Source: Methanomassiliicoccaceae archaeon
GTDB lineage: Archaea > Thermoplasmatota > Thermoplasmata > Methanomassiliicoccales > Methanomassiliicoccaceae
Length of the DNA: 64,000 bases
Direction of reading: 5' to 3'
Assembly: GCA_963728405.1 (NCBI GenBank)
Contig: CAVSJV010000017.1
Coordinates: 224,001-288,000, forward strand
Notes under the pieces: generated by a model
What the model saw: the letters and a program-made list of their open reading frames with translations, nothing else
What the model was told of the DNA's origin: nothing
Databases searched by the model: none
Program-made: the position numbers and the translations under genes
Shown: positions 1 to 64,000 of the stretch, piece by piece
Layout: each line of letters starts with the position of its first letter
Position numbering within the stretch: position 1 is the first letter of the stretch

Positions 1-759
1 CTCGGGATCGCCATGCTCCTCGACCTCCTTCTTGACCAGGTCGAGCAGCCGTTCTGACAGCGAGACCGAACGGGTCTCCCGCGCGTACTCCGGAAGGTTG
101 TGGGCCTCGTCCACCACGACTACCGCATCGGAGATGGGGATGTTCATCCAGTCCAGGAGGTTATTGCGGATGAAGGGCATGAAGAAGTAGGCGTAGGGGG
201 CGGTGGCCACCGTGGCCTGGGGAAGGAGGTCCTTGGTAAGCTCGTGGGGGCACAACCCTTTCTCATCGCAAAAGGCCACGAACTCCTCGACCGTAGGCAG
301 GTTCTCGTGGCAGTAGTGCTCGATGTCCTTGAAATCAGTGGCCAGAACGGCCTCGTAGAAGCGACATCCTCCCGGCTTGTTCTCCCGGGAGCGGGCCTTC
401 CGCTCGGCGCACAGTTTGGACAGCTCTTCCGGCGAACCGGAACGCAGCTCCGGGTCCCTCAGGATCAGGGGGCAGGTGCTCTGCCTTCCCTGCAGGCCGA
501 CCCCGAACACCGGCCTTAAGTTGTTGATCTTCCTCAGCTCGAGCATGACCTGGCGCTGCTGGGAGTTTGTTCTAGTGAGGTAAATGACCTTCTTGCCCTG
601 CTCCAGGGCCACCTGCAGTGCTCCGGTAAGGGCACAAACGGTCTTCCCCGTCCCGGTGCCCGATTCCACCGCCAGATGGGTCTGTGACCTCACGATGGTC
701 GATATGACGTTCACCAGTTCGGTCTGATGAGGGCGAGGGGAATAGGGAAAAAGGTCCAT
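1..759 (-). CDS. xpd: XPD/Rad3/DinG-family ATP-dependent DNA helicase (5' part; runs off window)
   Basis: Manual translation from ATG 759: MDLFPYSPRPHQ...ESGTGTGKT (Q motif, Walker A), IYLTRTNSQQRQV, Fe-S cysteines, and DEAH near position 105-116. Confidence 0.9.
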   Translation of the reverse strand, partial: MDLFPYSPRPHQTELVNVISTIVRSQTHLAVESGTGTGKTVCALTGALQVALEQGKKVIYLTRTNSQQRQVMLELRKINNLRPVFGVGLQGRQSTCPLILRDPELRSGSPEELSKLCAERKARSRENKPGGCRFYEAVLATDFKDIEHYCHENLPTVEEFVAFCDEKGLCPHELTKDLLPQATVATAPYAYFFMPFIRNNLLDWMNIPISDAVVVVDEAHNLPEYARETRSVSLSERLLDLVKKEVEEHGDPE

Positions 760-841
760 CCGGCCAACTCAGGCCCTGGTTATAGATGATGGTTTCGGTG
801 GGTATAGTGAAAAACAATATGAAGAGGGGGCGCTGCCCCGT

Positions 842-1255
842 TCACGCTTCCTTGCCACGCTGCCAGGCATCCTCGCCCAGTTCATCGTATACGGAGACGC
901 TTCCCGAGGCGCCATCGGCTAATGCCTCTTTACCGTCAATGAGTTCGTGAATGCGCTCCTTGCGGAATAGCCAGTAATGGATCCTCCATTCACGACCGTC
1001 ATACAAGGTGGTCTCCTCCCTCTCGGTGGTAAGTATCCCGGTGTCCTCGAGCATGTAGAATGCATCCCTGTCCTCAGGCTCAAGAATATTGTCGATTATC
1101 CTCTCGCTGTAACCGAAGAAGTTGAGGATGTGCTGCGCCATTTCCTTGGCCTGCTCATCGGGCATTCCTTCCTTGTCGATGCCGTTCCGGATGGCAGTGG
1201 TCAACTCTTCCAATGTCAATGTGTTGTCTCTTCCGGCCTTCTCTTTCGTATTCAT
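842..1255 (-). CDS. Conserved Thermoplasmata hypothetical protein (DUF6015-like)
   Basis: Motif FFGYSERIIDNILEPEDRDAFYMLEDTGIL...WRIHYW recalled from this family. Confidence 0.75.
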   Translation of the reverse strand: MNTKEKAGRDNTLTLEELTTAIRNGIDKEGMPDEQAKEMAQHILNFFGYSERIIDNILEPEDRDAFYMLEDTGILTTEREETTLYDGREWRIHYWLFRKERIHELIDGKEALADGASGSVSVYDELGEDAWQRGKEA

Positions 1256-1463
1256 GATTTTCCCCTCTGACTACCATCTGGCTTACGCCAGTACTCTAAG
1301 ACGTTTTACTATTGAGAGCTTCTTATATAAGCATTTATAGAGATAATTTTCGTTTTATAGAAATCACTAGAATCTTTCATCTAGCTCCTCCTACAGAAGT
1401 ATATGTTTCTCACCAAGCCCTATATGAACCGGGAAGTCCCAATTATCAATTGAGGTAACGTGA

Positions 1464-1751
1464 ATGATCGCTGAGTTCAGCGTGGTTCCGATCGGGGCAG
1501 GAGAGTCCGTGAGCCCCTATGTGGCCGAATGCTTGAAGATCGTAAGGGATAGCGGACTGAAGTACGAGTTCACTGCCCTTGCCACCATAGTGGAGGGCGA
1601 CTATGATCAGGTCCTGGGAACGATAGGGCTGTGCCACAAGAAGGTCCGCTCCATGACCGACCGGGTCATGACCACCATACGAATCGATGATCGGAAGGGA
1701 GCAGTGAACGAGATCGAGCGTAAGGTTAAAAGCGTGGAAGAAAAAATGTAA
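1464..1751 (+). CDS. MTH1187/UPF0045 thiamine-binding family protein
   Basis: MIAEFSVVPIG..SVSPYVA..RVMTTIRIDDR; SD GAGGT upstream. Confidence 0.9.
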   Translation: MIAEFSVVPIGAGESVSPYVAECLKIVRDSGLKYEFTALATIVEGDYDQVLGTIGLCHKKVRSMTDRVMTTIRIDDRKGAVNEIERKVKSVEEKM

Positions 1752-1761
1752 AATTTAAAGG

Positions 1762-1778
1762 AAGAGGCATAGCCTCTT
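1762..1778. terminator. Hairpin between convergent genes
   Basis: AAGAGGC-ata-GCCTCTT flanked by A/T-rich sequence. Confidence 0.45.
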
Positions 1779-1793
1779 GTTATTGCTAGACGC

Positions 1794-3404
1794 TCAGATC
1801 TGCAGGTAATCCCGGTTGCCGAACTTGCTCAGTTCGACCGAGCGGACCTCTTGGAAACCTTTGACCGCCGCCATCTCCTTGACAACGGCCTCGCTGACCG
1901 GGTTATCCACGGAAACGAGCATGAGGGCCTTTCCACCCTTCTGGTCCCGACCCAGGCCCATCCGGGCGATGTTAATGCCCTTGCTGCCCAGCATGGTCCC
2001 GATGCGTCCGATTATGCCTGGCATGTCGGCATGCACGGACAACAGGAAATCGCCTTCCAGGGGCAGGTCCAGGTCATACTCATCGATGCCCAGAAGCCTC
2101 GGCTCAGAGCCGGGGAAGGCCGTACCGCGGACCTCTCTCTTGACCCCGTCCGATTGCAAGGACACCGAGATCATGTTAACATAGCGCTTGGATTCCTCGA
2201 CCTTGACCTCGACGATCTGGATGCCCTTTTCCTTAGCGATCAGCTCGGCGTTGATGATGTTCGGCTGCTCGCCCGAAAGGTTCGACAGTACGCCCATGAG
2301 GGCAGATACTGTCAGCATCTTGGTGTCCACCGTCGCCAGGTCCCCGTAGACGGTCACCTGGACCTTGGCCACCGGGGCGTCGGTCAGTTGTACCGCGAAC
2401 GCACCGAGGAGCTCGGCGACGGATATGAACGGTACCACCTTGGGGTCCATGCCCCTCACGGGGGCATTGACCGCGTTGGAGATACGCTTATCGAGCAGGA
2501 ACATCTTGACATGCTCGGCCATCTCCACCGATACCTTTTCCTGCGCTTCCTTGGTCGAGGCGCCCAGGTGAGGCGTCACTACGATATTGTCAAGGGTCAG
2601 GAGCTTGGAACCGGTAGGCGGCTCCTTCTCAAAGACGTCCAGCGCCGCGCCGGCAATCGTCTTGTTCTTCAATGCCTCGTAGAGCGCCTCCTCATCGATC
2701 AGCTCGCCCCGGGCAACGTTCAGTATGATGGCGTTGGGCTTCATCTTGGCGATGAGCTCCTTGCTGATCAGGTGATGAGTGCTGGGTGTGAGGGCGGCAT
2801 GGATGGTGATGACGTCAGCTTCTTCGATGACCTGCTCCAGCGGCATGAGGCGGACGCCCAACTTCACCGCGACCTCGGGCGATATGTAGGGATCGTAACC
2901 GACCAGCTTCATCTGGAAGGACTTGGCGCGCCTGGCCACTTCGCCGCCCACCCGGCCGATACCCACTATGCCCAGGGTCTTGCCGTACAGTTCGAAACCG
3001 GTGAACTTGGACCGCTTCCATTCGCCTTTCTTGAGGGATGCGTCGGCCCATACGACATTGCGGGCAAGGGACATCATCATAGCCATGGTGTGCTCGGCGG
3101 CGGAGATGATGTTGGCGGAGGGCGTGTTCATGACCAGGATGCCCCGGCGGGTAGCGGCCTTGACATCGACATTGTCCACACCGACGCCGGCCCGGCCGAC
3201 GACCTTGAGATTCTTCCCGGCCTCGATCACCTCGGCGGTGACCTTGGTGCCCGATCTTATGATCAGCGCATCATAGTCCCCGATGATCTTCATCAGCTCC
3301 TCGTGGGGGATGTTGGGCCGGATGTCCACTTGGACCTGACCGCCCCCCCTCAGCATCTTCAGGCCCTCTTCCGAGAGCTCGTCGGTAACCAGCAGTTTGA
3401 TCAT
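1794..3404 (-). CDS. serA: D-3-phosphoglycerate dehydrogenase
   Basis: GRAGVGVDN, GIGRVG, TPHLGAST, C-terminal ASB and ACT domains. Confidence 0.95.
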   Translation of the reverse strand: MIKLLVTDELSEEGLKMLRGGGQVQVDIRPNIPHEELMKIIGDYDALIIRSGTKVTAEVIEAGKNLKVVGRAGVGVDNVDVKAATRRGILVMNTPSANIISAAEHTMAMMMSLARNVVWADASLKKGEWKRSKFTGFELYGKTLGIVGIGRVGGEVARRAKSFQMKLVGYDPYISPEVAVKLGVRLMPLEQVIEEADVITIHAALTPSTHHLISKELIAKMKPNAIILNVARGELIDEEALYEALKNKTIAGAALDVFEKEPPTGSKLLTLDNIVVTPHLGASTKEAQEKVSVEMAEHVKMFLLDKRISNAVNAPVRGMDPKVVPFISVAELLGAFAVQLTDAPVAKVQVTVYGDLATVDTKMLTVSALMGVLSNLSGEQPNIINAELIAKEKGIQIVEVKVEESKRYVNMISVSLQSDGVKREVRGTAFPGSEPRLLGIDEYDLDLPLEGDFLLSVHADMPGIIGRIGTMLGSKGINIARMGLGRDQKGGKALMLVSVDNPVSEAVVKEMAAVKGFQEVRSVELSKFGNRDYLQI

Positions 3405-4471
3405 TTCATCGTCTCCAGGACCTCGTCCATGTTCCTCAACAGGCCGCGGACCTCCTCGACCGTCAGGTCGCCCATGTGGCCCACCCGGAAGGTCGCGTCC
3501 TTGATGTCCCCGTAGCCGTTGGAGATCTCATAGCCGCGCTCCTTGAGGCCCTTGTTGAGCATGCTAAAGTCAATGTCGCCCCGGTTTATCACTGTGATGG
3601 TATCGGAGAGATAGCCCGGCTCGGCAAACACCCCATGGCGCTTCCGGGCCCAGGACCGCACCAGCTCGGCCATCTCCTGGTGGCGGCGGTATCGGGCGGC
3701 CATGCCTTCCTTAAGGATCCTTTCCAGTTGGAAGTCGAGGGCGTACATCAGGGACACCGGGGGGGTGGTGAGAGAGTAGTTCTTGTCGGCCATCTTCTTC
3801 ATCTGGATCAGGTCAAAGTAGTAGCCCTTGTTCGGCACGGTCTTGGCCTTCTCCAGCAGACGGTCGGAGCAGCAGATGATCGCTATCCCCGGGGGGAGCG
3901 CCAAAGCCTTCTGCGTGCCGAATATCAGGGCGTCCAGGTCCAGCTCCTTGATCTTGAGGTCCGAACCATAGATGGCGGTGACGCCGTCCACGAACATCAA
4001 TGGGTCGTGGTCCTTGCGGACCGCTCTGACCAGGTCCTTCACCGGGTTCAGCACGCCAGTGGAACTTTCGTTCGCGACCACGGCCACAGCCTCGATGTCA
4101 TCGGTCAGCTGGCCCTCCAGATCCGCCGGCTTTACCGCCTTGCCCCAGGCCCCGTTGAGCTTCTTGACCTCCTTGCCGTTCTCGGTACCGATGCCCTGCC
4201 AGCGGTCTCCGAATGAGCCGTTGGAGATGCCCAGCATCTTGCTCTTGACACCATTCCGTACGCACGCCTCGAGAAGTCCAGAGGCGGAGGCCGGGGACAT
4301 CATGATGTGCATGTCGGTGTCCAGGGTCTTGTGGAGCTTCTCCACAATGCGTTCCTGGAGCTGCTCGTACTCTTTGCTCCGATGAGTGATCATCGGCCTG
4401 GTCATGGAATCGAGGACCTCTTTGCGGACCTCGACCGGACCTACGGTGAACAGTGTGTGATTCACAGACAT
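3401..4471 (-). CDS. Class V PLP aminotransferase (alanine-glyoxylate/serine-pyruvate family; probable phosphoserine aminotransferase role)
   Basis: LFTVGPV, NESSTG, GTQKALALPPG, FRVGHMG; ATGA overlap with serA. Confidence 0.9.
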   Translation of the reverse strand: MSVNHTLFTVGPVEVRKEVLDSMTRPMITHRSKEYEQLQERIVEKLHKTLDTDMHIMMSPASASGLLEACVRNGVKSKMLGISNGSFGDRWQGIGTENGKEVKKLNGAWGKAVKPADLEGQLTDDIEAVAVVANESSTGVLNPVKDLVRAVRKDHDPLMFVDGVTAIYGSDLKIKELDLDALIFGTQKALALPPGIAIICCSDRLLEKAKTVPNKGYYFDLIQMKKMADKNYSLTTPPVSLMYALDFQLERILKEGMAARYRRHQEMAELVRSWARKRHGVFAEPGYLSDTITVINRGDIDFSMLNKGLKERGYEISNGYGDIKDATFRVGHMGDLTVEEVRGLLRNMDEVLETMK

Positions 4472-4493
4472 CCCCCGAAAATCTCCCGGCGCT

Positions 4494-4589
4494 TCAGGCG
4501 CGAACAGGGCAGACAGGGGACATCCGATAACGTCCTCCACATCCGCATCCCGATCCGCATCCGTCGGCGGCGCTCGTCATGTCCAGCAT
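4494..4589 (-). CDS. Candidate 31-aa leader peptide MLDMTSAADGCGSGCGCGGRYRMSPVCPVRA
   Basis: Manually translated uORF between the TATA box and the aminotransferase start; translation not shown. Confidence 0.45.
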   Translation of the reverse strand: MLDMTSAADGCGSGCGCGGRYRMSPVCPVRA

Positions 4590-4681
4590 GCGCTCTGCCC
4601 TTGATAATGCCAGATAAGGAAAATCCTGTATTGAGGGCATGACAGCATGTGGCATGTTGATTTCCGGTATCATGAAGATAT

Positions 4682-4721
4682 GAATATAAACTTTCCTATG
4701 CCATGCTGGCAGGCATAGGAA
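4682..4721 (-). promoter_or_regulatory. BRE/TATA promoter of serine operon with adjacent inverted repeat
   Basis: Minus strand GGAAAG-TTTATAT; inverted repeat TTCCTATGCC-N9-GGCATAGGAA at 4693-4721. Confidence 0.55.
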
Positions 4722-4736
4722 TGGCGATAGAAAAGG

Positions 4737-5148
4737 TCACCTGATGGGCTGGGCCACTTTTGATGCTTGCTTTCCCATGTACTCGCCGATGCGGGCGACC
4801 TCCTCCTTGAACTTCTCCAGGTCGTAGTTCTGAGCGTGGATCATGGCGCTCCAACGCGAAGTGTAGCTGGCCAGGAACACCAGTTCAGAAAGCTCTTCCT
4901 CCGTGGCGCCTTGACCTTTGGCCATGGTAAGGTGCATCAGTTGACAATATGGGCATTTAATATTGGCCGCGATGGCCAGCCCTATCATCTCACGATATTT
5001 CGGAGGGATCGCCGATTCTCCGAACTGGTACTTCTTCATCAGCTCCCAGTCGTTCACCAGGACAGTCCTCAGGCAGCGCCTTGTAGAAGTCCGGGACGAA
5101 CCCAAAGGTCTTCTTTATGTCCTCCAATGTGTCTTCGTAGCTTCCCAT
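4737..5148 (-). CDS. Carboxymuconolactone decarboxylase/AhpD-like protein (frameshift near 5065)
   Basis: MGSYEDTLEDIKKTFGFVPDF joined to IPPKYREMIGLAIAANIKCPYC..H. Confidence 0.85.
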
Positions 5149-5195
5149 AAGGGCACCAGGACCTTACGTCTCCGCTGACGGCTAATATAGTTTCC

Positions 5196-5546
5196 TTATT
5201 TGGTCCCTTTCCGGACCGGAGCCTTGCTGGCCTTGCCCTTCACCAGCTTCTTGTCCCGCTCCTGCGCTTCCTTCAGCGATTCCAGCTGTACTATCTCGAT
5301 CTCGAAGATGTCGGCGCAGGGCAGCTCGGCGATGGTGTCGTCCAGGATCTCCTCGTTCTCCACGCTCATCACGAACGCCGCGGAACGCTGCCCGCTGAAG
5401 AAACCCCCGCTCAACATACCATCCTTCTCCATCCCCAGCAGCATATCGATACTGGGAAGGATCTTCATTTCAACGATCTCCCTGTTCTGCTCTTCGGTCT
5501 CGCCCACTCCGCCCTCGCTGAGCTTCATCAATACCAGGAATTCCAT
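5196..5546 (-). CDS. Muconolactone-isomerase-like (dimeric alpha/beta barrel) protein, paralog 1
   Basis: GGFFSGQRSAAFVMSVEN..LD..I..LP..EIVQL pattern. Confidence 0.6.
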   Translation of the reverse strand: MEFLVLMKLSEGGVGETEEQNREIVEMKILPSIDMLLGMEKDGMLSGGFFSGQRSAAFVMSVENEEILDDTIAELPCADIFEIEIVQLESLKEAQERDKKLVKGKASKAPVRKGTK

Positions 5547-5594
5547 GTTCTCACCGGACCACTTATGATTGTACTTGACGTCATCTTTTTCCCG

Positions 5595-5936
5595 TTATAG
5601 GCCTGCTGCGGACCTCATCTCGTTGACGATCCGGCGATCTCTCTCCAGGGCCGATGATATCCTTTGGACGGGGGCGACATCGACATCATACACATCCATC
5701 ATCGGCAGGCCGGCCAGTATCTTGTCCAGTTCCAGATTGTCCTCGGCCTCGAATATGAACGTCCCGGACCTCTGCCCCTCGAAAAAACCGCCCATTACCT
5801 TGTGGTCGCCCTCCATCTCCATCAATCTTTCCAATGACGGCATTAGCTGGTCGGTCAGCAGGAATGCGGCCTCCTCCGACGAACCACCATAGGATTCCTC
5901 CCTCAGCTTGAAGATCACGACGTACTGCTCGGCCAT
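5595..5936 (-). CDS. Muconolactone-isomerase-like protein, paralog 2
   Basis: GGFFEGQRSGTFIFEAEDNLELDKILAGLP; clearly similar to neighbour. Confidence 0.6.
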   Translation of the reverse strand: MAEQYVVIFKLREESYGGSSEEAAFLLTDQLMPSLERLMEMEGDHKVMGGFFEGQRSGTFIFEAEDNLELDKILAGLPMMDVYDVDVAPVQRISSALERDRRIVNEMRSAAGL

Positions 5937-5957
5937 ATCACAAGTTTGGCGCCGGGG

Positions 5958-8558
5958 CTATTTAGTTGTTCTATTCTTGATGGCCTTCAGTGCCTCCAAC
6001 CAGAAGGAGCCGACGATGGCCAGTCCGAGCGCCAAGGCCCAGTTCCCTGCGCTCAGAGCGGTGGTCTTTACCGCACCATAGAGGGGCGGCACCGTGGTCA
6101 CCGCTATCGCGAACAGGCCAGCGGCTAGAGCCCAGACCACCATGGTGCGGTTGGAGAGCGGACCGATCTCGAATAGCGAGCGGTCCTGGGAGCGCATGTT
6201 CAGAGCGAGGAGCGCATGACCGACCAGCCAGGTCACGAAAGCCATGGTCTGCGACGGGGCCAGATCATGGGTGCTGTTCCATGTCAAAAGATAGGCCGCC
6301 GTGACGGCAAAGATCAGGCCGAGGGAGCTGACGAAGATGCTCAGGACCATCGAATGATCCATGAACGATGCCTTGGGGTCGCGGGGCGGCCGTGACATAA
6401 GTGCGCCGTTCGACCGCTCGGCCACAAAGGCCGCCGCCGCCCCTAGGTCCATGAACAGCTCCAATAGAATTATTTGAACGGGCGTGAAGGGGATCGGCAG
6501 GAACGCAAGCACCGCTATCAGAGTGATGGCGATGAGGGCCACCTTACATGCCAAATAGTAACGTACCCCCTTTGTCAGGTTGTCGAACAGGACCCTTCCT
6601 TCCCTGACCGCCCGGGCGATGGTAGCGAAGTTGTTGTCCGCTAGGACCATGTCGGCCGACTCCCTGGCCACATCCGTGCCACCCTCCCCCATAGCGATCC
6701 CGATGTCCGCTGATGCCAGCGCCGGTGCATCGTTGATGCCATCCCCCGTTACCGCGATCCGTTCACCGTTCGCTCTAAGCGCCTTGACGATGCGCAGCTT
6801 GTGTTCCGGAGTCACTCGGGCATAAACCCTCTCCTCCCGGACGGCTTTTTGGAGTTCGGCATCGCTCTTACTGTCCAGGTCCACACCGGTAAGGACGTGG
6901 CCATCATTCTGCAGACCCACCTTTGCGGCTATGGAGACCGCGGTGAGGGGGTGGTCCCCGGTCAGCATTATGACCCTTATGCCCGCGGCCGAACAGGTTT
7001 CGATAGCGTTCTTGGCCTCGGGGCGGGGAGGATCGGCCAGGCCGATGAACCCTACGAACATCAGATCGGATTCGGCGCCCTCGATATCGATCCCATCGGT
7101 GCCCTCCTTCTCCGCCACGGCCAATACTCTCAATCCGCGGGAGGCCATGGCTGCCGCCTGCTCCAGGATATTGCCTCGTTCACCGCTACCCAGTGGTGCG
7201 GATGAACTGCCCTCGCCCATAGCGATGCATCGGGAGAGTATGCTCTCCGGCGAGCCCTTGGCCGCAACCCGATGTTTGCCGTCGGAATCATAGACGACCG
7301 ACATTCGTTTGCGGATGTTATCGAAGGTATGCTCGGTGATCAAGGGGTTCCTATCTCTTATCGCCGATACGTCGGTTCCGTCCCTTAGGGCCTCTTCTAC
7401 CAATGCGATATCCAGCGGGTCCCCTTCTACTTCACCCTTGGATAAGCGGGCGTCGTTGGCCAGGATCGCCAGGTGAAGTATCCGTTCCCTATGCTCAGCA
7501 GGAAATAATTCCTGGATCTGCATTCGATTGGTGGTGAGCGTACCGGTCTTGTCCGTACATATGACCGTGACCGCCCCCAGGGTCTCCACCGCCTGCAGCC
7601 TTTTGACCACCGCATTCTCCTTCGAAAGACGATAACCGCCAATGGCCAGGACCATAGTGATTATTATCGGCAGCTCCTCAGGAATGGTGGCGAAGGCCAG
7701 TGAGAGGGCGGTGAGCAGCATCTGCTGAGGGTCCTGGCCGTTCAGCAACCATCCCAGCAACGGGACCAGGACCGAGAACCCGATGGCGAGCAGCACCATC
7801 CACTTGGTCAGATCGTTCATGGTCCGCTGCAGTACGGTCTTAGGCGGATGTTCCTTGCGAGCCAGACCGGCAATCCGGCCGAGCTCGGTGCCCATTCCGA
7901 TGGCAGTGACCACCGCCGTGCCCCGCCCCCTGGTGACCACGGTCCCTGCGAATACTATGTCGGTCCGTTCGGCCAGGGCAACCCTGGCGGGGACCGGGGC
8001 AATGGCCTTCTCCTGAGCGGCCGACTCTCCAGTCATTGCGGCCTCTTCGACCGACAGGCCATAGGATTCCAGCAGCCGCGCATCAGCGGGTACTCGGCGG
8101 CCCGACTCCAGAACAATGATGTCCCCGGGCACTACTTCCTCGACCTTGATCTCGATGTCCTTTCCATCCCGACGCACCGTGGCGGTCGGTTCCGACAGAC
8201 TGTTCAGGGCCTCGATGGTCCTTTCCGCCCTGATCTCGTTGTAAATCTCCACGAATACCAGGGCGATGATCACCGCAAAGATGGTCAGGGAGTCCTCGAG
8301 CTTGCCCCAGAATGAATATAGAACGCCGATGGCGAACAACAGCAAGATCATCGGTTCAGTGAGCTCATGGGCCGCCTCCGACCACCAGGGCAGCTCCCTC
8401 CGTTCGGACAACCGATTCTTTCCGAACCTCTCGGAACGGACCTTGGCCTCTTCGGTAGAGAGGCCATCCGCATTTGAACCCAGTCTGGCGAGGACGGCCG
8501 CTCCGTCCATGGACTGCCAGGCCTCCCTCTCGGCCATGTTCCCGGACGGCACGATCAC
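5958..8558 (-). CDS. Type II cation-transporting P-type ATPase (Ca2+-type)
   Basis: TGES, PEEL, DKTGT, KGSPE, TGD, GDGINDAP motifs. Confidence 0.95.
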   Translation of the reverse strand: MIVPSGNMAEREAWQSMDGAAVLARLGSNADGLSTEEAKVRSERFGKNRLSERRELPWWSEAAHELTEPMILLLFAIGVLYSFWGKLEDSLTIFAVIIALVFVEIYNEIRAERTIEALNSLSEPTATVRRDGKDIEIKVEEVVPGDIIVLESGRRVPADARLLESYGLSVEEAAMTGESAAQEKAIAPVPARVALAERTDIVFAGTVVTRGRGTAVVTAIGMGTELGRIAGLARKEHPPKTVLQRTMNDLTKWMVLLAIGFSVLVPLLGWLLNGQDPQQMLLTALSLAFATIPEELPIIITMVLAIGGYRLSKENAVVKRLQAVETLGAVTVICTDKTGTLTTNRMQIQELFPAEHRERILHLAILANDARLSKGEVEGDPLDIALVEEALRDGTDVSAIRDRNPLITEHTFDNIRKRMSVVYDSDGKHRVAAKGSPESILSRCIAMGEGSSSAPLGSGERGNILEQAAAMASRGLRVLAVAEKEGTDGIDIEGAESDLMFVGFIGLADPPRPEAKNAIETCSAAGIRVIMLTGDHPLTAVSIAAKVGLQNDGHVLTGVDLDSKSDAELQKAVREERVYARVTPEHKLRIVKALRANGERIAVTGDGINDAPALASADIGIAMGEGGTDVARESADMVLADNNFATIARAVREGRVLFDNLTKGVRYYLACKVALIAITLIAVLAFLPIPFTPVQIILLELFMDLGAAAAFVAERSNGALMSRPPRDPKASFMDHSMVLSIFVSSLGLIFAVTAAYLLTWNSTHDLAPSQTMAFVTWLVGHALLALNMRSQDRSLFEIGPLSNRTMVVWALAAGLFAIAVTTVPPLYGAVKTTALSAGNWALALGLAIVGSFWLEALKAIKNRTTK

Positions 8559-8967
8559 TCACTTCCTCCTCAGGACCAATTATGGGTGCCGGGCTCATTA
8601 AAAATAGCTATACGAGATCATTGAAAAGAGCCGAAAGGGGAGTGGAGTCAATCTGGAGGATTGAAGTGCGAGCATGCCACCAAACCCCGTTCCGGGTTAA
8701 GACCAAAAATCCATTCAACAGTAATAAGTCTACCGCAATGAACTATCGTTATTATTGATGTCTGGTGAGGTCCAGTCATCGATAGCTGACCTTATCGAAC
8801 GATGAGCGCCCGTCCAAAATTCGCTCCGCTCCAAGAAGGGGGGTCGAAATCGGGGAGGGGGCGCTCTTCGATCGATATGGGGAAGACACCAGTGGGAGCG
8901 GGTCCCGCCAGCGATATTTCCTCAGGAGCACTCTTTTTCTATCCGCCCCATTGTCGCCTACAACGTC

Positions 8968-10578
8968 TCAGTCATGCGCCCCCGCGCGGCCGTTGGTCCT
9001 GCTCTCATCCTCGGTCTCGGTACGATCGAGCATGCATCCTACGAACAGGGCGCCTATGGAGATCGGGAGCGCGATGACTATGGGGTCGACCGCTTGCCAG
9101 GGCATGCTTAGTACGGCGGGAGTGCCGAAAAAGAACTGACTGAGCCCGAGGGCCGACGATTCCTTGACGTGTACGAAGGCTGTCCAAACGAACCAACTTA
9201 TGCTTCCAAGACCGAGGGACAGTTTGGCAGCCAGTGCCGATGGTCTCTTACTGAACAGCCCATGAACGAAGGCCGGCAGGAAGGCGCAGGCGCACAACCC
9301 CATGAACATGGCCGTCGCCCTTGCAATGATGCTTCCGGGCATGATATACGCGAGACCCACGCTCGCTACTATCATGACTACAGCTCCCACCTTGTTCGCT
9401 CTTAGAGAAGGAGCCATGAGCGCAGATGAGGAGGCCCGGCCCCTCTTGATGTGCGCCCATAGATCAAAGCCAGCAGTGGTACCCATGGCATGGAATATCG
9501 CGCTCAGGGTGCTCATGGCCGCGGCCAGCAGGACGAGCATGAAGATCACTACGAACAGATCGGGCATGGCCGAGTTAATGAACAACGGCATGATGTTATC
9601 GGCATTATTATTGGCCGCCACGATCGAGATCTTGCCCAGGGTGTTGTAGAAGTAGACATTGGTCAGAGGCCCGACAGTATAGACGATGCCCGTTGTGAGC
9701 AGTATGAATAGTCCACCTACCGGTATTGCTCGGTTAAGGGCCTTGTCATCCTTAGCGGTCATGAATCGGACCACCAGCTGGGGCTGGGCCAGCACACCGA
9801 TGCCCACGCCCATTATGATGGTGGTGATCAGGGTCAGCCATATTTCTGAACCGAACTGCGGCATGGCCGTCCAGCTGGTCATCCCCTTGCTAGTCAGAGA
9901 GGCAGGAATCTGCGGAGAGAGATTGGACAAGTTAGTGAAGGCAGTGGTGGGGTCCCCCAGGAGCAGGAAGGTAAGGAAGAGTAGGACGACCATGCCCACG
10001 ATCATGATGACGCCTTGCATAGCATCAGTGTACATGACCGCGATGAGACCGCCGAATATGACATATACGGCAGTAATGACAGCAAAGGCCAGGAGGGCGA
10101 GGTTGAAATCGACCCCCAAGGTGGTCTCTACGAACCTCGAGCCCCCGATGAGCACCGCAGCCGCATAAAGAGGCATGGCGATCAGAATGATGATGGCAGA
10201 GGCGTACTGCATGAAAGATGAATTGAACCGCTTGCCCATCAGGTCGGGAAAGGTGACCGCCTTCAACCGCTTTCCGAGCTGCCTGGTCCGCTTGCCGAAC
10301 ACGATGAACGCCAGCAGTATACCTACTCCGATGTTGAGCATGGCCAGCCAGATCAAGCCCATACCGTAGAGGGCGGCGATGCCCCCAAAGCCTACGATGG
10401 CAGAAGTGCTGATGAACGTTGCCCCATAGGAAAGACCTAGGATCCAGGGATGGATCTTACGGCCGGCCAGCATGAAGTCCTCGGAGGCCTTGGTCTTCTT
10501 GTAACCCAGATAGCCGAGAAACAGGGTAGCCGCGATATAGATGGTGGCGAAGGCCCAGAATGTGGTGGTGTCGATCAT
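8968..10578 (-). CDS. Sodium:solute symporter family protein
   Basis: About 13 TM helices; FMLAGR, QPQLVVRFM, AAAMST. Confidence 0.92.
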   Translation of the reverse strand: MIDTTTFWAFATIYIAATLFLGYLGYKKTKASEDFMLAGRKIHPWILGLSYGATFISTSAIVGFGGIAALYGMGLIWLAMLNIGVGILLAFIVFGKRTRQLGKRLKAVTFPDLMGKRFNSSFMQYASAIIILIAMPLYAAAVLIGGSRFVETTLGVDFNLALLAFAVITAVYVIFGGLIAVMYTDAMQGVIMIVGMVVLLFLTFLLLGDPTTAFTNLSNLSPQIPASLTSKGMTSWTAMPQFGSEIWLTLITTIIMGVGIGVLAQPQLVVRFMTAKDDKALNRAIPVGGLFILLTTGIVYTVGPLTNVYFYNTLGKISIVAANNNADNIMPLFINSAMPDLFVVIFMLVLLAAAMSTLSAIFHAMGTTAGFDLWAHIKRGRASSSALMAPSLRANKVGAVVMIVASVGLAYIMPGSIIARATAMFMGLCACAFLPAFVHGLFSKRPSALAAKLSLGLGSISWFVWTAFVHVKESSALGLSQFFFGTPAVLSMPWQAVDPIVIALPISIGALFVGCMLDRTETEDESRTNGRAGAHD

Positions 10579-10579
10579 C

Positions 10580-10696
10580 TCAATCCTCTTCCACAAGCTC
10601 GTTCCGCTTCCACCATCCGTAGATGATGCAAACTATCGCCAAACCAATGGCCAGGCCGTACCCGGTCAATATCCAAGGGTCATCAATGCCAAACAT
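10580..10696 (-). CDS. Symporter small accessory protein (38 aa)
   Basis: MFGIDDPWILTGY...IIYGWWKRN, single TM, directly upstream of the symporter. Confidence 0.85.
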   Translation of the reverse strand: MFGIDDPWILTGYGLAIGLAIVCIIYGWWKRNELVEED

Positions 10697-10843
10697 GGGC
10701 CTCTTCCTTCTTTTGTCACCTAGAAAGGGATGCCTAGGATTGCGATACGGTCCCCCTTTCCTCCGGTTTCTGGAATCACAGTTCGAGTATATTAAGTGTG
10801 CCGTGTTAGTCCGGCTCACGCTAGCAATTAGCAGCGTTATGAT

Positions 10844-11275
10844 TCAAGTGAACTGAGATATCTCAAGTAGCTTCGCACCAGCATCCAGCAGCTTCTTGAC
10901 CGCGGTGTCGATCTCCTCCACTCGCATGATCAATAGGGCACATTTGCGGCCGGAGTAAGCATAGGAATATTCGATATTGATCCCCGCCTCTCCTAGGATA
11001 TTGATGGCCTCGTAAAGTCCACCCGGGCGGTCCTCCATCTCCACGGCGAGCACATCGGTGTACCGTACCGTAAACCCGATGGAGCGAAGCTTCTCCAGGG
11101 CCTTTTCCGGCTTGTCGACCAAGGTCCTGATGACCCCATAGCCGGCACCCTCGGCGATGGAGAAGGCGAAGATGTTGACATTCTCCTCCTTCATGGCCTT
11201 CGCGACCGCCGCCAGTCGCCCGGGGCGGTTCTCCGAGAAGATGGATAGCTGCTTGACGTGATAATTCTCGTACAT
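10844..11275 (-). CDS. Tandem ACT-domain protein
   Basis: QLSIFSENRPGRLA, EDRPGGL, INIEYSYA. Confidence 0.9.
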   Translation of the reverse strand: MYENYHVKQLSIFSENRPGRLAAVAKAMKEENVNIFAFSIAEGAGYGVIRTLVDKPEKALEKLRSIGFTVRYTDVLAVEMEDRPGGLYEAINILGEAGINIEYSYAYSGRKCALLIMRVEEIDTAVKKLLDAGAKLLEISQFT

Positions 11276-12573
11276 CAGATGTCCCTCTTGTCCACCACAA
11301 ATTTCGATTTACCTTCATATCTGGGCAGAGTGCCCGGCTCCACCAGCTCCACCGTCGCTCCAACATTAAGAGCGTTCTTCAGACGATAGGATATCCTTTC
11401 TCTGATGTCCATCAGCTGGATGATGTTGTCGGTGAACGCCTCCCGCTTCAGCTCGACCTTCACCAGCATGGAGTCCAACGCTCCCTTGCGCTCCACAACG
11501 ATCTGGAAGTGCTCTCCGACCTCTGGCACGGACAAGAGGGTGTGCTGGACCTGCGATGGGAATACATTGATGCCACGGATGATGAGCATGTCGTCCACCC
11601 GGCCGTAGATGCGCTGGATGCGTGGATGACTGCGACCGCAGGGACATGGCTCCGGATCGATGGACGAGATATCCCCGATCTTGAACCGGACGATGGGCAG
11701 CGCCTCCTTCTGCAGCATGGTGATCACCAGCTCGCCCCTTTCCCCGGGCGCCACCGGCTCTCCTTGGGGATCCAGGACCTCGATGTAGGCGAGGTCCCCC
11801 CATACATGTATGCCGTTCTGCTCCGAGCACTCCGTGAAAAGCGGCCCTGACAGTTCCGAGGTCCCGTAACAGTTGTACCCTTTGACCCCAAGCCACCCCT
11901 CTATGCGGTCCCTCATCTTTACCGACCAGGGCTCCCCGCCCAATAGGCCGACCTTCAGCTTGGTGTCCTTCTTGATGGACACCCCCATCTTCTCCGCCAC
12001 CTCACCGAGATGGAGGAGATAGGAAGGCGTGGCGGCCATGGCAGTGACCCCGAGGTCCTGTATGAGCTCGATCTGCCGTTCGGTGTTGCCGGTGGAAGCG
12101 GGGACTACGGCCGCCCCGATCCTCTCCGCAGCGTAGTGGAATCCCAGCCCTCCGCTGAACAGACCGTAGGTGTTGCTAACCTGAATCACGTCGTCGGAGG
12201 TGAGCCCGATGGAGCTCAGGGACCGGCCGAGCGAAGTCGCCCAGTTGTCGATATCGTTCCGGGTGTAGCCGACGATGGTAGGTTTTCCGGTCGTTCCAGA
12301 AGACACGTGGTAGCGCACGACCTCCTTCTTCGGTACGGCAAATATCTTATCGGGGTAACCCTCCCGGAGATCCTTCTTTCCCATGAACGGCAGCTTTCTG
12401 ACATCTTTGAGGCTTCTGATGTCGTCAGGGTGCACGTTCGCCGATCTCATCTTGGCATGGTAGAAATCGTTGAAAGAGTACAATCTGTAGGCGAGGGTCT
12501 TCATGAGCCGATATTGGAGGGCTTCGAGCTCCTCCGGCGGCATGTTCTCGATGCGGGGTTCCCAGCACACCAT
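11275..12573 (-). CDS. paaK: Phenylacetate-CoA ligase
   Basis: SSGTTGKPT, YGLFSGG, YGTSE, GRVDDMLIIRGINVFPSQ. Confidence 0.92.
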   Translation of the reverse strand: MVCWEPRIENMPPEELEALQYRLMKTLAYRLYSFNDFYHAKMRSANVHPDDIRSLKDVRKLPFMGKKDLREGYPDKIFAVPKKEVVRYHVSSGTTGKPTIVGYTRNDIDNWATSLGRSLSSIGLTSDDVIQVSNTYGLFSGGLGFHYAAERIGAAVVPASTGNTERQIELIQDLGVTAMAATPSYLLHLGEVAEKMGVSIKKDTKLKVGLLGGEPWSVKMRDRIEGWLGVKGYNCYGTSELSGPLFTECSEQNGIHVWGDLAYIEVLDPQGEPVAPGERGELVITMLQKEALPIVRFKIGDISSIDPEPCPCGRSHPRIQRIYGRVDDMLIIRGINVFPSQVQHTLLSVPEVGEHFQIVVERKGALDSMLVKVELKREAFTDNIIQLMDIRERISYRLKNALNVGATVELVEPGTLPRYEGKSKFVVDKRDI

Positions 12574-12785
12574 TGGCATATCACCATGAGGGGCGGTCGG
12601 TGTTGTAAGAAGATCCGTGACCAGACCGCCCCGCAACGGCCAGCACCCGATCTTTGGCCGGCCTGACTGACCCGGCTCAGTGTGTTAGGTGATAGCATGT
12701 AGCATTAATAGAGTTTGTCGAAGTGAACATATACCGTCGCATTTGGGCGGAACATTCATTGCCAAGGCATCGTTATCTTATCCTC

Positions 12786-13082
12786 ATGGTCGACAAGCTC
12801 GATTACCTGTACGCGATGATCGATGATCTCGATGATGACCTTTCAGCGATGCAAGAGGACCTGGAGACCGTCCTGGAACTCCTCGAGGAGGGGGACGTCA
12901 AGAAAGCCAAGATCATCCTGGAAGAGATGAACAACTTCCTGGCTGATTTCCTCGAGCCCGAAGAGTGCGTTGACGAGGAGTGCGAGTGCGTGGTCATTGA
13001 GGAGGAGCCTGAAGAGGAGCCGGCCAAGAAGCCCGAACCCAAGAAGGGCGGGAATCCCAAGCAGGCGCCCAAGAAGAAGTGA
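12786..13082 (+). CDS. Small very acidic protein with Lys/Pro-rich tail
   Basis: 98-aa ORF with genome-typical codon usage. Confidence 0.7.
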   Translation: MVDKLDYLYAMIDDLDDDLSAMQEDLETVLELLEEGDVKKAKIILEEMNNFLADFLEPEECVDEECECVVIEEEPEEEPAKKPEPKKGGNPKQAPKKK

Positions 13083-13173
13083 GGGTTGTCCCTCCGTTCT
13101 TCCATCGCCTCGCCCCATTTTCATTTTTTATCAGGCGAGGCCGCACACTTACTGCTTTCCGATCAATTTTAAT

Positions 13174-14232
13174 TTAGATGGTACAGTGGTCGGTGGAACA
13201 CTTGAGCACCAGATCCTCGACCACCGATGTAGCACGATCGACGTCCGCGGCGGTGATCCCATAGTGCGTAACCATCCTGATCAGGTGCGGACCGAAGGTG
13301 GAGACGGCCAGTCCGCTCTGTCCGGCGCGGGCCTGGAAGTCGGTGGGTTCGAGCCCTGTCCCCGAGATGTCGACCACCACGATATTGGTCTGGACCGTGG
13401 ACATGTCGATCTTTAGCATGTCCAGGACGCTCAGCGCCTTGGCCAGCTTTTTGGCGTTATCGTGATCCTCCTTCAACCTGGAGACCATCTTGTTCAGGGC
13501 CACGATGCCCGGCGCGGCGATAATGCCCGCCTGACGCATCCCGCCGCCCAGCATCTTGCGGTTCTTGCGCGCTGCCTCGATGAACTCGGTGCTGCCGACC
13601 ACCATGGAGCCGATCGGGCAGCTGAGGCCCTTGGACAGACAGAACTGGATCGAATCGACATGCCTGGCGTAGTCGCTAACCTTGATATCCAAGGCCACCG
13701 CGGCGTTGAATATCCTTGCACCATCAATGTGCACCTTCATGCCCAGCTCGTGGGCCGTCCTGGCGACCTCGGCCACTTGGGACGGCTTCCAGCAGGTGCC
13801 CCCGGCCCGATTGTGGGTGTTCTCGATCTCCAGCAGCTTGGAGGGCGGGAAGTGCAGGTCTTTACCTCTGGCCGCTTCCCTGACCTGCTGGCCGGTGAAG
13901 ATACCGTGGTCACCCCTGATCAGGCGGGGAATGGTACCAGCCACCGCGGAGATGCCCCCTACCTCATAGAAGTATAGGTGGGCTTCCGACTCCAGGATTA
14001 TCTCGTCGCCCGGGCGGCAGTGAGACATCACCGAGACCAGATTTCCCTGGGTCCCGCTCGTTACCAGTAAGGCGGCCTCCGTTCCGAACATCCTGGCCGC
14101 CAGCTCCTGAAGCCTGTTCACGGTAGGATCGTCTTGGGATACGTCATCGCCCAGCTCGGCCTGGGAGATCGATTCCATCATCTCCGGGGTGGGCAGGGTG
14201 ACCGTGTCGCTCCTGAGGTCGATGAGCTTCAT
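13174..14232 (-). CDS. ltaE: Low-specificity L-threonine aldolase
   Basis: IDLRSDTVT, ENTHNRAGG, HIDGARIFNA, CLSKGL, GGGMRQAG. Confidence 0.93.
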   Translation of the reverse strand: MKLIDLRSDTVTLPTPEMMESISQAELGDDVSQDDPTVNRLQELAARMFGTEAALLVTSGTQGNLVSVMSHCRPGDEIILESEAHLYFYEVGGISAVAGTIPRLIRGDHGIFTGQQVREAARGKDLHFPPSKLLEIENTHNRAGGTCWKPSQVAEVARTAHELGMKVHIDGARIFNAAVALDIKVSDYARHVDSIQFCLSKGLSCPIGSMVVGSTEFIEAARKNRKMLGGGMRQAGIIAAPGIVALNKMVSRLKEDHDNAKKLAKALSVLDMLKIDMSTVQTNIVVVDISGTGLEPTDFQARAGQSGLAVSTFGPHLIRMVTHYGITAADVDRATSVVEDLVLKCSTDHCTI

Positions 14233-14324
14233 TTAGATTTCTCCGACCACTCTGACGAGCGTGGTCGGACCGTTGAGCCCAACTTCATTAATAACTATTG
14301 CGTTACAAGACAATTGAGTCAATA

Positions 14325-14741
14325 TCATTTCTTCCCGGCCTTACCTATCTTCCTCAGATTGACCAACTCCTCTTCGACCTCGTGAATGCAGACGCTTCGC
14401 CGAGCATCATTTCGCTCCAGTCCACTGAGAGATAACAAAAGGATCACGAAAGCCGCCAAGCTCAGGGCCCCGGCGTACAGAATTACCAACAGCAGATCGC
14501 CCAGCGCTAGCAGTGCGATCGGTAACAGGATGGCCTCGGCCAGCAGCATTACGGTCAGTGCGTCCAGTTCCCTCCGGACGATATCCTGGAATTCCTTCGA
14601 ACGATCCTGCTTACGACGCTCATTGACAAGAGCCAGTTCCAGCTTGACCCGGGCGGCCTGAGCGAATGCCCCCGACATACTGCCATCAAGCGACACAGCC
14701 TGTTTCACACTAACCTTCACCGAATCGGCCGAGGGGACCAT
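14325..14741 (-). CDS. Hypothetical membrane protein (2 TM)
   Basis: ORF with hydrophobic hairpin. Confidence 0.55.
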   Translation of the reverse strand: MVPSADSVKVSVKQAVSLDGSMSGAFAQAARVKLELALVNERRKQDRSKEFQDIVRRELDALTVMLLAEAILLPIALLALGDLLLVILYAGALSLAAFVILLLSLSGLERNDARRSVCIHEVEEELVNLRKIGKAGKK

Positions 14742-14803
14742 ATAACTTCCCGACGGGTTGAGAACTGAGATATAGCAATGAGGCCCATCCCGGCGACGAG
14801 ACG

Positions 14804-14986
14804 ATGAAGAGACAGCTCCTGGATATCCTGGCCTGCCCGGTCTGCAAGTACCATCCGCTTCAGTTAGAGGCCACCATAGAAAATGATAAGGGCGTGGCGG
14901 AGGGCAAACTCACCTGCCCCCGGTGTAGGATCGACTATCCGATCATCGATAGCATCCCTGACCTGATACCGCCCGATACGAAGTAG
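14804..14986 (+). CDS. trm112: Trm112 family methyltransferase activator
   Basis: LLDILACPVCK..L..G.L.CP.C...YPI.D.IP.L. Confidence 0.9.
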   Translation: MKRQLLDILACPVCKYHPLQLEATIENDKGVAEGKLTCPRCRIDYPIIDSIPDLIPPDTK

Positions 14987-14990
14987 TGGT

Positions 14991-16146
14991 CTAGAGCTTG
15001 GCCAGCGCTTCCTTCATCCTGGTCATTCCTTCTTTGATGTCCTTTCTGGAACAGGCATAGGAGACGCGGAAATGCCCTTCTCCGGACGGACCAAAGGCCG
15101 AACCAGGCGTAACGGCGACATGCGCCTTCTCCAATAGATAGGCGGCCATGTCCTCTGAGCCAATCTTCGCATCGTACGAAGGGAAGAGGTAGAAGGCGCC
15201 GGCAGGCTCCGGGCAATGTAACGATGGTATCTCTTTTACGAGCGACATTATGAGGTCTCGGCGGGCCCGGAACTCCTCGACCATCTTTTCGACGGACCCC
15301 TGGGGACCGTTGAGCGCCTCAACTCCCGCCTTCTGGACAAAGGATGTGACGCAGGTCAATGAATGGGTCTGGAGAGTGTTCAGCGACTTGATGATCGGGA
15401 CCGGTGCCACAGCCCAGCCCAGCCTCCAGCCGGTCATGGCATAGGTCTTGGAGACGCCGTTCACGGTGATGGTTCGCTCGAACATGCCGTCCAAGGCAGC
15501 AATGGAGTGGTGCTTCCCTTCGAAGATGACCTTTTCGTAGACCTCATCGCTCAGGACCAAAAGGTCATGGTCCTTTGACAGGTCGGCGATGCCCTTTACG
15601 TCCTCTTCGGTGAGCACCGAACCGGTCGGGTTGGCCGGGGAATTGAGAAGGACCATCTTGGTCTTGGGGCCGATCTTCTCGGCCACCTTCTCGGGGGTCA
15701 TCCGATAGGCGTATTCGGCATCCAGATGGACGAACTTAGGTATCCCGCCTGCCAGCCGCACGCACGCTTCGTAGGTGCCCCAGGTCGGGATCGGGAAGTA
15801 TTACCTCATCGCCCTCGTCGATCATGGCCAGCATGGTCATGAAGATCGCTTGCTTTGTGGGGGTGATGAGCACGTTGGCGTCGGTGCACGGGATGCCGTT
15901 ATCCTTCCGGGCCCTCTCCGCCACCGCTTTTCGTAGTTCCGGGATGCCGGCCGATGGAGTGTAATGAGTGAAATGATCATTGAGCGACCTGATGCAGGCC
16001 TCGTTGATGTTGTCTGGAGTTGCGAAATCAGGCTCTCCCATAGAGAAGGAGACTATGTCAGCTCCTTCCTGCTTGAGCTTGCTCACAATGTTCGCTATCT
16101 TTACTGTCCCCGACTCGGGCACGGTGCTCAGGCGCCTAGCAGCCAT
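14991..16146 (-). CDS. Aspartate/aromatic aminotransferase class I/II (frameshift near 15785)
   Basis: [41 protein letters not shown] across two ORFs. Confidence 0.9.
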
Positions 16147-16274
16147 CGGACCAAGGAATACGGAGAACCCATTTTATGCTTTCCGTGACCGGCCCAGGGC
16201 ATTATCGGATTCATAGGGGCATTCTAGAAATTTTCAAATACGAGGCAGGAATAACCAGCCATCGGTGTATTAAA

Positions 16275-17183
16275 ATGCCTTTCGAGTTGGACATGTCCAA
16301 GCTCCGGTACGGGACCGACCTCGTGAAGAGAGGATTCGCCAGGATGCAGCAAGGGGGGGTCGTCATGGACGTAACCAACGCTGAGCAGGCCAAGATCGCC
16401 GAGGAAGCCGGTGCGGTGGCGGTCATGGCCCTAGAGCGCGTTCCTGCCGACATCAGGGCGCAGGGTGGCGTGGCCAGGATGTCTGACCCGGCCATGATCG
16501 AACAGATCATCGATTCCGTGACCATCCCCGTTATGGCCAAGTGCAGGATCGGCCACTTCGTGGAAGCGCAGATCCTCGAGTCGCTGGGAGTCGACATGAT
16601 CGACGAGTCCGAGGTGCTGACCCCGGCCGATCCGTTCTATCACGTCATCAAGAGCGGGTTCACCGTCCCCTTCGTTTGCGGCGCAAGGGATCTTGGCGAA
16701 GCGTTGAGACGCATCGACGAGGGAGCGGCCATGATCCGGACCAAGGGGGAGGCCGGCACGGGTAACGTGGTCGAAGCGGTCCGCCACCAGCGGGTCATCA
16801 TGGGCAAGGTCCGCGAACTGAAGGGCAAGGATGAGGATGAGCTCCGGTCTGTGGCCAGGGAAATCCAGGCGCCGTTCTTACTGGTAAAAGAGGTCGCTGG
16901 GCTCCAGAGGCTGCCGGTGATCAACTTCGCTGCGGGGGGCATAGCCACCCCGGCGGACGCCGCGCTCATGATGCAGCTCGGTTCGGACGGGGTGTTCGTC
17001 GGCTCCGGCATCTTCAAGTCCAACAATCCAGCCGAGAGGGCCAAGGCCATCGTAGAAGCGGTCACGCACTACGACGACCCCGCGGTCATCGCCAGCATCT
17101 CCAAGAACCTAGGAGAGGCCATGAGGGGAGTGGAGATTTCCACCATCCCCGCAGACCAGCGCCTGCAAGAGCGGGGCTGGTGA
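16275..17183 (+). CDS. pdxS: Pyridoxal 5'-phosphate synthase lyase subunit
   Basis: [43 protein letters not shown]. Confidence 0.97.
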
Positions 17184-17209
17184 GAAACCCTTTTTCCTTT
17201 TACAAATCT

Positions 17210-17869
17210 TCAGTGGTTCGGATTGTTGACGATCTTGGGCACCGACTGCAATACCTCGGAAACGACTTCGGGTGCTCTCATCTGCCGCGGCCCCAGGGAC
17301 ACTTTGACATCAGCGATCTTGTATACTGGGCTCTTGTAATCGCCCTCCGGGAACCCGCCGATAATGGCCAGCACCGTGCCGGTGGACCGGGTCTCGAACA
17401 TCTCCTTGATGGACCGCTCCTGACCTGATGGGGTCAGAGCGACCACCAGGTCCGCACCCAGGTCCTGGATCAGTTCCTTGAAGCTACGAGAAGTAACCTG
17501 GAACCCCGGAACGCTTCCCCCCTTCAGGAGTGTGCCCATGTCGTTCAGGAATTTGATGTAGTTGGGCGGGATGTCCGCGCCGGGCTCGACCTCGATGACC
17601 TTGTCCCCGCGGGTGTGGACGTAGACCCGCAGCACCCCCTTACGGTTTGGTATGGAGTTCTGGCACAGCGACAGACAGTTGTGCACGATGTCCGCCCTTC
17701 CCCGCCTTCCGCTCTCCGGCAGGGTCTTGACCAGGTCGTGATGGAAGTATGCGTCCAGCACAGCTAAGGAATGCATGGACTGGACGGCCTCCAGCTCCTC
17801 ATCCTTTTCCGCCTTGATCTCAGGCACCAGTTCAAGCTCGGCGTCGGCGAGGACTATGACGACTTTCAC
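17210..17869 (-). CDS. nep1: Nep1/Emg1-family SPOUT rRNA pseudouridine methyltransferase
   Basis: LADAELELVP, RRGRADIVH..L, IIGGFPEGD. Confidence 0.8.
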   Translation of the reverse strand: MKVVIVLADAELELVPEIKAEKDEELEAVQSMHSLAVLDAYFHHDLVKTLPESGRRGRADIVHNCLSLCQNSIPNRKGVLRVYVHTRGDKVIEVEPGADIPPNYIKFLNDMGTLLKGGSVPGFQVTSRSFKELIQDLGADLVVALTPSGQERSIKEMFETRSTGTVLAIIGGFPEGDYKSPVYKIADVKVSLGPRQMRAPEVVSEVLQSVPKIVNNPNH

Positions 17870-18939
17870 GATACTACATCCTCTAGCTTGTTCATCACAC
17901 TTGCGTCCTTGATCTCCCTAGCGATGCGCTGCCCGGTGCTCATCCCCGGCTCGATCAGGTCGGAGTATGGTGAGCCCGTGATGAACGGATTGGTCCCGGC
18001 GACGATACGACAGGATATCTCGAAGACCTTGAACTCCAGCTTGTCGGTGACGATGGATTCCAGGCAGAACGGACCGATCAGGCCTCCGAACAGCTCGTAG
18101 CTCTTCTGGATGACGCTTTCCCCCATCTCGAAGACCTTGGATAGCAAGCTCTCCCGTATGACGATGGGGATGTTACCGGTGACCACCAGCGAGGGAAACA
18201 TACCGTGCTTCTTCAGTTCCTCCGTCGATCCCAGCTTGTACAGTTCGTCGATGTTGCTCTCGTCCCGGCGGTCCATGGACAGTAGCTCCAGGGAGCCATT
18301 GCCGACCCGGTAGCCGCGCTGATGCACCGGGGAGTAGAAGTAGTGCAGGTAGTACCTAGTGCCCAGGATGTACTCCTGAATGGTGTAGGATTCCTGGCTC
18401 AGATCAATGCCCATCTTGAACTCCATGTAGTCCTTGGCGATGAAAAAGCCCCTGCCGCCCTTGGCCCCGTTGTACTTGACAAGCACGGGCTCCTTGATCT
18501 CCTTGGCGTCGGCGATCCGCTTGGGCATCTGGATGCCCGCTGACTCCAGCCAAGAGCGCTGGGTGTCCCGGTCCTCTTCCCACTTGAGCACGGCCCGGTT
18601 GCCGAAGGTGGGCACTTCCATGGCCTCGAAGCGCCGCGTTCCCATGTACTCCACGAAGGAGCCATGGGGGATGATTATGACGTTCCTCTCGACCAGCTCA
18701 TCGGCCTTGTCCACGAAGTCATCGTAGCTGTCGAAACGAAGGATCTCATCCGGCTTGGCCAGCGGAAAAGCATCATAGAATTTGGTCTTCTGGTTGACCG
18801 CCAGCCCTAGCGTCTTGAACCCTTCCTTCTTGGCCCCGTTGAAGATCTGAAGGGAAGTATGCGAGCATAAGGTGGCGATGGTGATGTCCTTTGGATCGTA
18901 ATCCTTGAGAAGCTCGAGTATCTTTTTCTTCGGGACCAT
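17866..18939 (-). CDS. purP: Formate-dependent FAICAR synthetase
   Basis: IATLCSHTSLQI, IPHGSF, GAKGGRG, GPFCLE, FEISCRIVAGTN. Confidence 0.93.
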   Translation of the reverse strand: MVPKKKILELLKDYDPKDITIATLCSHTSLQIFNGAKKEGFKTLGLAVNQKTKFYDAFPLAKPDEILRFDSYDDFVDKADELVERNVIIIPHGSFVEYMGTRRFEAMEVPTFGNRAVLKWEEDRDTQRSWLESAGIQMPKRIADAKEIKEPVLVKYNGAKGGRGFFIAKDYMEFKMGIDLSQESYTIQEYILGTRYYLHYFYSPVHQRGYRVGNGSLELLSMDRRDESNIDELYKLGSTEELKKHGMFPSLVVTGNIPIVIRESLLSKVFEMGESVIQKSYELFGGLIGPFCLESIVTDKLEFKVFEISCRIVAGTNPFITGSPYSDLIEPGMSTGQRIAREIKDASVMNKLEDVVS

Positions 18940-19002
18940 AAGAACAGATTTCGAACCTTTATGATAAACTTTTCCTAGGTCACTTTATGATGGGCTCTGG
19001 GG

Positions 19003-19540
19003 TCAGACCAGCTGAACTCCCAAGAGCAGGAACGAGTCAGTAGACCGCAACCGCCCGGGTAATCCCCGCCAGGAAGTTGGTCAGGGCGAACCACCGGAGC
19101 TTCATCACGCCCTCTTTGTTGAATAAGGCGAAGAGGTAGATGGGCACGGTGTCCACCATGAGAGGTATGCTGAGTATCACATAGAGGCCGACATAGCGGG
19201 CCCAGGCCACAAAGCGTCGCATCAGCTCCAGGAACCAACGGAAGAATCGGCGCTTCGTAGTTAGGCGATCGAAACTATTGTTCAACCTGTCCCCCAAAAG
19301 GAAGACGATGACGGCCCCGACCGCCTTTCCCGACCCCAGCACCAGGGCCTTTATCACGATGGAAGTTTCCGGACTGAAGAACAGGCCGATCTCCACCGGA
19401 ATGGGAAGAAAGACCGTAGCGGCTACCGCGTAGATGAAGAAGACAACACTATAGGCCACCGGGTCTTTGGACAGGCCCTTCAAGAAATTGGATGAGGCCT
19501 TGGATAGGGTCCACGCATCAAGGAGCAGGTTAGATAGCAA
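19003..19540 (-). CDS. DedA/VTT-like membrane protein, paralog 1 (probable frameshift near 19038)
   Basis: LPIPVEIGL..SPE, ILSIP..DTVPIYLF; shifted frame restores the C-terminus FLLLGVQLV, matching the paralog. Confidence 0.7.
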
Positions 19541-19560
19541 TAACGATTACGGTCAGCGGG

Positions 19561-20091
19561 TCAGATGAGCTTGACGCCCAGCAGGTAGAAGATCGCCAAG
19601 AAGATCAGGGCCCGGGTCACTCCAGAAAGGAAACAGACCACGGCGAACCATTTCATCTGGAAGACCCCCTTTTCGTTGAACACCGAGAAGAGGTACAGAG
19701 GGACGGTGTCGGGGAAAATGGGTATGCTCAGGATAATATAAAGGCCGACATAATGCAGCTTGGCCACCAACCATTCGGACCAGTTGACCAGATAATTGAA
19801 CCACCGCCACCGCGAGGACCACACCCTTAGCTTTTCGCCGACCGTCAGGCCGATATAGAATACCAGGATGGACCCGATCATCTTGCCCAGGCCCATGATG
19901 AGGGCCTTTACTAGGACGGGCGTCTCGGGGCTGAAGAGCAGGCCGATCTCCACCGGAATGGGCAAGATGATCGCTGCCAAGATGGCATAGATGAAAAAAA
20001 TGATGCTAAAGCTGAAAGGATCGCTCGCACTAACCTCCAGAAAGTGCACTAGGCCATCGATGAAAGAAGCGATCCCTGAGGCCAGGTCCAT
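19561..20091 (-). CDS. DedA/VTT-like membrane protein, paralog 2
   Basis: Same motifs as the neighbouring paralog. Confidence 0.72.
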   Translation of the reverse strand: MDLASGIASFIDGLVHFLEVSASDPFSFSIIFFIYAILAAIILPIPVEIGLLFSPETPVLVKALIMGLGKMIGSILVFYIGLTVGEKLRVWSSRWRWFNYLVNWSEWLVAKLHYVGLYIILSIPIFPDTVPLYLFSVFNEKGVFQMKWFAVVCFLSGVTRALIFLAIFYLLGVKLI

Positions 20092-20214
20092 TTACGGCGA
20101 CACCTCCCTTCACGTAGAAATCATTTTGCTCCTCGTTTAGATATTATCCAGACATTTTTCGCGGTGGGCAATATATTTAAGTTAGATAGCAGATTACACC
20201 CGACAGGGAATCTA

Positions 20215-20829
20215 ATGGCGCCGAAGGCAAGCAGTGACAAGGACGACTGGATGAAGCAGTTGGACGCCGAGCTGGATAAGCAGACCCAGGACATCATGAA
20301 GGACGCGGCCGAGCTGCAAACCCAGATGGGCGCTGTCAACAAGACACTCATCTTCGATTTTGACCAGATCAAAGACCGGTTCGACAAGCAGAGGGTGTTC
20401 TTGACCATGGAGCCGCAGAGGAGCGTGTACGCTCAGCAGGACGATACCCAGGAGAAGTGGACATTCAAGCCCGACTTCCGGCCAGAAGAGGTCCGCAACA
20501 TTCAGCTCATCGACCGTACCCAGGAACAGGGTCGCATGGGCGACTCTCTAAAGGTATGGTACTACAATGACAACGGCGCTGTTCGTCTTCGTATGATCTT
20601 CGAGTACTGCGAGGGAGAGCATTACTACAAGTACGCCGGATGGAAGCGCGTGTTCGGCCAGTTCGTAGTGTATGATGCGGCCCTCAGCGATGTGGACATG
20701 GATGACATCCATGACAAGATGGCCATCGTGGTCAAGTCCTGGTTCGAGAGCCACCTTCGCCACAACCGCGAGGTACTCATCAGCATGCTCAAGGCCAACT
20801 TCGAGAAGGGCGAGACCTTCACCGAGTAG
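20215..20829 (+). CDS. Hypothetical protein
   Basis: Strong codon bias, TATA-like sequence near 20171-20180, T-rich terminator after the stop. Confidence 0.75.
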   Translation: MAPKASSDKDDWMKQLDAELDKQTQDIMKDAAELQTQMGAVNKTLIFDFDQIKDRFDKQRVFLTMEPQRSVYAQQDDTQEKWTFKPDFRPEEVRNIQLIDRTQEQGRMGDSLKVWYYNDNGAVRLRMIFEYCEGEHYYKYAGWKRVFGQFVVYDAALSDVDMDDIHDKMAIVVKSWFESHLRHNREVLISMLKANFEKGETFTE

Positions 20830-21103
20830 GCGCTTTAGCTTTTCAAACCCTTTCCAGATCCTTGTTTTTATATTGCACTTTCACTCGTTTTTCCTCTGAC
20901 ATTCGTTGCTGGCCACTCCCGACCGGTAAGCACTTTCGGAACGCCCCGAAGCATCCTTTTGACTTATCCGAGCAAGTAGTTCTCGGCGAAACGAGGGGGG
21001 AATGAAAACGAGCACTTTCAGTTACCTCCCCTCAAGACATATATATACTCCTCCGCAATCGCGAGAATGTACGGTCGGAACGATCGGAATTCACGCTCGT
21101 GGA

Positions 21104-21212
21104 CATCGTGTAAGACCTCCTCCGAGAGGCGATGGTGGATGAAGCAAGAAGCTCTGTCCGAAAGGGCAGTGTAGTTCACTAATAGCGGATATTGGTAAGC
21201 CCTGACTTCATC
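21104..21212 (+). promoter_or_regulatory. Candidate structured 5' leader RNA of the rpa operon
   Basis: Four stems found by eye, including a GAAA tetraloop hairpin; lies between the TATA-like run (~21038-21047) and SD GAGGT. Confidence 0.5.
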
Positions 21213-21227
21213 AATCGAGGTTTTGAC

Positions 21228-22580
21228 ATGATGAACAAAGAAGAGATCGCACCCCATGTGAATGAAATTGCCAGGGTGCTGGAAGGCAAGGTAAAGGAGC
21301 AGGATATCGAGAAAGACCTGGACAACTACCTCAACGTATACCGGATGTCCCTGGAAGCCTCCAAGCGCCACATCGTGCGCAAGTACGGCGGCGACCCCAA
21401 CGCCCTGACCAAGGGCGAGAGAAAGATGCTCTCGCAGCTCGGCCTGAGCGAACAGAGCGTGGACCTCTTGGTGAGGGTCATGTCCTCCAACACCCGCGAG
21501 GTGATGGTGGGCGGGAACCCCAAGACCATCCAGTCCGGAATACTTGCTGATGAGGCGGGCAACACCGTCAAGTTCACGGTGTGGGACGTTTCCAAGGCCG
21601 ATCTGAAGGCCGGGGAGAACTACCTCATCCGCTACGCCTACACTAAGGAGTGGAGCGGCCAGCCAGAGGTGCATTTGGGCAACCGAGTGGTGATCGAGCT
21701 GCGCCCCCAGGACGAGGTTAAGGTCCCCGACAGCGTCACCGTCCCCCTGGGCAGTGGCGGCAGTTACTCCGCGCCCATCGTGGCCAAGATCTCCGAGCTG
21801 CGGGAGAACATGAACAACATCACCTTGACCGGGAGGATCCTCTCGCTGAAGCCGAAGGAAGTAGAGACTCCCTCGGGCAAGAAGGCCATGTTCACCGGCA
21901 TCATCGCTGATGAGACCGGCAAGGTAGAGTTCACCGCCTGGCATGACTTCGCGCTCAAGGAAAACGAGGTCATCACCATCACCAATGCCTACGTGAAGGG
22001 CTGGAAGGGCATTCCCCGGCTAAGCTTCGGGGAGAGGGGGCAGGTCACCAGGCCCAAGGTCAAGTTCCCCACCGAGGCCGAGCTCTCGCAAGCGGTCAAG
22101 AAGAGCATTGAAGAGCTGGAGCGGTCCGGAGGGGCATCGGACGTGGTGGTCACGGGAACGGTCGTGGACATTAAGAAGGGCACAGGTCTGATCTTCCGTT
22201 GCCCAGAGTGCAACCGGGTGGTGCAGAAGGGGCTGTGCCAGGTGCATGGCAAGGTCCAGCAGGTCCCGGACCTCAGGATCAAGGTCGTGGTGGACGACGG
22301 GTCTGCGGCCATCACCGCGATCATGAAAAAGGAGGTTACCGAGCGCATCACTGGCATCACCTTGAAGGAGGCGCTGGATGAGGCCAGGGAGACCATGGAC
22401 CCCGAGGCAGCCGGTCATCGTTTCGAAGAGAAGCTTCTGGCCAAGCCGATCGAGCTGCGCGGCAATGTCATCTCTGATGAATATGGTCTGTCGATGAACG
22501 TGTCGGAAGCGAGAATCGTCGTCCCGGACGTCAAGACCGAGGCTGAAGCCCTCCTTAGCAAGATCGAGGTGGTCGGATGA
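21228..22580 (+). CDS. rpa: Replication protein A (multi-OB-fold, Zn finger)
   Basis: Repeated G.I/L.DETG/DEAG.V.FT.W OB folds; CPECNR...C..HG; DLRIK.V.DDG. Confidence 0.92.
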   Translation: MMNKEEIAPHVNEIARVLEGKVKEQDIEKDLDNYLNVYRMSLEASKRHIVRKYGGDPNALTKGERKMLSQLGLSEQSVDLLVRVMSSNTREVMVGGNPKTIQSGILADEAGNTVKFTVWDVSKADLKAGENYLIRYAYTKEWSGQPEVHLGNRVVIELRPQDEVKVPDSVTVPLGSGGSYSAPIVAKISELRENMNNITLTGRILSLKPKEVETPSGKKAMFTGIIADETGKVEFTAWHDFALKENEVITITNAYVKGWKGIPRLSFGERGQVTRPKVKFPTEAELSQAVKKSIEELERSGGASDVVVTGTVVDIKKGTGLIFRCPECNRVVQKGLCQVHGKVQQVPDLRIKVVVDDGSAAITAIMKKEVTERITGITLKEALDEARETMDPEAAGHRFEEKLLAKPIELRGNVISDEYGLSMNVSEARIVVPDVKTEAEALLSKIEVVG

Positions 22581-23464
22581 AGACCAGGGAAGTAGCGTGG
22601 CGGGTGTTCGCCTCGGAGTACAATGCCTCCACCTTGGAGATCAAAGGCGAGGGGGAGAAGGCGCCGTCCTATGTGGTCACACCCCTCGGCGCCATGGTGA
22701 ACCGCATGTTCGTCGTCGGCCTGCTGACCGACCTCCAGAACCTGGGCACCGAGCAGGAACCGTACTGGCGCGCCCTCCTATCCGACGGGATGAGCAAGTA
22801 CTACCTCTTCGCCGGGAAGTACAACCCCGAGGCGACGGTAGTACTATCGAAGCTTCAACCGCCGGCCTACGTAGCGGTGGTGGGCAAGAGCCGCACCTAC
22901 TCCCCAGAGGATGGGAAGATCTTCGTGTCTGTCCGTCCGGAGAAGATCGTGGCCGTGGACGAGGGGGTCCGCGACAACTGGGTGTTGGAGACCGCGAGGT
23001 CCACGCTGCGACGCATCGACTGTGTCGAGGAGGCCCTCCAGATGGAGAACCCCACCATCGAGGACCTTGTCAAGCTTGGATACAACCAGGCGCTGGCTGA
23101 CGGAGTGGTCAGGGCGCTGCCGCACTACAAGGATGTGGACCTGAATCGCTATCGCGGCATGGTCCTAGAAGCTCTTGAGCAGTTGCTGCCGGAGCGTTCC
23201 GGCGATCTGCCCATCCCCGCCGATGCCCCTTCTGCCGGCCCGGAGGAGATCGATGATGAGCAGGATGATGAGGACAAGGAAGAGGTCGTCCTCAAGCTCA
23301 TCGACAAGCTCGACAAGAACAAGAAGGGCGCCCCCCTGGCCGACCTGATCAAGGAAGCGGCCAAGGTCGGGATAGGTGAGGCCGAGCTAGAGGAGATCAA
23401 CAACTCCCTGTTGGACAAGGGCCTGATCTACGAGCCGACCATCGGCAAGATGAAGCGCATCTGA
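22577..23464 (+). CDS. RPA-associated OB-fold/winged-helix protein (Rpa2/COG3390-like)
   Basis: REVAWRVFASE, P.YVVTPLGA.VNR, SVRPE, C-terminal L..KGLIYEP; ATGA overlap with rpa. Confidence 0.88.
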   Translation: MKTREVAWRVFASEYNASTLEIKGEGEKAPSYVVTPLGAMVNRMFVVGLLTDLQNLGTEQEPYWRALLSDGMSKYYLFAGKYNPEATVVLSKLQPPAYVAVVGKSRTYSPEDGKIFVSVRPEKIVAVDEGVRDNWVLETARSTLRRIDCVEEALQMENPTIEDLVKLGYNQALADGVVRALPHYKDVDLNRYRGMVLEALEQLLPERSGDLPIPADAPSAGPEEIDDEQDDEDKEEVVLKLIDKLDKNKKGAPLADLIKEAAKVGIGEAELEEINNSLLDKGLIYEPTIGKMKRI

Positions 23465-23533
23465 GCGCTCATCAAATCTTTTTCTTATTTCTATTATTTA
23501 AATAAATAGAAAGGGAATGTGAAAGGGTTTGTT

Positions 23534-24424
23534 CTAGATCCTCTGAGTTGCGCTCACCAGGGCGTCCTCGAACTCCCACTCGTTCTTAAAGTGCTCGTTG
23601 AGGTCCTTGATCAGCACGTAGGCCCAGTAGATGGCGAACAGGCTGATGATGATGGTGATGATGATGTAGAGCAAGAAGCTCCTCTCCTTGACCGGCCTCC
23701 ACATCGGGGGCATGATGTTCCCCATGCCGACCTGGCTACCTGCATATTGGGCGTTCTGGGCGAAGGCGTAGAACCTGCGGTCATGCGCCGGGGTAGAAGT
23801 TCGTGAGCCAGTAGCCGATGAGGATATAGGCTACGATATTGATCACCGGGATGATGCATAGGATGGTCCACAGCAGGGCGTCCTGGGGCTTCTCGGTGGC
23901 CAGTCCTTCGCGGTCGATGCCTTCCATGGCCTGGGTGTACTGGTAGACCTGGTATCCCGCCCCCTTCTCCTCGCCCTTGAACCTGAAGTAGTCGATAATT
24001 GACCGGCGTAGAGCAGCCTCCCTGGCCAGGTGCAGATTATGCCTCTTCAGCAGCTTGTAGATCAGCAGCAGGACGATGATAGCTAGCCACGATAGCCACA
24101 GCCGATCGAGACGAAAATCCGGCGAATAATTGACGAAGATATCCTAGGATGCTGACTCCGAATGATCAAGAGGACGGCGATGATCGGCAGCAAGACCCAC
24201 CACTCGGGGATGATCTCATCGGTGTGGCCTCTCTGGCTGACGGCCTCGATGATCCTCTGCTTGGACTGTTCGGACGTCTGCCAGCTCTGGGCAGGCATGG
24301 GTCCGGGGATCGGCGCCGGTACGGCCTGAGGCATGCTCAGGTCATTGCCGCAGTTGGCGCAGTACCTGGTGCCAGGCTGGACGGGGGCATTGCACTTCGG
24401 ACAATAGCTAATGTCATTGCTCAA
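23534..24424 (-). CDS. Zinc-ribbon plus DUF4234-like membrane protein (frameshifted)
   Basis: N-terminal CPKC..YCANCG; C-terminal RSFLLYIIITII..YWAYVLIKDLNEH.K.E; pieces lie in different frames. Confidence 0.65.
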
Positions 24425-24442
24425 GCTTTGACCTCCTTGATA

Positions 24443-25300
24443 TTATAATAGAAATTGAAATAGAACAAGCCGGCTTAACTTTATGCTTAACGATGTGATC
24501 AAGATAGCGGCGTAACCGACCACCTCGGTCATGGGGACTACATCACCGGAGGTAGCGTAGTTCAATAGCCTGGCATGCTGGCCACCGCAAGCCAGCATCG
24601 TGGTCATGACCGGCCCGTAGCCGCACATGGACACGTCCTTCCGGATCACCGTGTCATATACGCCTTCTGCGTCCATGGCTAGGATCTTTTCGATCACCGC
24701 GTGGTCCTGCTTCCTGGCCTCGGCCGCCGGCACATAATGGGAGAAGTCGGTGGACGCAATGAACACGACGTCCTTTCCTTTACAGGCATTGATCAGTTCC
24801 TCGGCCACCTCTTTGGCCGTCTCGAAGTCCTGGGCGGCCATGGCCACCGGAACGAACTTGGCCTTGTCGCTGAAGAACTGGATGAACGGTAGCTGGACCT
24901 CGATGGAGTGCTCATAACGGTGCGCCAGCGGATCGTCCGTCACCAGGTGGCCCAGGCGGCCCACGATGTCCTGATCTATCTCGACACGGCCAAGGGGGGT
25001 CTCGAAATCCTCGGTGGTCATGGCCACCGGCGAACCGAAGGCGCTATGGTTCGGCCCCAGGACGACGAACGTCTCGGGGAAACCATCCTTGGCCAGAGCA
25101 GCATAGGCATGAGCGGCCACCGGCCCGGAGTAGGTATAACCGGCATGAGGGACCACCATGCCGACGATGTCACGCGGACCGTTCTCGTTCAGCATAGGTG
25201 CTCCGCCGACATAGGATTCGAAGAGACGCTCGATCTCCTGTCTGACCTGCTTCTCGCTTCGAGGATAGAATTTTCCTGCCACGGCCGGAGCTCTCATCAC
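24443..25300 (-). CDS. MEMO1 / AmmeMemoRadiSam system protein B
   Basis: R.PAVAG.FYP, PHAGY.YSG, GPNH, EHSIEVQLPF, STDFSHY, MCGYGP, VVGY. Confidence 0.93.
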   Translation of the reverse strand: MMRAPAVAGKFYPRSEKQVRQEIERLFESYVGGAPMLNENGPRDIVGMVVPHAGYTYSGPVAAHAYAALAKDGFPETFVVLGPNHSAFGSPVAMTTEDFETPLGRVEIDQDIVGRLGHLVTDDPLAHRYEHSIEVQLPFIQFFSDKAKFVPVAMAAQDFETAKEVAEELINACKGKDVVFIASTDFSHYVPAAEARKQDHAVIEKILAMDAEGVYDTVIRKDVSMCGYGPVMTTMLACGGQHARLLNYATSGDVVPMTEVVGYAAILITSLSIKLSRLVLFQFLL

Positions 25301-25399
25301 GATCGAGTGAAATGAGGAGACCGTATAATATTTCTAATTAGTCAAGGACGCCCCCGTTCGAGAGGGATTTGTCGCTCCACATTATACTGACGCGTCATG

Positions 25400-25780
25400 A
25401 CGGGCAACCATCGGCGGCTGGACGGTGCAGCTGTGGAACGAGGACGGGACCGTCCTGCTGAGGTCAGTGACCTCCCGCGGAACCGGGGGGACTTCTTCTT
25501 TAGAACGTGCGCATCGGCGACTACCCGATCAAGGAGATCACGCCCAATGAGTACAGTAGCATATCTCCGGCCTCGGTGCCAGTGTACGTCGCCTATGGTT
25601 CATCCAACTATGCGGGTTCACCAATCAGCAAGGGGCCATGGAGTCCGCCACTACTGGAACAATGTTTCCTGGTGTCGGTTCTTCCGCCCTCCTGTTGCTG
25701 GTGCCGCTGCTACTGTACGTTCCGGTGGTCCTCCTCCGGCCGCGCAGGAACAGGAACTCGGCCTGAACCAAAGCCACAAT
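25400..25780 (+). pseudogene. Degraded Cna-B/SdrD-B-like surface protein fragment
   Basis: Broken frames read IGGWTVQLWNEDGTVLLRSVT..GDFFF.NVRIGDY.IKE; followed by a GAAA hairpin and T-run. Confidence 0.4.
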
Positions 25781-25816
25781 GAGGGGCGAAAGCCCTCCTT
25801 TCCTTCACTTTTTTTC
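25781..25816 (+). terminator. Hairpin plus T-tract
   Basis: GAGGGGC-GAAA-GCCCTC followed by T-rich run. Confidence 0.55.
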
Positions 25817-25934
25817 TATTCCACCCAGTAGCTGTGGGCTTGGAGTATGGCGAGCAATGGTAGCACAGATGGAACGATAATATAGAAAAGAAGAATTGGT
25901 CTCGCCCAACAAAGGGACGAGATAAAAGGTGTTT

Positions 25935-26546
25935 TCAAAGGGACGCTTCGAAATCATCCATGGTGAGCTTGAACTCATCATAGGTCTTGATCAGGCCCTT
26001 CTCCTTGAGGATCTCCCTGGTTAGCAGCCAGTAGACGCATGCCAGCGCCCGGCGGCCCTTGTTGTTGGTAGGGATGACCAGGTCGACGTTCCTGGTCTCG
26101 TTGTTAGCGTCGCACAGGGCGACAATGGGGACCCCGATGTTCATGGCCTCAGCGACGGCCTGCTGGTCGGCGGCGGGGTCGGTCACCAGGAGCACTTCGG
26201 GCTCGAGGTACTCGGGGAGCATGGGGTTGGTCATGGTGCCGGGAACGAACCGTCCGGCGAAGACCTTGGTCCCGATGGTCTTGGCGAAGACCTTGGCCGG
26301 CTTCTGACCGTACTGCCTTGCCGACGACACCAGGATGTGGTCTCCAGGGAAGCGGGCCAGGAACTTGGCCGCGGCCCGGATGCGGGCGTCGGTCTGCTTG
26401 ACATCCATTACGTATAATCCGTCTGACCTGACCTTGAAGATGAACTTCTTCATGTCAGCGCTCTTCTGTTGGGTACCAATGTGGACGCCCGAGGTCAGGT
26501 AAACATCCTCGGGGACCAGAAGCTCGGTCTTGATTTCATCGCTCAT
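25935..26546 (-). CDS. rps2: 30S ribosomal protein S2
   Basis: [32 protein letters not shown]. Confidence 0.97.
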
Positions 26547-26555
26547 CTAAAAACC

Positions 26556-26729
26556 TCACGTGTCTCTTTTCACGGTGATAGGGAGCACATCCCTATCGTA
26601 TTCGAGCCTGGCAATCTCCACCGGGTCGATCATTCCCTCGGGTATATCGATAAGGACGGGCGCGCCTAAGGATACCTGCAAAGACCTGGCACCGATGATA
26701 CGCGCCTTCTCAAATCTAGTGTATTTCAT
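26556..26729 (-). CDS. rpoK: RNA polymerase subunit K (Rpo6)
   Basis: [16 protein letters not shown]...GAP..LPITVKR. Confidence 0.95.
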
Positions 26730-27081
26730 AATGGCACCACGCGGGAGTGGCCTGATATTAACAGTCCGCTTATAAACCTTTTGCAAGGTGTAGAATCGAC
26801 ATCCAGATACAGATTTGCCATGCTTCTCATTCCATTTTTTTACACATCACCTATACCAATTTTTGGGTGTGACCAATATGTTTGGTAATCACACGATAAA
26901 GGAAGACCCTCATAAGCCTTTTCAATGCTAGGTGAGGAGAAGCACCGGCCCCCATCGACCACCTCAAATGACGATCGCTCTACAAATAAGCGTACTCTCA
27001 GTATGAAATCAGTCCACGGGCCGGCCTGTGTGGCTCGATGATGTAGCGATCCGCGCTCAAGGTTTTTGGAAATGACCTAAG

Positions 27082-27573
27082 TCACTTATTCATCTTTCCC
27101 CGCAGGTACGGTACCAGGCCGCCCCCTTCAAGGATGGCCAGTAGGAAGTCGGGAGGCGGCACGAACCGCATCGTCTCACCGGTGCGCTCGTTCTTGATCG
27201 TTCCCTTGGCCAGGTCGATGACGACTGTATCTCCGTGGCTCAAACAGCGGGCGGCCTCGGGGCAGATGATGATGGGCAGCCCCACGTTGATGGCGTTACG
27301 GTAGAAGATGCGGGCGACGCTGCCGGCGATGATCGCACCGACCCCCGCCGCCTTCAACGCCAACGGCGCCTGCTCTCTCGAAGAGCCGCAGCCAAAGTTG
27401 CGTCCAGCAACGATGATGTCGCCCTTCTGTACGCTCCGGGCGAAGGCAGGGTCGACGTCCTCCATGGCATGGGCCGCTAGATGAGCAAGGTCGTAGTTAT
27501 CGAGGTATCGGCCCGGTATGATCAGATCGGTGTTGATGTGATCGCCGTACTTCCAGATCATTCCACTGAGCAT
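27082..27573 (-). CDS. leuD: 3-isopropylmalate/homoaconitate dehydratase small subunit
   Basis: GDHINTDLIIPGRYL, NFGCGSSREQA, RIFYRNAINVGL. Confidence 0.9.
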   Translation of the reverse strand: MLSGMIWKYGDHINTDLIIPGRYLDNYDLAHLAAHAMEDVDPAFARSVQKGDIIVAGRNFGCGSSREQAPLALKAAGVGAIIAGSVARIFYRNAINVGLPIIICPEAARCLSHGDTVVIDLAKGTIKNERTGETMRFVPPPDFLLAILEGGGLVPYLRGKMNK

Positions 27574-27574
27574 C

Positions 27575-28830
27575 TCAAAGCCTCCGGGGGTCGGTTATCT
27601 CGCCCTTCAGCGCGCTCGCCGCCACCGTCTCCGGGGAAGCGAGATACACCTCTGCGTTCGGGGAGCCCATCCGTCCGCGGAAGTTCCGGTTGGTGGTGGA
27701 GATACATCTCTCGCCGGAGGCCAGAAGGCCCTGGTGCCCTCCCAGGCAAGGTCCGCACCCGGGGTTCACGATGACCGCTCCGGACGTGGCCAACGAGGCG
27801 AGCAATCCTTTCTCCGCCGCCTCGATATATACCTCCCTCGATGCTGGCACCACGATGAACCGGACATCCCGGGACACCTTGCGACCGCGCAGCAATGCCT
27901 CGGCCGCGGCAAGATCCTCTAGTCGCCCGTTGGTGCAGGATCCTAACACGGCCTGGTCGATCTTCGATTCCCTCGACCTTGCGAACGTTGACCACATTGT
28001 CGACCTGGTGCGGACAAGCGACCTGGGGCTGTAGCCCTTCGACGTCCATTTCAACCTCCTCGTCGACCTCGGCGCCGTGCTCCCAGAAGTTGCCTTCCCA
28101 CTTCTTGTCGGTGCGCTGCGACAACCAGTCAAAGGTCTTACGGTCCGGAAAGCAGACTCCGGCCTTGGCCCCCATTTCGATGCTCATGTTGCTGAGTACC
28201 ATCCTCGAGGCAATGCTCATGCGGCAGATGGTGTCGCCGACGAACTCGACGCACTTGTAGTCTGCCCCATCCGCGCCAAGGGCTCCGATGAGGTGCAGGA
28301 TGACATCCTTCGATGACACATGGGAGTTAAGCTTGCCCCGCAGGTGGATGCGCATCGTCTCCGGCACTTTGAGCCAGATCTCGCCCGTTGCCCAGACCGC
28401 GGCCATCTCGGTAGCGCCGATCCCGGTGGCAAAAGCTCCCAGCGCCCCATAGGTGGTGGTGTGGGAGTCGGTGCCGACGATCAACATGTTCGGAAGGACA
28501 TGTCCCTTTTCCGGCAAGACCTGGTGACAGATGCCCTCGCCCAGATCGTAGAAGAAGGGTAGTTGTTCTTCCCTGGCGAACGTACGGACCTCCTTGTGCC
28601 CCTCCGCCGTCTTGATGGTGTTGGCGGGGATGCGATGGTCAAAGAGGATCACTACCTTGCTGGGGTCCCAGATACGTCTTCGCGCCCATATCCCGGAACG
28701 ATCTCAATACCAAAGCGGAGTTCTCGTGGGACATGGCCAGGTCCACCTTGGCGTTAACGATGTCCCCGGTGCACGCGCGCCTACCGCTGGCGCGGGAGAG
28801 AACCTTCTGGGCAAAGGTCATGGACGGCAT
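27575..28830 (-). CDS. leuC: 3-isopropylmalate/homoaconitate dehydratase large subunit (frameshifts near 28660 and 27965)
   Basis: [40 protein letters not shown] across three frames. Confidence 0.9.
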
Positions 28831-29130
28831 CGGCCTTGCTAAGCACTGTTCGGATAAATCTCTATCGTCACCATTGACGTTCGAAGCGATGGTGCTGGCC
28901 TGGGCCGACAGGCTTATCTGGCCCGAATTACAATAGTGAAAATATCTTGGTGGCCCTCGCCTTATATGAACAGATAATTGATAAACTTCGAAAAATCGCT
29001 ATAAGAGCATGGTTTCTCGTTTTATTACTATTTCAATGCGTAATCCATCTACGATTGTCGAAGGTGAAATTCGATAATGATTTATATCGATTCATATTTC
29101 CTTACCTCGTAAGGTTCAGGAGAATTTGGC

Positions 29131-30849
29131 ATGGAGGAAACCATACCGTCCAAGCACAAAGGAAATCTCCAGGATTATGAGAACGCCATTAAGGAGTTCA
29201 CCTGGTCATCGGTCGACAAGGAGTTCGACTGGTCCAAGGGCGGACCCTATAATGTGGCTCGCGAGGCCATCGACCGGCACGCTCAGAACTGGAGAAAGAA
29301 CAAGATTGCCCTGTACTCGATAACCGCCAATAATGAGGTGCGCAAGTATACCTTCGGCGAGATGTCCGAACTCACTAGTCGGTTCGCTTCCGGCCTAGAG
29401 AAGCTCGGTGCCGTCAAGGGAGACCGCATCTTCGTATTCCTGGACCGAACTTCGGAATTGTATATGGCAATGATCGCCATCACTAAGATGGGGGGCATCG
29501 CCGGACCGCTGTTCTCTGCCCTGGGCCCCGAAGCTGTCAAAGACCGCGCCCTTGACTGCAGCTGCAAGTACATCATTACATCCCCGTACCTCTACAAGAG
29601 GATCGAGTCGATCATGGACGACCTCGTGGACGTCCAGAAGTACATCATCGTCGGTGACGACGCTGGTCTGGGGGGCAACACCGTCAAGTTCGATGAAATA
29701 ATGGCCTCTGGGGACCCCAACTATCAGCCAGTGAACATGGCGCCTACAGAGCCGTACATCATCCACTACACCTCCGGTTCCACCGGTAAGCCCAAGGGCG
29801 TGCTGCTGGGCCACAAGTCCATGATCCAGCAGTGGTTCACCTCGAAGAACGTCCTCGACCTTAGGGAGGAGGACACTTACTGGTGCACCGCCGACCCAGG
29901 CTGGGTCACCGGAACATCCTATGGCATATTCGGCCCCTGGTACCTGGGGACGACCATCGTCTCCTACGAGGGCCGCTTCGACGCCCGGGTGTGGTACACC
30001 ATCCTACAAAAGTATGGCATCACGGTCTGGTACACCGCCCCGACCGCGCTCAGGATGTTAATGCGCGCCGGGGACGATGTGATCAAGGAGTTCGACTTCT
30101 CGAAGCTACGCCATATATGTTCGGTCGGCGAGCCTCTCAACGCGGAGGTCGTTCGCTGGGCCATGAGGACCATCGACCGCCGTATCCACGACACCTGGTG
30201 GCAGACCGAGACCGGAGCGCAGCTCATCTGCAACTATCCCTGCATGACTGTCAAGCCCGGCTCGATGGGGAAGCCGATTCCGGGGGTCATCGCCGCAGTT
30301 GTCGACGAGAATGGTGTCGAGGTTCCGCCAAAGCAGGAAGGCTTCCTGGCCCTGCGCCCGGGCTGGCCATCCATGATGCTCGGCATCTGGAGGAACACCC
30401 CGAGGTTCAAGGAGTACTTCAAGGTCCCCGGCTGGTACATCGCCGGCGACCAGGCCTACAAGGACGAAGAGGGGTACTTCTGGTTCCTCGGTCGCGCTGA
30501 TGATGTCATCAAGACGTCGGGAGAGAGACTGGGACCGTTCGAGGTCGAGTCGGCGCTCATCGAGCATCCGTCCGTGGCCGAAGCAGGCGTCATCGGCAAG
30601 CCCGATGAGCTGAGGGGCGAGATCGTCAAGGCGTTCATCACCCTGCGACCCGGACAAAAGCCATCCGACGATCTCAAGGAGGATATCACCAAGTTCGTCA
30701 AGACCCGGCTGGCCTACTACGCCTACCCTCGAGAGATCGAGTTCGTCGAGTCCCTGCCCAAGACCCGGTCCGGGAAGATCATGCGGCGGGTGCTCAAGGC
30801 CAAGGAGCTTGGGCAGCCGCTCGGTGACCTGTCGACGCTCGACGAGTAA
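29131..30849 (+). CDS. acsA: AMP-forming acetyl-CoA synthetase
   Basis: YTSGSTGKPKG, TADPGWVTG, DTWWQTETG, PKTRSGKIMRR. Confidence 0.93.
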   Translation: MEETIPSKHKGNLQDYENAIKEFTWSSVDKEFDWSKGGPYNVAREAIDRHAQNWRKNKIALYSITANNEVRKYTFGEMSELTSRFASGLEKLGAVKGDRIFVFLDRTSELYMAMIAITKMGGIAGPLFSALGPEAVKDRALDCSCKYIITSPYLYKRIESIMDDLVDVQKYIIVGDDAGLGGNTVKFDEIMASGDPNYQPVNMAPTEPYIIHYTSGSTGKPKGVLLGHKSMIQQWFTSKNVLDLREEDTYWCTADPGWVTGTSYGIFGPWYLGTTIVSYEGRFDARVWYTILQKYGITVWYTAPTALRMLMRAGDDVIKEFDFSKLRHICSVGEPLNAEVVRWAMRTIDRRIHDTWWQTETGAQLICNYPCMTVKPGSMGKPIPGVIAAVVDENGVEVPPKQEGFLALRPGWPSMMLGIWRNTPRFKEYFKVPGWYIAGDQAYKDEEGYFWFLGRADDVIKTSGERLGPFEVESALIEHPSVAEAGVIGKPDELRGEIVKAFITLRPGQKPSDDLKEDITKFVKTRLAYYAYPREIEFVESLPKTRSGKIMRRVLKAKELGQPLGDLSTLDE

Positions 30850-31130
30850 ACGCTTTCTAATCCTCTTTTCTTTATTTTATTTGGCAGCGAGAACCCTTTG
30901 AGGAACTGATCCAAGATATCTTCATCATCTCCGCCCAAGTGTTCGGCCCGCTGTAGAGCTTCGCATCAGGGTAGAACGGGACCTACGTATGATCGGAATG
31001 AACAGTGACCCCAGGCACATGATGGGTTCGCCTACCCTGATCAATCTGAAAGCCTTTTCCTTTGATTATTCCAAATCATAGATATATTTAGATCATTTAA
31101 AAAACGGGAAGGGGTTTCTTGACCGCAATC

Positions 31131-31524
31131 TTATAAGAGGTCCTTGGGAACCTTGGCGAACAGCTCCTTCCAGGAGACGAAGCCAATCATCTTGCCGCTC
31201 TTGTCGACGACAGGCAGACGGCGTACGTTCTTCTTGTTCATGAGGTTCAGCGCCTCGGACACCTTCATGTCGATCGGAACGGTGGTCACTGGGGAGCTCA
31301 TGACCTCGGAAACCTTGAGGTGCAGGAACTTAGACTGGTGGGTCATATAGTGACGCAGTACAGTCCCTCTCGGTGAAGATCCCTATGATCTTATCACCCT
31401 CATCAATTACGATCACGCTCCCCTGGTCGTGCTCCACCATCAGCTCGATGGCGCTTTGAACGGAGTCCTCCGGGGAGACGATTTCCATTTTCTGGACCAT
31501 GTAATCCTTAACGAGCGCGGCCAT
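31131..31524 (-). CDS. CBS-pair protein (frameshift near 31360)
   Basis: VKDYM..IIGIFTERD joined to KVSEVMSSPV..RRLPVVD. Confidence 0.85.
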
Positions 31525-31671
31525 TGTTCTCAAAACATAATACGGCGAACGATTGATAAACTAATGGGTCCGAGGGCCTCCCGGGTCGAAGGATATTATC
31601 GACATTCTACGAAATGTGGATGCGGAAGGGAACGTCCAAACTCTTAAGGACGTGGAGTCCACGTTCGAAGC

Positions 31672-32217
31672 GTGACCCGGACATACGATATCTCAGGCGA
31701 GGAGGGCTCGGATGCCCTTATGGGCCAACCGTCCTCTGATGGCGCAGGGTTTTCCCCGGCGACCTCGCCCAGGGAGCTTTGCCTAGTGACCCCATCCTGT
31801 CGCCGGGCCTGGGACAAAGCTTCGTTCAAACCCATACCGGCCGGGAGCGCATTCACCGGGCCGTTCTCCCGTAAATGCCAATCCTACGCCGAGAGGTTCT
31901 ATCCTGGTGCATGGTGTATCCTGGACGCACGCAACGGCTTCCTGTTCCCGGACGAAGTCATACGAAGGCAACACCACGCCTGCCTATTCCGACCTTGGAC
32001 CGAACCTATGAGCCTGGAGGCCCTCCGCGCTCAGGTCCAGAAGAGAAAGCTGGACCGATACGAGCAGATCATCGTCATGGGCGGCCGGCGGTTCATCATC
32101 CTGGTGGAGGATGCCTTCCAGGGAAGGAAAGTAAGAGCACCTTTGGCCGGGGTCGGCGGCATAGGGGAGATGATGAGGGATATGAACGTGGCAATGGGAA
32201 GCGGGCATCGCTTGTGA
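31672..32217 (+). CDS. DUF6884-like protein
   Basis: PA..A.TGPF..C..YAERF...W.IL.A..GF.FP; C-terminal PL.G.GGIG; start uncertain. Confidence 0.6.
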   Translation: MTRTYDISGEEGSDALMGQPSSDGAGFSPATSPRELCLVTPSCRRAWDKASFKPIPAGSAFTGPFSRKCQSYAERFYPGAWCILDARNGFLFPDEVIRRQHHACLFRPWTEPMSLEALRAQVQKRKLDRYEQIIVMGGRRFIILVEDAFQGRKVRAPLAGVGGIGEMMRDMNVAMGSGHRL

Positions 32218-32262
32218 TCGCCCCCAGCTAATCCTGCCGTCGATAGGGGCCCATCGTCTCCC

Positions 32263-33015
32263 TCATTTCTCAAGACCGAACCACTCCGCCTCGTCCTGCA
32301 GATGATAGAACCGGGGATCGATCCTGACCGTGGCAAGAGCGGCTGCCCCGCCCAGCAGGAGGGAGAGCGGCTGTTGCACCAAGTATGCGATCCCCACCGA
32401 CCCCGCGGCAAGGCAGGCCCCTGCCGCGTATCTTAAACGATGGGCGGTAATCGCCCTCCTGTAGTCCTCCCGGAACTCCATCTCAGCATCCGGAGGACCT
32501 AGCACCGAAGCAAAGATGGCCGAAGAGAACAACGTGGCCTCGAACAACGCTGTGCGTGGGTCTTTCCTCGGCCGGACAGCATTCACGCATTCCCGGACGA
32601 AGAACGGCGAGCATACCGCCCGATCGATGCCCTGTTGTACGGCCGAAACGGGCGGTGTCAGGTCCGCAAGCTCGTCCTCGTTGGCATCATGGGCCCAGCC
32701 CATGAACCCGGTGTAGACGCACTTGTCCTGCACATAGTGCAGCGCCCGTCCCAGCGATTTCACCGCCCAATAGTCGTTCCCGAGCAGGTAGGCCTTGCGG
32801 GACCGCCAGGCGTAGGCCATGATCGTGCCAGTGGGCGGCAGGTGGTGCGGCGCCCGACCGATGTAGGTCCGGCCTTTCTTGTTGACCTTAAAGGCCCGGT
32901 CCGGCCGCTTGTCAGGTTCGACCGAACCGGCACACAGCGCTTTCTCCAACTCGTCCGATAGACCCATCTCCTGCGCTATGGCACGAGCGATCGCCGTATG
33001 ACTCTTCCACTTCAT
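32263..33015 (-). CDS. Zinc-dependent phospholipase C/P1-nuclease-fold protein with C-terminal TM hairpin
   Basis: N-terminal W..H, GSVEPD, LGRALHYVQD, H...E metal ligands. Confidence 0.65.
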   Translation of the reverse strand: MKWKSHTAIARAIAQEMGLSDELEKALCAGSVEPDKRPDRAFKVNKKGRTYIGRAPHHLPPTGTIMAYAWRSRKAYLLGNDYWAVKSLGRALHYVQDKCVYTGFMGWAHDANEDELADLTPPVSAVQQGIDRAVCSPFFVRECVNAVRPRKDPRTALFEATLFSSAIFASVLGPPDAEMEFREDYRRAITAHRLRYAAGACLAAGSVGIAYLVQQPLSLLLGGAAALATVRIDPRFYHLQDEAEWFGLEK

Positions 33016-33298
33016 CCCATCCCTTTACCGATACTATATGGCCTGATGTGTGAACCCCCCGTCCTCTTGGACGGAGCTTTTCTTGCTTCATCCATTATCA
33101 CCTTCAAGGAAGGGATTATACGCGGTCCACAAGCGTGAATTCCGGTCGTTCCGACCGTACTATCGATTGGACGGTCAATTCGATATAAACGTCTTGCTGA
33201 GGGGTCACCGAAAGTGACCATACACTAAGCCACCAGCCTCCGCATGGAGACTTCGAGCCAGCATACAATTAGGCCCAAGCGGACCTGGCCGAAAGTGC

Positions 33299-33811
33299 TT
33301 AGCGCTTTCCGCGTAGTTTTATGTCGAGGATGAAGAACAGGATGATGCCCAGGAGGACGATCATACCAGCACCTAAGATTATCTGCAGGCTCGAACCATC
33401 TGGAGAGGTGGTGAAGGCGTCTATCCGATAGCTGATCATGGTATCGTTCGATGTACCGCCGGGACCATCAGGAGACTCGACCACAATGTAATAGTTGCCA
33501 GGTCGCATCTCCACATCCACGGTCGTGTTCGTTATGTTGGAGACCCCAGCCTCAGGGATGGTGTTGAACACCGACCCGGCCAGATACCTGCTGTAATTAT
33601 CGGAGGGGATCACCAGCACGTTGACCCGGGAACCATCAAGGGACCCTATAGAGTAGCTAAGGGTGAACGGCCGTTCCATTTCCACCGACCAGGAATGGTG
33701 GCCGCCATGGGGAATGGTCGCCTCCCCGGTATCGGCGGAGGAGGCGGGGGTGAGGAGAATGACAGAGATGAGAAGAGCCGCTGCTACAACAGAGAGGAAC
33801 GTTCTGAGCAT
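33299..33811 (-). CDS. Membrane-anchored extracellular beta-sandwich protein
   Basis: Signal peptide, PGNYYIVVE, C-terminal TM and basic tail. Confidence 0.65.
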   Translation of the reverse strand: MLRTFLSVVAAALLISVILLTPASSADTGEATIPHGGHHSWSVEMERPFTLSYSIGSLDGSRVNVLVIPSDNYSRYLAGSVFNTIPEAGVSNITNTTVDVEMRPGNYYIVVESPDGPGGTSNDTMISYRIDAFTTSPDGSSLQIILGAGMIVLLGIILFFILDIKLRGKR

Positions 33812-33858
33812 CCAGTCACCCCAGATATCAATTTAGATGACATGGATAATAAGGATTG

Positions 33859-34332
33859 CTATGGTCGGCGAGGACGGCCGTAGAGGAACAGGGCCACGAT
33901 GCCCATTGACATAGCTAGGGACAGGGCCATGACAGTTCTTGGCGGTCATGTTGGCCACTACGATGAAGTCTTGGTGCACTTGATAATTGATGCGGGCCTC
34001 GTCCGGTCCCGGATTTGTCACCACCAATCGGTACTTTCCACCGCTAAGGTCCTCATTGGGCCGGTAGATGGTGGTACCGGTGGCAACGCTGATGGGCGGA
34101 CCACTCGTAGCCCCTCCCTGGTCATCCTCGATCAATTCAAAGTCCACTGGTACGCTGGAGCGCACGATGGCAGTAACATGTGCCCGGGTCACCAGCTCCA
34201 TAGAGTAGGACCACTCACTGCCTGGGGCGATGATCACCTGCCCTTCCTCAGAGTAAGGAAGAGGGACTGTGCTGAGCATAACGCCGACCAGCAGTGTGGC
34301 GACAAAGGCCTTCACGATCACATCTTGAACAT
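33859..34332 (-). CDS. Membrane-anchored extracellular protein, similar to neighbour (frameshifted)
   Basis: Signal peptide, GKYRLVVTN; shifted frame gives TM plus RPRRP tail. Confidence 0.55.
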
Positions 34333-34376
34333 CTGACCTCCTCAGTCATAACAGTACTGACAAACGATTATCATCC

Positions 34377-34901
34377 ATGGCCACCATATTATTGGACATG
34401 CCCATCCAGCGCTTGTTCAGCCGGCGGGACTCCAGAACTTTCAACAACATCACCAAGGAAGAGCTGATAACCCGGATCAGTGAGTTCTTGAGACAGTCCC
34501 AATTCCGCATCGATTTCGCCTCTCCAGTCCAGCTGCACGCCGAGCAGTATTACCAAAAGCTTGGCCTTAAGAGAGTCATGGACGTCTGGGTCGCTGATTC
34601 TGGAACGGGGGCAGTGGTGAGCATTGATTTCTCAGCCACCCTGGGCGACGCGGAAACGGCCGTCGGTCTGGTGGGAGCGGTATTGTTCCTCCCGCTGGCT
34701 GTTGCCGTGGGGGCGGTCAGCTACCTCGACTATGAATCGGACGCCAATGCATTGATCCAGTCCCTGTGGGGCTACCTTTCATCGAGCCAGCGAGTCTCGG
34801 TAGCAGCGACGGCGATGCTCAGACGATGCGGTAACTGTGGGCTCCTGCTCGATGCGGACGCAAGGTTCTGCAAGTGGTGCGGAACACAGGTTCCGTCATG
34901 A
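34377..34901 (+). CDS. Zinc-ribbon domain protein
   Basis: C-terminal CGNCG...ARFCKWCG; one hydrophobic segment. Confidence 0.75.
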   Translation: MATILLDMPIQRLFSRRDSRTFNNITKEELITRISEFLRQSQFRIDFASPVQLHAEQYYQKLGLKRVMDVWVADSGTGAVVSIDFSATLGDAETAVGLVGAVLFLPLAVAVGAVSYLDYESDANALIQSLWGYLSSSQRVSVAATAMLRRCGNCGLLLDADARFCKWCGTQVPS

Positions 34902-34969
34902 TGCTGGGTATAGATCTGTCTGACACTTGGCGGACAAGTTATATAAACTAGAACGGATATTCGAACACT

Positions 34970-35371
34970 ATGTCTCAGGATGGGAAGACTAACTATGGTA
35001 TTGGCGGACAGACCGCGGGGTTCCTGACCATCGCGATCGGCTTTGCTATCCTCGTTTCCAGCTATATGACCAAGAACTTCTGGTTGGTCGTACCCGTTGC
35101 CCTTATCGAGGTCGGGTTCTACGGACTGGCCATGGGTGCTTTCGGCGAGCTCCGTGGCGCCAAGGCGCCCAGCGGCGGCTATCGCTGGGGCAGTGACCCG
35201 GCGTACACGATGTTCTGGGGCAGCCTCCTCGTGCTGGTCGGTGCGCTCTGGCTCGTGAACGACACCTGGCCGAACAACATTCCTGCTCTGGCCGCCGCGT
35301 TCCTGATATGGTTCGGCATCGCCGTAATGATGCTCACCAGGAAGGGCGTTAGCAAGACCAAGGTCTGGTAG
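34970..35371 (+). CDS. Hypothetical 4-TM membrane protein
   Basis: Hydrophobic ORF; TTATATAAA about 25-30 nt upstream. Confidence 0.7.
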   Translation: MSQDGKTNYGIGGQTAGFLTIAIGFAILVSSYMTKNFWLVVPVALIEVGFYGLAMGAFGELRGAKAPSGGYRWGSDPAYTMFWGSLLVLVGALWLVNDTWPNNIPALAAAFLIWFGIAVMMLTRKGVSKTKVW

Positions 35372-35579
35372 ATCGGAAACATAATCATAGACGCGGGTGC
35401 GCTCTGTGCGTTCGACCCCCTGGGACTGTGCGCCCCAGACCCCCGCGTCCAATTCGTTCCAAAATAGTTTGACCATAGGTTTTTCATCATTTACGATGTC
35501 TGCGGCCATCCAGGCCCTTACAAACGATGGTTAATATTATTTAATCAGGTTACCCTGGACCCTCAAGGAGGAGCAGCCT

Positions 35580-36947
35580 ATCCACGCCAAGGAGAAAGTG
35601 GCCCTGATCTCGGTCGCCGCGGCCGTGCTTCTGGTCTCCACCAAGCTCATCGTCGGCTACACGACGAACAGCCTAGGCATATTATCGGAAGCGCTGCACT
35701 CCGGAATAGATCTGATCGCCGCGGCTATGACTCTGTTCGCAGTGCGGGCGGCGGCGAGACCGCCGGACGCCGACCATATGTACGGGCATGAGAAGGTCGA
35801 GTCCCTGTCCTCTCTGGGCGAGACGCTTCTTCTGTTCATCACCTGCGGATGGATCGTCTACGAGGCCGTGAACCGCCTTTTCTTTCACAGCGTTGCGGTC
35901 GAATTGGGAGTGATCGCCCTGCTGGTCATGGTCATGTCCTTTGTGGTCGATTTCACCCGGTCCCGGGCTCTGCACCGGGCCGCGGTCAAATACCGGAGCC
36001 AAGCCCTGGAGGCGGATGCCATACACTTCTCGACGGACCTCATTTCCTCAGGTGTGGTCATCATCGGCATCCTTCTGACCATGGTCGGGTTCAAGGACTT
36101 CGATTCCATCGCCGCGTTGGGGGTGGCCGTGATCACGGTCGTCATCGGCTATCGGCTGTGGAAGAGGTCGGTCCATACCCTGTTGGACGGTGCACCGAAA
36201 GGCATATCGGAACAGGTGTCCGAGGAGATAATGCAGGTGCCTGGCATACACAAGGTGGAGCGGGTGCGGGTCCGAGATTCGGGAGCGGTCACCTTCATCG
36301 AGGCGACCGTGTTCGTCGACAAGGCGCTGCCCGTGGAGCAGGGGCACCGCCTAACGGACCTGGTCGAGGAGCGGGTGAAGGCCTCCATCCCCCACTCGGA
36401 CATCATCGTACACGCTGAACCGATCTGCCTGGAGAACGCATCGTTAGAGGATAGGATACGGGCGGAAGCGGCGGCCATGCCGGAGATCAGGGACGTCCAC
36501 AACATCGTTTTCACTGAGGGGCCGAATGGACGGCTGGTGGAGTTCCACATCGAGATGGACGGCGAACTGACGGTCGAAGAGGCCCACGTCTCAGCGACCC
36601 GATTGGAGGATCGGGTCATGGCCCTGGACTCCTGCATCGATAAGGTCACCACCCATATCGAGCCAGCCGGCTGTCCAGCCTGTCAGGGCGAAGCATCGGA
36701 GTACGAACAGCTGATCATCCAGGACACTATCGAACATATCTCCGGGCTGTTCCCCGAGGTGCTTTCATGCAAGGACATCCACGTCCACCTGACCAATAGC
36801 GGCTACAAGGTGTGGCTGTGCTGCCAGTTCGACCCCAAACTGAGCGTCAACAAGGCGCATGAGGTCGCCACCCGGCTGGAGGGGCACATACGTTCCCGGC
36901 ACAATGAGGTGGAGAGCGTCATCATCCATTACGAGCCCGGCCACTAG
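35580..36947 (+). CDS. Cation diffusion facilitator with three C-terminal dimerisation domains (start ATC 35580 or GTG 35598)
   Basis: EALHSGID, HMYGHEKVE, ADAIHF.TD; three repeats ending H.EP. Confidence 0.9.
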   Translation: MHAKEKVALISVAAAVLLVSTKLIVGYTTNSLGILSEALHSGIDLIAAAMTLFAVRAAARPPDADHMYGHEKVESLSSLGETLLLFITCGWIVYEAVNRLFFHSVAVELGVIALLVMVMSFVVDFTRSRALHRAAVKYRSQALEADAIHFSTDLISSGVVIIGILLTMVGFKDFDSIAALGVAVITVVIGYRLWKRSVHTLLDGAPKGISEQVSEEIMQVPGIHKVERVRVRDSGAVTFIEATVFVDKALPVEQGHRLTDLVEERVKASIPHSDIIVHAEPICLENASLEDRIRAEAAAMPEIRDVHNIVFTEGPNGRLVEFHIEMDGELTVEEAHVSATRLEDRVMALDSCIDKVTTHIEPAGCPACQGEASEYEQLIIQDTIEHISGLFPEVLSCKDIHVHLTNSGYKVWLCCQFDPKLSVNKAHEVATRLEGHIRSRHNEVESVIIHYEPGH

Positions 36948-37369
36948 TCGATGTCCAAGGCCAGGTTCTTCGTGAGCACCGAGCACTTCTGGCGATGGAC
37001 CATCCCGTCGCTGTCGACGAACAGCACCACCGTTCCCTGTTCATCCCGATCGACCTCTACCTCATAGCCACCGCCCTTGGCCTTGATCCTCTCCACCTTG
37101 CCATCTCCAAGAAAGCACAGGGCCTTCTCTACCGCGTCCTGCTGCCTCAGCGTCGGCTCGGGCGGCTCGTCCGATGGCTGCTCCTCGAAACAATGGCCGA
37201 CCTCACCGCGGGGATCGACGATGATATCGATGTCCCCTTTCAGGGTCCTGAACTGGAAGAAGTAGTTGTCCCTTAGCTCATACCGGAGCACGATCGGTTC
37301 ATTATCGCCGGTCATCTTGCCCACGCACTCCTTGGCAATCCTAAGAGCATCCTCGAACCCCACGACCAT
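36944..37369 (-). CDS. PepSY-like domain protein
   Basis: Two repeats of the EDA..IA / YEV.V...VD..G.V pattern. Confidence 0.5.
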   Translation of the reverse strand: MVVGFEDALRIAKECVGKMTGDNEPIVLRYELRDNYFFQFRTLKGDIDIIVDPRGEVGHCFEEQPSDEPPEPTLRQQDAVEKALCFLGDGKVERIKAKGGGYEVEVDRDEQGTVVLFVDSDGMVHRQKCSVLTKNLALDID

Positions 37370-37427
37370 CGACGCCCACCGCAGGAGATGGTTGGGCAGA
37401 CATGTGTAATGAACCTTTCAACGGCCG

Positions 37428-38534
37428 TCAGGCCTGGTAAGGGTCGTTGTTCCTCAAGCAGACGGCCATTTTCTTGGCCACATCACGGACACACTCGCCC
37501 TCCTTGACCTGCCGGGCCATATGCTCCGCAATGCTACCTTGCTCGATGCGCCGCTTGATCAGGGGGAGATACCGTCTCTCCTCAGGGGTGGCCACCCTCA
37601 GCGCTTCCCAGTACAGACGCAGCAGCTCCGGGCGGCAGGACGAGGTGCCTCTCCGGATCGCTTCCTCGTTCATGTCCAGGAGTGAGTCGTGATCATCCTC
37701 CAGGTTCAGGGGCGCCCTCAGCAGTGCGAGGACGAATGCGGTCACCGCCATATCGGAATGAAGGCACTCCTGCTCGTCGCAGGCCTTGAGCTCGAGGCAT
37801 TCGCGGTGGTAGCGGACGATCACCCCGCGGGAGTCGATCCACTCGTGGCAGAGCTCCTCGCCGCCGATCTTACGCAAATCGCGGTAGATCGACTCGATGA
37901 TCTCGTCATGATGCTGGCGGCTGCCTAGCTTTTCCGGGATGACCTGATTGCAGATGAGCGGCACACGTTCCTGGTTCTGACGGTAGAAGACGAGACGATT
38001 GTCCATTGAGCTGGTGCTATTGCCTTCCACGAACGGCGATGAGGCTGTGACCGCCACGAGATATGGAATGAGGGCACGCATGCGGTTGAACATGCTGACC
38101 ATCTTATCCTCGCTCTCGTAGTGGACGTTGATCTGCAACGCCTGAATGTTCAGCCAGCCATGCTGCTTGAGGTCGAAGAGGTCGTTGTAGATGTCATAGA
38201 TCTCCTGGTCCTCGTGGTTCCAATAGGAGGTCTGGTCGAGCGTCAGAAGCGGATGCATTCCCAGGCCCAGCAATGTATACTTGTTGTTCGTGGCCTGGTG
38301 GAACCGCTGCATTCCGCCGTAGAGCACGGCCTCCATGCGGGCAATGCTAGTATGAGGGGTCGCAGGTACGAGCTCGATTACGTTCTTCTGCAGTTCCTTG
38401 CTCAGGTTGATGTCCCCGAAGCGGAACTCGTTGATGATCTCGCCGTTGATGTCCTCGATTATCCGGTCGACCACCGGTTGGGGAGCGAGTTCTGCGTTGT
38501 TGACGGAATATTCGTGCTCAGTTCCGACGGTCGT
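37428..38534 (-). CDS. Glutamate--cysteine ligase (GCS2/YbdK) family protein; probable ACG start
   Basis: TVGTEHEYS, KELQKNVIE, GMHP, IQALQINV, ASSPFVEG, LELKACDEQ. Confidence 0.85.
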   Translation of the reverse strand, partial: TTVGTEHEYSVNNAELAPQPVVDRIIEDINGEIINEFRFGDINLSKELQKNVIELVPATPHTSIARMEAVLYGGMQRFHQATNNKYTLLGLGMHPLLTLDQTSYWNHEDQEIYDIYNDLFDLKQHGWLNIQALQINVHYESEDKMVSMFNRMRALIPYLVAVTASSPFVEGNSTSSMDNRLVFYRQNQERVPLICNQVIPEKLGSRQHHDEIIESIYRDLRKIGGEELCHEWIDSRGVIVRYHRECLELKACDEQECLHSDMAVTAFVLALLRAPLNLEDDHDSLLDMNEEAIRRGTSSCRPELLRLYWEALRVATPEERRYLPLIKRRIEQGSIAEHMARQVKEGECVRDVAKKMAVCLRNNDPYQA

Positions 38535-39026
38535 TGGATAACACCTCGGACAGAGGGAACTCAGCGACCTTCTCGGTCTCTGGCTCCTCCACCTTGCACA
38601 CACTGTCCAGTTCTTCCGGGGGAAGGGTCTGACCAGCTGCCGGATGTTCTGCACGGCCAGCTCGAACTGCTCATTGTAGACGGCCGGGTTCACTTTCAGG
38701 AAAGTGACCAGGTCACAGATGCGGTCCTTCTTGAGATAGATCTCCAGTTTGCCGTTCTTCACGTCGAAGGTGAACGGTCCGGCCATGCATGTTTCCGGCT
38801 TGACGTGCTGCACACGGCACCGGCCCTCGGAATAGCCGACGCAGAAGCCAGTGGACTTGCAGTCCAACATGCGGTGCTCGCGAAACACCACATTGTCGAG
38901 GGAGATCCCGTTCTCCACCAGTATGGAGATGCGCTCCTCGGTCAGTGGGGGCTTAGCGTAATAACAGCAGCGCCCACCGCACTTGTCGCAGATCTTGGTC
39001 AAAAGGTCAAAAGTAATCTGATTCAT
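38518..39026 (-). CDS. YkgJ/UPF0153 Cys-cluster protein (frameshift near 38625 causes an apparent fusion)
   Basis: CDKCGGRCC, C....FC.....C....KP..C..GPF; shifted frame gives LPPEELDSVCKVEEPETEKV then stop. Confidence 0.8.
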
Positions 39027-39358
39027 TTTAGAACACCTGTCGGGCGCCCCCTTGTCCGGGGGACGGAAGAGCCCGCACTTGCGGTTGCCTGGCAAGAAAC
39101 GTCTGAACATGACGCATCGAGGCAGAATATAGCGGTCATTCGAACCCGGGTATTTAGGTTTATCTTTTAGCCACCTGGCCTAGGATCCTGACTCGATATC
39201 TGAACGATCAGCATATGCCTCTTCGATCGATTGGAAGAATGATCAAGGAGGCGAGCTTTCAGCTCTCAAGCCACCTCAAAATTGTCTTACCGTTCCGCCC
39301 CACGGTCTCTTCGACCAACTGGCAGTCAAACGATCCTCTATTAAGAACTATTACTTGT

Positions 39359-40094
39359 CTAGAATTTTTTTTCGGACGTATTGAGCATTTTGTCCACTAT
39401 CAGAAGTTGCTCGTTCTCCATGGGCATCCATTCCCCCTGCCCCAGCCGCTGCGAGGAGATGATGATGGAGCGACCTGGATATTTATCAGTCTCCTCCCTA
39501 ACGCAGTACATGAGGGAGTACTGATCAAGCTTGCAGTACGCCGAGCGGTAGGCGTACACCTTCTCGCCGTCGCTCATGACTAGGTTGAAGCTGGAAGTTT
39601 CCGAGCCCAGGTGGTCCTTGATGTAGTCGATGGCGTCGACTATGCCCAACACGACATTTCCCCTTCTCTTGTCGACGTGGTAGAGGATCCAATGGAACAG
39701 CTGCTCCGAATCGGTCTGCCCCATTATGCGTCCCCGGTACTCGCGGGGAAGCATGTCTATGATCTCGCGCTTTGCGTGCACCGTGCCGTTGTGGCCGAAG
39801 ATATAATGGCCGTAGGTGAAGGGGGTGGGTGTTCTCCGAAGTATACCCTCCCACGCTCTCCTTGCGCAGGTGGGCAATGATGATGTTCGAGTCCGCGCTC
39901 ATGCAGGCGGTGACGAAGCGGGGGTCCCCGTTCGCCGCAGTGGGCGCCTTCTCCACCTGCACCCCACCATTGATGTACCAGCCGATGCCCCGGCCATGGG
40001 GATTGTGCCGCGCCTGTGCCCGGAACGGGACCATCAGGTCCGGCAGCTCGGGCGATTTGGGTTGCTCGACGATAAGGGCGAACAAGCGGCACAT
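39359..40094 (-). CDS. Class II glutamine amidotransferase / EgtC-YafJ-like Ntn hydrolase (frameshift near 39825)
   Basis: N-terminal MCR, IAHLR, NTHP(F), HNG, G.TDSE. Confidence 0.88.
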
Positions 40095-40204
40095 GAACTT
40101 AGAGAACATCTGTCGGAGCTATGTAGATCGTACCGTTGTTCGGCCCGTTCCGGCTAGGGTCGTTAGCGAAGGGCGATGGCAACTGCTCCCCGGACCCATC
40201 ACCT

Positions 40205-40405
40205 TTACACGCGGGACCGGCCTTTGATGAGCGAATATCTGGCGTCAACGCAAGCTGACGATCCCCTTATAACCCCGGCCGCCGCACATTTCTTGTTGAT
40301 CTCGCAGAAGAGGCATCTCTCCCAGACGCGGGGGGTCCCTCGCCATACGTTCGTTTTCTTGTCCTGCTCCGGCACTTGCTCCTTCGCTTCGTTGGAAGAT
40401 TCCAT
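40205..40405 (-). CDS. Small Cys-containing hypothetical protein
   Basis: 66 aa, CxxC-x5-C-x11-C. Confidence 0.45.
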   Translation of the reverse strand: MESSNEAKEQVPEQDKKTNVWRGTPRVWERCLFCEINKKCAAAGVIRGSSACVDARYSLIKGRSRV

Positions 40406-40495
40406 GAACGACCATCCCGGATGGTCATGCAATTGACAATAGAAGTGCCCTTCTCTCTGATTCTCAGGCCACCGCACTAAGTGTCGAGGAGGTCA

Positions 40496-41200
40496 TCAGA
40501 CAATGCTTAACAGCACCTTCCACGCCTCCAGCTCCACGTCCATCCGTCCGCAGATCTTGATGTATTCAGAGACGTAACCGTGGCGGAACATGTCCTTGAA
40601 CTTCTCCACCGCCTCCTGCTCCCCCGGCTTCGGCACCCAGCTTTCCAGTAGCAGGGAGGTCATGGCCACGTCCGCAAGATAGTCGCCCCGCACCGCTCCG
40701 CCCCAGTTGAAAATGATCGGTCCGTCGATGGAGACCATGATGCCCTCCGGTACGTAGTCCATGTGGCATAGCCAGTCCCCGTCCGGCATGCGGGCAAGCT
40801 TCTCTAATAGCCGCTTCCTCTCCGGCTCGGTGATCTCCTTCTTGGCCAGTAGCCTCTCGGTGAGCATATCCTTCAGTCTCGGCAATTCGGAGATCTTGTG
40901 CATGTGCACCTCGTGGTGCTCATGAGCGAAATATTCCGTTAGCCGCCTTAGCCAGGGGGGATGCTCGATGATCCACTGAGTATATGTGGGCCCGATCACC
41001 TTGTCGAACACGATCCCGAACCGACCCCCTTCCTCCACAACGCCGTGGACGAACGGTGCCTCCAGACCGTATTGCCTCGCCAGCAGGGTCTTCTCCATCT
41101 CGACCTCAGCCGTCTTTCTGGACGTGCCGGCCGCGAACAGCTTTACCACCTTGTTCCCCTCGATCCCCTTCATCTCGTAGGCGTTAGCAGCCGGTGACAT
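40496..41200 (-). CDS. Aminoglycoside-phosphotransferase-like kinase-fold protein
   Basis: VVKLF, LCHMDY.P, IIFNWG, G..LADVA; catalytic motifs divergent. Confidence 0.75.
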   Translation of the reverse strand: MSPAANAYEMKGIEGNKVVKLFAAGTSRKTAEVEMEKTLLARQYGLEAPFVHGVVEEGGRFGIVFDKVIGPTYTQWIIEHPPWLRRLTEYFAHEHHEVHMHKISELPRLKDMLTERLLAKKEITEPERKRLLEKLARMPDGDWLCHMDYVPEGIMVSIDGPIIFNWGGAVRGDYLADVAMTSLLLESWVPKPGEQEAVEKFKDMFRHGYVSEYIKICGRMDVELEAWKVLLSIV

Positions 41201-41346
41201 AGGCTTCCTCCAGACCGCTCCATACGGAGCCAAGTGTCGGAAAGCGGCGCACCACCATAATCTAAGTATCGACCGGATGTTGAGAATGAGGAGAAAGAAA
41301 GAGATAAAAGGGGTTTGGAAAGGATTCAACCGGCATAGGCATCTCC

Positions 41347-42757
41347 CTAGTTCGTCGACGTGGTGGTCGACATGCTCGGCTGCGTGGTCGGTGTGGTCAT
41401 CGGTGTGGTCGATGTTCCGGTCGACGACATCACCGCAGTCAGGTTCATGGAGGGCGGCACCAGCACCTTGTCAATGATGTGGATCACACCATTGGAGGCA
41501 ATTATGTTCTTCATGACCACCGTTACGTTCCCTACCATCACGGTCGTTCCATTGACCGTCACGTTCAGCTGCTCTCCCTCCACCGTGGTCACCGTACCGT
41601 TCTTCAGCTCAAAGGACGTGACCATTCCCGGTACCACATGGTAGGTCAGGAGCTTGGTCAGGTTCGCCTTGTCCGACGTGGTGAGCTTGCTGAGCAGCGC
41701 CTGGTCCAGAGCATTGAACGCCGCATCGGTCGGGGCGAACACTGTGTATGGACCCGTGCCGTTGAGCGTGTCGGTCAGGTTGGCCGCCGTGATCGCCGCG
41801 GCGAGCTTGGTGAGGTTGCCGTTCTCCATCGCCGTCTGCAGGATGGTCTTGGGCGGGATTAGCACCTTGTCGACCACCTGGATCACCCCGTTGGTGCCTA
41901 CGATGTTCTGGGTGATGATCTTGGCGTCATTGACCCAGGCTCCCGAAGCGTTAACCGTCAGCAACACATCGCTGCCCTCGGCGGTCTTAAGCAGGCTGGA
42001 GTTGGTGCCATTGCCGATCACCAGTCGATAAGGCAGCACATGATAAGTCAACAGCTTGGTCAGGTTGGCAGTATCATTGGCCGCTATCAGCTGATTGACG
42101 TAGGTCGAGTTGGCCAGTGCTGAGTTCGTTGGCGCGAACACCGTGAACGGACCCGTGCCGTTGAGCGTGTCAGTCAGGTTGGCCATCTGAACCGCTGCGG
42201 TGAGCGTGCTGAGATCGGTCGTGTTCATCATCGTCTGCACGATGGTCTCAGGGACCAGGACCTTATCGATGACGTATATCACGCCATTAGATGCTTCTAC
42301 GTCCTTGGTGATGATCTTGGCACCATTGACATACGAGCCGGTCTGGTTCGTGATGATGACCAGATCACTTCCCTCCAGCGTCTTGACGGTCACATTGTTG
42401 GTCAGCTGCGACGACAGGAGCTTCCCAGGCACAAACGTGGTATTTTAGCACCTTGGCCAGGCTCGCGTTGTCCATGGTCAGGTTGTTGAGCACGGTCTGG
42501 TTCATCGCCGCGAATGCGGTGTCGGTGGGAGCGAACACTGTGTATGGACCAGAGCCGTTCAACGTTTCAGTGAGGCCAGTAGTGTTCAGTGCCCCGGTGA
42601 GCTTGGTGAAATTACCATTGTCCTGCGCGGTCTGCACTACGCCCTTGCCCGAGGTGGCCTGTGAGTTCAAGTTCAGGCTAAGGCCTGACAACGCCACTGC
42701 TGCCAAAAGTGCGGCAGCAACGACCACCACCATAGCTGCTGTTATTTTCTTATCCAT
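41347..42757 (-). CDS. Secreted triple fasciclin (FAS1) domain protein (frameshift near 42432)
   Basis: Three TVFAPT..L.YHV..NGVI..IDKVL repeats; signal peptide; Thr-rich tail. Confidence 0.9.
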
Positions 42758-42890
42758 AATATCCCACGAACCCTCTATCGGAGGGCCGGGAGGACGTGTG
42801 AACGCCTTTTATTTAAGACAGGTCCGTCTGGATAGCGAACCCCCCATGGGGATGTCGAAGAAATATCAGATTAGATGGCGCTAATTCTTT

Positions 42891-43925
42891 TCAGAATCTG
42901 CGGCCCTGTCCAGCGTGCTCCATCCTCACCGAGGCCATAGCCTTCATGTTCGCCAACGGGGTCTCGGGGGCGAATCCGCAGCCAGGGGCGAGGATGTCGG
43001 TCCCCGCATCGATACAATCCCGGCATTCCTCTATCACGTATTCCGGCGAGCGGAACAGTAGAGTGGTGGTCGGCGAGATGTTACCGACCGCCGCGCAGCC
43101 CGGGCCAAGTACTTTCTTCACCTCCCTCATGTCCATGCTCTGGTCGACACTGATCCCATCCACACCGCTCATCCTCATCAGCGGGAGATTGAGCGAGGTG
43201 TTACCGCAGATGTGCATGATGCTCTTGGCCCCCGCCTCTCGCACCGCCCGGGCGATCCTCTGCTGGTATGGCAGTGCGAACTCCTGGAACTGTTCCGGTC
43301 CGACGATATCCCCAGTGGCGGTGGCGTCCACAAGGACGATGACATCCGCCCCGGCCTCCACGGCCGCTTTAACGTAATCGACATCCCACTGCACTGCCTT
43401 GTCCAGGACAGCCTTTAGAAAGTCGGGGTCGATGACCAAGTCCATCAAGGTGTCCGCTTCACCCCGCAGCTGGCCCGCCAGGGTGAACGCGGATATCACC
43501 CCGCACATCACCGGCGATTCCTTCCCGAGCACTTGACGCAATAGGGTTACCGCCTCGAGGACGACGGGGGCGCGCCCGTCCCGGTGAGGGTCTGGAACGT
43601 CCAGGAGGTCCAGGGAGTCCCTTGACGACACCGGCCTACCGGTGATGGCCGGCTGTCTCCGCTCCGATTCATGAGAGGTGACGGCGCCAAAGGCCGAAGC
43701 GTCCACCGCCGCATCGAACGGTACGCGGCAGCCCTCCAGGCCGGCTACAGTGTGGGCGGCGAGAGATAGACGGAACATAAGATCGGCCTTCTCGTTGGCC
43801 TGAGGCCAGAACGCCCCGGTCGCCTTCATGAGGTCCACCGTGCCGGTTTGGGTTGGCGATACCACCGGTACACGGTCCACCGACTGGTGCTCTAATACCG
43901 CCAAAAGCCGATCGCGCTCGTTCAT
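42891..43925 (-). CDS. mtaA: Methylcobamide:CoM methyltransferase (MtaA/MtbA family)
   Basis: UroD fold; VDRVPV.SPTQTG, HICG Zn motif, GNISP, APGCG. Confidence 0.85.
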   Translation of the reverse strand: MNERDRLLAVLEHQSVDRVPVVSPTQTGTVDLMKATGAFWPQANEKADLMFRLSLAAHTVAGLEGCRVPFDAAVDASAFGAVTSHESERRQPAITGRPVSSRDSLDLLDVPDPHRDGRAPVVLEAVTLLRQVLGKESPVMCGVISAFTLAGQLRGEADTLMDLVIDPDFLKAVLDKAVQWDVDYVKAAVEAGADVIVLVDATATGDIVGPEQFQEFALPYQQRIARAVREAGAKSIMHICGNTSLNLPLMRMSGVDGISVDQSMDMREVKKVLGPGCAAVGNISPTTTLLFRSPEYVIEECRDCIDAGTDILAPGCGFAPETPLANMKAMASVRMEHAGQGRRF

Positions 43926-44285
43926 GCTCGCTCATATCCCCGCGGCCACATCAATGTTGTTGACCGTTGCAGTGCCTGTCCGTGGGAACGCATATCGCGA
44001 TACAGACGCAATGGCCGGATAATTGATGGCGACGACAGCGATATCGGCCAATCGCAAAGTTACGGCGATGGGGATGATCGGGACGGGCAGGAGACGTCAT
44101 CCTCACTTCACGGTCATCGCTGGTTCATGTACCCCCCCTTACAGCGTTGACCAAAAGGTCAACGATGGCCAAATTTTCGCCCCTCTGGAATGACGATGAT
44201 AAGTGCGGCCAGCGGAGCGGTCTTCCGTATGACAGCCTTTGAGGTGAAAAACTTTATGAACGCCCCGTTCGAATAGATACCGCTC

Positions 44286-45953
44286 GTGGTGAACGGGATT
44301 AGGAGGATGATAGCAGTGGCTATGTGCCTAGCTCTGCTCCTCTCGACCATGGCGGTCTTCTCCGTCGCGCAGGGAGCGAGCACCGACCGGACGGTAATAT
44401 TTACCGAGGACTTCGAGCATGCCTGGCCCGGCACTCTGCCCAATGGCTGGGACCGCTGGGATCGAGACAACGGATCGGACATCGATTACTGGTGCCGCTC
44501 GATGTATGAGGTGGTCTCCCCCACCCACGCCGCGTGGTGTGCCCAGATTGGATACAACTCACTATTCCAGAATGCCATGAACAAGAACGTGACCCGACTG
44601 GAGGACCCTAACACCACCTATTTGCCAAAGGACTATGTCCTCCGGTACGACACCAACATGGACTCATTTATGCGCCGACCCCTGGTGGGCATCGACAGTT
44701 TCACCTCGGTCACCGTTACCTTCCGATACTGGGCATTGACCGGTAATTCGACCGATAACTTAGGCAATGATTACCTGTGGGTGTCAGTGACCAACTCAAC
44801 CGACGACATGCCCAGCAGCGGCGACCGGACCGAGGTGTGGAGGCAACCGGTCGCCAACTCGTCAGGCTGGAGAGCGGTGACCCTCTCGATACCGACCGAT
44901 TCTACCTGGATAAGCTTCAACTTCCGGTCCGGGGCGGACGTGCCGGAGGGCGGACCGTACATCGGGGCATTCGTCGATGACATCGTGGTTGAGGGCACCG
45001 ACGATCAGGCGCCGACATCGAGCGTGGGATCAATGCCCGCGGCGACCGATCAGAGGTCCTTCGACGTGCCCATCATCATATCCGAGCGGGGCAGCGGACT
45101 GAAGTACATCGAGCTGTGGTACCGGATCAACGGTTTCGGTGACTTCATCCTGTACACCGCCGCCGACACGGTCTCCGGTCGCTGGGCTTCCGGGCCGATC
45201 CCGTTCCTCGCCCCCATTGAGGGGCGCTATGAACTGTTCTCCCGGACCGCCGATTTATGGGGCAATATAGAGCCGTTAAAAACCTCCGCCGATGCGGTCA
45301 TCGTCGTTGACGACGTGGCTCCATCATCCGTCACCGCGATCAAGGGGATGTGGGGCGACTATAATTGGTACACCTCTCCGGTTAATATCAACCTCACCGG
45401 CTGGGACGATTCCAGCGGGGTCTCATACATCTCATATCGTCTGGATGGAGGATTGTGGAACGAGTATTTGGGCCCCCTGACCGTAAGCGTGGACGGCCGA
45501 CACGTCCTGGAGTACTACGCCACCGATCTGGCCGGCAACATCGAATCGACCCGTACGGCCACATTCCAGGTCGACCTGTCCGGGCCGATGGTGACGTTTG
45601 GAGTGGCCGAGGGCAGGGCATCCTCCTCTGGAAGTATGGTCCTGAAGTACGAAGCCTCCGATCCCGCCTCCGGGATCGGGCTGGCGGACTACAGCGTGGA
45701 CGATTCGGATTTCAGGTCGTTGTCGCAAGACGACCAGGAGATAACCCTTACCGGCCTGGCCGACGGGGCTCATCAGATCGTCCTGAGAGTGTGGGACAAT
45801 GCTGGCAACCCTACGACGATTGCGCTCAACATTTCGGTGGACCACTCGGCCGCTAATGCCGACCTGGCTTCTGCCGCTGCTCCCATCGCGATGACCGCCA
45901 TCACCTTGCTGGGGCTGGTTGCGGTCATCATACTGGCCCGTAGGCGTGGCTAG
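44286..45953 (+). CDS. Cell-surface protein with Ig-like/OmpL47-type repeats and C-terminal membrane anchor
   Basis: Signal peptide, D..AP.S, SGV..I.YRLDG, H.LEYYATDLAGN, TM plus RRRG. Confidence 0.75.
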   Translation: MVNGIRRMIAVAMCLALLLSTMAVFSVAQGASTDRTVIFTEDFEHAWPGTLPNGWDRWDRDNGSDIDYWCRSMYEVVSPTHAAWCAQIGYNSLFQNAMNKNVTRLEDPNTTYLPKDYVLRYDTNMDSFMRRPLVGIDSFTSVTVTFRYWALTGNSTDNLGNDYLWVSVTNSTDDMPSSGDRTEVWRQPVANSSGWRAVTLSIPTDSTWISFNFRSGADVPEGGPYIGAFVDDIVVEGTDDQAPTSSVGSMPAATDQRSFDVPIIISERGSGLKYIELWYRINGFGDFILYTAADTVSGRWASGPIPFLAPIEGRYELFSRTADLWGNIEPLKTSADAVIVVDDVAPSSVTAIKGMWGDYNWYTSPVNINLTGWDDSSGVSYISYRLDGGLWNEYLGPLTVSVDGRHVLEYYATDLAGNIESTRTATFQVDLSGPMVTFGVAEGRASSSGSMVLKYEASDPASGIGLADYSVDDSDFRSLSQDDQEITLTGLADGAHQIVLRVWDNAGNPTTIALNISVDHSAANADLASAAAPIAMTAITLLGLVAVIILARRRG

Positions 45954-46557
45954 GATCTCTGGCTAACGAAGGGGTCATCCTTGGCCATGAACCGCCATGG
46001 CCACTCCCTGCCTGGGCCAGCATAGTCGATCCCAACGCGCTTGGCTGTAACGACCTCTCCGGGATCGACCCCGGTCGTAAAATATAGTTCCTCACCGCAC
46101 ACGTCGGCGCCGTTCAAGGAGCGAGTGATACCAAAAGCCTGGCAGAGCTTAGAGGGGCCGTTGCACAGTTGCCTTTCGGCCTTTTCGTCCAGGGCAGGGT
46201 ATCCCCTCCGAATGGCCATGAGGCCCTGCCCCTCGGTCGGCCGTATCGCTCTGAGGAATACACCCTGCGGCTCTCCGACCTGCCCACAGACGACAGTTGA
46301 AGCACAGGTGCATACCGTAGACCAAGTAGACGTATGCGTACCCGGGCGGGCCCCACATTACCTCGTTACGCCCGGTCCGCCGGCCGCCGTAGGCATGGGA
46401 GGCGGGGTCATTGAGACCGGTGTATGCTTCGGCCTCCACTACGATGCCAGCGACGGTACCCTCGTCCGTGACAGTGCACCAGCCTTCGTCCGATGATGTC
46501 CCGGGCGGCCTCCAGGGCCGGCCGGGCAAAGAACGCCCTCGGCAGCTTCCGTTCCAT
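45950..46557 (-). CDS. mpg: 3-methyladenine DNA glycosylase (MPG/AAG; two frameshifts)
   Basis: [52 protein letters not shown]. Confidence 0.9.
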
Positions 46558-46763
46558 CCTCACCATCATCGCAAGAGAGGTTGTTGAACCTTACTCCCCA
46601 TGTCTGGACGTGCCTGGATAAAAGTGGCCAGCTGACCTCTGGCGGTCTGGAAAATTGGAACAGTGAACTTAATATCCTTGTTGCCCATGCTCAGAGAGCT
46701 TCGGTTCGGGGGAAATGAGACCTTCGGCGTTTCGGCGTCGAGCTCACAACGATCTAAGGGAAA

Positions 46764-47366
46764 ATGATGATCGACATACTCCAACTTATTCTGCTATTTG
46801 CCTTCCTGGGCGGGGCCATCAAGTTCATTGACCAGGCCTACGACGAGAAGGCGTTCTCGATAAAGGCCGCCAAAGTGGTGGCAGTTATGGCGGGTGTGGC
46901 CATGGGTTACCTAATGGCCCGAGACAGCCCCTTCTCCACTGCCTTCTTCGCGGCCATGCTCATCTCCCTGGTGCTGGCCAAGAAGATCGACAACTTCGCC
47001 TTCGCTACCGGCACCATACTGGCGATAGCATCATTGTTGGCATTCTATCCCAGCAGCGAGGTCTCCTGGCTCGTGCTGCCTGTCATCGTTTTCCTAGCCG
47101 CCGGGTTCATCGACGAGATCGCGGACGATATGGTCGACAAGCACAACATAGGGGGTTTCCTGCAGATGTTCCTGAACTACCGGCCGTTCAGCGATCTCGC
47201 GCTGGTGGGCATGGTGCTGCTGGGGACGTTCTCATGGATCTACCTCCTGCCGTACTTCGGCTTCACCTTCTCCTACATGTTCGTGGAGAGGTACTCGGAA
47301 CGGGAGTACTCGCTCTCCGGAGGGGTGGACTGGATAAAGCACCGGGTGCTGCGCCGGGCCAACTAG
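46764..47366 (+). CDS. Hypothetical multi-pass membrane protein
   Basis: GGAIKFIDQAYDE, KKIDN, FIDE; about 6 TM. Confidence 0.75.
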   Translation: MMIDILQLILLFAFLGGAIKFIDQAYDEKAFSIKAAKVVAVMAGVAMGYLMARDSPFSTAFFAAMLISLVLAKKIDNFAFATGTILAIASLLAFYPSSEVSWLVLPVIVFLAAGFIDEIADDMVDKHNIGGFLQMFLNYRPFSDLALVGMVLLGTFSWIYLLPYFGFTFSYMFVERYSEREYSLSGGVDWIKHRVLRRAN

Positions 47367-47599
47367 TCCTTTCCGGCGATGAATTGACAGTAGCCGTACG
47401 AGATCGGCCCCTGCTTGGTGGTCTCACAGGGGAACTCGGAACACTGGAAGCACAGCGCCACTCCCTTATGGAAGGCGCAGCTGCAAACCAAGCAGAACTT
47501 GTTATCCCGGGCCTTGCACCCCATGATCCCGTTCGGGCACTTGCCTTCCGTCCGCCGGGGGCACACCTCACATGCCACTCCACAAACGCCTATCCTCAT
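47363..47599 (-). CDS. DUF3795-like Cys-rich protein
   Basis: CGVAC..CP, C....GC, C..CA..KG...C..C.EFPC. Confidence 0.75.
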   Translation of the reverse strand: MRIGVCGVACEVCPRRTEGKCPNGIMGCKARDNKFCLVCSCAFHKGVALCFQCSEFPCETTKQGPISYGYCQFIAGKD

Positions 47600-48267
47600 C
47601 TTTTTCCCCCCGTGAACGGCCGGTCGTACATCTTGTCCCAAGAGCCATTACGCTTGGCCCGTTGCTTCCAGCCGCGGTTGCCGAAGGTTATGTAGAGCCA
47701 TCGGGGAATGCTCCTCCTGGCGATGAGCTCTATCGCTTCTTTAGGCAGTTCTTTGCCTTCCGTCAGAGCCTCGGCGGCCAGTTCCAGGGACCGGCGAGCG
47801 TTCCTAACCATACCTCCCAGTTCGGCGAGCGGCCGTCCGTCAATGGCCGACCCTCCCCCCAGTGCGAGGCCCCCCCTCCATTCGAACCCGGCGTTCCGGG
47901 CGAACAGGCGACATATGTTCAGGGCGACCCGGTTCTGCTCGGCCTCGATGAATCCGCAGTTGGCGATCGCCACCAGGGGCGTGTGGTCAGTGTTACCTTG
48001 CCTCTGCTGGGCGATGAGCCCCATGGCTCTGACCATCGCAGCAGGGGTCGAATCGACATAGGTCGGAAAGGACAGTATCACCAGGTCCGCGGTATCCACC
48101 GCACTGACCAGGGACCCTATCCCTTCCAGGGACCGCAGAGACCTCTGGACCTGCAGGTCCTCGATGTCCCAGCCCTTCTTCCTCAGGAGGCCCAGAAGAT
48201 AAAGGCCAAGTGAGCCGGAGGTCGATCGCTCTCCTCGCGGACTGCCTATCAGCAGTACCGCCTTCAT
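47596..48267 (-). CDS. Flavodoxin-like NAD(P)H-dependent oxidoreductase
   Basis: GSPR...STS, FPTYVD, NCGF.E. Confidence 0.8.
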   Translation of the reverse strand: MKAVLLIGSPRGERSTSGSLGLYLLGLLRKKGWDIEDLQVQRSLRSLEGIGSLVSAVDTADLVILSFPTYVDSTPAAMVRAMGLIAQQRQGNTDHTPLVAIANCGFIEAEQNRVALNICRLFARNAGFEWRGGLALGGGSAIDGRPLAELGGMVRNARRSLELAAEALTEGKELPKEAIELIARRSIPRWLYITFGNRGWKQRAKRNGSWDKMYDRPFTGGKR

Positions 48268-48833
48268 TCTTCCACCCCCGCCTTGGTGATCGCTTCCTTC
48301 ACCGCGATGGCCGATATCTCCGGCCGCTCGTTCGAGAACACTAGCGTTGAGGCCCATCCCACCGGCTGTATGTTGAGACTGTTCCTTTCCACCAGCTGAG
48401 CGAAGACCTTCTGGGCCTCCTCGTCCCGACCGGGAAGCAGTCCGATCGTCACCAGCCGCTGGACGGTATCATAGCGTCGGGCATGGTGGACCTCACCATG
48501 GACGGTGCGGAAGAATGGGAGCAGGGAACAGATCGATCGATCCAGGGCCTTCTTGAGATGGTACGAATACCCGCCGAAGGTCACCGGGGTCAGGAACACC
48601 ACCAGATCAGAAGTGGCGAATTCAGAGGCCACCTTCTCCGCGTCGTCCGCGATGACACACCGCCCCGGGGTCCTGGTCCAGCAGCCGAAACAGCCAGTAC
48701 AATCGGCGATATCCTTGTCCCGAAGCTTGATGACCTCGACCTGATGCCCCTTCGCCCTCAGGTATTCGGCCGCCGCTTCCCTGGCCACCCCCATCTCGTC
48801 CTGGACCGAACCGTCCAATAGCACCGCTTTTAT
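48264..48833 (-). CDS. Iron-sulfur flavoprotein/flavodoxin family protein (possible ATA start)
   Basis: CTGCFGCW.RTPG.CVI.DD, TPVTFGGYS..LK..LDR. Confidence 0.82.
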   Translation of the reverse strand: MKAVLLDGSVQDEMGVAREAAAEYLRAKGHQVEVIKLRDKDIADCTGCFGCWTRTPGRCVIADDAEKVASEFATSDLVVFLTPVTFGGYSYHLKKALDRSICSLLPFFRTVHGEVHHARRYDTVQRLVTIGLLPGRDEEAQKVFAQLVERNSLNIQPVGWASTLVFSNERPEISAIAVKEAITKAGVEE

Positions 48834-48959
48834 CGTATCCCCTCGGCCATCAATGAAATGTCTCCGGAATATTTATCGCTAGCCCAGAACCTTGTCCGCA
48901 TTGGCACGCCGTCGCTAAAAAGTCAAATTTTAAGAGCTTTGTGGCCATGATGGGTCTCG

Positions 48960-49274
48960 ATGTCCTACTCCAAGGCTAGGAAGCCGAGCTTCAACATGAA
49001 GAAGATCTACAACATGTGGCGCATGACCGCTCTGGGTCTGGACCTGGCCGGCCTGATCACGTTCTTCTTCGCCCTGGGATTGGAGGAGTTCACCATCCCG
49101 TTGATGGCCGCTTCCGTCCTCATGTTGTGGGCCGCGGTGGCGGTGTCCTACAAGTACGTGAAGATCGAGTTGGGAAAGCCCTTCGAGGCGGTGGCCCGGT
49201 TCTCTTACTTCATCAGCCTGGGCCTGGCCCTGGTGCTCAGCGTCCTCACGGCCATCACGGCCTTGAACGGCTGA
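48960..49274 (+). CDS. Hypothetical 3-TM membrane protein
   Basis: Hydrophobic ORF, genome-typical codons. Confidence 0.65.
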   Translation: MSYSKARKPSFNMKKIYNMWRMTALGLDLAGLITFFFALGLEEFTIPLMAASVLMLWAAVAVSYKYVKIELGKPFEAVARFSYFISLGLALVLSVLTAITALNG

Positions 49275-49292
49275 GTGTAACGCCTTCCGCTT

Positions 49293-49541
49293 TCACTTCT
49301 CCTGCAGCTTGCAGGATTCGCAGGAATCGGCCGTCCTAAGATAAAGGAGCACCACTACAAGGCCGACGAACACGCCGATCACTATCGCTGCTCCACCCAA
49401 CACGGTGGCGAAGCCTACCAGCGTTGGGATTATGAGTATCATGATGAAGGTGGCGAGGGCTAGCAGCCATGTCAGGAGGTAAATCGGATAGCGTCCGGGA
49501 ATTATCGCGCCGCAGACCCGGCATCTTCGGGACAAAGCCAT
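49293..49541 (-). CDS. Small membrane protein with terminal CxxC motifs
   Basis: CRVC, 2 TM, CESC. Confidence 0.5.
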   Translation of the reverse strand: MALSRRCRVCGAIIPGRYPIYLLTWLLALATFIMILIIPTLVGFATVLGGAAIVIGVFVGLVVVLLYLRTADSCESCKLQEK

Positions 49542-49664
49542 GAATGAACTATTAGAACCAGCCTTGCATAATCTTTTGCGGTCCGAGCAGTAGTTACATC
49601 GGCATATCGTTTGAGATAATATAATGTGGTCCCTATTAATAGTGACAGTGAGTCGCTTTCCGTA

Positions 49665-51153
49665 ATGGCCGCTCAGGTCAAGCTCAGCGAAGACGCTAAA
49701 AAGATCGTGCTCGGCACCCTACTAGCGATATCCATCGCCTTGATCTTCATCTTCCACTTCGTGCTCGACAGTGGCATCGTGTTCACCCAGTTCTTCTACC
49801 TGCCTATCGTAGTGGCAGCCATATGGTACTATTTCCGCGGTATGTCGGTCGCGTTCATCTTGGGCGGGGCACTGATCATAAGCGATCTCATCACTGGTGA
49901 CCACGAGATCCTGCTGGACGATTTGATGAGAGCGATCATCTTTGTCGGGGTGAGCGGTGTCGTGGCCACCCTTAGCGATCGCCTGCGTAACCTGAATCTG
50001 GAGCTGGAAAGAGCCAATGCCGGTCTTGAGAGCAAGGTCGCCGAGCGTACCGTCGAGTTGCAAGAGGAGAAGGAGCTCCTGGCCGTGACCCTGGCCAGCA
50101 TCAGCGATGGGGTGATCACCATCGATAACGCCGGTAGGGTACGGAGCATCAACCGGTACGCGGAAGTGCGATTGGGAGCGGACCGCTCTCGAGCACTGGG
50201 CAGGCCCCTTTCCGATATCGTCAAGATGATCGACGATACGGGAGAGAGGAGCATTATGCAGGGGGGAGCGGAAAAAGGCAGCCTAGTGGCCTTCAACGGC
50301 ACAACGATCACTACACCCTGGGGTGCGAGAATGGTGGTGGACGGGGGTCTTTCTCCCATCATCATGGACGGTAAGGTAGCGGGTGAAGTGATGGTGTTCC
50401 TGGGACGTCACCGAGCGGGAATTACTGAGGGAGCAGATCCAACGCGCTCAGCGCCTGCGTTCTGTCGAGCTCATGGCCGGGGGCATGGCCCATGATTTCA
50501 AGAACCTCTTCTCCATCGTTCATCTCAACATCGAACTGGCCAGACAAGAGACAGTCGGTCGGGGCGCAGAACGGTTGGGCGAGGCCATCAAGGCCTTGGT
50601 ACGAGCGGATGACCTTACCCAGACCCTTGGCGTCCTGGCACGGGCCGGGAACCCTAACAAGGAGCTGGTGGACGTGGCCTCGATGGTGATAGGTGCGGCA
50701 GAGGTCGCTTTGGGAGGCGAGGGGGGGCTCGATTTTCATATGGACCCCGACCTCTGGAAGGCAGAGCTGGACCGCACCCAGATGGGGCAGGTCATCAGCA
50801 ATCTGGTCCTTAATGCAAAACAGGCCATGTCCGGGTCAGGGGTCATCAAGGTGTCCGCTGCGAACATCCACACAGTGTCGGAGGACGGCCTGCCCATAAA
50901 AGAGGGCAAGTACGTACGCATCACCGTCACCGATACCGGAGAGGGGATCTCCCAGGACAAGCTCCGTCAGATCTTTGAGCCATACTATACCACCAAACCC
51001 CATGGTACCGGCCTAGGCCTGGTCATAGCTCAGTCGGTGGTGCTGGCCCACCAGGGGTACATCTCGGTGGAGTCAACGCTGGGAAAGGGCACAACGATGA
51101 GCGTCTACATACCAGCGTTACCCGATCAGAGGGCTAGCCATTCGACCAAATGA
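49665..51153 (+). CDS. Membrane PAS sensor histidine kinase (frameshift near 50400)
   Basis: 4 TM, coiled coil, PAS (SISDGVI), AHDFKN H-box, NLVLNA, DTGEG, YTTK..GTGLGL. Confidence 0.9.
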
Positions 51154-51712
51154 GGGTGCCGAGGGCAGATCAGCGGGTCGTACAGCTAACGTTGCTTGTA
51201 GACCTGGAGAGCAGGAACGATCGACCAGAGAAATTAAGGGGCCTTTTTCCCAGGCGCTGCTCTTCGCCTGCGGAAAGGCCAGGTAGAGAAGGACATCATC
51301 AGCTGGGCATTATGCTCATGGCCTAGGCTGACGGGAGGCCATTGGAGAACGACATGAGCATCCGCTTCAACGACCCGTACATGAACGTTCTGCAATGGAA
51401 ATAAAGGGGTCCTCATAGGTCTTCCTCGATAGCACGGCCAGTGGCCCAAGGATGTGGGGCATTTGAAACTGGTTCCAGGCCAATGCTCGAGGGGGCGATC
51501 GCCCTCGAGTTCACTGCTCTTCTCCTACGCCCCCGTGGGCTATCTGAACCTGCCGACTGAAAAACGAAGGATCGCTGTTGAAGAGTAGCTGCGATCTCGA
51601 CCTGAACGTAACAGCCGTCATTTGATCAACCTTGGAAGCCTTAAGGTGGGAGATCTTCACGATTTAATAAAAGGTAAACGGAAAAGGTTTGGGAATTTTG
51701 CCAGCACAGCCA

Positions 51713-52240
51713 TCAGGTAGCGGCTACTGCTGGCGAGCCGGACCGTATCCCGCCGATCTGTTCCATCTCGCCGGCGCTCATTATCCTGTTGAGGTCCAGG
51801 AGCATGACCAAACGGTCCGGCAGCTTGCAGATGCCAGTGAGGAACCCGGCCTCTGTGCCAACGGTCAGGGTGGTCGGGGGAGGAGAGATGCTTGCCCGTG
51901 GCACCCTCATGACGTCCTCGACCGCATCGACGATTATCCCGATCTGAGTATCGCCTATCTCGGCAATGATTATCCGCGATGCGGCGGTGATGCTGCCATT
52001 ACCGTCGGAGCTGATGTTGAACCGTTTCTTTAGGTCGATGACCGTGGTGATCTGACCACGGAGGTTCAGGACCCCTTCGATGAACGCGGGCATCTTAGGT
52101 ATCTTGGTTATATCATGGACCTTGCCGATCTCGCGGACCTGGGAGACCCTGACACCGAAGGTCTCCTTGCCCAAGCGGAAGGAGACTATCTGTTCCTCGT
52201 CCCCGGTCAGCTCGACCTTTTCTCTCTTTCTTCTGGCCAT
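51713..52240 (-). CDS. cheW: Chemotaxis coupling protein CheW
   Basis: V.FRLG.E.FG, GVLNLRG.I..VIDL, GIIVDAV. Confidence 0.93.
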   Translation of the reverse strand: MARRKREKVELTGDEEQIVSFRLGKETFGVRVSQVREIGKVHDITKIPKMPAFIEGVLNLRGQITTVIDLKKRFNISSDGNGSITAASRIIIAEIGDTQIGIIVDAVEDVMRVPRASISPPPTTLTVGTEAGFLTGICKLPDRLVMLLDLNRIMSAGEMEQIGGIRSGSPAVAAT

Positions 52241-52250
52241 CTGACCGACC

Positions 52251-54805
52251 TCACTCCGCCTGAGTCTGTATGCCGCGCTTGCTGAGCGCTTCCTTGACCT
52301 TCAACGGCACCTTGGGGGTATCGCCCTTGACCGCCGGCCTTTTCACCTGCGGCTTGGGGGCATGAACCTTGATGGGGGCGGCCGCCGGCGGGGCCAGTTC
52401 GACCTCGCCATCGTCTATCTTGAACTGGGCGGCGACCTTCTTCAGGTTGATGGCCATCTCCGAGAGCGACTGGGCCCGCGCCGTCATGTCCTCCATGCTG
52501 GCGGTGAGCTCTTCGGTCGATGAGGCCGATTCCTCCGATGCGGAGGCGGTCTCCTCGGCGATGGACGCGATGCCGTCGACCGACTTGGCCGCCCTCTGCT
52601 GGCCTTCCTTCTGCTTGTCCATGAGTGTAGAGATGGCCATGACCTCACTGGATGTGGCGGCGGCCATGACCGATATCTCCTGGAATGCTCTTCCGGTCTC
52701 GTCGACGATGACCATTCCTTCCGCGGCCGTCCTGGTGCCGCGCTGCATCGACTCGACCGCCTTGCTCGTCTCCTGCTGCACTTCCTTGATCATCTTGGCG
52801 ATGCGCTCGGCCGCTTCGCGGCTGTCCTCGGCGAGGTTCTTGACCTCCTCGGCGACGACGGCGAACCCTCTTCCTTGCTCTCCCGCTCTGGCCGCCTCGA
52901 TGGCGGCGTTCAGAGCGAGGAGATTGGTCTGGTCCGATATGCCGGTGATGACCCCGACGATCTCGCCGATCTCCTCCGACCGCTTGCCGAGGATCTCGAT
53001 GACCTTGGCCGACTCGTCGACGACCTTGGCGATCTCCTTCATCTTCTTGATGGTGTTCTCCACCGCGGCCTTGCCCGTATTGGCCGATTCGTTGGCCTTG
53101 CCGGCGGCTTGCGAGGCCATCCCGGACTTGTTGACAACCTCGATCACCGATGAGGATATCTCGGACATGACCCGGGCCGTCTCCTCTACCTGCGATGCCT
53201 GGCTCTGCGCGCCCTTACTGATCTGCTGGATGGCCGCCGACACCTGTTCGGTGGAGGCGTTCATCTCCTCGGCCGAGGAGGCGAGCTCCTGGGAGGTCGA
53301 GGATACCATATCGATCGACTCATTGACCTGCTTCAGCAGGCCGACCATGCTCTCCCCGATGGCGTCCAGGGACTGGGAGAACCTGGTGAAGTCACCCTGG
53401 GTATCGATGTTGACCCGGGCGGTCAGATCCCCGCTCGCGTAGGATTCGGCGATCCTCATGGCCTCGTTGATGGGCACTATGACCGCATCCAGGGTATCGT
53501 TGACTCCCTGGACGATCTTATGGTAATCACCCTGGTGCTTGGACGCGTCGGCACGAGTGGTAAGCTTACCTTCCACCGCGGCCTTGCTGAGCATATTCGT
53601 GTCAGCTACCAGACCATTAACAACGTCTATGCACTGATTGAGATTGTTCTTGATCGTGTTGAAATCGCCGTTGTAGTTGTCGGTGATCTTAGCGGGAATG
53701 TCTCCCTTAGAGATCTCATCGACATATCGGCGGAGAGTTCAGCGGACCGATGACTGCATCGAGACAGTCATTGACGCCGGTCACAATCTCGCCGTACACT
53801 CCCTTGTGCTTGCCACCATCAGCTCGGGTCGCCAGGCGACCCTCCACCGCGGCCTGGGATAACATGGCGGCATCCTGGGCCAGGGCCATGATCGACTCGG
53901 CAACCAGACTCATGTCCTTGTTGATGGAAAAGTAGGTGCTGTGCAGTTCCTTAGTGTATGCATCGGCATCCTGGACCGCCAGATCGACATCCAGGTTGCC
54001 CTCGGCCAGCCGGCGCAGGTTCTTTCTGACCTGTCCTACCCATACATCCGTATACGCCTTGCCCTTGGCGCTGGCCGAGACATCCTGGACAATTTCGATG
54101 TGTCCGATCTTTCTCTCCCTTGGCATCCTTGATGAACGCCGCATCTACCATGAAGTTCATCCCGGCCTGATCGAAGAAGGTCTTGGGCCTGTTGGCCCTG
54201 AGGCACTCCACGCCGCAGTCCTTGGTCTTGCAGATACCCGCGCCCCAGTTGGAGCAATGCTTGCCCAGCACATCCTTGCGCTTGACCTTGAGCATGTCCT
54301 CGACCGGCTTGTTGATGAACAACCAATTCATGTTGATGTCCGTGACCGACAATGGCCAGGGCAGAGTATCCAGGATCTGCTCATATAGGAACACCTGTTG
54401 CTCGAGCTTTTTGTTGTCGCCCGCGGGGACGAGGTAAAGTACGCCGCCGACAGGCTTTCCGCCCTCAGCGAAGACGGGCTCTCCGCTTACGGTGAAGGCT
54501 ATGCTGGAACCATGATCGTCGGTGAAGTTGATCGCCTCAGGCCTGGGCACACGGCCCACTTTGATGGCTTCCATTACCGGATCGCCTGGTTTCCCCAGCG
54601 CACCGCCCATGGCGTCCTTTAGACGCATTCCGGGTGCTTCCGCGGCAGATAGGCCAATGGCCTCGGTAGCGGGTCCATTGATCGTCACTACCTTCCAAGC
54701 GTTGTCTACTAGCAATGCAGGTATGGGCACATGGGTCACCAGGCCCTCGGCCGACTCTCTGCTCAATGGTTTATCCGGTCCTTCGGTCTGATTCTTTACA
54801 TCCAT
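52251..54805 (-). CDS. Cytoplasmic methyl-accepting chemotaxis protein (2 PAS, poly-HAMP, MA domain; frameshifts near 54110 and 53730)
   Basis: [30 protein letters not shown]; repeated AAVEG.L.TRAD..KH.G.Y; no TM seen. Confidence 0.9.
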
Positions 54806-54956
54806 GAACAAATCACCTATACATTTTCCGATGCCCCATGCCTGAGACGAGGCTATTGAATTGAGCTGAGGACCCCATCCGGAGTATATATCAAGGGAAC
54901 AGGCGGCTATCACTTTTGGTTTTAAATTTTGAGATTATTATTAAACGATTAAATAT

Positions 54957-54970
54957 CATTATCGATAATG
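54957..54970. promoter_or_regulatory. Perfect 14-bp palindrome, candidate operator
   Basis: CATTATCGATAATG beside the AT-rich promoter region of the MCP gene. Confidence 0.4.
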
Positions 54971-55322
54971 GCCTACAGTTTACTATCCAGCCAGATGTAG
55001 AGACGAGGCTCGATATTTCGGAAACCGTTATATCGGAACGTCATGAAAAAGGATCAGGCTATCAGCGATGACGTCCAGAATCGAGAATGAGTTTGATAAC
55101 AGTTTACCAGCTGGCTGTTAACTAATGATATAATCGTCCAGGGAACGAAAGAGTAGAAGAGAAGAACCATGGGGCAGGGGTGGTCCTAGCGTCCATTATC
55201 AATGCCTTGTTATCGAGATGATCGACGGCACCTTCCCGTCTCGACGGCTTTATGCCCTCACTACACCTGATCAATGACCTATCGGAGTAAGATATATTCA
55301 TGGGGGGCTCGAACATTGTGCT

Positions 55323-56078
55323 GTGGAAAAGAACGAGATCACCGTCATACCATCAAGCGAGCGGGAAACCAGGGATCTGGGCTGGCTTCAGACCACTTGG
55401 CTCTTTTCCTTTGATGATTACTACGATCCTAAGAACCTGGAGTTCGGGGTGATTAGGGTGTTCAATGATGATGTCATCGCCCCGGGTAAAGGGTTCCCGG
55501 CCCATCGGCACAGCGAGATGGAGATCGTGACCTACGTGCTGGAGGGGCGATTGTCTCACCGGGACAGCGCGGGCAACCAGGGGTTCCTAGGCCCAGGGGA
55601 GGTACAGAAGCTGAGCGCCGGGACCGGGGTGCTGCATTCGGAGATGAACGATGGCAAAACACCCGTTCACCTCTATCAGATCTGGTTCCTTCCCAACCGG
55701 GGAGGCTTGAAACCTTCCTACCAACAGGGGAAATTTACCATCAAAGAACATCCCAACGTCCTCGTCCCGATGGTCTCGGGCGAGGCGAGGGAGGGGGTTC
55801 TCACCATGAGCTCCCCCGCCACGCTGTACGGCTCCCTCCTGGAAAAGGGGCACGCGCTTAGTGTCGGCAGACCCCGGCGCAAGTTATTCCTATATATTAC
55901 ATCGGGACGGGTGGGCGTGAACGGATCGGTGCTGGAACAAGGGGACCAGTTGCGCTGCACCACAACCACTGCCTTGAGTCTGGAAGCACATGAGGATGCG
56001 AATTTCGTTCTTATCGATATGCCGGAGGACATTTTGAATGGTTCGAGAGGATATCGGTGGATCATCGGAGTTTGTTGA
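55323..56078 (+). CDS. Pirin family protein (YhhW-like)
   Basis: FSF..YYDP, FNDD, GFP.H.H..MEIVTY, AGTGV.HSE, QIWF. Confidence 0.92.
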   Translation: MEKNEITVIPSSERETRDLGWLQTTWLFSFDDYYDPKNLEFGVIRVFNDDVIAPGKGFPAHRHSEMEIVTYVLEGRLSHRDSAGNQGFLGPGEVQKLSAGTGVLHSEMNDGKTPVHLYQIWFLPNRGGLKPSYQQGKFTIKEHPNVLVPMVSGEAREGVLTMSSPATLYGSLLEKGHALSVGRPRRKLFLYITSGRVGVNGSVLEQGDQLRCTTTTALSLEAHEDANFVLIDMPEDILNGSRGYRWIIGVC

Positions 56079-56400
56079 AGGTCGGCTGAAGAACGTGACC
56101 GCGGGAGGAAGGCCCCTGGTGGTCGCGAGAGTGGAGGGAGAGCTCTACGCCATGGACGGGAAATGCTCTCATATGGGCTTCGATCTGGGCAAGGGAAGAT
56201 TGGATGGCCACATGGTAACCTGCAAGTTGCATGGAGCTCAGTTCGATATTAGGACCGGGGAGAGGGTGAAGAACCTGTCCGCCCACGACATGACCGTGTA
56301 CTCAGTAGTGGAAGAGGGTGGAAGAGCCTTCGTGGACCTGACCTGCCCATCGGTACCATCCTCTGGAGCGGTCCAGAGCGTTTTTAGCCGCCCTGGGTAG
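56038..56400 (+). CDS. Rieske [2Fe-2S] ferredoxin
   Basis: CSH...CKLHG..FDIRTG. Confidence 0.88.
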   Translation: MVREDIGGSSEFVEGRLKNVTAGGRPLVVARVEGELYAMDGKCSHMGFDLGKGRLDGHMVTCKLHGAQFDIRTGERVKNLSAHDMTVYSVVEEGGRAFVDLTCPSVPSSGAVQSVFSRPG

Positions 56401-56500
56401 GATCGCTGACATATCGTTGATATACTGGTCGCAGAATGGAAGAACCGGGAAAGGGAATCAATAAGAGACCTGCAGGAAATCAACCTGAGGAGGAGATACC

Positions 56501-57286
56501 ATTCCAGAGTTGCCCGAGGTGGAGACGTTCAGACGGTACATCGAGAGGACCTCGCTGGATAAGCCAATCAAGAAGGTCGAGGTCAACAACACCATCGTCC
56601 TCGGTAAGACCTCGAAAGAGGACCTCCGCAAAGCGGTGGAGGGCTCCTCCTTCCGGTCGGTGCATAGGATCGGCAAACACCTGCTCGTGGAACTGAGCGA
56701 GGGAGGCTGGCTTACCCTACATTTCGGGATGACGGGGGAACCGGTGTTCTTCGATGACGAGGCCCCCCGTTTCCCCAGGGTCATCATCCACTTCCAGGAC
56801 GGAGCGTTGGCCTTCGACGATCCTCGTATGCTGGGAAGGGTCGGCCTCTCTCCAACAGTGGAGGAGTTCGTTCGCCGGAAAGGTCTGGGGCCGGACGCGC
56901 TCTCTATCTCCAAGAAGGAGTTCCTGGCCAGGTTCGAGAAGGCCAGGGGAGCGATCAAGCCGGCGCTCATGAACCAGCATAAGCTCGCCGGGATCGGCAA
57001 TCTGTACGCCGATGAGGTGCTGTTCCAGAGCCGCCTGGATCCCCGGGCCGAGCTGAGCAGCATGAGCCGCCAGGACCTAGAGGTCATCTATCAGAACATG
57101 AAAAAGGTGCTCAAACTTTCAATAGCGAAGGGTACCGACTTCTCCAAGTTCCCCCCGACCTACCTCCTATCGCACCGACGCAAGGGGGCGATCTGTCCGG
57201 GCTGCGGAGGAACGACCGAGACCATTACCCTGGGGGGTAGGACCACTTATTTCTGTCCAGCATGTCAGACCAGAGGCGGAAGATGA
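56501..57286 (+). CDS. mutM: Formamidopyrimidine-DNA glycosylase (Fpg/MutM), ATT start
   Basis: ATT-CCA-GAG-TTG-CCC-GAG-GTG-GAG = (M)PELPEVE; R.GK, HFGMTG, GIGNLYADE, C-terminal Zn finger. Confidence 0.95.
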   Translation: MPELPEVETFRRYIERTSLDKPIKKVEVNNTIVLGKTSKEDLRKAVEGSSFRSVHRIGKHLLVELSEGGWLTLHFGMTGEPVFFDDEAPRFPRVIIHFQDGALAFDDPRMLGRVGLSPTVEEFVRRKGLGPDALSISKKEFLARFEKARGAIKPALMNQHKLAGIGNLYADEVLFQSRLDPRAELSSMSRQDLEVIYQNMKKVLKLSIAKGTDFSKFPPTYLLSHRRKGAICPGCGGTTETITLGGRTTYFCPACQTRGGR

Positions 57287-57972
57287 GGGTCCGGGTCTTG
57301 GGGACCAGGGGCCATATCGAACCCACCTCCCCCGGTCATGACCTCCACTCGGGTGTGCTCATAGACAATATACTGTTCGACCTGGGGGAACGATCGTACC
57401 TGGACCTCCGGCCCTCGGCCGCATTCATCACCCACCTTCATGAGGACCACGCCTTCTTCATTAACGACGACGAGATCGATATCGAAATACCAGTGTACGC
57501 ACCGCAAGACTGGAAGGGGCGGGGCCTACGGATCATCAGGAGCACGATGGATGTCAATGGCATGACTGTCACCCCCATACCTACGGTGCACAGCGCCACC
57601 CTCCGTTCCTGCGCCTACCTAATCGAGAAGGACCTGGCCAGGGTGCTCTACACCGGTGACCTCATCTCCATCCAGGACCGCTACCGGGAACGGATCCCCG
57701 AACTGGACGTGGTCATAACCGATGGCAGCTTCATCAGGCGAGGCGGGCTGGTGCGCCGCGATCCGGTCACCGGGCGTCCGCATGGCCATACCGGCATCCC
57801 CGACCTGGTGGAGTTCTTCTCCCCCCTGGCCCGGAAGATCGTCTTCACCCACTTCGGGAGCTGGTTCTACAAGGACATACCGTCATCAGTGGAGAAGATC
57901 CGGTCCCTGGGCCAGTCCACACCGGTTGAAGTGGCCGTGGACGGCATGGAGCTGGAGGCCGAAGCCGACTGA
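57283..57972 (+). CDS. Metallo-beta-lactamase-fold hydrolase
   Basis: LGTRG, THLHEDH, HS, YTGD, GH, TH. Confidence 0.85.
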   Translation: MRVRVLGTRGHIEPTSPGHDLHSGVLIDNILFDLGERSYLDLRPSAAFITHLHEDHAFFINDDEIDIEIPVYAPQDWKGRGLRIIRSTMDVNGMTVTPIPTVHSATLRSCAYLIEKDLARVLYTGDLISIQDRYRERIPELDVVITDGSFIRRGGLVRRDPVTGRPHGHTGIPDLVEFFSPLARKIVFTHFGSWFYKDIPSSVEKIRSLGQSTPVEVAVDGMELEAEAD

Positions 57973-58094
57973 GGTTCGGTCCCTGGTCCCCCAGACCTAC
58001 TGGAGCGCCCGAAGGATGGGTTCGCGTGGCCCCCCCTCCGGCCAGGTCATCGGGCACGCCTACGACTTGGGCGGCCACTCGATATGGATCTGGC

Positions 58095-59009
58095 TCATTT
58101 TCTTGACCCTCTTCCTTCGACCCGGGAAAGGAACTCATCAAGCTCGGACATGAACAGCTCCCGCTCCTCGGCATGAGGCATGTGGGAGCTCTGCTCGAAC
58201 AGCCGCCACTCCGAGCCGGAGATGCCTTGGTGGATCGTTCTCATGATCTCCGGGGTGGCCTCGTCGTACCGGCCGGACATCAGGAGGGTCGGCTCCCTGA
58301 CCTCGCCGAGCCGGGAGAGGAGGGACCAATCCTTGAGCTTCCCGGTCACATAGAACTCCGACGCCCCCCACAGGACGCCGTAGACCTCGGGGTCGAGGGC
58401 GAGTTGGACCAAGGAACGCTCGAGGTATTCCGGCCAGGGTTCCAGCCGGCAGACGTGACGGCGGTAGTAGACAAGCATGGCGGTCTGGTACTCCGGCGAT
58501 CCTGTCGTCCCCGCTCTCTCATGTCGCTGAAGTGTATCTTGGACCTCGCCAGGAAGTTGCTCCCGCAGGCAGTTGGCCTCGCTGATCCACTGGTGAGTGT
58601 CCGCGAGGGGGTCGCATAGGACCAGGCTCTCGATGCCGCTCTCTCCGCTCAAGGCGTGCTCCATGGCCAGCATCCCACCCCATGATTGCCCCAGGATGTG
58701 CGCTCGGTCCAGGCCCAGCTCTTTCCTCACCATACTGAGCTCGTTCAAGAACAGCTCCACCGTCCACAGGTCCGGGTCGTGGATATGGTCTGACCGGCCG
58801 CAGCCCAGCTGATCGTAGAATATCACCTTACGGCCGGTCCGGGCCATATCCTCCAATGGCTCAAGGTAATCGTGCGACATCCCTGGCCCGCCATGCAACA
58901 CCAGCAATGGATACTGGCCCTTCTTCGTCTCCCCAACCTCTCGATACCAGGTGCGGTGGCCGTGGAACTGCACGAACCCTTCCTCGATCTTTGGGGCCAT
59001 GAACAACAC
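58095..59009 (-). CDS. Proline iminopeptidase family hydrolase
   Basis: HGGPG, YDQLGCG.S, GQSWGG, GRYDE, SSH..H.EE. Confidence 0.92.
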   Translation of the reverse strand: MLFMAPKIEEGFVQFHGHRTWYREVGETKKGQYPLLVLHGGPGMSHDYLEPLEDMARTGRKVIFYDQLGCGRSDHIHDPDLWTVELFLNELSMVRKELGLDRAHILGQSWGGMLAMEHALSGESGIESLVLCDPLADTHQWISEANCLREQLPGEVQDTLQRHERAGTTGSPEYQTAMLVYYRRHVCRLEPWPEYLERSLVQLALDPEVYGVLWGASEFYVTGKLKDWSLLSRLGEVREPTLLMSGRYDEATPEIMRTIHQGISGSEWRLFEQSSHMPHAEERELFMSELDEFLSRVEGRGSRK

Positions 59010-59056
59010 TGGGGAGCGAGATGAGGGTTATTGACCGTTTCGTACCGGTTCGCGGA

Positions 59057-60136
59057 TCAGATATCTTGGCGCAGCACGACGGAGGGGTCCTTGAGGCCCG
59101 AGCCGGTGACGATGAGGGCGATGCGCTCTTCGGGACGTCGGTCGATCTGCTCCAATGCGGCCATGGACGCAGCGGCGGCCGGTTCGGCGAATATGCCCTC
59201 GCGGCCCAGGGACCTTATGGCCTGGAACAGCTGATGGTCGGTCACGGTGACCCCGAAGCCGTTGGATCGTTCCATGGCCGCGATGGCCGAATGACCATTG
59301 AAGGGGGTCTTGACCAGTATGGCCGAGGCGATGGTCTTGGCATCCCGGGGAGGCGGCCTAAGTTCGGTGTGGTCCCGCCAGGCCTCCACTATAGGGGCGA
59401 CCTCCGAGGACTGCACCGCGATCATTTGAGGTACTTTTCGCACCACGCCCAGAGACCTCAGTTCCTCGAACCCCTTGTGGATGGAGGTCAGAATGCCCCC
59501 TGTGCCCGTGGGGACGATCACTTTGTCCGGCACTCCCATCTGCTCGTACAGCTCGAAGGCGATGGTCTTCAGTCCCTCGATGAAGTAGGGATTGAGGCCA
59601 GTAGAGGCCAGATAGGCGCCGTGTGCGGCCTCCTCCTTGGCCTTTTCCACCGCTTGGGCAAAGCCGCCCACCACAGGCACCAACTCCGCACCGTACGCGA
59701 CGATCTGTGCGATCTTCTCCTCGGGAATGCCGGCAGGTATGAACACCCGGGCGGTCATGTTGGCGTAGGCCGAGTAAGCGGCCACGCTGGCGCCCATATT
59801 TCCTGTTGAGGCAACGGTGGTGGTCTTGAACTCCCGGTTGTAGGCGTCGGATATCACCACCGTGGTGCCCCGGTCCTTGAATGAGCCGGTGGGGTTGTCG
59901 CCCTCCACCTTTAGAAATATCTCCTCCTTGGTATCCCTCCTCCGCACCAGGGGAGTATTGCCCTCGGACAAGCTGATGGACATCGTGACCGGCAGCATGG
60001 AGCGGTAGCGCCACAGGCCAGCCCCGTGGGGTTCCCAGCTCATCGGGTATTCGACCGCCAGGAGAACCGAGCCGCACCGTTCGCAGGTGTATCTGAATTC
60101 GGAGAAGTCGGCACCGCACTGGGTGCAGCGGAACAT
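59057..60136 (-). CDS. thrC: Threonine synthase (N-terminal Zn ribbon)
   Basis: EGNTPL, NPTGSFKDRG, ASTGN, EG.KT, EPA.A, TGSGLKD. Confidence 0.88.
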   Translation of the reverse strand: MFRCTQCGADFSEFRYTCERCGSVLLAVEYPMSWEPHGAGLWRYRSMLPVTMSISLSEGNTPLVRRRDTKEEIFLKVEGDNPTGSFKDRGTTVVISDAYNREFKTTTVASTGNMGASVAAYSAYANMTARVFIPAGIPEEKIAQIVAYGAELVPVVGGFAQAVEKAKEEAAHGAYLASTGLNPYFIEGLKTIAFELYEQMGVPDKVIVPTGTGGILTSIHKGFEELRSLGVVRKVPQMIAVQSSEVAPIVEAWRDHTELRPPPRDAKTIASAILVKTPFNGHSAIAAMERSNGFGVTVTDHQLFQAIRSLGREGIFAEPAAAASMAALEQIDRRPEERIALIVTGSGLKDPSVVLRQDI

Positions 60137-60199
60137 AGGGGCCTTATGATCTAGTGGCCACAAAATGGTTTGGCGACATTTTATAGGGGTGGGCATGGG

Positions 60200-61167
60200 A
60201 TGAATGACCATGGCTCTGGTCCAGGGGGGCTGGAAGCCTTGGTGCTTTTCGCCCTCATCGTCGTTGGCTCCATCGTTCTGGCACAGGGAGCGTACATTCT
60301 CCTCCGCTACTATCTGGACAGCCGGACCAGACCGAGCAGTGTCAAGATCATCGCCCGCTTCACCCAATATGCCATAATCGCCGCCGGCCTGTATGTGGGC
60401 TTCGTGATAGTGCTGCGCCTGGACCTGCCCGCCATCGCTGCTTCCCTGGGCATCATCAGCCTGGTGGTGGCGTTCTCCCTCCAGCCGGTCCTCTCCAACG
60501 CCGTGGCCGGAGTCCTCATCGCCCTGGAAAGGCCGATCCGCATCGATGACTGGGTCGAGGTGGGGACATCCGGCCCATGCCTGGTGAGGGACATCAATAT
60601 GACCAATACCTATCTCCGCAGCGACCGGGGGGCCCACGTGGTCCTGCCGAACTCGGCCATATTGTCGTCCAAGGTGGTGAACTACAGCCGGACCTGCCTG
60701 GCCCAGATACCTATCGCCGTAGAGGTCCCCCTGGAGGTCGACTTCGGTCGGGTGGCGGCGGAGATCATCAAGGTCCTGGAGGCCAATCCGCGTGTGCTTC
60801 CCCTGATCTCCGCGCCGGATCGGTCGGTAAAGGACCTGCTAAGGTCATCTGAGACCAGAACCTGGAAGGAATGCGACCTGGATGGAGGAACGTACGAGCC
60901 AAAGCTGCTCATAACCAATGTGACGCCGACCTCGCTGTTCATCGAGATCAGGCCTGGATAGGGGACATCGAGCGGAAGGACATCATCCGGTCGGAGATCA
61001 TGAGCACCCTCTTAAGGGCGCTCAAATCCCTGGAAAAGAAGTTGCCGCCCCCGGGCGATCAGAAAGAGGACCTGATGCTGGAATCGTTGCAACGGGTGAC
61101 CGCCGAGCTGAAGTCCCTGAACGAGCGCATCGAGGAGAAGGAACGTTCCCCGATGCGACGGCGGTGA
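60200..61167 (+). CDS. MscS-family mechanosensitive channel (frameshift near 60950)
   Basis: AF.LQ..LSN..AG....ERP.RI.D.V, PNS.I....V.NYS. Confidence 0.88.
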
Positions 61168-61230
61168 CCTTCGGATTTGAGCAGTGGATGGTATTATGTG
61201 CCCTTCAGACGATGATATGGCCGGTACGAT

Positions 61231-61698
61231 ATGGACCCCGATCTGCTATTTGTCTCTGGAGGCATCGAACTGGTCGATGCATTGGAACCCATGTGGCGCC
61301 TGCTGACCTTACACGCCTCGGAGCGATCGAAGCATTTCGGCCGATACTTCGCGGACAAGGGCTTCCTGGAGAGGAAGGAGGAGCTGTCGAGAAAGGCGGC
61401 CAGAAGTCACCTATTGATCGAGGTGGCCCTGGACCCCAGAGCCCGGCAGGACCTTGGTTACTGCATCAGCAGCGTCGATGACGAGGGCATGGGGGAGATC
61501 GAATCGTTGTTCGTCGGCGAGGCGGCCCGTGGCCGAGGCGTGGGCGACAAGCTCGTGCGCCGGTCCATCGAGTGGATGGACAAGATGGGTGCCCGGTCGA
61601 TGGTGGTTTTCACCGTCTACGGCAATGAGGAGGTCCTGCCGTTCTACCAGCGTTATGGCTTTCAACCAAAGATGGTCATGCTGGAAAGAAAGAAGTGA
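61231..61698 (+). CDS. GNAT family N-acetyltransferase
   Basis: GEIESLFV....RGRGVG, N..V..FY.RYGF. Confidence 0.88.
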   Translation: MDPDLLFVSGGIELVDALEPMWRLLTLHASERSKHFGRYFADKGFLERKEELSRKAARSHLLIEVALDPRARQDLGYCISSVDDEGMGEIESLFVGEAARGRGVGDKLVRRSIEWMDKMGARSMVVFTVYGNEEVLPFYQRYGFQPKMVMLERKK

Positions 61699-61752
61699 CC
61701 GGAGCAGCAATCTTATTATTCCGTCAGCTGCCACGTCCGGGTCGGTAAGATC

Positions 61753-61932
61753 ATGAAGGTTCATTGTCCGCGAAAAGGATGCAACTATTATGCCACCGCC
61801 GAAGCCGCCGAGGACGCCATGGAGGACCTGCAGGACCACCTAAGCCAGGTCCACGGTACCGACGAAATGCCCGATAGCGTCAAAGAGAGCGTCGAGGGAG
61901 AGATCAAGACCCGATCCAAGTCCCGCTTGTGA
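61753..61932 (+). CDS. Small DUF1059-like C2H2 metal-binding protein (59 aa; not in ORF track)
   Basis: Manual translation MKVHCPRKGCNYYATA...DHLSQVHG. Confidence 0.7.
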   Translation: MKVHCPRKGCNYYATAEAAEDAMEDLQDHLSQVHGTDEMPDSVKESVEGEIKTRSKSRL

Positions 61933-61938
61933 GAACGG

Positions 61939-62634
61939 TCAGGGCAGATGCGCTCTGACCTTCAGGTCGGCGTAATCGTCGGGGGAAAGTGCCCTCCTGG
62001 AGATGTCATTTAACATCCGCACAACTTCCGGAGGGGGGTTGGCCATCGAACCGACCAACTCGACCCTCTCGCTCCGAGTCATTGCCGGCAACATCATGGC
62101 CACATCCAAGGCTAGTTGCTCGGGGCTCTCGGCCCCCAGGATCTTTCCCAACATGGCCCGTACCTCCGCATCGCTGCACAGCCTCCAGAGCTCCGGTTGG
62201 ACCCGTTCTTCCTCAGTATCGATGTGCATAAGATAGAAGGCGACGAACCGGTTCCACGCCAGGTACAGCTCCTGGGCCAGGGCCTTGCTCTCGGTAGCCG
62301 GTGGGGACCCCTGGACCAACAGGTCCGCCATGGCCATGATATCGTCCAGATGCCGGTTCATGACCCCATGCTCCTCCTCCAGCACCCGGGCGCCTCCCGG
62401 TACCCGCTGGGCCAGGGTCGGATGGATGAAAGATCCCTCCATTTGAGCATGATTTCGTAACTCTTCCCGGAACGCGGCGATGCGCGAGCGCAGTACTTCA
62501 AGACCTCCGGGTACATTGGGATCGGTCCGCCCCGCCAATTCTGAGATCTGGAACATGACCATCCTTTGACCCTTGTGGATATTGGTGTAGATGTGGAATC
62601 CCGGGGGCATGCTGGGAACATTGGTGCAGCTCAT
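61939..62634 (-). CDS. Hemerythrin-like domain protein
   Basis: IHKG.R, H...E...HP, EEH, H...EE. Confidence 0.8.
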   Translation of the reverse strand: MSCTNVPSMPPGFHIYTNIHKGQRMVMFQISELAGRTDPNVPGGLEVLRSRIAAFREELRNHAQMEGSFIHPTLAQRVPGGARVLEEEHGVMNRHLDDIMAMADLLVQGSPPATESKALAQELYLAWNRFVAFYLMHIDTEEERVQPELWRLCSDAEVRAMLGKILGAESPEQLALDVAMMLPAMTRSERVELVGSMANPPPEVVRMLNDISRRALSPDDYADLKVRAHLP

Positions 62635-62719
62635 CTATCAATCATCGGTGTCCCATAGGACCTGGGGCTTTCCTGACGATGCCATTAATACGACCTCGGA
62701 GGCGTTCCTAGTTTGGCAG

Positions 62720-63568
62720 ATGAAGCGGACTGAGGACTCCACGATCCTTATAACTGGCTCCACAGACGGCATAGGGAAGCGGACCGCCCGCGACCTGGCC
62801 GCCTTCGGCGCAAGGGTGTTACTGCACGGACGCGATCCGGAAAAGGGGCTGGCCGTTCTGAGCGAGATCGAGGGCGCCACCGGCAGCGGAAAACTGGAGT
62901 ACTACAACGCCAACTTCTCTGCGCTGGATGAGGTGAGGCGCTTGGCTTCCGCGGTGGCAGAGGATCACCCCCGCCTCGATGTGCTCATCAACAACGCAGG
63001 CATAGGCACCGGAAGGAGGGGAGAGGAGAAGAGGGAGGTCAGTGCCGATGGGTATGAGCTGCGTTTCGCCGTGAACTACCTGGCGCCCTTCCTCCTGACC
63101 CGGCTCATGATACCGACGTTGCGCCGGTCAGCACCCGCGAGGATAGTGAACGTTTCCTCGCTCGGACAGAGCCCCATCAACTTCGGTGACCTCATGATGA
63201 AGGAAAGGTATGATGCCTGGGACGCCTATGGACAGAGCAAGCTTGCCATTGCCATGCTCACCTTTGATCTGGCCGAGGAGCTCAAGGATGATGGGGTCAC
63301 CGTCAACGCGGTCCACCCCGGCTCACTCCTCGACACCAAGATGGTCAGGGAGGCGTATGGTCAGGCCAGGGGTGACGTCCAGACCGGCGCAGACTCGATC
63401 ATATTCCTAGCTACCTCTCCTGATCTGGAGGGCGTTACCGGCAGATTCTTCGACCGAAGGAGAGGGGCGATGGCGAACCGCATGGCCTACGACCGCGGCG
63501 CTAGGGAAAGGCTGTTCCGCTTGAGCTGCGAGCTTACCGGGCTTAGAAGGATGCCTCCATTCCCCTGA
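62720..63568 (+). CDS. Short-chain dehydrogenase/reductase
   Basis: TGSTDGIG, NNAG, VNYL.PF, YGQSK, HPG. Confidence 0.92.
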   Translation: MKRTEDSTILITGSTDGIGKRTARDLAAFGARVLLHGRDPEKGLAVLSEIEGATGSGKLEYYNANFSALDEVRRLASAVAEDHPRLDVLINNAGIGTGRRGEEKREVSADGYELRFAVNYLAPFLLTRLMIPTLRRSAPARIVNVSSLGQSPINFGDLMMKERYDAWDAYGQSKLAIAMLTFDLAEELKDDGVTVNAVHPGSLLDTKMVREAYGQARGDVQTGADSIIFLATSPDLEGVTGRFFDRRRGAMANRMAYDRGARERLFRLSCELTGLRRMPPFP

Positions 63569-63707
63569 CGGACCGGGAACATTTTACCAAGACGAGAGAA
63601 TGGCGAGCCCGGGGCCATCTCTATTTTCCATAGCCAGATGGTATAGGAAAAAGTGTCAATAACGCCAATCCGCCCTAATGGGCGCTTCCGGACAAACCTT
63701 TCTCCAT

Positions 63708-63947
63708 TTAATATTGACGATATGACCGATGAACTGGTGTCATTCGTCGGGATTCCGCCACCATGTGGTCGAAAGGCAGGTCCGCGGACCTTCGAGCGCA
63801 CCAACCCGGCGGGTGGGTGGAACTCTCCGGGACCAGGCAGGTAGCATGATGTAGGTCGCCAAGGCGGCAGAGAACATCCATCGCCCAGGCTCGAGCCGGA
63901 CCGCCCTCCCCGGCGAGCGCCCTCTCCTGCTCACGATCAATATGCAT
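63708..63947 (-). pseudogene. Truncated aconitase X large-subunit-like fragment
   Basis: MHIDREQERALAGEGGPARAWAMDVL..LGD...A..LVP..S.H resembles the AcnX N-terminus; ends after about 80 codons. Confidence 0.5.
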
Positions 63948-64000
63948 TCAAGCCCACCACATGGCCTAGACCAGTATAGGCGTCATGGGCATCCGATAAC

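Follow-up and report, generated by a model that had tools for sequence, protein, structure and literature searches.

Does the serine biosynthesis operon of a Methanomassiliicoccaceae archaeon begin with a leader peptide through which the ribosome could sense the amino acids that the operon helps to supply? The question is raised by a short upstream open reading frame (uORF), rich in Gly, Cys and Ser codons, that lies ahead of the genes for a class-V aminotransferase and D-3-phosphoglycerate dehydrogenase on the minus strand of the 64,000-nt stretch of DNA analysed here (the window, to which all feature coordinates refer; Table 1). Leader-peptide attenuation is a textbook bacterial mechanism, but to our knowledge none has been described in Archaea, and we know of no serine/glycine-family leader peptide from bacteria; a full-text literature search, with subscription journals largely outside its scope, found no archaeal leader-peptide attenuator. 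Comparison of this leader (the serine leader) among the Methanomassiliicoccales, combined with RNA folding, leads us to propose that the leader of the serC(class V)-serA operon functions as a ribosome-mediated translational attenuator, a reading to which a probability of about 0.5 is assigned.

Table 1. Features of the serine leader and the operon behind it, in coordinates of the 64,000-nt window.
Feature	Coordinates	Strand	Remarks
TATA box TTTATATT with purine-rich element just upstream	4683..4690	-	Same box 33-37 nt before the uORF ATG in 26/26 loci
Helix P1, 5' strand, including the uORF start codon	4641..4660	-	Minimum-free-energy folds; predicted
Conserved uORF, 53 codons plus TGA	4494..4655	-	43/43 leaders read, 47-64 codons; probably leaderless
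Helix P1, 3' strand, GCAUGCUGGACAUGA region	4574..4595	-	Predicted
Ten-codon run G C G S G C G C G G, candidate sensor codons	4533..4562	-	All six Gly codons are GGA
Segment 1, GGAGGACGUU, Shine-Dalgarno-like 5' arm of hairpin 1	4529..4538	-	Candidate anti-sequestering strand
Segment 2, CGGAUGUCCCCUG, uORF codons +3 to +7 past the run	4514..4526	-	Can pair with segment 1 or, alternatively, with the Shine-Dalgarno/start region
Hairpin 2	4481..4514	-	Per-sequence folds of 43 leaders; predicted
Segment 3, Shine-Dalgarno GGGGG (4476..4472), spacer and first start-codon base	4465..4477	-	Partner of segment 2
Class-V aminotransferase gene, phosphoserine-aminotransferase type	3401..4465	-	Pfam Aminotran_5, E 1.1e-23
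serA, D-3-phosphoglycerate dehydrogenase with ACT domain	1794..3404	-	Pfam matches

The identity of the two genes follows from their domains. The serA product matched 2-Hacid_dh_C (E 1.1e-64), PGDH_inter (E 3.4e-29) and ACT (E 1.6e-08), while the role of the class-V aminotransferase in phosphoserine formation is one that we presume from the literature on the Methanococcales. The ATG of serA and the stop codon of the aminotransferase gene overlap by 4 nt, and orthologues of the aminotransferase were found in 41 of 41 related genomes. At the position of its GUG codon (4465..4463), the 43 loci compared have GTG (35), TTG (4) or ATG (4), one of them needing a 3-nt offset, and a Shine-Dalgarno sequence, GGGGG or GGAGG, is found 6 nt upstream of this position in the leaders read. 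The GUG is probably the true start, because both the start-codon position and its Shine-Dalgarno sequence are kept, whereas the ATG at 4471, 6 nt further upstream, occurs in family f1 alone. The gene on the other side of the serine leader encodes a CMD-family protein, unrelated according to Pfam.

The uORF proved to be longer than it had appeared to a sequence-only reading of the window, which had begun it at ATG 4589..4587 and translated it as MLDMTSAADGCGSGCGCGGRYRMSPVCPVRA*. That ATG is internal and in frame, and opens the 3' part of a conserved 53-codon uORF that starts at ATG 4655..4653, 35 nt after the start of the TATA box, and ends with the TGA at 4496..4494. The same reading had placed a TATA box near 4684-4690, in agreement with the box found at 4690..4683, and had counted 22 nt from the stop codon to the operon; this distance holds for the ATG at 4471, but not for the likely start at GUG 4465..4463. 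In 26 of the first 30 loci fetched from relatives, 21-31 nt separate the end of the uORF with its run from the site of the ATG of family f1. The TATA box is the presumed promoter of a leader-serC-serA transcript. In Archaea, transcription starts some 25-30 nt from the TATA box; because the ATG at 33-37 nt after the box (in all 26 motif-bearing loci, with a spacing common to all 43 leaders from six families of the Methanomassiliicoccales) fits this distance, the uORF is probably leaderless, with the mRNA starting a few bases upstream of ATG 4655. Small shares of three metatranscriptome runs, searched as contigs with unreadable ends, yielded one bridge between gene and leader, a contig from a relative (about 94% identical) that spans the gene and the leader up to 4628; as contig evidence it suggests, if weakly, that transcription does not start below 4589, in keeping with the earlier reading.

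The expectation that relatives would have such a uORF was borne out in the 26 of 30 loci mentioned and then in all 43 leaders read, each of which has the same frame, run and end point. The start codon was kept in 43 of 43 leaders, with its neighbours and its predicted pairing partner varying. In mononucleotide shuffles the same frame stays open in 3-24% of cases per lineage. The distance from the ATG to the last Gly codon falls into 11 length classes between 108 and 150 nt, all of them multiples of three, a result that follows in part from the choice of frame. In family f1, few stops interrupt one further frame of the leader (15 in 26 leaders), so that it is chiefly the other families that support the frame argument. 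A frameshift fusion of the uORF to the aminotransferase was tried as an explanation and rejected: the gene frame is open across the run in f1 only, and outside f1 it provides 7-14 extra codons. In six groups of close relatives, substitutions in the uORF were spread over codon positions 1, 2 and 3 as 91, 103 and 97, and those in the first 60 codons of the aminotransferase gene as 41, 21 and 112. Likewise, 155 of 190 variable codon columns of the uORF change the amino acid and 35 are all-synonymous; for the first 60 codons of the aminotransferase, 86 variable columns are synonymous and 57 non-synonymous. By these comparative measures, the uORF peptide is not under purifying selection. As its start, frame and end are nonetheless kept, it would thus be the act of translation that is conserved rather than a protein.

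The run that had drawn attention to the locus is real: the ten codons of 4562..4533 encode Gly, Cys or Ser only, with GGA for every Gly. Across the 43 leaders, the run is composed of 55% Gly, 18% Ser and 10% Cys (83% together), and GGA accounts for 204 of its 235 Gly codons (87%). Within the N-terminal portion of these uORFs, 23 of 158 Gly codons (15%) are GGA, as are 17% of those in long ORFs of the window's genome, where GGA is the rarest Gly codon (genome-wide codon figures refer to this genome alone) and where tRNA-Gly with the anticodons UCC, GCC and CCC is encoded by one gene each. The Cys codons of the run are TGT in 26 instances versus TGC in 18, with TGT at 22% genome-wide, and the Ser codons are enriched in TCT (18 of 79 versus 8% genome-wide). 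The GGA triplets, two to seven per leader, always stand 0 or 3 nt apart and in frame with the conserved ATG and stop, so that their conservation in frame, as proposed earlier, was upheld; in one genus (L089-L091) the repeats are nearly lost and the uORF and the switch are kept. A G-S-G-x-G-x-G-G core within an open frame was retained in 43 of 43 leaders. Its Ser codon varies among TCG, TCT, TCC and TCA, and the residue at the x positions of the Gly-x-Gly run changes between Cys, Arg, Tyr, Ser, Trp, Ala and Gln; Cys, put forward by the sequence-only reading as a sensor codon, is therefore not conserved as such.

Because the GGA spacing is restricted to 0 or 3 nt, the third base of the Ser codon varies and the x codons turn over, the pattern favours codons read by a ribosome over a repeat bound by a protein. 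The GGA triplets are, at the same time, the most conserved bases of the leader, with spacers and pairing partner varying, and their invariance could equally be compatible with recognition of the RNA itself. Gly and Cys are both made from Ser, and the codons of the run match the products of the pathway to which serA and the class-V aminotransferase belong, as is characteristic of leader peptides. A link to the Cys codons through phosphoserine-dependent synthesis of Cys-tRNA was considered and dismissed, since the genome has a CysRS (552 bits) and no SepRS above the cut-off.

Folding of the leader indicates what translation of the uORF may control. RNAalifold, applied to the whole leader, returned one consensus helix, which joins uORF codons +3 to +6, counted from the end of the run, to the Shine-Dalgarno sequence, spacer and start of the aminotransferase gene (segment 2 with segment 3). 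In an alignment of 44 rows, 98.7% of 390 cells of this helix are paired and compensatory changes are found at four of nine pairs (41 cells), these counts being favoured by a model-based alignment fitted to this very helix and including one row that is a reverse-strand match arising from self-complementarity. Its covariation score was 0.476 versus 0.340 in shuffles, with none of 500 reaching it, and slid controls gave 0.02-0.20. Folded leader by leader, segment 2 and the start site form a duplex of 11-17 bp (mean -23.9 kcal/mol), which in many cases takes in the start codon. A helix that hides the aminotransferase gene's ribosome-binding site is thus strongly supported by comparative evidence. 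Segment 2 also has an alternative partner: the GGAGGA at the end of the run resembles the Shine-Dalgarno region and is able to pair with it as hairpin 1, a fold predicted for each of the leaders at -7.7 to -18.7 kcal/mol (mean -13.3). The pairing register of hairpin 1 differs between families, and its covariation was not above controls. The run ends two to three codons 5' of segment 2, and hence the GGA codons do not lie on the hiding strand; Ser codons do: 42 of 43 leaders have one among the pairing codons of segment 2, and Ser makes up 22% of the uORF tail.

Between segments 2 and 3 the predicted folds place hairpin 2, the outer stem of which joins the CU-rich uORF tail to a purine-rich stretch just before the Shine-Dalgarno sequence and the inner stem of which is GCGC:GCGC, with the stop codon of the uORF in or at the apical loop in folds of the 43 leaders. 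Its stem sequences differ between families with pairing kept, as judged by eye, and the predicted closed state is consequently one long hairpin with the last twelve or so uORF codons as its 5' strand. Further upstream, a stretch of 90-130 nt that separates the AUG from the run is predicted to form a domain closed by a long-range helix, P1, of the type CAUGCC:GGCAUG, the pairings of which change together between families (again by eye); 25 of 43 leaders, among them 16 of the 18 in family f1, have the AUG of the uORF fully paired in their predicted fold. The notion that a stalled ribosome holds P1 open for more loading was discarded, as its geometry fits f1 only and the run lies about 40 nt further away elsewhere. 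In stability, the window's leader as a whole does not stand out from its shuffles, of which 25 of 200 equal it (z -1.15). In the alignments, no hairpin followed by a T-run is conserved as an intrinsic terminator; after hairpin 2 there is a short mixed tract of 3-6 U/C, missing in L003-L006. Because the conserved helix hides a translation start and no T-run terminator is conserved, control by translation is more likely than control by transcription termination. On this point the earlier account of an attenuator leader is amended. A search of Rfam 15 placed the leader in no family, the sole match being SNORA55 (E 3.2; 13.8 bits versus a gathering score of 45).

With a covariance model of the 3' core, the element was detected in 52 of 151 genomes sampled from the Methanomassiliicoccales. 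The leader itself is present in 45 of the 151, comprising 42 matches with E 6.2e-9 or better and three weaker ones that were recognized on reading as degenerate true copies; one weak match was read as unrelated. By family, matches were obtained in 18 of 23 genomes of f1, 1 of 1 of f2, 12 of 47 of f3, 4 of 4 of f4, 1 of 1 of f5 and 10 of 10 of f6, together with 5 of 64 of f7, all weak. Each genome carries a single strong copy, directly before the aminotransferase gene in every case checked, and in the window's own genome a simple GGA-period pattern occurs at four places with the full architecture only at the serine leader. The four of the first 30 fetched loci in which the uORF with its run was not found belong to one genus (g3), whose aminotransferase gene is preceded by another leader, likewise conserved and with no match in Rfam. 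A class-wide sample of 150 other genomes gave 24-28-bit matches only, and seven loci from groups lacking the element have short upstream regions with no such uORF.

A second leader of the same kind was found outside the window in the same genome, ahead of ilvB. Its uORF, MPSGATKSSIVSSVLSVVVVLIR (G000 contig C17, 76602-76673), opens 32 nt past a TATA box and stops 48 nt short of ilvB, and in the window's genome its run uses GTA, TTG and ATT, each of which accounts for about 10% of its codon family. In all 30 loci fetched from relatives, a short uORF ends 47-58 nt before ilvB in a run of Val, Ile and Leu codons (for example, with the endings VVVVLIR, SVVLTS, AVVIIIS, VGIIIR and KVIVVL), and a conserved hairpin directly follows its stop. 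A model of this leader matched 65 of the 151 genomes (22 of 23 in f1, 29 of 47 in f3, 4 of 4 in f4, 8 of 10 in f6 and 0 of 64 in f7) and had no match outside the order in the class sample. Genome-wide scans for leader peptides gave 46 and 89 raw candidates, most of which look like noise; the Trp threshold was too lax, and only the serine and ilvB leaders were convincing. A textbook-like Val/Ile/Leu leader before ilvB supports the general idea of leader peptides in these organisms. That at least serC-serA and ilvB together form a ribosome-read regulon of the Methanomassiliicoccales, each preceded by a leaderless leader peptide of rare cognate codons, is advanced more tentatively than the attenuator itself, at slightly worse than even odds.

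The mechanism proposed for the serine leader builds on the conservation of uORF start, frame and end, the rare-codon bias and the covariation of segment 2 with the start site, all of which emerge from the comparison of leaders; from these we infer a transcription start, translation of the uORF, stalling of ribosomes and a sign of response. The mRNA would start a few bases before AUG 4655, and a ribosome loading at its 5' end would translate the 53-codon uORF, the amino acid sequence of which would be irrelevant. The last twelve or so codons, comprising segment 2 and the Ser/Pro-rich tail, would serve as the 5' strand of the long hairpin, the 3' strand of which would hold the Shine-Dalgarno sequence, spacer and GUG start and the apical loop the uORF stop. 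In ribosome-free RNA, the start site of the aminotransferase gene would thus be hidden, and a ribosome on segment 2 or on the tail would expose it. Just 5' of this hairpin, rare GGA codons alternate with Ser, Cys and other codons, and the GGAGGA at the end of the run would pair with segment 2 as the alternative. The speed of the ribosome over the run would be set by charged tRNA-Gly(UCC), tRNA-Ser and tRNA-Cys; it would determine where the ribosome dwells and thereby how often the downstream start is open.

The sign of this control was explored with a model in which a 28-nt ribosome mask was placed at each A-site position of 26 leaders under equilibrium folding. Accessibility of the Shine-Dalgarno sequence was 0.10 in free RNA and 0.01-0.07 with the A site on the run, and it rose to 0.24-0.35 only when the A site was at least two codons past the run. 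The predicted cost of freeing the start site averages 9.8 kcal/mol in free RNA versus 18.5 with the run masked, an increase of about 9 kcal/mol seen in 42 of 43 leaders. At equilibrium, therefore, occupancy of the run is predicted to close the start site and a ribosome on the Ser-rich 3' part to open it. The idea of ribosome-mediated sensing of serine-family amino acids gains from the conserved uORF, the rare-codon bias and the ilvB sister leader, but the sign expected of a stall on the run itself comes out opposite in this model. On 29 ilvB leaders, the same model was flat at 0.42-0.48 with no dependence on ribosome position, and since their sign is known a priori it is not trusted to give the sign. 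Our best guess is that the operon is switched on by ribosomes stalling at the Ser codons in segment 2 and in the tail, and that hairpin 1 stays intact when a ribosome stalls at the first codons of the run. The GGA run may possibly act as a kinetic sensor, leaving hairpin 1 intact upon a stall at its first GGA or Ser codons; it may equally be a brake or a site for another factor. Protection of the mRNA from 5'-to-3' decay by stalled ribosomes is a further possibility, by analogy with ermC. Given the Ser codons in segment 2 and the tail, limitation of serine would switch the operon on in the manner reported for the mycobacterial polycysteine short ORFs (Canestrari et al., bioRxiv 10.1101/834739).

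Three other explanations of the serine leader have been weighed. The GGA repeats, possibly with the 5' domain, could be bound by a protein or metabolite when serine-family amino acids are plentiful, turning the operon off in the manner of TRAP or a riboswitch; binding would free the start-hiding hairpin from competition by the purine strand, and the uORF would provide basal unzipping. This would account for the exceptional conservation of the GGA triplets next to variable spacers and a variable partner, for the roughly 9 kcal/mol added on masking the run in 42 of 43 leaders, with a physiologically sensible sign, and for a conserved domain of 90-130 nt 5' of the run that would be superfluous for a plain leader peptide. 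We nevertheless consider it unlikely, as the Rfam search yielded nothing beyond the match at E 3.2 and 13.8 bits, and no homologue of TRAP or HutP (PF02081, PF09021) was found in the genome, which is 93.75% complete. A protein site, moreover, needs neither spacing of 0 or 3 nt nor a frame shared with a conserved ATG and stop, nor would it be expected to vary from two to seven repeats and to be nearly lost in the genus of L089-L091 with the uORF and switch kept, and the bias to rare codons extends to Cys, Ser and the codons of the ilvB leader.

Somewhat less probable still is a constitutive coupling of translation in which nothing is sensed, the ribosomes on the uORF simply unzipping the hairpin and the GGA run being its in-frame purine strand. 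The geometry suits such unzipping, as the hiding hairpin takes its 5' strand from the 3' part of the uORF, whose stop falls in the apical loop; free RNA is predicted to have a closed start site, with opening costing 9.8 kcal/mol on average, and hairpin 1 lacks covariation above controls. Left unexplained, however, would be the choice of rare codons with GGA at 87%, the turnover of Ser and Cys codons with their enrichment kept, the position of the run before an operon that makes the precursor of exactly these amino acids, and the parallel Val/Ile/Leu run before ilvB. A third possibility, that the product of the uORF is a small functional protein containing a Gly-rich motif, finds its only footing in the open frame and the G-S-G-x-G-x-G-G core of all 43 leaders and was rejected on the substitution pattern; with no codon periodicity, 155 of 190 variable columns changing the amino acid, no Pfam family for the peptide, a length of 47-64 residues and N- and C-terminal parts that are unalignable between families, it is given almost no credence. 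Translational attenuation by a ribosome reading the uORF thus remains the preferred reading.

If true, the serine leader would be the first case of leader-peptide attenuation in Archaea, acting on translation initiation rather than on a terminator, and among the glycine tRNAs it would respond to one isoacceptor only, tRNA-Gly(UCC), alongside tRNA-Ser and tRNA-Cys. The type of mechanism is known from bacteria; what would be new are the domain of life, the amino acid family, the run of a single rare codon and the architecture. The conserved leader, its covarying helix and the ilvB sister make it directly testable whether archaeal ribosomes serve as amino acid sensors, a question of long standing. 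The serine leader would also offer a case of one rare codon selected as a sensor, and natural parts for the control of genes in methanogens, namely a leaderless start, a decoy Shine-Dalgarno sequence and a sequestering helix.

The classical leader-peptide transcription attenuators of bacteria are those of trp, his, ilvGMEDA and ilvBN. The serine leader resembles them in having a short leader ORF with consecutive codons that specify what the controlled pathway makes and in its mutually exclusive RNA pairings, here predicted, and the sister leader before ilvB has the same kind of Val/Ile/Leu run as the bacterial ilv attenuators. Unlike these, the serine leader is without a conserved hairpin-plus-T-run, and its conserved helix hides a translation start; as far as we know, hairpin-dependent terminators are not used by archaeal RNA polymerase. 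In the arrangement of triplet repeats 5' of a strand that pairs with the repeats or with the Shine-Dalgarno sequence, it is similar to the TRAP-controlled trpE leader of Bacillus subtilis, in which occupancy of the repeats likewise favours the hairpin that hides the Shine-Dalgarno sequence, as the model predicts here. TRAP, however, recognizes 9-11 (G/U)AG triplets, and repeats of the TRAP/HutP type are NAG triplets with spacers of 2-4 nt, whereas those of the serine leader are two to seven GGA triplets strictly 0 or 3 nt apart and framed by an ORF, in a genome without a TRAP homologue. The proposed remodelling by a ribosome on a leader ORF of a hairpin that hides the next Shine-Dalgarno sequence is as in the attenuation of ermC and cat and in secM-secA, but there arrest is caused by a drug or the nascent peptide, such that the peptide sequence matters, while that of the serine leader evolves freely.

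The closest parallel is with the leaderless polycysteine short ORFs of mycobacteria, which are bacterial attenuators studied by experiment (Canestrari et al., bioRxiv 10.1101/834739), the serine leader being known here from sequence and folding models; it is from the same paper that the term ribulon, for a regulon read by ribosomes, is taken. The two have in common a leaderless ORF (predicted here) as the first cistron of an amino acid biosynthesis operon, codons cognate to the pathway, and control at translation (here inferred) rather than at a terminator. The serine leader differs in its archaeal host, in a run that alternates Gly, Ser and Cys and relies on one rare codon, GGA, and in the position of its main run 5' of the anti-Shine-Dalgarno strand, on which only Ser codons lie. 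To the arrangement described for mycobacteria it would add a decoy Shine-Dalgarno sequence (segment 1), a stop codon placed in the loop and a structured 5' domain.

The aminotransferase of the aminotransferase-serA operon probably starts at GUG 4465 rather than at ATG 4471. The position of this GUG holds GTG, TTG or ATG in 43 of the 43 loci, with a Shine-Dalgarno sequence 6 nt to its 5' side; the ATG is found in one family only, where it adjoins the Shine-Dalgarno sequence. At the other end of the gene, the aminotransferase stop codon and the serA ATG overlap as ATGA, an arrangement that points to translational coupling between the two enzymes, in which case serA would also come under any control exerted at the first start site. 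Within the rice-paddy metatranscriptome run X2, a contig of 358 nt that matches window positions 4272-4628 with 21 differences carries the leader and the 5' end of the gene in a single piece, with DNA carry-over in the library possible.

Positions of the features discussed
Feature	Location	Strand	Remark
Aminotransferase start region	window 4463-4471	-	GUG 4465 vs ATG 4471
Aminotransferase-serA junction	window 3401-3404	-	ATGA overlap
Reverse-strand match of the covariance model	locus L030:1433-1507	-	serine leader of a relative
Second leaderless-type uORF, MPSGATKSSIVSSVLSVVVVLIR	own genome (G000), contig C17 76602-76673 = locus L107:303-374	+	outside window
Met-rich short ORF	own genome (G000), contig C17, offset 355167 on reverse complement	-	outside window

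A second uORF of the leaderless type lies upstream of ilvB, which encodes the acetolactate synthase large subunit, at a distance of 48 nt. At the ilvB loci of relatives (L108-L137), a uORF with a Val/Ile/Leu end and a hairpin immediately 3' of its stop codon was present in every case (30/30). A model of this leader matched 65 of the 151 genomes sampled from the order Methanomassiliicoccales, and beyond the order it gave 0 matches in the class-wide sample. Separately, the relaxed uORF scan returned a candidate Met-rich short ORF (MKNMAMMLPM...) located 85 nt 5' of an unannotated ORF of 425 aa.

Methanomassiliicoccales decode UAG as pyrrolysine. This codon is the uORF stop in most ilvB leaders (L108-L123, L127-L134 and L136) and in the serine leaders of family f4 (L026, L029 and L030); in this family, read-through of the UAG would end at a UGA that overlaps GUG, the start codon of the aminotransferase. 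The opposite strand of the L030 leader was also scored by the covariance model of the serine leader core (19.6 bits), owing to the long self-complementarity between segment 2, the uORF codons following the Gly run, and the start region.

The Gly-run leader is absent from genus g3 (L019-L022), where another conserved leader lies approximately 200 nt 5' of the aminotransferase start. It comprises nested inverted repeats, with AAGCGCU...AGCGCUU enclosing a GACUAUAU...AUAUAG hairpin. Compared with the families of Rfam, it returned 0 matches at E up to 1, and it may represent another regulatory RNA of the same aminotransferase-serA operon.

Follow-up and report, generated by a model that had tools for sequence, protein, structure and literature searches.

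The nearest described counterparts of the starts reported here are the AUU codons of infC and pcnB in E. coli. In both cases, a one-mismatch codon led by a Shine-Dalgarno (SD) motif opens a conserved gene whose product is needed in small or regulated amounts, related species keep the codon, and the initiator tRNA still inserts Met, as it presumably does in the archaeal genome studied here (G000). The sections of 10.1101/063800 drawn on here put initiation from AUA, AUC, AUU and CUG in E. coli at 1-2% of the AUG level, report an N-terminal Met for ACG and AUC starts, and count only two confirmed non-canonical starts in this organism. The present case differs from infC and pcnB by its archaeal aIF1 and aIF2 and the lack of IF3, by the additional use of ACG, ATA, ATC and CTG, and by the larger number of genes involved. 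Near-cognate initiation in eukaryotes, policed by eIF1, of which aIF1 is the homologue, tolerates the same codons and also leaves out AAG and AGG. There, however, the start is set by scanning and Kozak context rather than by SD pairing, and the near-cognate codon opens an upstream ORF or extends a protein at its N-terminus, instead of being the sole start of an ordinary enzyme gene. Finally, plant organelles restore genomic ACG starts to AUG by C-to-U editing. As in our case, an intact gene carries ACG where Met is conserved, but C-to-U conversion leaves the ATT, ATC, ATA and CTG cases described below unexplained. In the portions of the two papers cited here, archaeal starts are described as AUG, GUG and UUG (PMC4705826), and the comparative genomics of Methanomassiliicoccales lists these three codons only (PMC4153887).

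The window analyzed here is a 64,000-nt stretch of DNA from the Methanomassiliicoccus genome G000. Four intact genes within it, encoding Fpg, a GCS2-family ligase, a flavoprotein and a cation efflux (CDF) protein, carry ATT, ACG, ATA and ATC, respectively, just 3' of an SD motif and on the column of the relatives' start Met (Table 1). The original prediction had placed these near-cognate codons 5 to 7 nt past SD motifs, and all codons and motifs were found as placed. It had also judged substitution errors to be an odd explanation for four start codons. In agreement with this, the independent assembly G003 carries ATC, ACG, ATA and ATC in the matching columns, and the comparison with sister genomes that had been proposed revealed non-NTG codons at homology-fixed Met columns in independent related genomes. 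The codons, the SD motifs, their position on the homology-fixed Met column, the conservation across species and the purifying selection were all observed directly. Judged from these sequence data, the best explanation is probably that the four codons are genuine SD-driven near-cognate starts, weak and selectively kept on particular genes, and not errors or the product of visibly altered machinery.

Table 1. Features of the near-cognate-start genes, in window coordinates.
Feature	Position	Strand	Details
CDF SD, AAGGAGGAG	35565..35573	+	6 nt before ATC 35580; 6-nt exact match to anti-SD template
CDF (cation efflux) gene	35580..36947	+	start ATC 35580-35582; Pfam Cation_efflux 6e-43, ZT_dimer
GCS2-family carboxylate-amine ligase	37428..38534	-	start ACG 38534-38532; Pfam GCS2 1.4e-37
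GCS2 SD, GAGGTG	38547-38542	-	7 nt before ACG; 6-nt match; within 3' end of upstream gene
Upstream CxxCxxCC gene (PF03692)	38518..39026	-	TGA 38520-38518 overlapping GCS2 codons 5-6
Flavodoxin-like FMN-reductase-family gene	48264..48833	-	start ATA 48833-48831; Pfam FMN_red 2.3e-11
Flavoprotein SD, GAGGGG	48844-48839	-	5 nt before ATA 48833; 4-nt exact match
fpg SD, GAGGAGGAG	56487..56495	+	5 nt before ATT 56501; 6-nt match
fpg, formamidopyrimidine-DNA glycosylase	56501..57286	+	start ATT 56501-56503; Pfam Fapy_DNA_glyco, H2TH, zf-FPG_IleRS

The 3' end of the 16S rRNA reads GGAUCACCUCCU, and the anti-SD is canonical. For 1087 high-confidence ATG starts, anchor distances (SD anchor to start codon) range from 7 to 11 and peak at 8. 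The anchor distances at the CDF, GCS2, flavoprotein and Fpg sites (9, 10, 8 and 8) lie within this canonical range. An SD of at least 6 nt at the correct distance is present at three of the four near-cognate sites against 0.8% of 4725 internal codons, and ATT, ATA and ACG are rare among sense codons (0.6%, 1.0% and 1.1%, respectively). Thus, the four-site pattern is above chance, SD strength being partly dependent evidence because the sites were originally chosen by the presence of an SD. An SD-only scan of G000, performed without homology, gave no clear excess of near-cognates. The codons found among SD-led candidates are ATT, ATC, ATA, ACG and CTG, and never AAG or AGG.

Purifying selection acts on each of the four genes (dN/dS of 0.11 for CDF, in comparison with G003, 0.14 for GCS2, 0.16 for Fpg and 0.17 for the flavoprotein), indicating that they are expressed as proteins. 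Between G003 and G000, protein identity is ~82-87% and dS 0.52-0.73. The Fpg family requires Pro2 as its N-terminus. The Fpg start column reads ATT in G000, ATC in G003 and ATG in 17 relatives, and is followed by PELPEVE in all of them (MPELPEVE in the 17 relatives). In G000, an in-frame TGA (56486-56488) is located at the SD. In G003, where the SD reads GGAGGAG, the frame is closed by a TGA 10 codons upstream, no ATG, GTG or TTG precedes the ATC, and Leu4 is encoded by CTG, not TTG; the essential Fpg N-terminus is reachable there from no canonical in-frame start.

For GCS2, the start column is ACG in 13 of 13 family genomes and CTG in two further species (L079 and L081), and GAGGTG is present at all 15 loci compared. 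The second Thr codon varies among the 13 genomes (ACC in 8, ACG in 2, ACT in 2 and ACA in 1). Outgroup GCS2 proteins begin with MTIGTEHEY, and their Met aligns with the ACG column. The GCS2 reading frames of G004 and G015 are closed upstream by a stop, contain no NTG between this stop and the ACG, and have GTC or ATC as their third codon, so that the essential N-terminus can be reached from no canonical in-frame start. A C-to-T change, synonymous in the overlapping Asn or Asp codon of the upstream gene, would turn the ACG into ATG, and this was never observed. Since AAT and GAT represent 26.5% and 35.9% of those codons, the naive probability is ~0.008 over 13 genomes, a rough value because these genomes are not independent. 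Thus, the GCS2 ACG looks to be held by selection rather than drifting.

The upstream CxxCxxCC gene of G000 is frame-shifted by a 1-nt deletion near 38630, as shown by alignment to the intact G003 gene. It is only because of this deletion that the table-11 ORF containing GCS2 overruns upstream to ATG 39110, reaching 560 aa. The GCS2 protein predicted for G000 is a false fusion of 532 aa, whereas GCS2 proteins in databases have 300-404 aa; the M. luminyensis entry, of 345 aa, lacks the GTEHEY motif.

The CDF start column was read at 13 loci. It is ATC in G000, G003, G013 and G015, ACG in G001, G002 and G010, and ATG in G004, G005, G006 and G008, where the N-terminus is MN[VLI]KERVA; G009 has GCG and G007 CAC. 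The CDF SD is kept in G003 as GAGGAGGAG. In the flavoprotein, the column is ATA in G000 and G003 (with GGAGGG at the SD position in the latter), GTT in G004, G005, G006 and G008, and ATG in G026 (MKVLILDGS). Initiation at one-mismatch codons does not explain the flavoprotein GTT of the four relatives or the CDF GCG of G009, which are not codons of this type.

Comparison of contig C17 with G003 and G009 yielded at least four additional near-cognate candidates. Overall, there are ~8 candidates for the 361 C17 genes that are matched by a gene in G009, the genomes surveyed being those of Methanomassiliicoccaceae alone. In an ABC ATPase gene (C17:204331), G000 and G009 both have ACG immediately 3' of a TGA in the same frame. 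The first NTG after it is located 48 codons further on, beyond the Walker A motif GPTGAGKT, and 8 genomes share a stop-to-stop frame of exactly 365 aa. Two genes (C17:385283 and C17:363928) have SD-led CTG in G000 and ATG in G009, and an ATA candidate is found in G000 at C17:311326. Reverse cases also occur, with ATG in G000 facing SD-led ACG in G009 or ATT in G003.

From these observations, we infer that ribosomes initiate at the near-cognate codons, with insertion of Met and a low level of expression. An ordinary 30S subunit would be positioned by good SD pairing, and the normal CAU initiator Met-tRNA would pair with a one-mismatch codon (AUU, AUC, AUA or ACG, and CUG in other genes). Because it is this tRNA that would do the pairing, the protein would have a Met N-terminus, and its rate of synthesis would be low. 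Selection would retain the weak starts on particular, probably low-abundance proteins of Methanomassiliicoccus and its family. The reading that we favor is the one, raised in the original prediction, in which weak starts serve as a layer of regulation. In the cited part of PMC4705826, AUU is disfavored in vitro by S. solfataricus aIF1, which counts against a near-cognate reading. A wider proposal is that SD-led AUU, AUC, AUA, ACG or CUG initiation is a stable, selected expression setting on ~1-2% of Methanomassiliicoccaceae genes; this we advance tentatively, as a possibility that falls short of being probable. The GCS2 weak codon would then predate the genus split and would switch between ACG and CTG, but never to ATG.

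Lowered stringency throughout the lineage might also generate such starts. The Methanomassiliicoccaceae machinery would accept near-cognates generally, and changes from ATG would drift to fixation in many genes. This would fit the tolerance of a mismatch at each of the three codon positions (CTG, ACG, ATH), the presence of candidates in G000, G003 and G009, the spread of the GCS2 and CDF cases over four genera, and the ~8 candidates in 361 C17 genes, as compared with the two confirmed starts in E. coli given in the cited sections of 10.1101/063800. However, the inspected machinery (aIF1, CAU initiator tRNA, t6A enzymes and anti-SD) looks ordinary. aIF1 was found in 31 of 31 genomes, scoring about 86 bits (range about 80-89); it is near-identical throughout the order, and its alignment with M. 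jannaschii aIF1 4MO0 is gap-free (E 5.5e-37). Its own gene begins with ATG following GGAGGAGGAG in G000 and G009, and thus there is no autoregulatory loop of the infC type. The initiator tRNA has a CAU anticodon, an A1:U72 pair and an anticodon stem with three G:C pairs, and no credible second initiator-like A1:U72 tRNA was detected among 44 ARAGORN calls in this 94% complete genome. The only other call flagged for A1:U72, a tRNA-Gly with a 2.5-kb intron, was taken as spurious. The t6A enzymes Kae1 and Sua5 are both present. Thus, of the earlier interpretation, the real codons are retained and the weak-start regulation is favored, whereas an altered aIF1 or an altered initiator tRNA finds no support in the aIF1 sequences and the G000 tRNA calls inspected.

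The behavior of start columns also argues against lowered stringency. Most of them are strictly conserved: of 292 columns where the first NTG of G009 is ATG, 250 are matched by an NTG at the identical position in G000 and 31 by one within 6 codons. The ACG of GCS2 is apparently selected rather than drifting, and in a broad control SD-led CTG starts were also found at unrelated metagenome Fpg loci (2 of 78). Altogether, we consider a general loss of stringency unlikely.

In three of the genes, a canonical codon nearby could instead be the true start, the near-cognate codon being incidental sense or untranslated sequence. G000 indeed has in-frame GTG 35598 in CDF (six codons past the ATC), GTG 48824 in the flavoprotein (three codons past the ATA, and common to G003) and TTG 56510 downstream in Fpg. 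A start at the GTG is plausible for CDF and for the flavoprotein. CDF Val7 is GTG at 9 of 12 readable loci of relatives, the N-terminal region of G007 being different. Nevertheless, the spacing is wrong, with AAGGAG only 3 nt before GTG 35598 and ~16 nt between the SD and GTG 48824, for a canonical anchor of 7-11. Moreover, CDF Val7 is GTA or GTC in G001, G002 and G013, which also lack a first-column ATG, and the flavoprotein position is CTT in G004, G005, G006 and G008. Begun at TTG, Fpg would be three residues shorter at its N-terminus, and the codon at this position is CTG in G003. This explanation is inapplicable to GCS2 and the ABC ATPase, and overall it appears improbable.

Another possibility, confined to GCS2 and the ABC ATPase, is that ribosomes arrive from the upstream gene, by termination-reinitiation or by shifting +1 to the frame of GCS2, without free initiation at ACG. 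The 17-nt overlap of GCS2 with the upstream gene, in the +1 frame, and the in-frame TGA of the upstream gene adjoining the ABC ATPase ACG are compatible with such coupling. Reinitiation requires a start codon, however, so that ACG would still be the start. The ACG is still present in G011, whose upstream gene stops at TAA just past GAGGTG, and the upstream C-termini at the ABC ATPase junction differ between G000 and G009. CDF, the flavoprotein and Fpg are preceded by AT-rich intergenic DNA and are uncoupled from the upstream gene. We regard coupling as very improbable.

Lastly, neither assembly substitution errors, which the indels of G000 might suggest (the 1-nt deletion in the CxxCxxCC gene, an extra A in a KH-domain gene relative to G009, and Kae1 split across two frames), nor C-to-U RNA editing of genomic ACG to AUG is at all credible, since the same or similar near-cognates stand at the same Met column in independent assemblies of other species and are not private to G000, and ATT, ATC, ATA and CTG are not convertible to AUG by an editing process of which we know no mRNA example in archaea.

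NCBI translation table 11 includes ATT, ATC, ATA and CTG as alternative starts besides ATG, GTG and TTG; to our knowledge, ACG is absent from this list. Annotators did not call the near-cognate starts in the genes studied here, ACG included. If SD-led near-cognate initiation is a stable setting in this family, annotation would be in systematic error, with gene callers truncating or over-extending the genes concerned, and the fidelity of archaeal SD-led initiation would become testable in a culturable methanogen. If the gene-specific reading alone holds, the finding would extend the infC/pcnB type to archaea, a moderate step. In the wider case, an archaeon with an ordinary-looking aIF1 would be maintaining weak starts as a means of setting expression.

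The original prediction placed four non-NTG start codons (NTG being ATG, GTG or TTG) behind Shine-Dalgarno (SD) motifs in the window, at the genes for a cation efflux protein (CDF), a GCS2 ligase, an FMN_red-like flavoprotein and formamidopyrimidine-DNA glycosylase (Fpg). All four sites were read in the sequence as claimed, and Pfam upheld the family assignment of each gene. A canonical in-frame codon follows soon after the start in three of them: GTG 35598 in CDF, GTG 48824 in the flavoprotein and TTG 56510 in Fpg. The sister-genome comparison proposed with the prediction was run on G003, the closest relative of the genome holding the window (G000). G003 displayed a non-NTG codon at all four columns (Fpg ATC, GCS2 ACG, flavoprotein ATA, CDF ATC). 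Between the two genomes, dS was 0.52-0.73 and dN/dS 0.11-0.17 for the four genes. As judged from these sequence comparisons, all four are working genes in need of a start, and sequencing or assembly error is excluded as the source of their codons. Further likely indel errors of the G000 assembly lie outside the window, both on its contig, C17: Kae1 (PF00814) is split across two adjacent frames at C17:171537, and a KH-domain gene at C17:~129460 carries an additional A following codon 4 when compared with G009, a more distant relative.

Start sites of the four genes (window positions) and non-NTG columns from the SD-conditioned screen (contig positions in G000)
Feature	Position	Start codon	SD and gap	Strand	Source
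CDF start	35580	ATC	AAGGAGGAG, 6 nt	+	sequence reading
GCS2 start	38534	ACG	GAGGTG, 7 nt	-	sequence reading
Flavoprotein start	48833	ATA	GAGGGG, 5 nt	-	sequence reading
Fpg start	56501	ATT	GAGGAGGAG, 5 nt	+	sequence reading
CDF		ATC in G000			SD-conditioned screen
M20 peptidase	C17:385283	CTG in G000, ATG in G009			SD-conditioned screen
Membrane protein	C17:363928	CTG in G000, ATG in G009			SD-conditioned screen
g882	C7:227964	ATC in G000 and G009; GTG 3 codons upstream in G000			SD-conditioned screen
ABC ATPase	C17:204331	ACG in G000 and G009			SD-conditioned screen

The G000 genome comprises 2.73 Mb in 18 contigs, at 55-61% G+C, and a simple codon-usage gene model yielded 2657 ORF-genes in it. 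The 16S gene was located with Rfam RF01959. The 16S rRNA ends in GGAUCACCUCCU; therefore the expected SD is a piece of AGGAGGUGAUCC. At 1087 G000 ATG starts near the frame opening, the distance from SD (last G of GGAGG) to start peaks at 8 and is mostly 7-11; the values for CDF, GCS2, flavoprotein and Fpg are 9, 10, 8 and 8. SDs of 6 nt or longer, spaced 7-11 from the codon, precede three of the four sites, compared to 9.7% of these ATG starts and 0.8% of 4725 internal codons, an excess that weighs less than apparent since the sites had been picked for their SD at first reading. ATT, ATA and ACG account for 0.6%, 1.0% and 1.1% of G000 sense codons, and random sampling of sense codons does not account for their presence at the four Met columns.

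Thirty related genomes and G000 were searched with each of the four proteins, and the codon aligned to residue 1 was read at each locus. For Fpg, 19 full-length loci were recovered, all continuing with PELPEVE. The start column was ATG in 17 of them, ATT in G000 and ATC in G003, its closest relative (83% identity). Ten codons before the G003 ATC stands an in-frame TGA, with no ATG, GTG or TTG between the two. Because Leu4 of G003 is encoded by CTG, the alternative TTG start seen in G000 is absent there. An exact-pattern scan of metagenome contigs gave no match to the fpg 5' end in its G000/G003 form. As a control outside the lineage, 78 metagenome Fpg loci (29-71% identity) were read: 56 started with ATG, 19 with GTG, 1 with TTG and 2 with CTG. 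The two CTG loci (L263 and L285, position 301) are related, come from the same sample and are SD-led (GGGAGGTCATC CTG and TGGAGGTCAAC CTG). Thus, near-cognate fpg starts (one mismatch from ATG) arise outside this lineage as well, which speaks for a phenomenon at the level of the gene rather than a lineage peculiarity. A close relative, L265, has TTG.

The GCS2 start column was ACG in all 15 loci, from 13 genomes in four genera. The named-record relatives of the G000 gene are Methanomassiliicoccus and Methanomassiliicoccaceae MAGs, which places the organism among the methanogenic archaea of the order Methanomassiliicoccales. Database homologues from other Methanomassiliicoccales (55-59% identity) begin MTIGTEHEY, with their Met at the ACG column. 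The second codon, for Thr, varied across the 13 genomes (ACC in 8, ACG in 2, ACT in 2, ACA in 1), and codon 3 was GTG in just 4. In genomes G004 and G015, an upstream in-frame stop is followed by no canonical codon before the ACG, and the third codon reads GTC or ATC. The column was CTG in two loci of Methanomassiliicoccus sp. UBA345 and UBA386 (L079 and L081, position 601), where the change alters the tail of the overlapping upstream protein from Asn-Asp to Pro-Asp. In that upstream gene, the C of the ACG occupies the third position of an Asn/Asp codon, where a synonymous T would give ATG. AAT and GAT represent 26.5% and 35.9% of Asn and Asp codons, yet the C was kept in 13 of 13 genomes; the naive probability of this is ~0.008, indicative only, as the genomes are related. 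The retention of C and the alternation between ACG and CTG suggest that the weak codon is preferred at GCS2, beyond being tolerated.

A table-11 ORF holding GCS2 extends upstream to ATG 39110, giving 560 aa. The N-terminal stretch of this ORF belongs to another gene, encoding a CxxCxxCC domain (PF03692; 38518-39026, minus strand), which in G000 carries a 1-nt deletion near 38630 relative to the intact G003 gene. The deletion brings this gene accidentally into the frame of GCS2, forming the false 560-aa ORF. The database lists a 532-aa 'fusion' protein for the contig.

An ABC ATPase outside the window provided a case judged, by sequence, equal in strength to Fpg and GCS2. Its start codon was read in two genomes, G000 and G009; the ACG immediately follows an in-frame TGA and is preceded by an SD (GAGGTGG in G000, GGAGG in G009). 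The nearest NTG lies 48 codons downstream, past the Walker A motif. Measured from stop to stop, the frame has a length of exactly 365 aa in each of 8 genomes.

The other two genes of the window were more variable. The flavoprotein column was ATA in G000 and G003, with GAGGGG or GGAGGG ending 5 nt before it, and ATG in G026 (MKVLILDGS). In four further genomes (G006, G004, G005 and G008; loci L038-L041) it was GTT, which differs from ATG at two positions and stands 6 nt past GGAGGG, and no conserved canonical codon was found near the GTT in these loci. Among 13 CDF loci, the column was ATC in G000, G003, G015 and G013, ACG in G001, G002 and G010, ATG in G004, G005, G006 and G008, GCG in G009 and CAC in G007. 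Read this way, GTT in the flavoprotein and GCG in CDF fall outside one-mismatch initiation. AT-rich, TATA-like stretches lie ~45 nt upstream of the two starts, at 35520-35545 for CDF (TTAATATTATTTAATC) and at 48870-48885 on the minus strand for the flavoprotein (GATAAATATTCC); they suggest a separate promoter and a short SD-bearing leader for each of the two genes.

How common such starts are was assayed by comparing stop-to-stop frames of G000 by BLASTP with 1.45 Mb of G003 and 1.19 Mb of G009. A column was counted when the relative's first NTG was ATG and the next 12 residues aligned. Of 292 G009-ATG columns, 250 also held an NTG in G000, and a further 31 (including Fpg, because of its TTG) had one no more than 6 codons away. 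G000 had a following stop in 5, a near-cognate codon without nearby NTG in 5 (CTG, AGG, ACG, AAG, ATA) and another codon in 1. The same classes, in order, held 252, 42, 1, 6 and 2 of 303 columns in the reverse G009 census, 326, 5, 4, 5 and 6 of 346 with G003, and 322, 26, 4, 6 and 9 of 367 in its reverse. BLAST alignment onset failed as a start marker: G000 shares conserved 5' regions with G003, and even with G009, so that alignments reached the upstream stop.

In a second screen, G000 and G009 both had to carry an SD, together with an upstream stop or poor upstream conservation. It returned 141 canonical column pairs, and start-like non-NTG columns were picked by hand from its listing (table). 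G000 also has ATA at C17:311326 and ACG at C5:26251, where G009 has ATG; conversely, SD-led ACG in G009 and ATT in G003 occur at columns with ATG in G000. G009 counterparts exist for 361 of the 496 ORF-genes on C17, and ~8 near-cognate candidates correspond to 1-2%, a hand-curated figure from partly SD-conditioned screens. Scanning G000 for SD motifs without homology gave 149 'orphan' SD-plus-non-NTG sites with no clear near-cognate enrichment; this noisy set was dominated by frameshifts, shadow ORFs and TGA-containing GGTGA matches. Eleven extra SD-led candidates were examined in G000. Several (g557 and g894) were accounted for by a downstream ATG, others had no counterpart in the examined parts of G003 and G009, and g2292, g595 and g1776 remain candidates. 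The last is a second ABC ATPase (C10:4678, minus strand), with ACG just past an in-frame TGA, at a distance of 10 from an 8-nt SD (GAGGTGAT), and a TTG 4 codons downstream. Its contig is small (7 kb) and of lower G+C (51.5%), and no close counterpart turned up in the compared stretches of these two relatives.

Relaxed initiation had been proposed to stem from an altered aIF1 or initiator tRNA; neither was borne out. aIF1 (PF01253) is single-copy in 31 of 31 genomes (~80-89 bits). The G000 protein differs from those of G009 and G010 by one or two C-terminal substitutions, is close to aIF1 of other families, and aligns gap-free over 97 residues to M. jannaschii aIF1 (4MO0; E 5.5e-37). Its own gene starts with ATG after GGAGGAGGAG. 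The initiator tRNA (C7:230378-230453) is canonical, with CAU, A1:U72 and three G:C pairs beside the anticodon loop. Among 44 tRNAs called by ARAGORN, A1:U72 was otherwise flagged only on a tRNA-Gly call with a 2.5-kb intron, taken as spurious, leaving no credible second initiator. The t6A makers Kae1 and Sua5 are present. Nothing among these parts points to altered machinery.

Reviews give AUG, GUG and UUG as archaeal starts, and report that S. solfataricus aIF1 rejects AUU in vitro (PMC4705826; PMC6237735). In its text, a Methanomassiliicoccales genomics paper gives the same three codons only (PMC4153887). A literature survey, based mostly on paper listings, uncovered no description of non-NTG starts for this lineage. 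For E. coli, one study names infC and pcnB as the only confirmed non-canonical starts, puts AUA, AUC, AUU and CUG at 1-2% of the AUG level, and reports N-terminal Met from ACG and AUC starts (10.1101/063800). Elsewhere, ATT efficiency is cited as about 0.3% of ATG (PMC10666635).

A general relaxation of start-codon choice across the lineage is an unlikely explanation: the inspected machinery offers no visible cause, the candidate rate comes from this lineage alone, and SD-led CTG starts of fpg also occur outside the lineage (2 of 78 metagenome loci). We rather favor, as the probable reading, genuine SD-driven initiation at near-cognate codons. Confidence is highest for Fpg, GCS2 and the C17 ABC ATPase; the nearby GTG codons of CDF and the flavoprotein lower it for these two genes. 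Initiation placed by the SD at a near-cognate codon would provide these organisms with a weak start, retained on particular genes.
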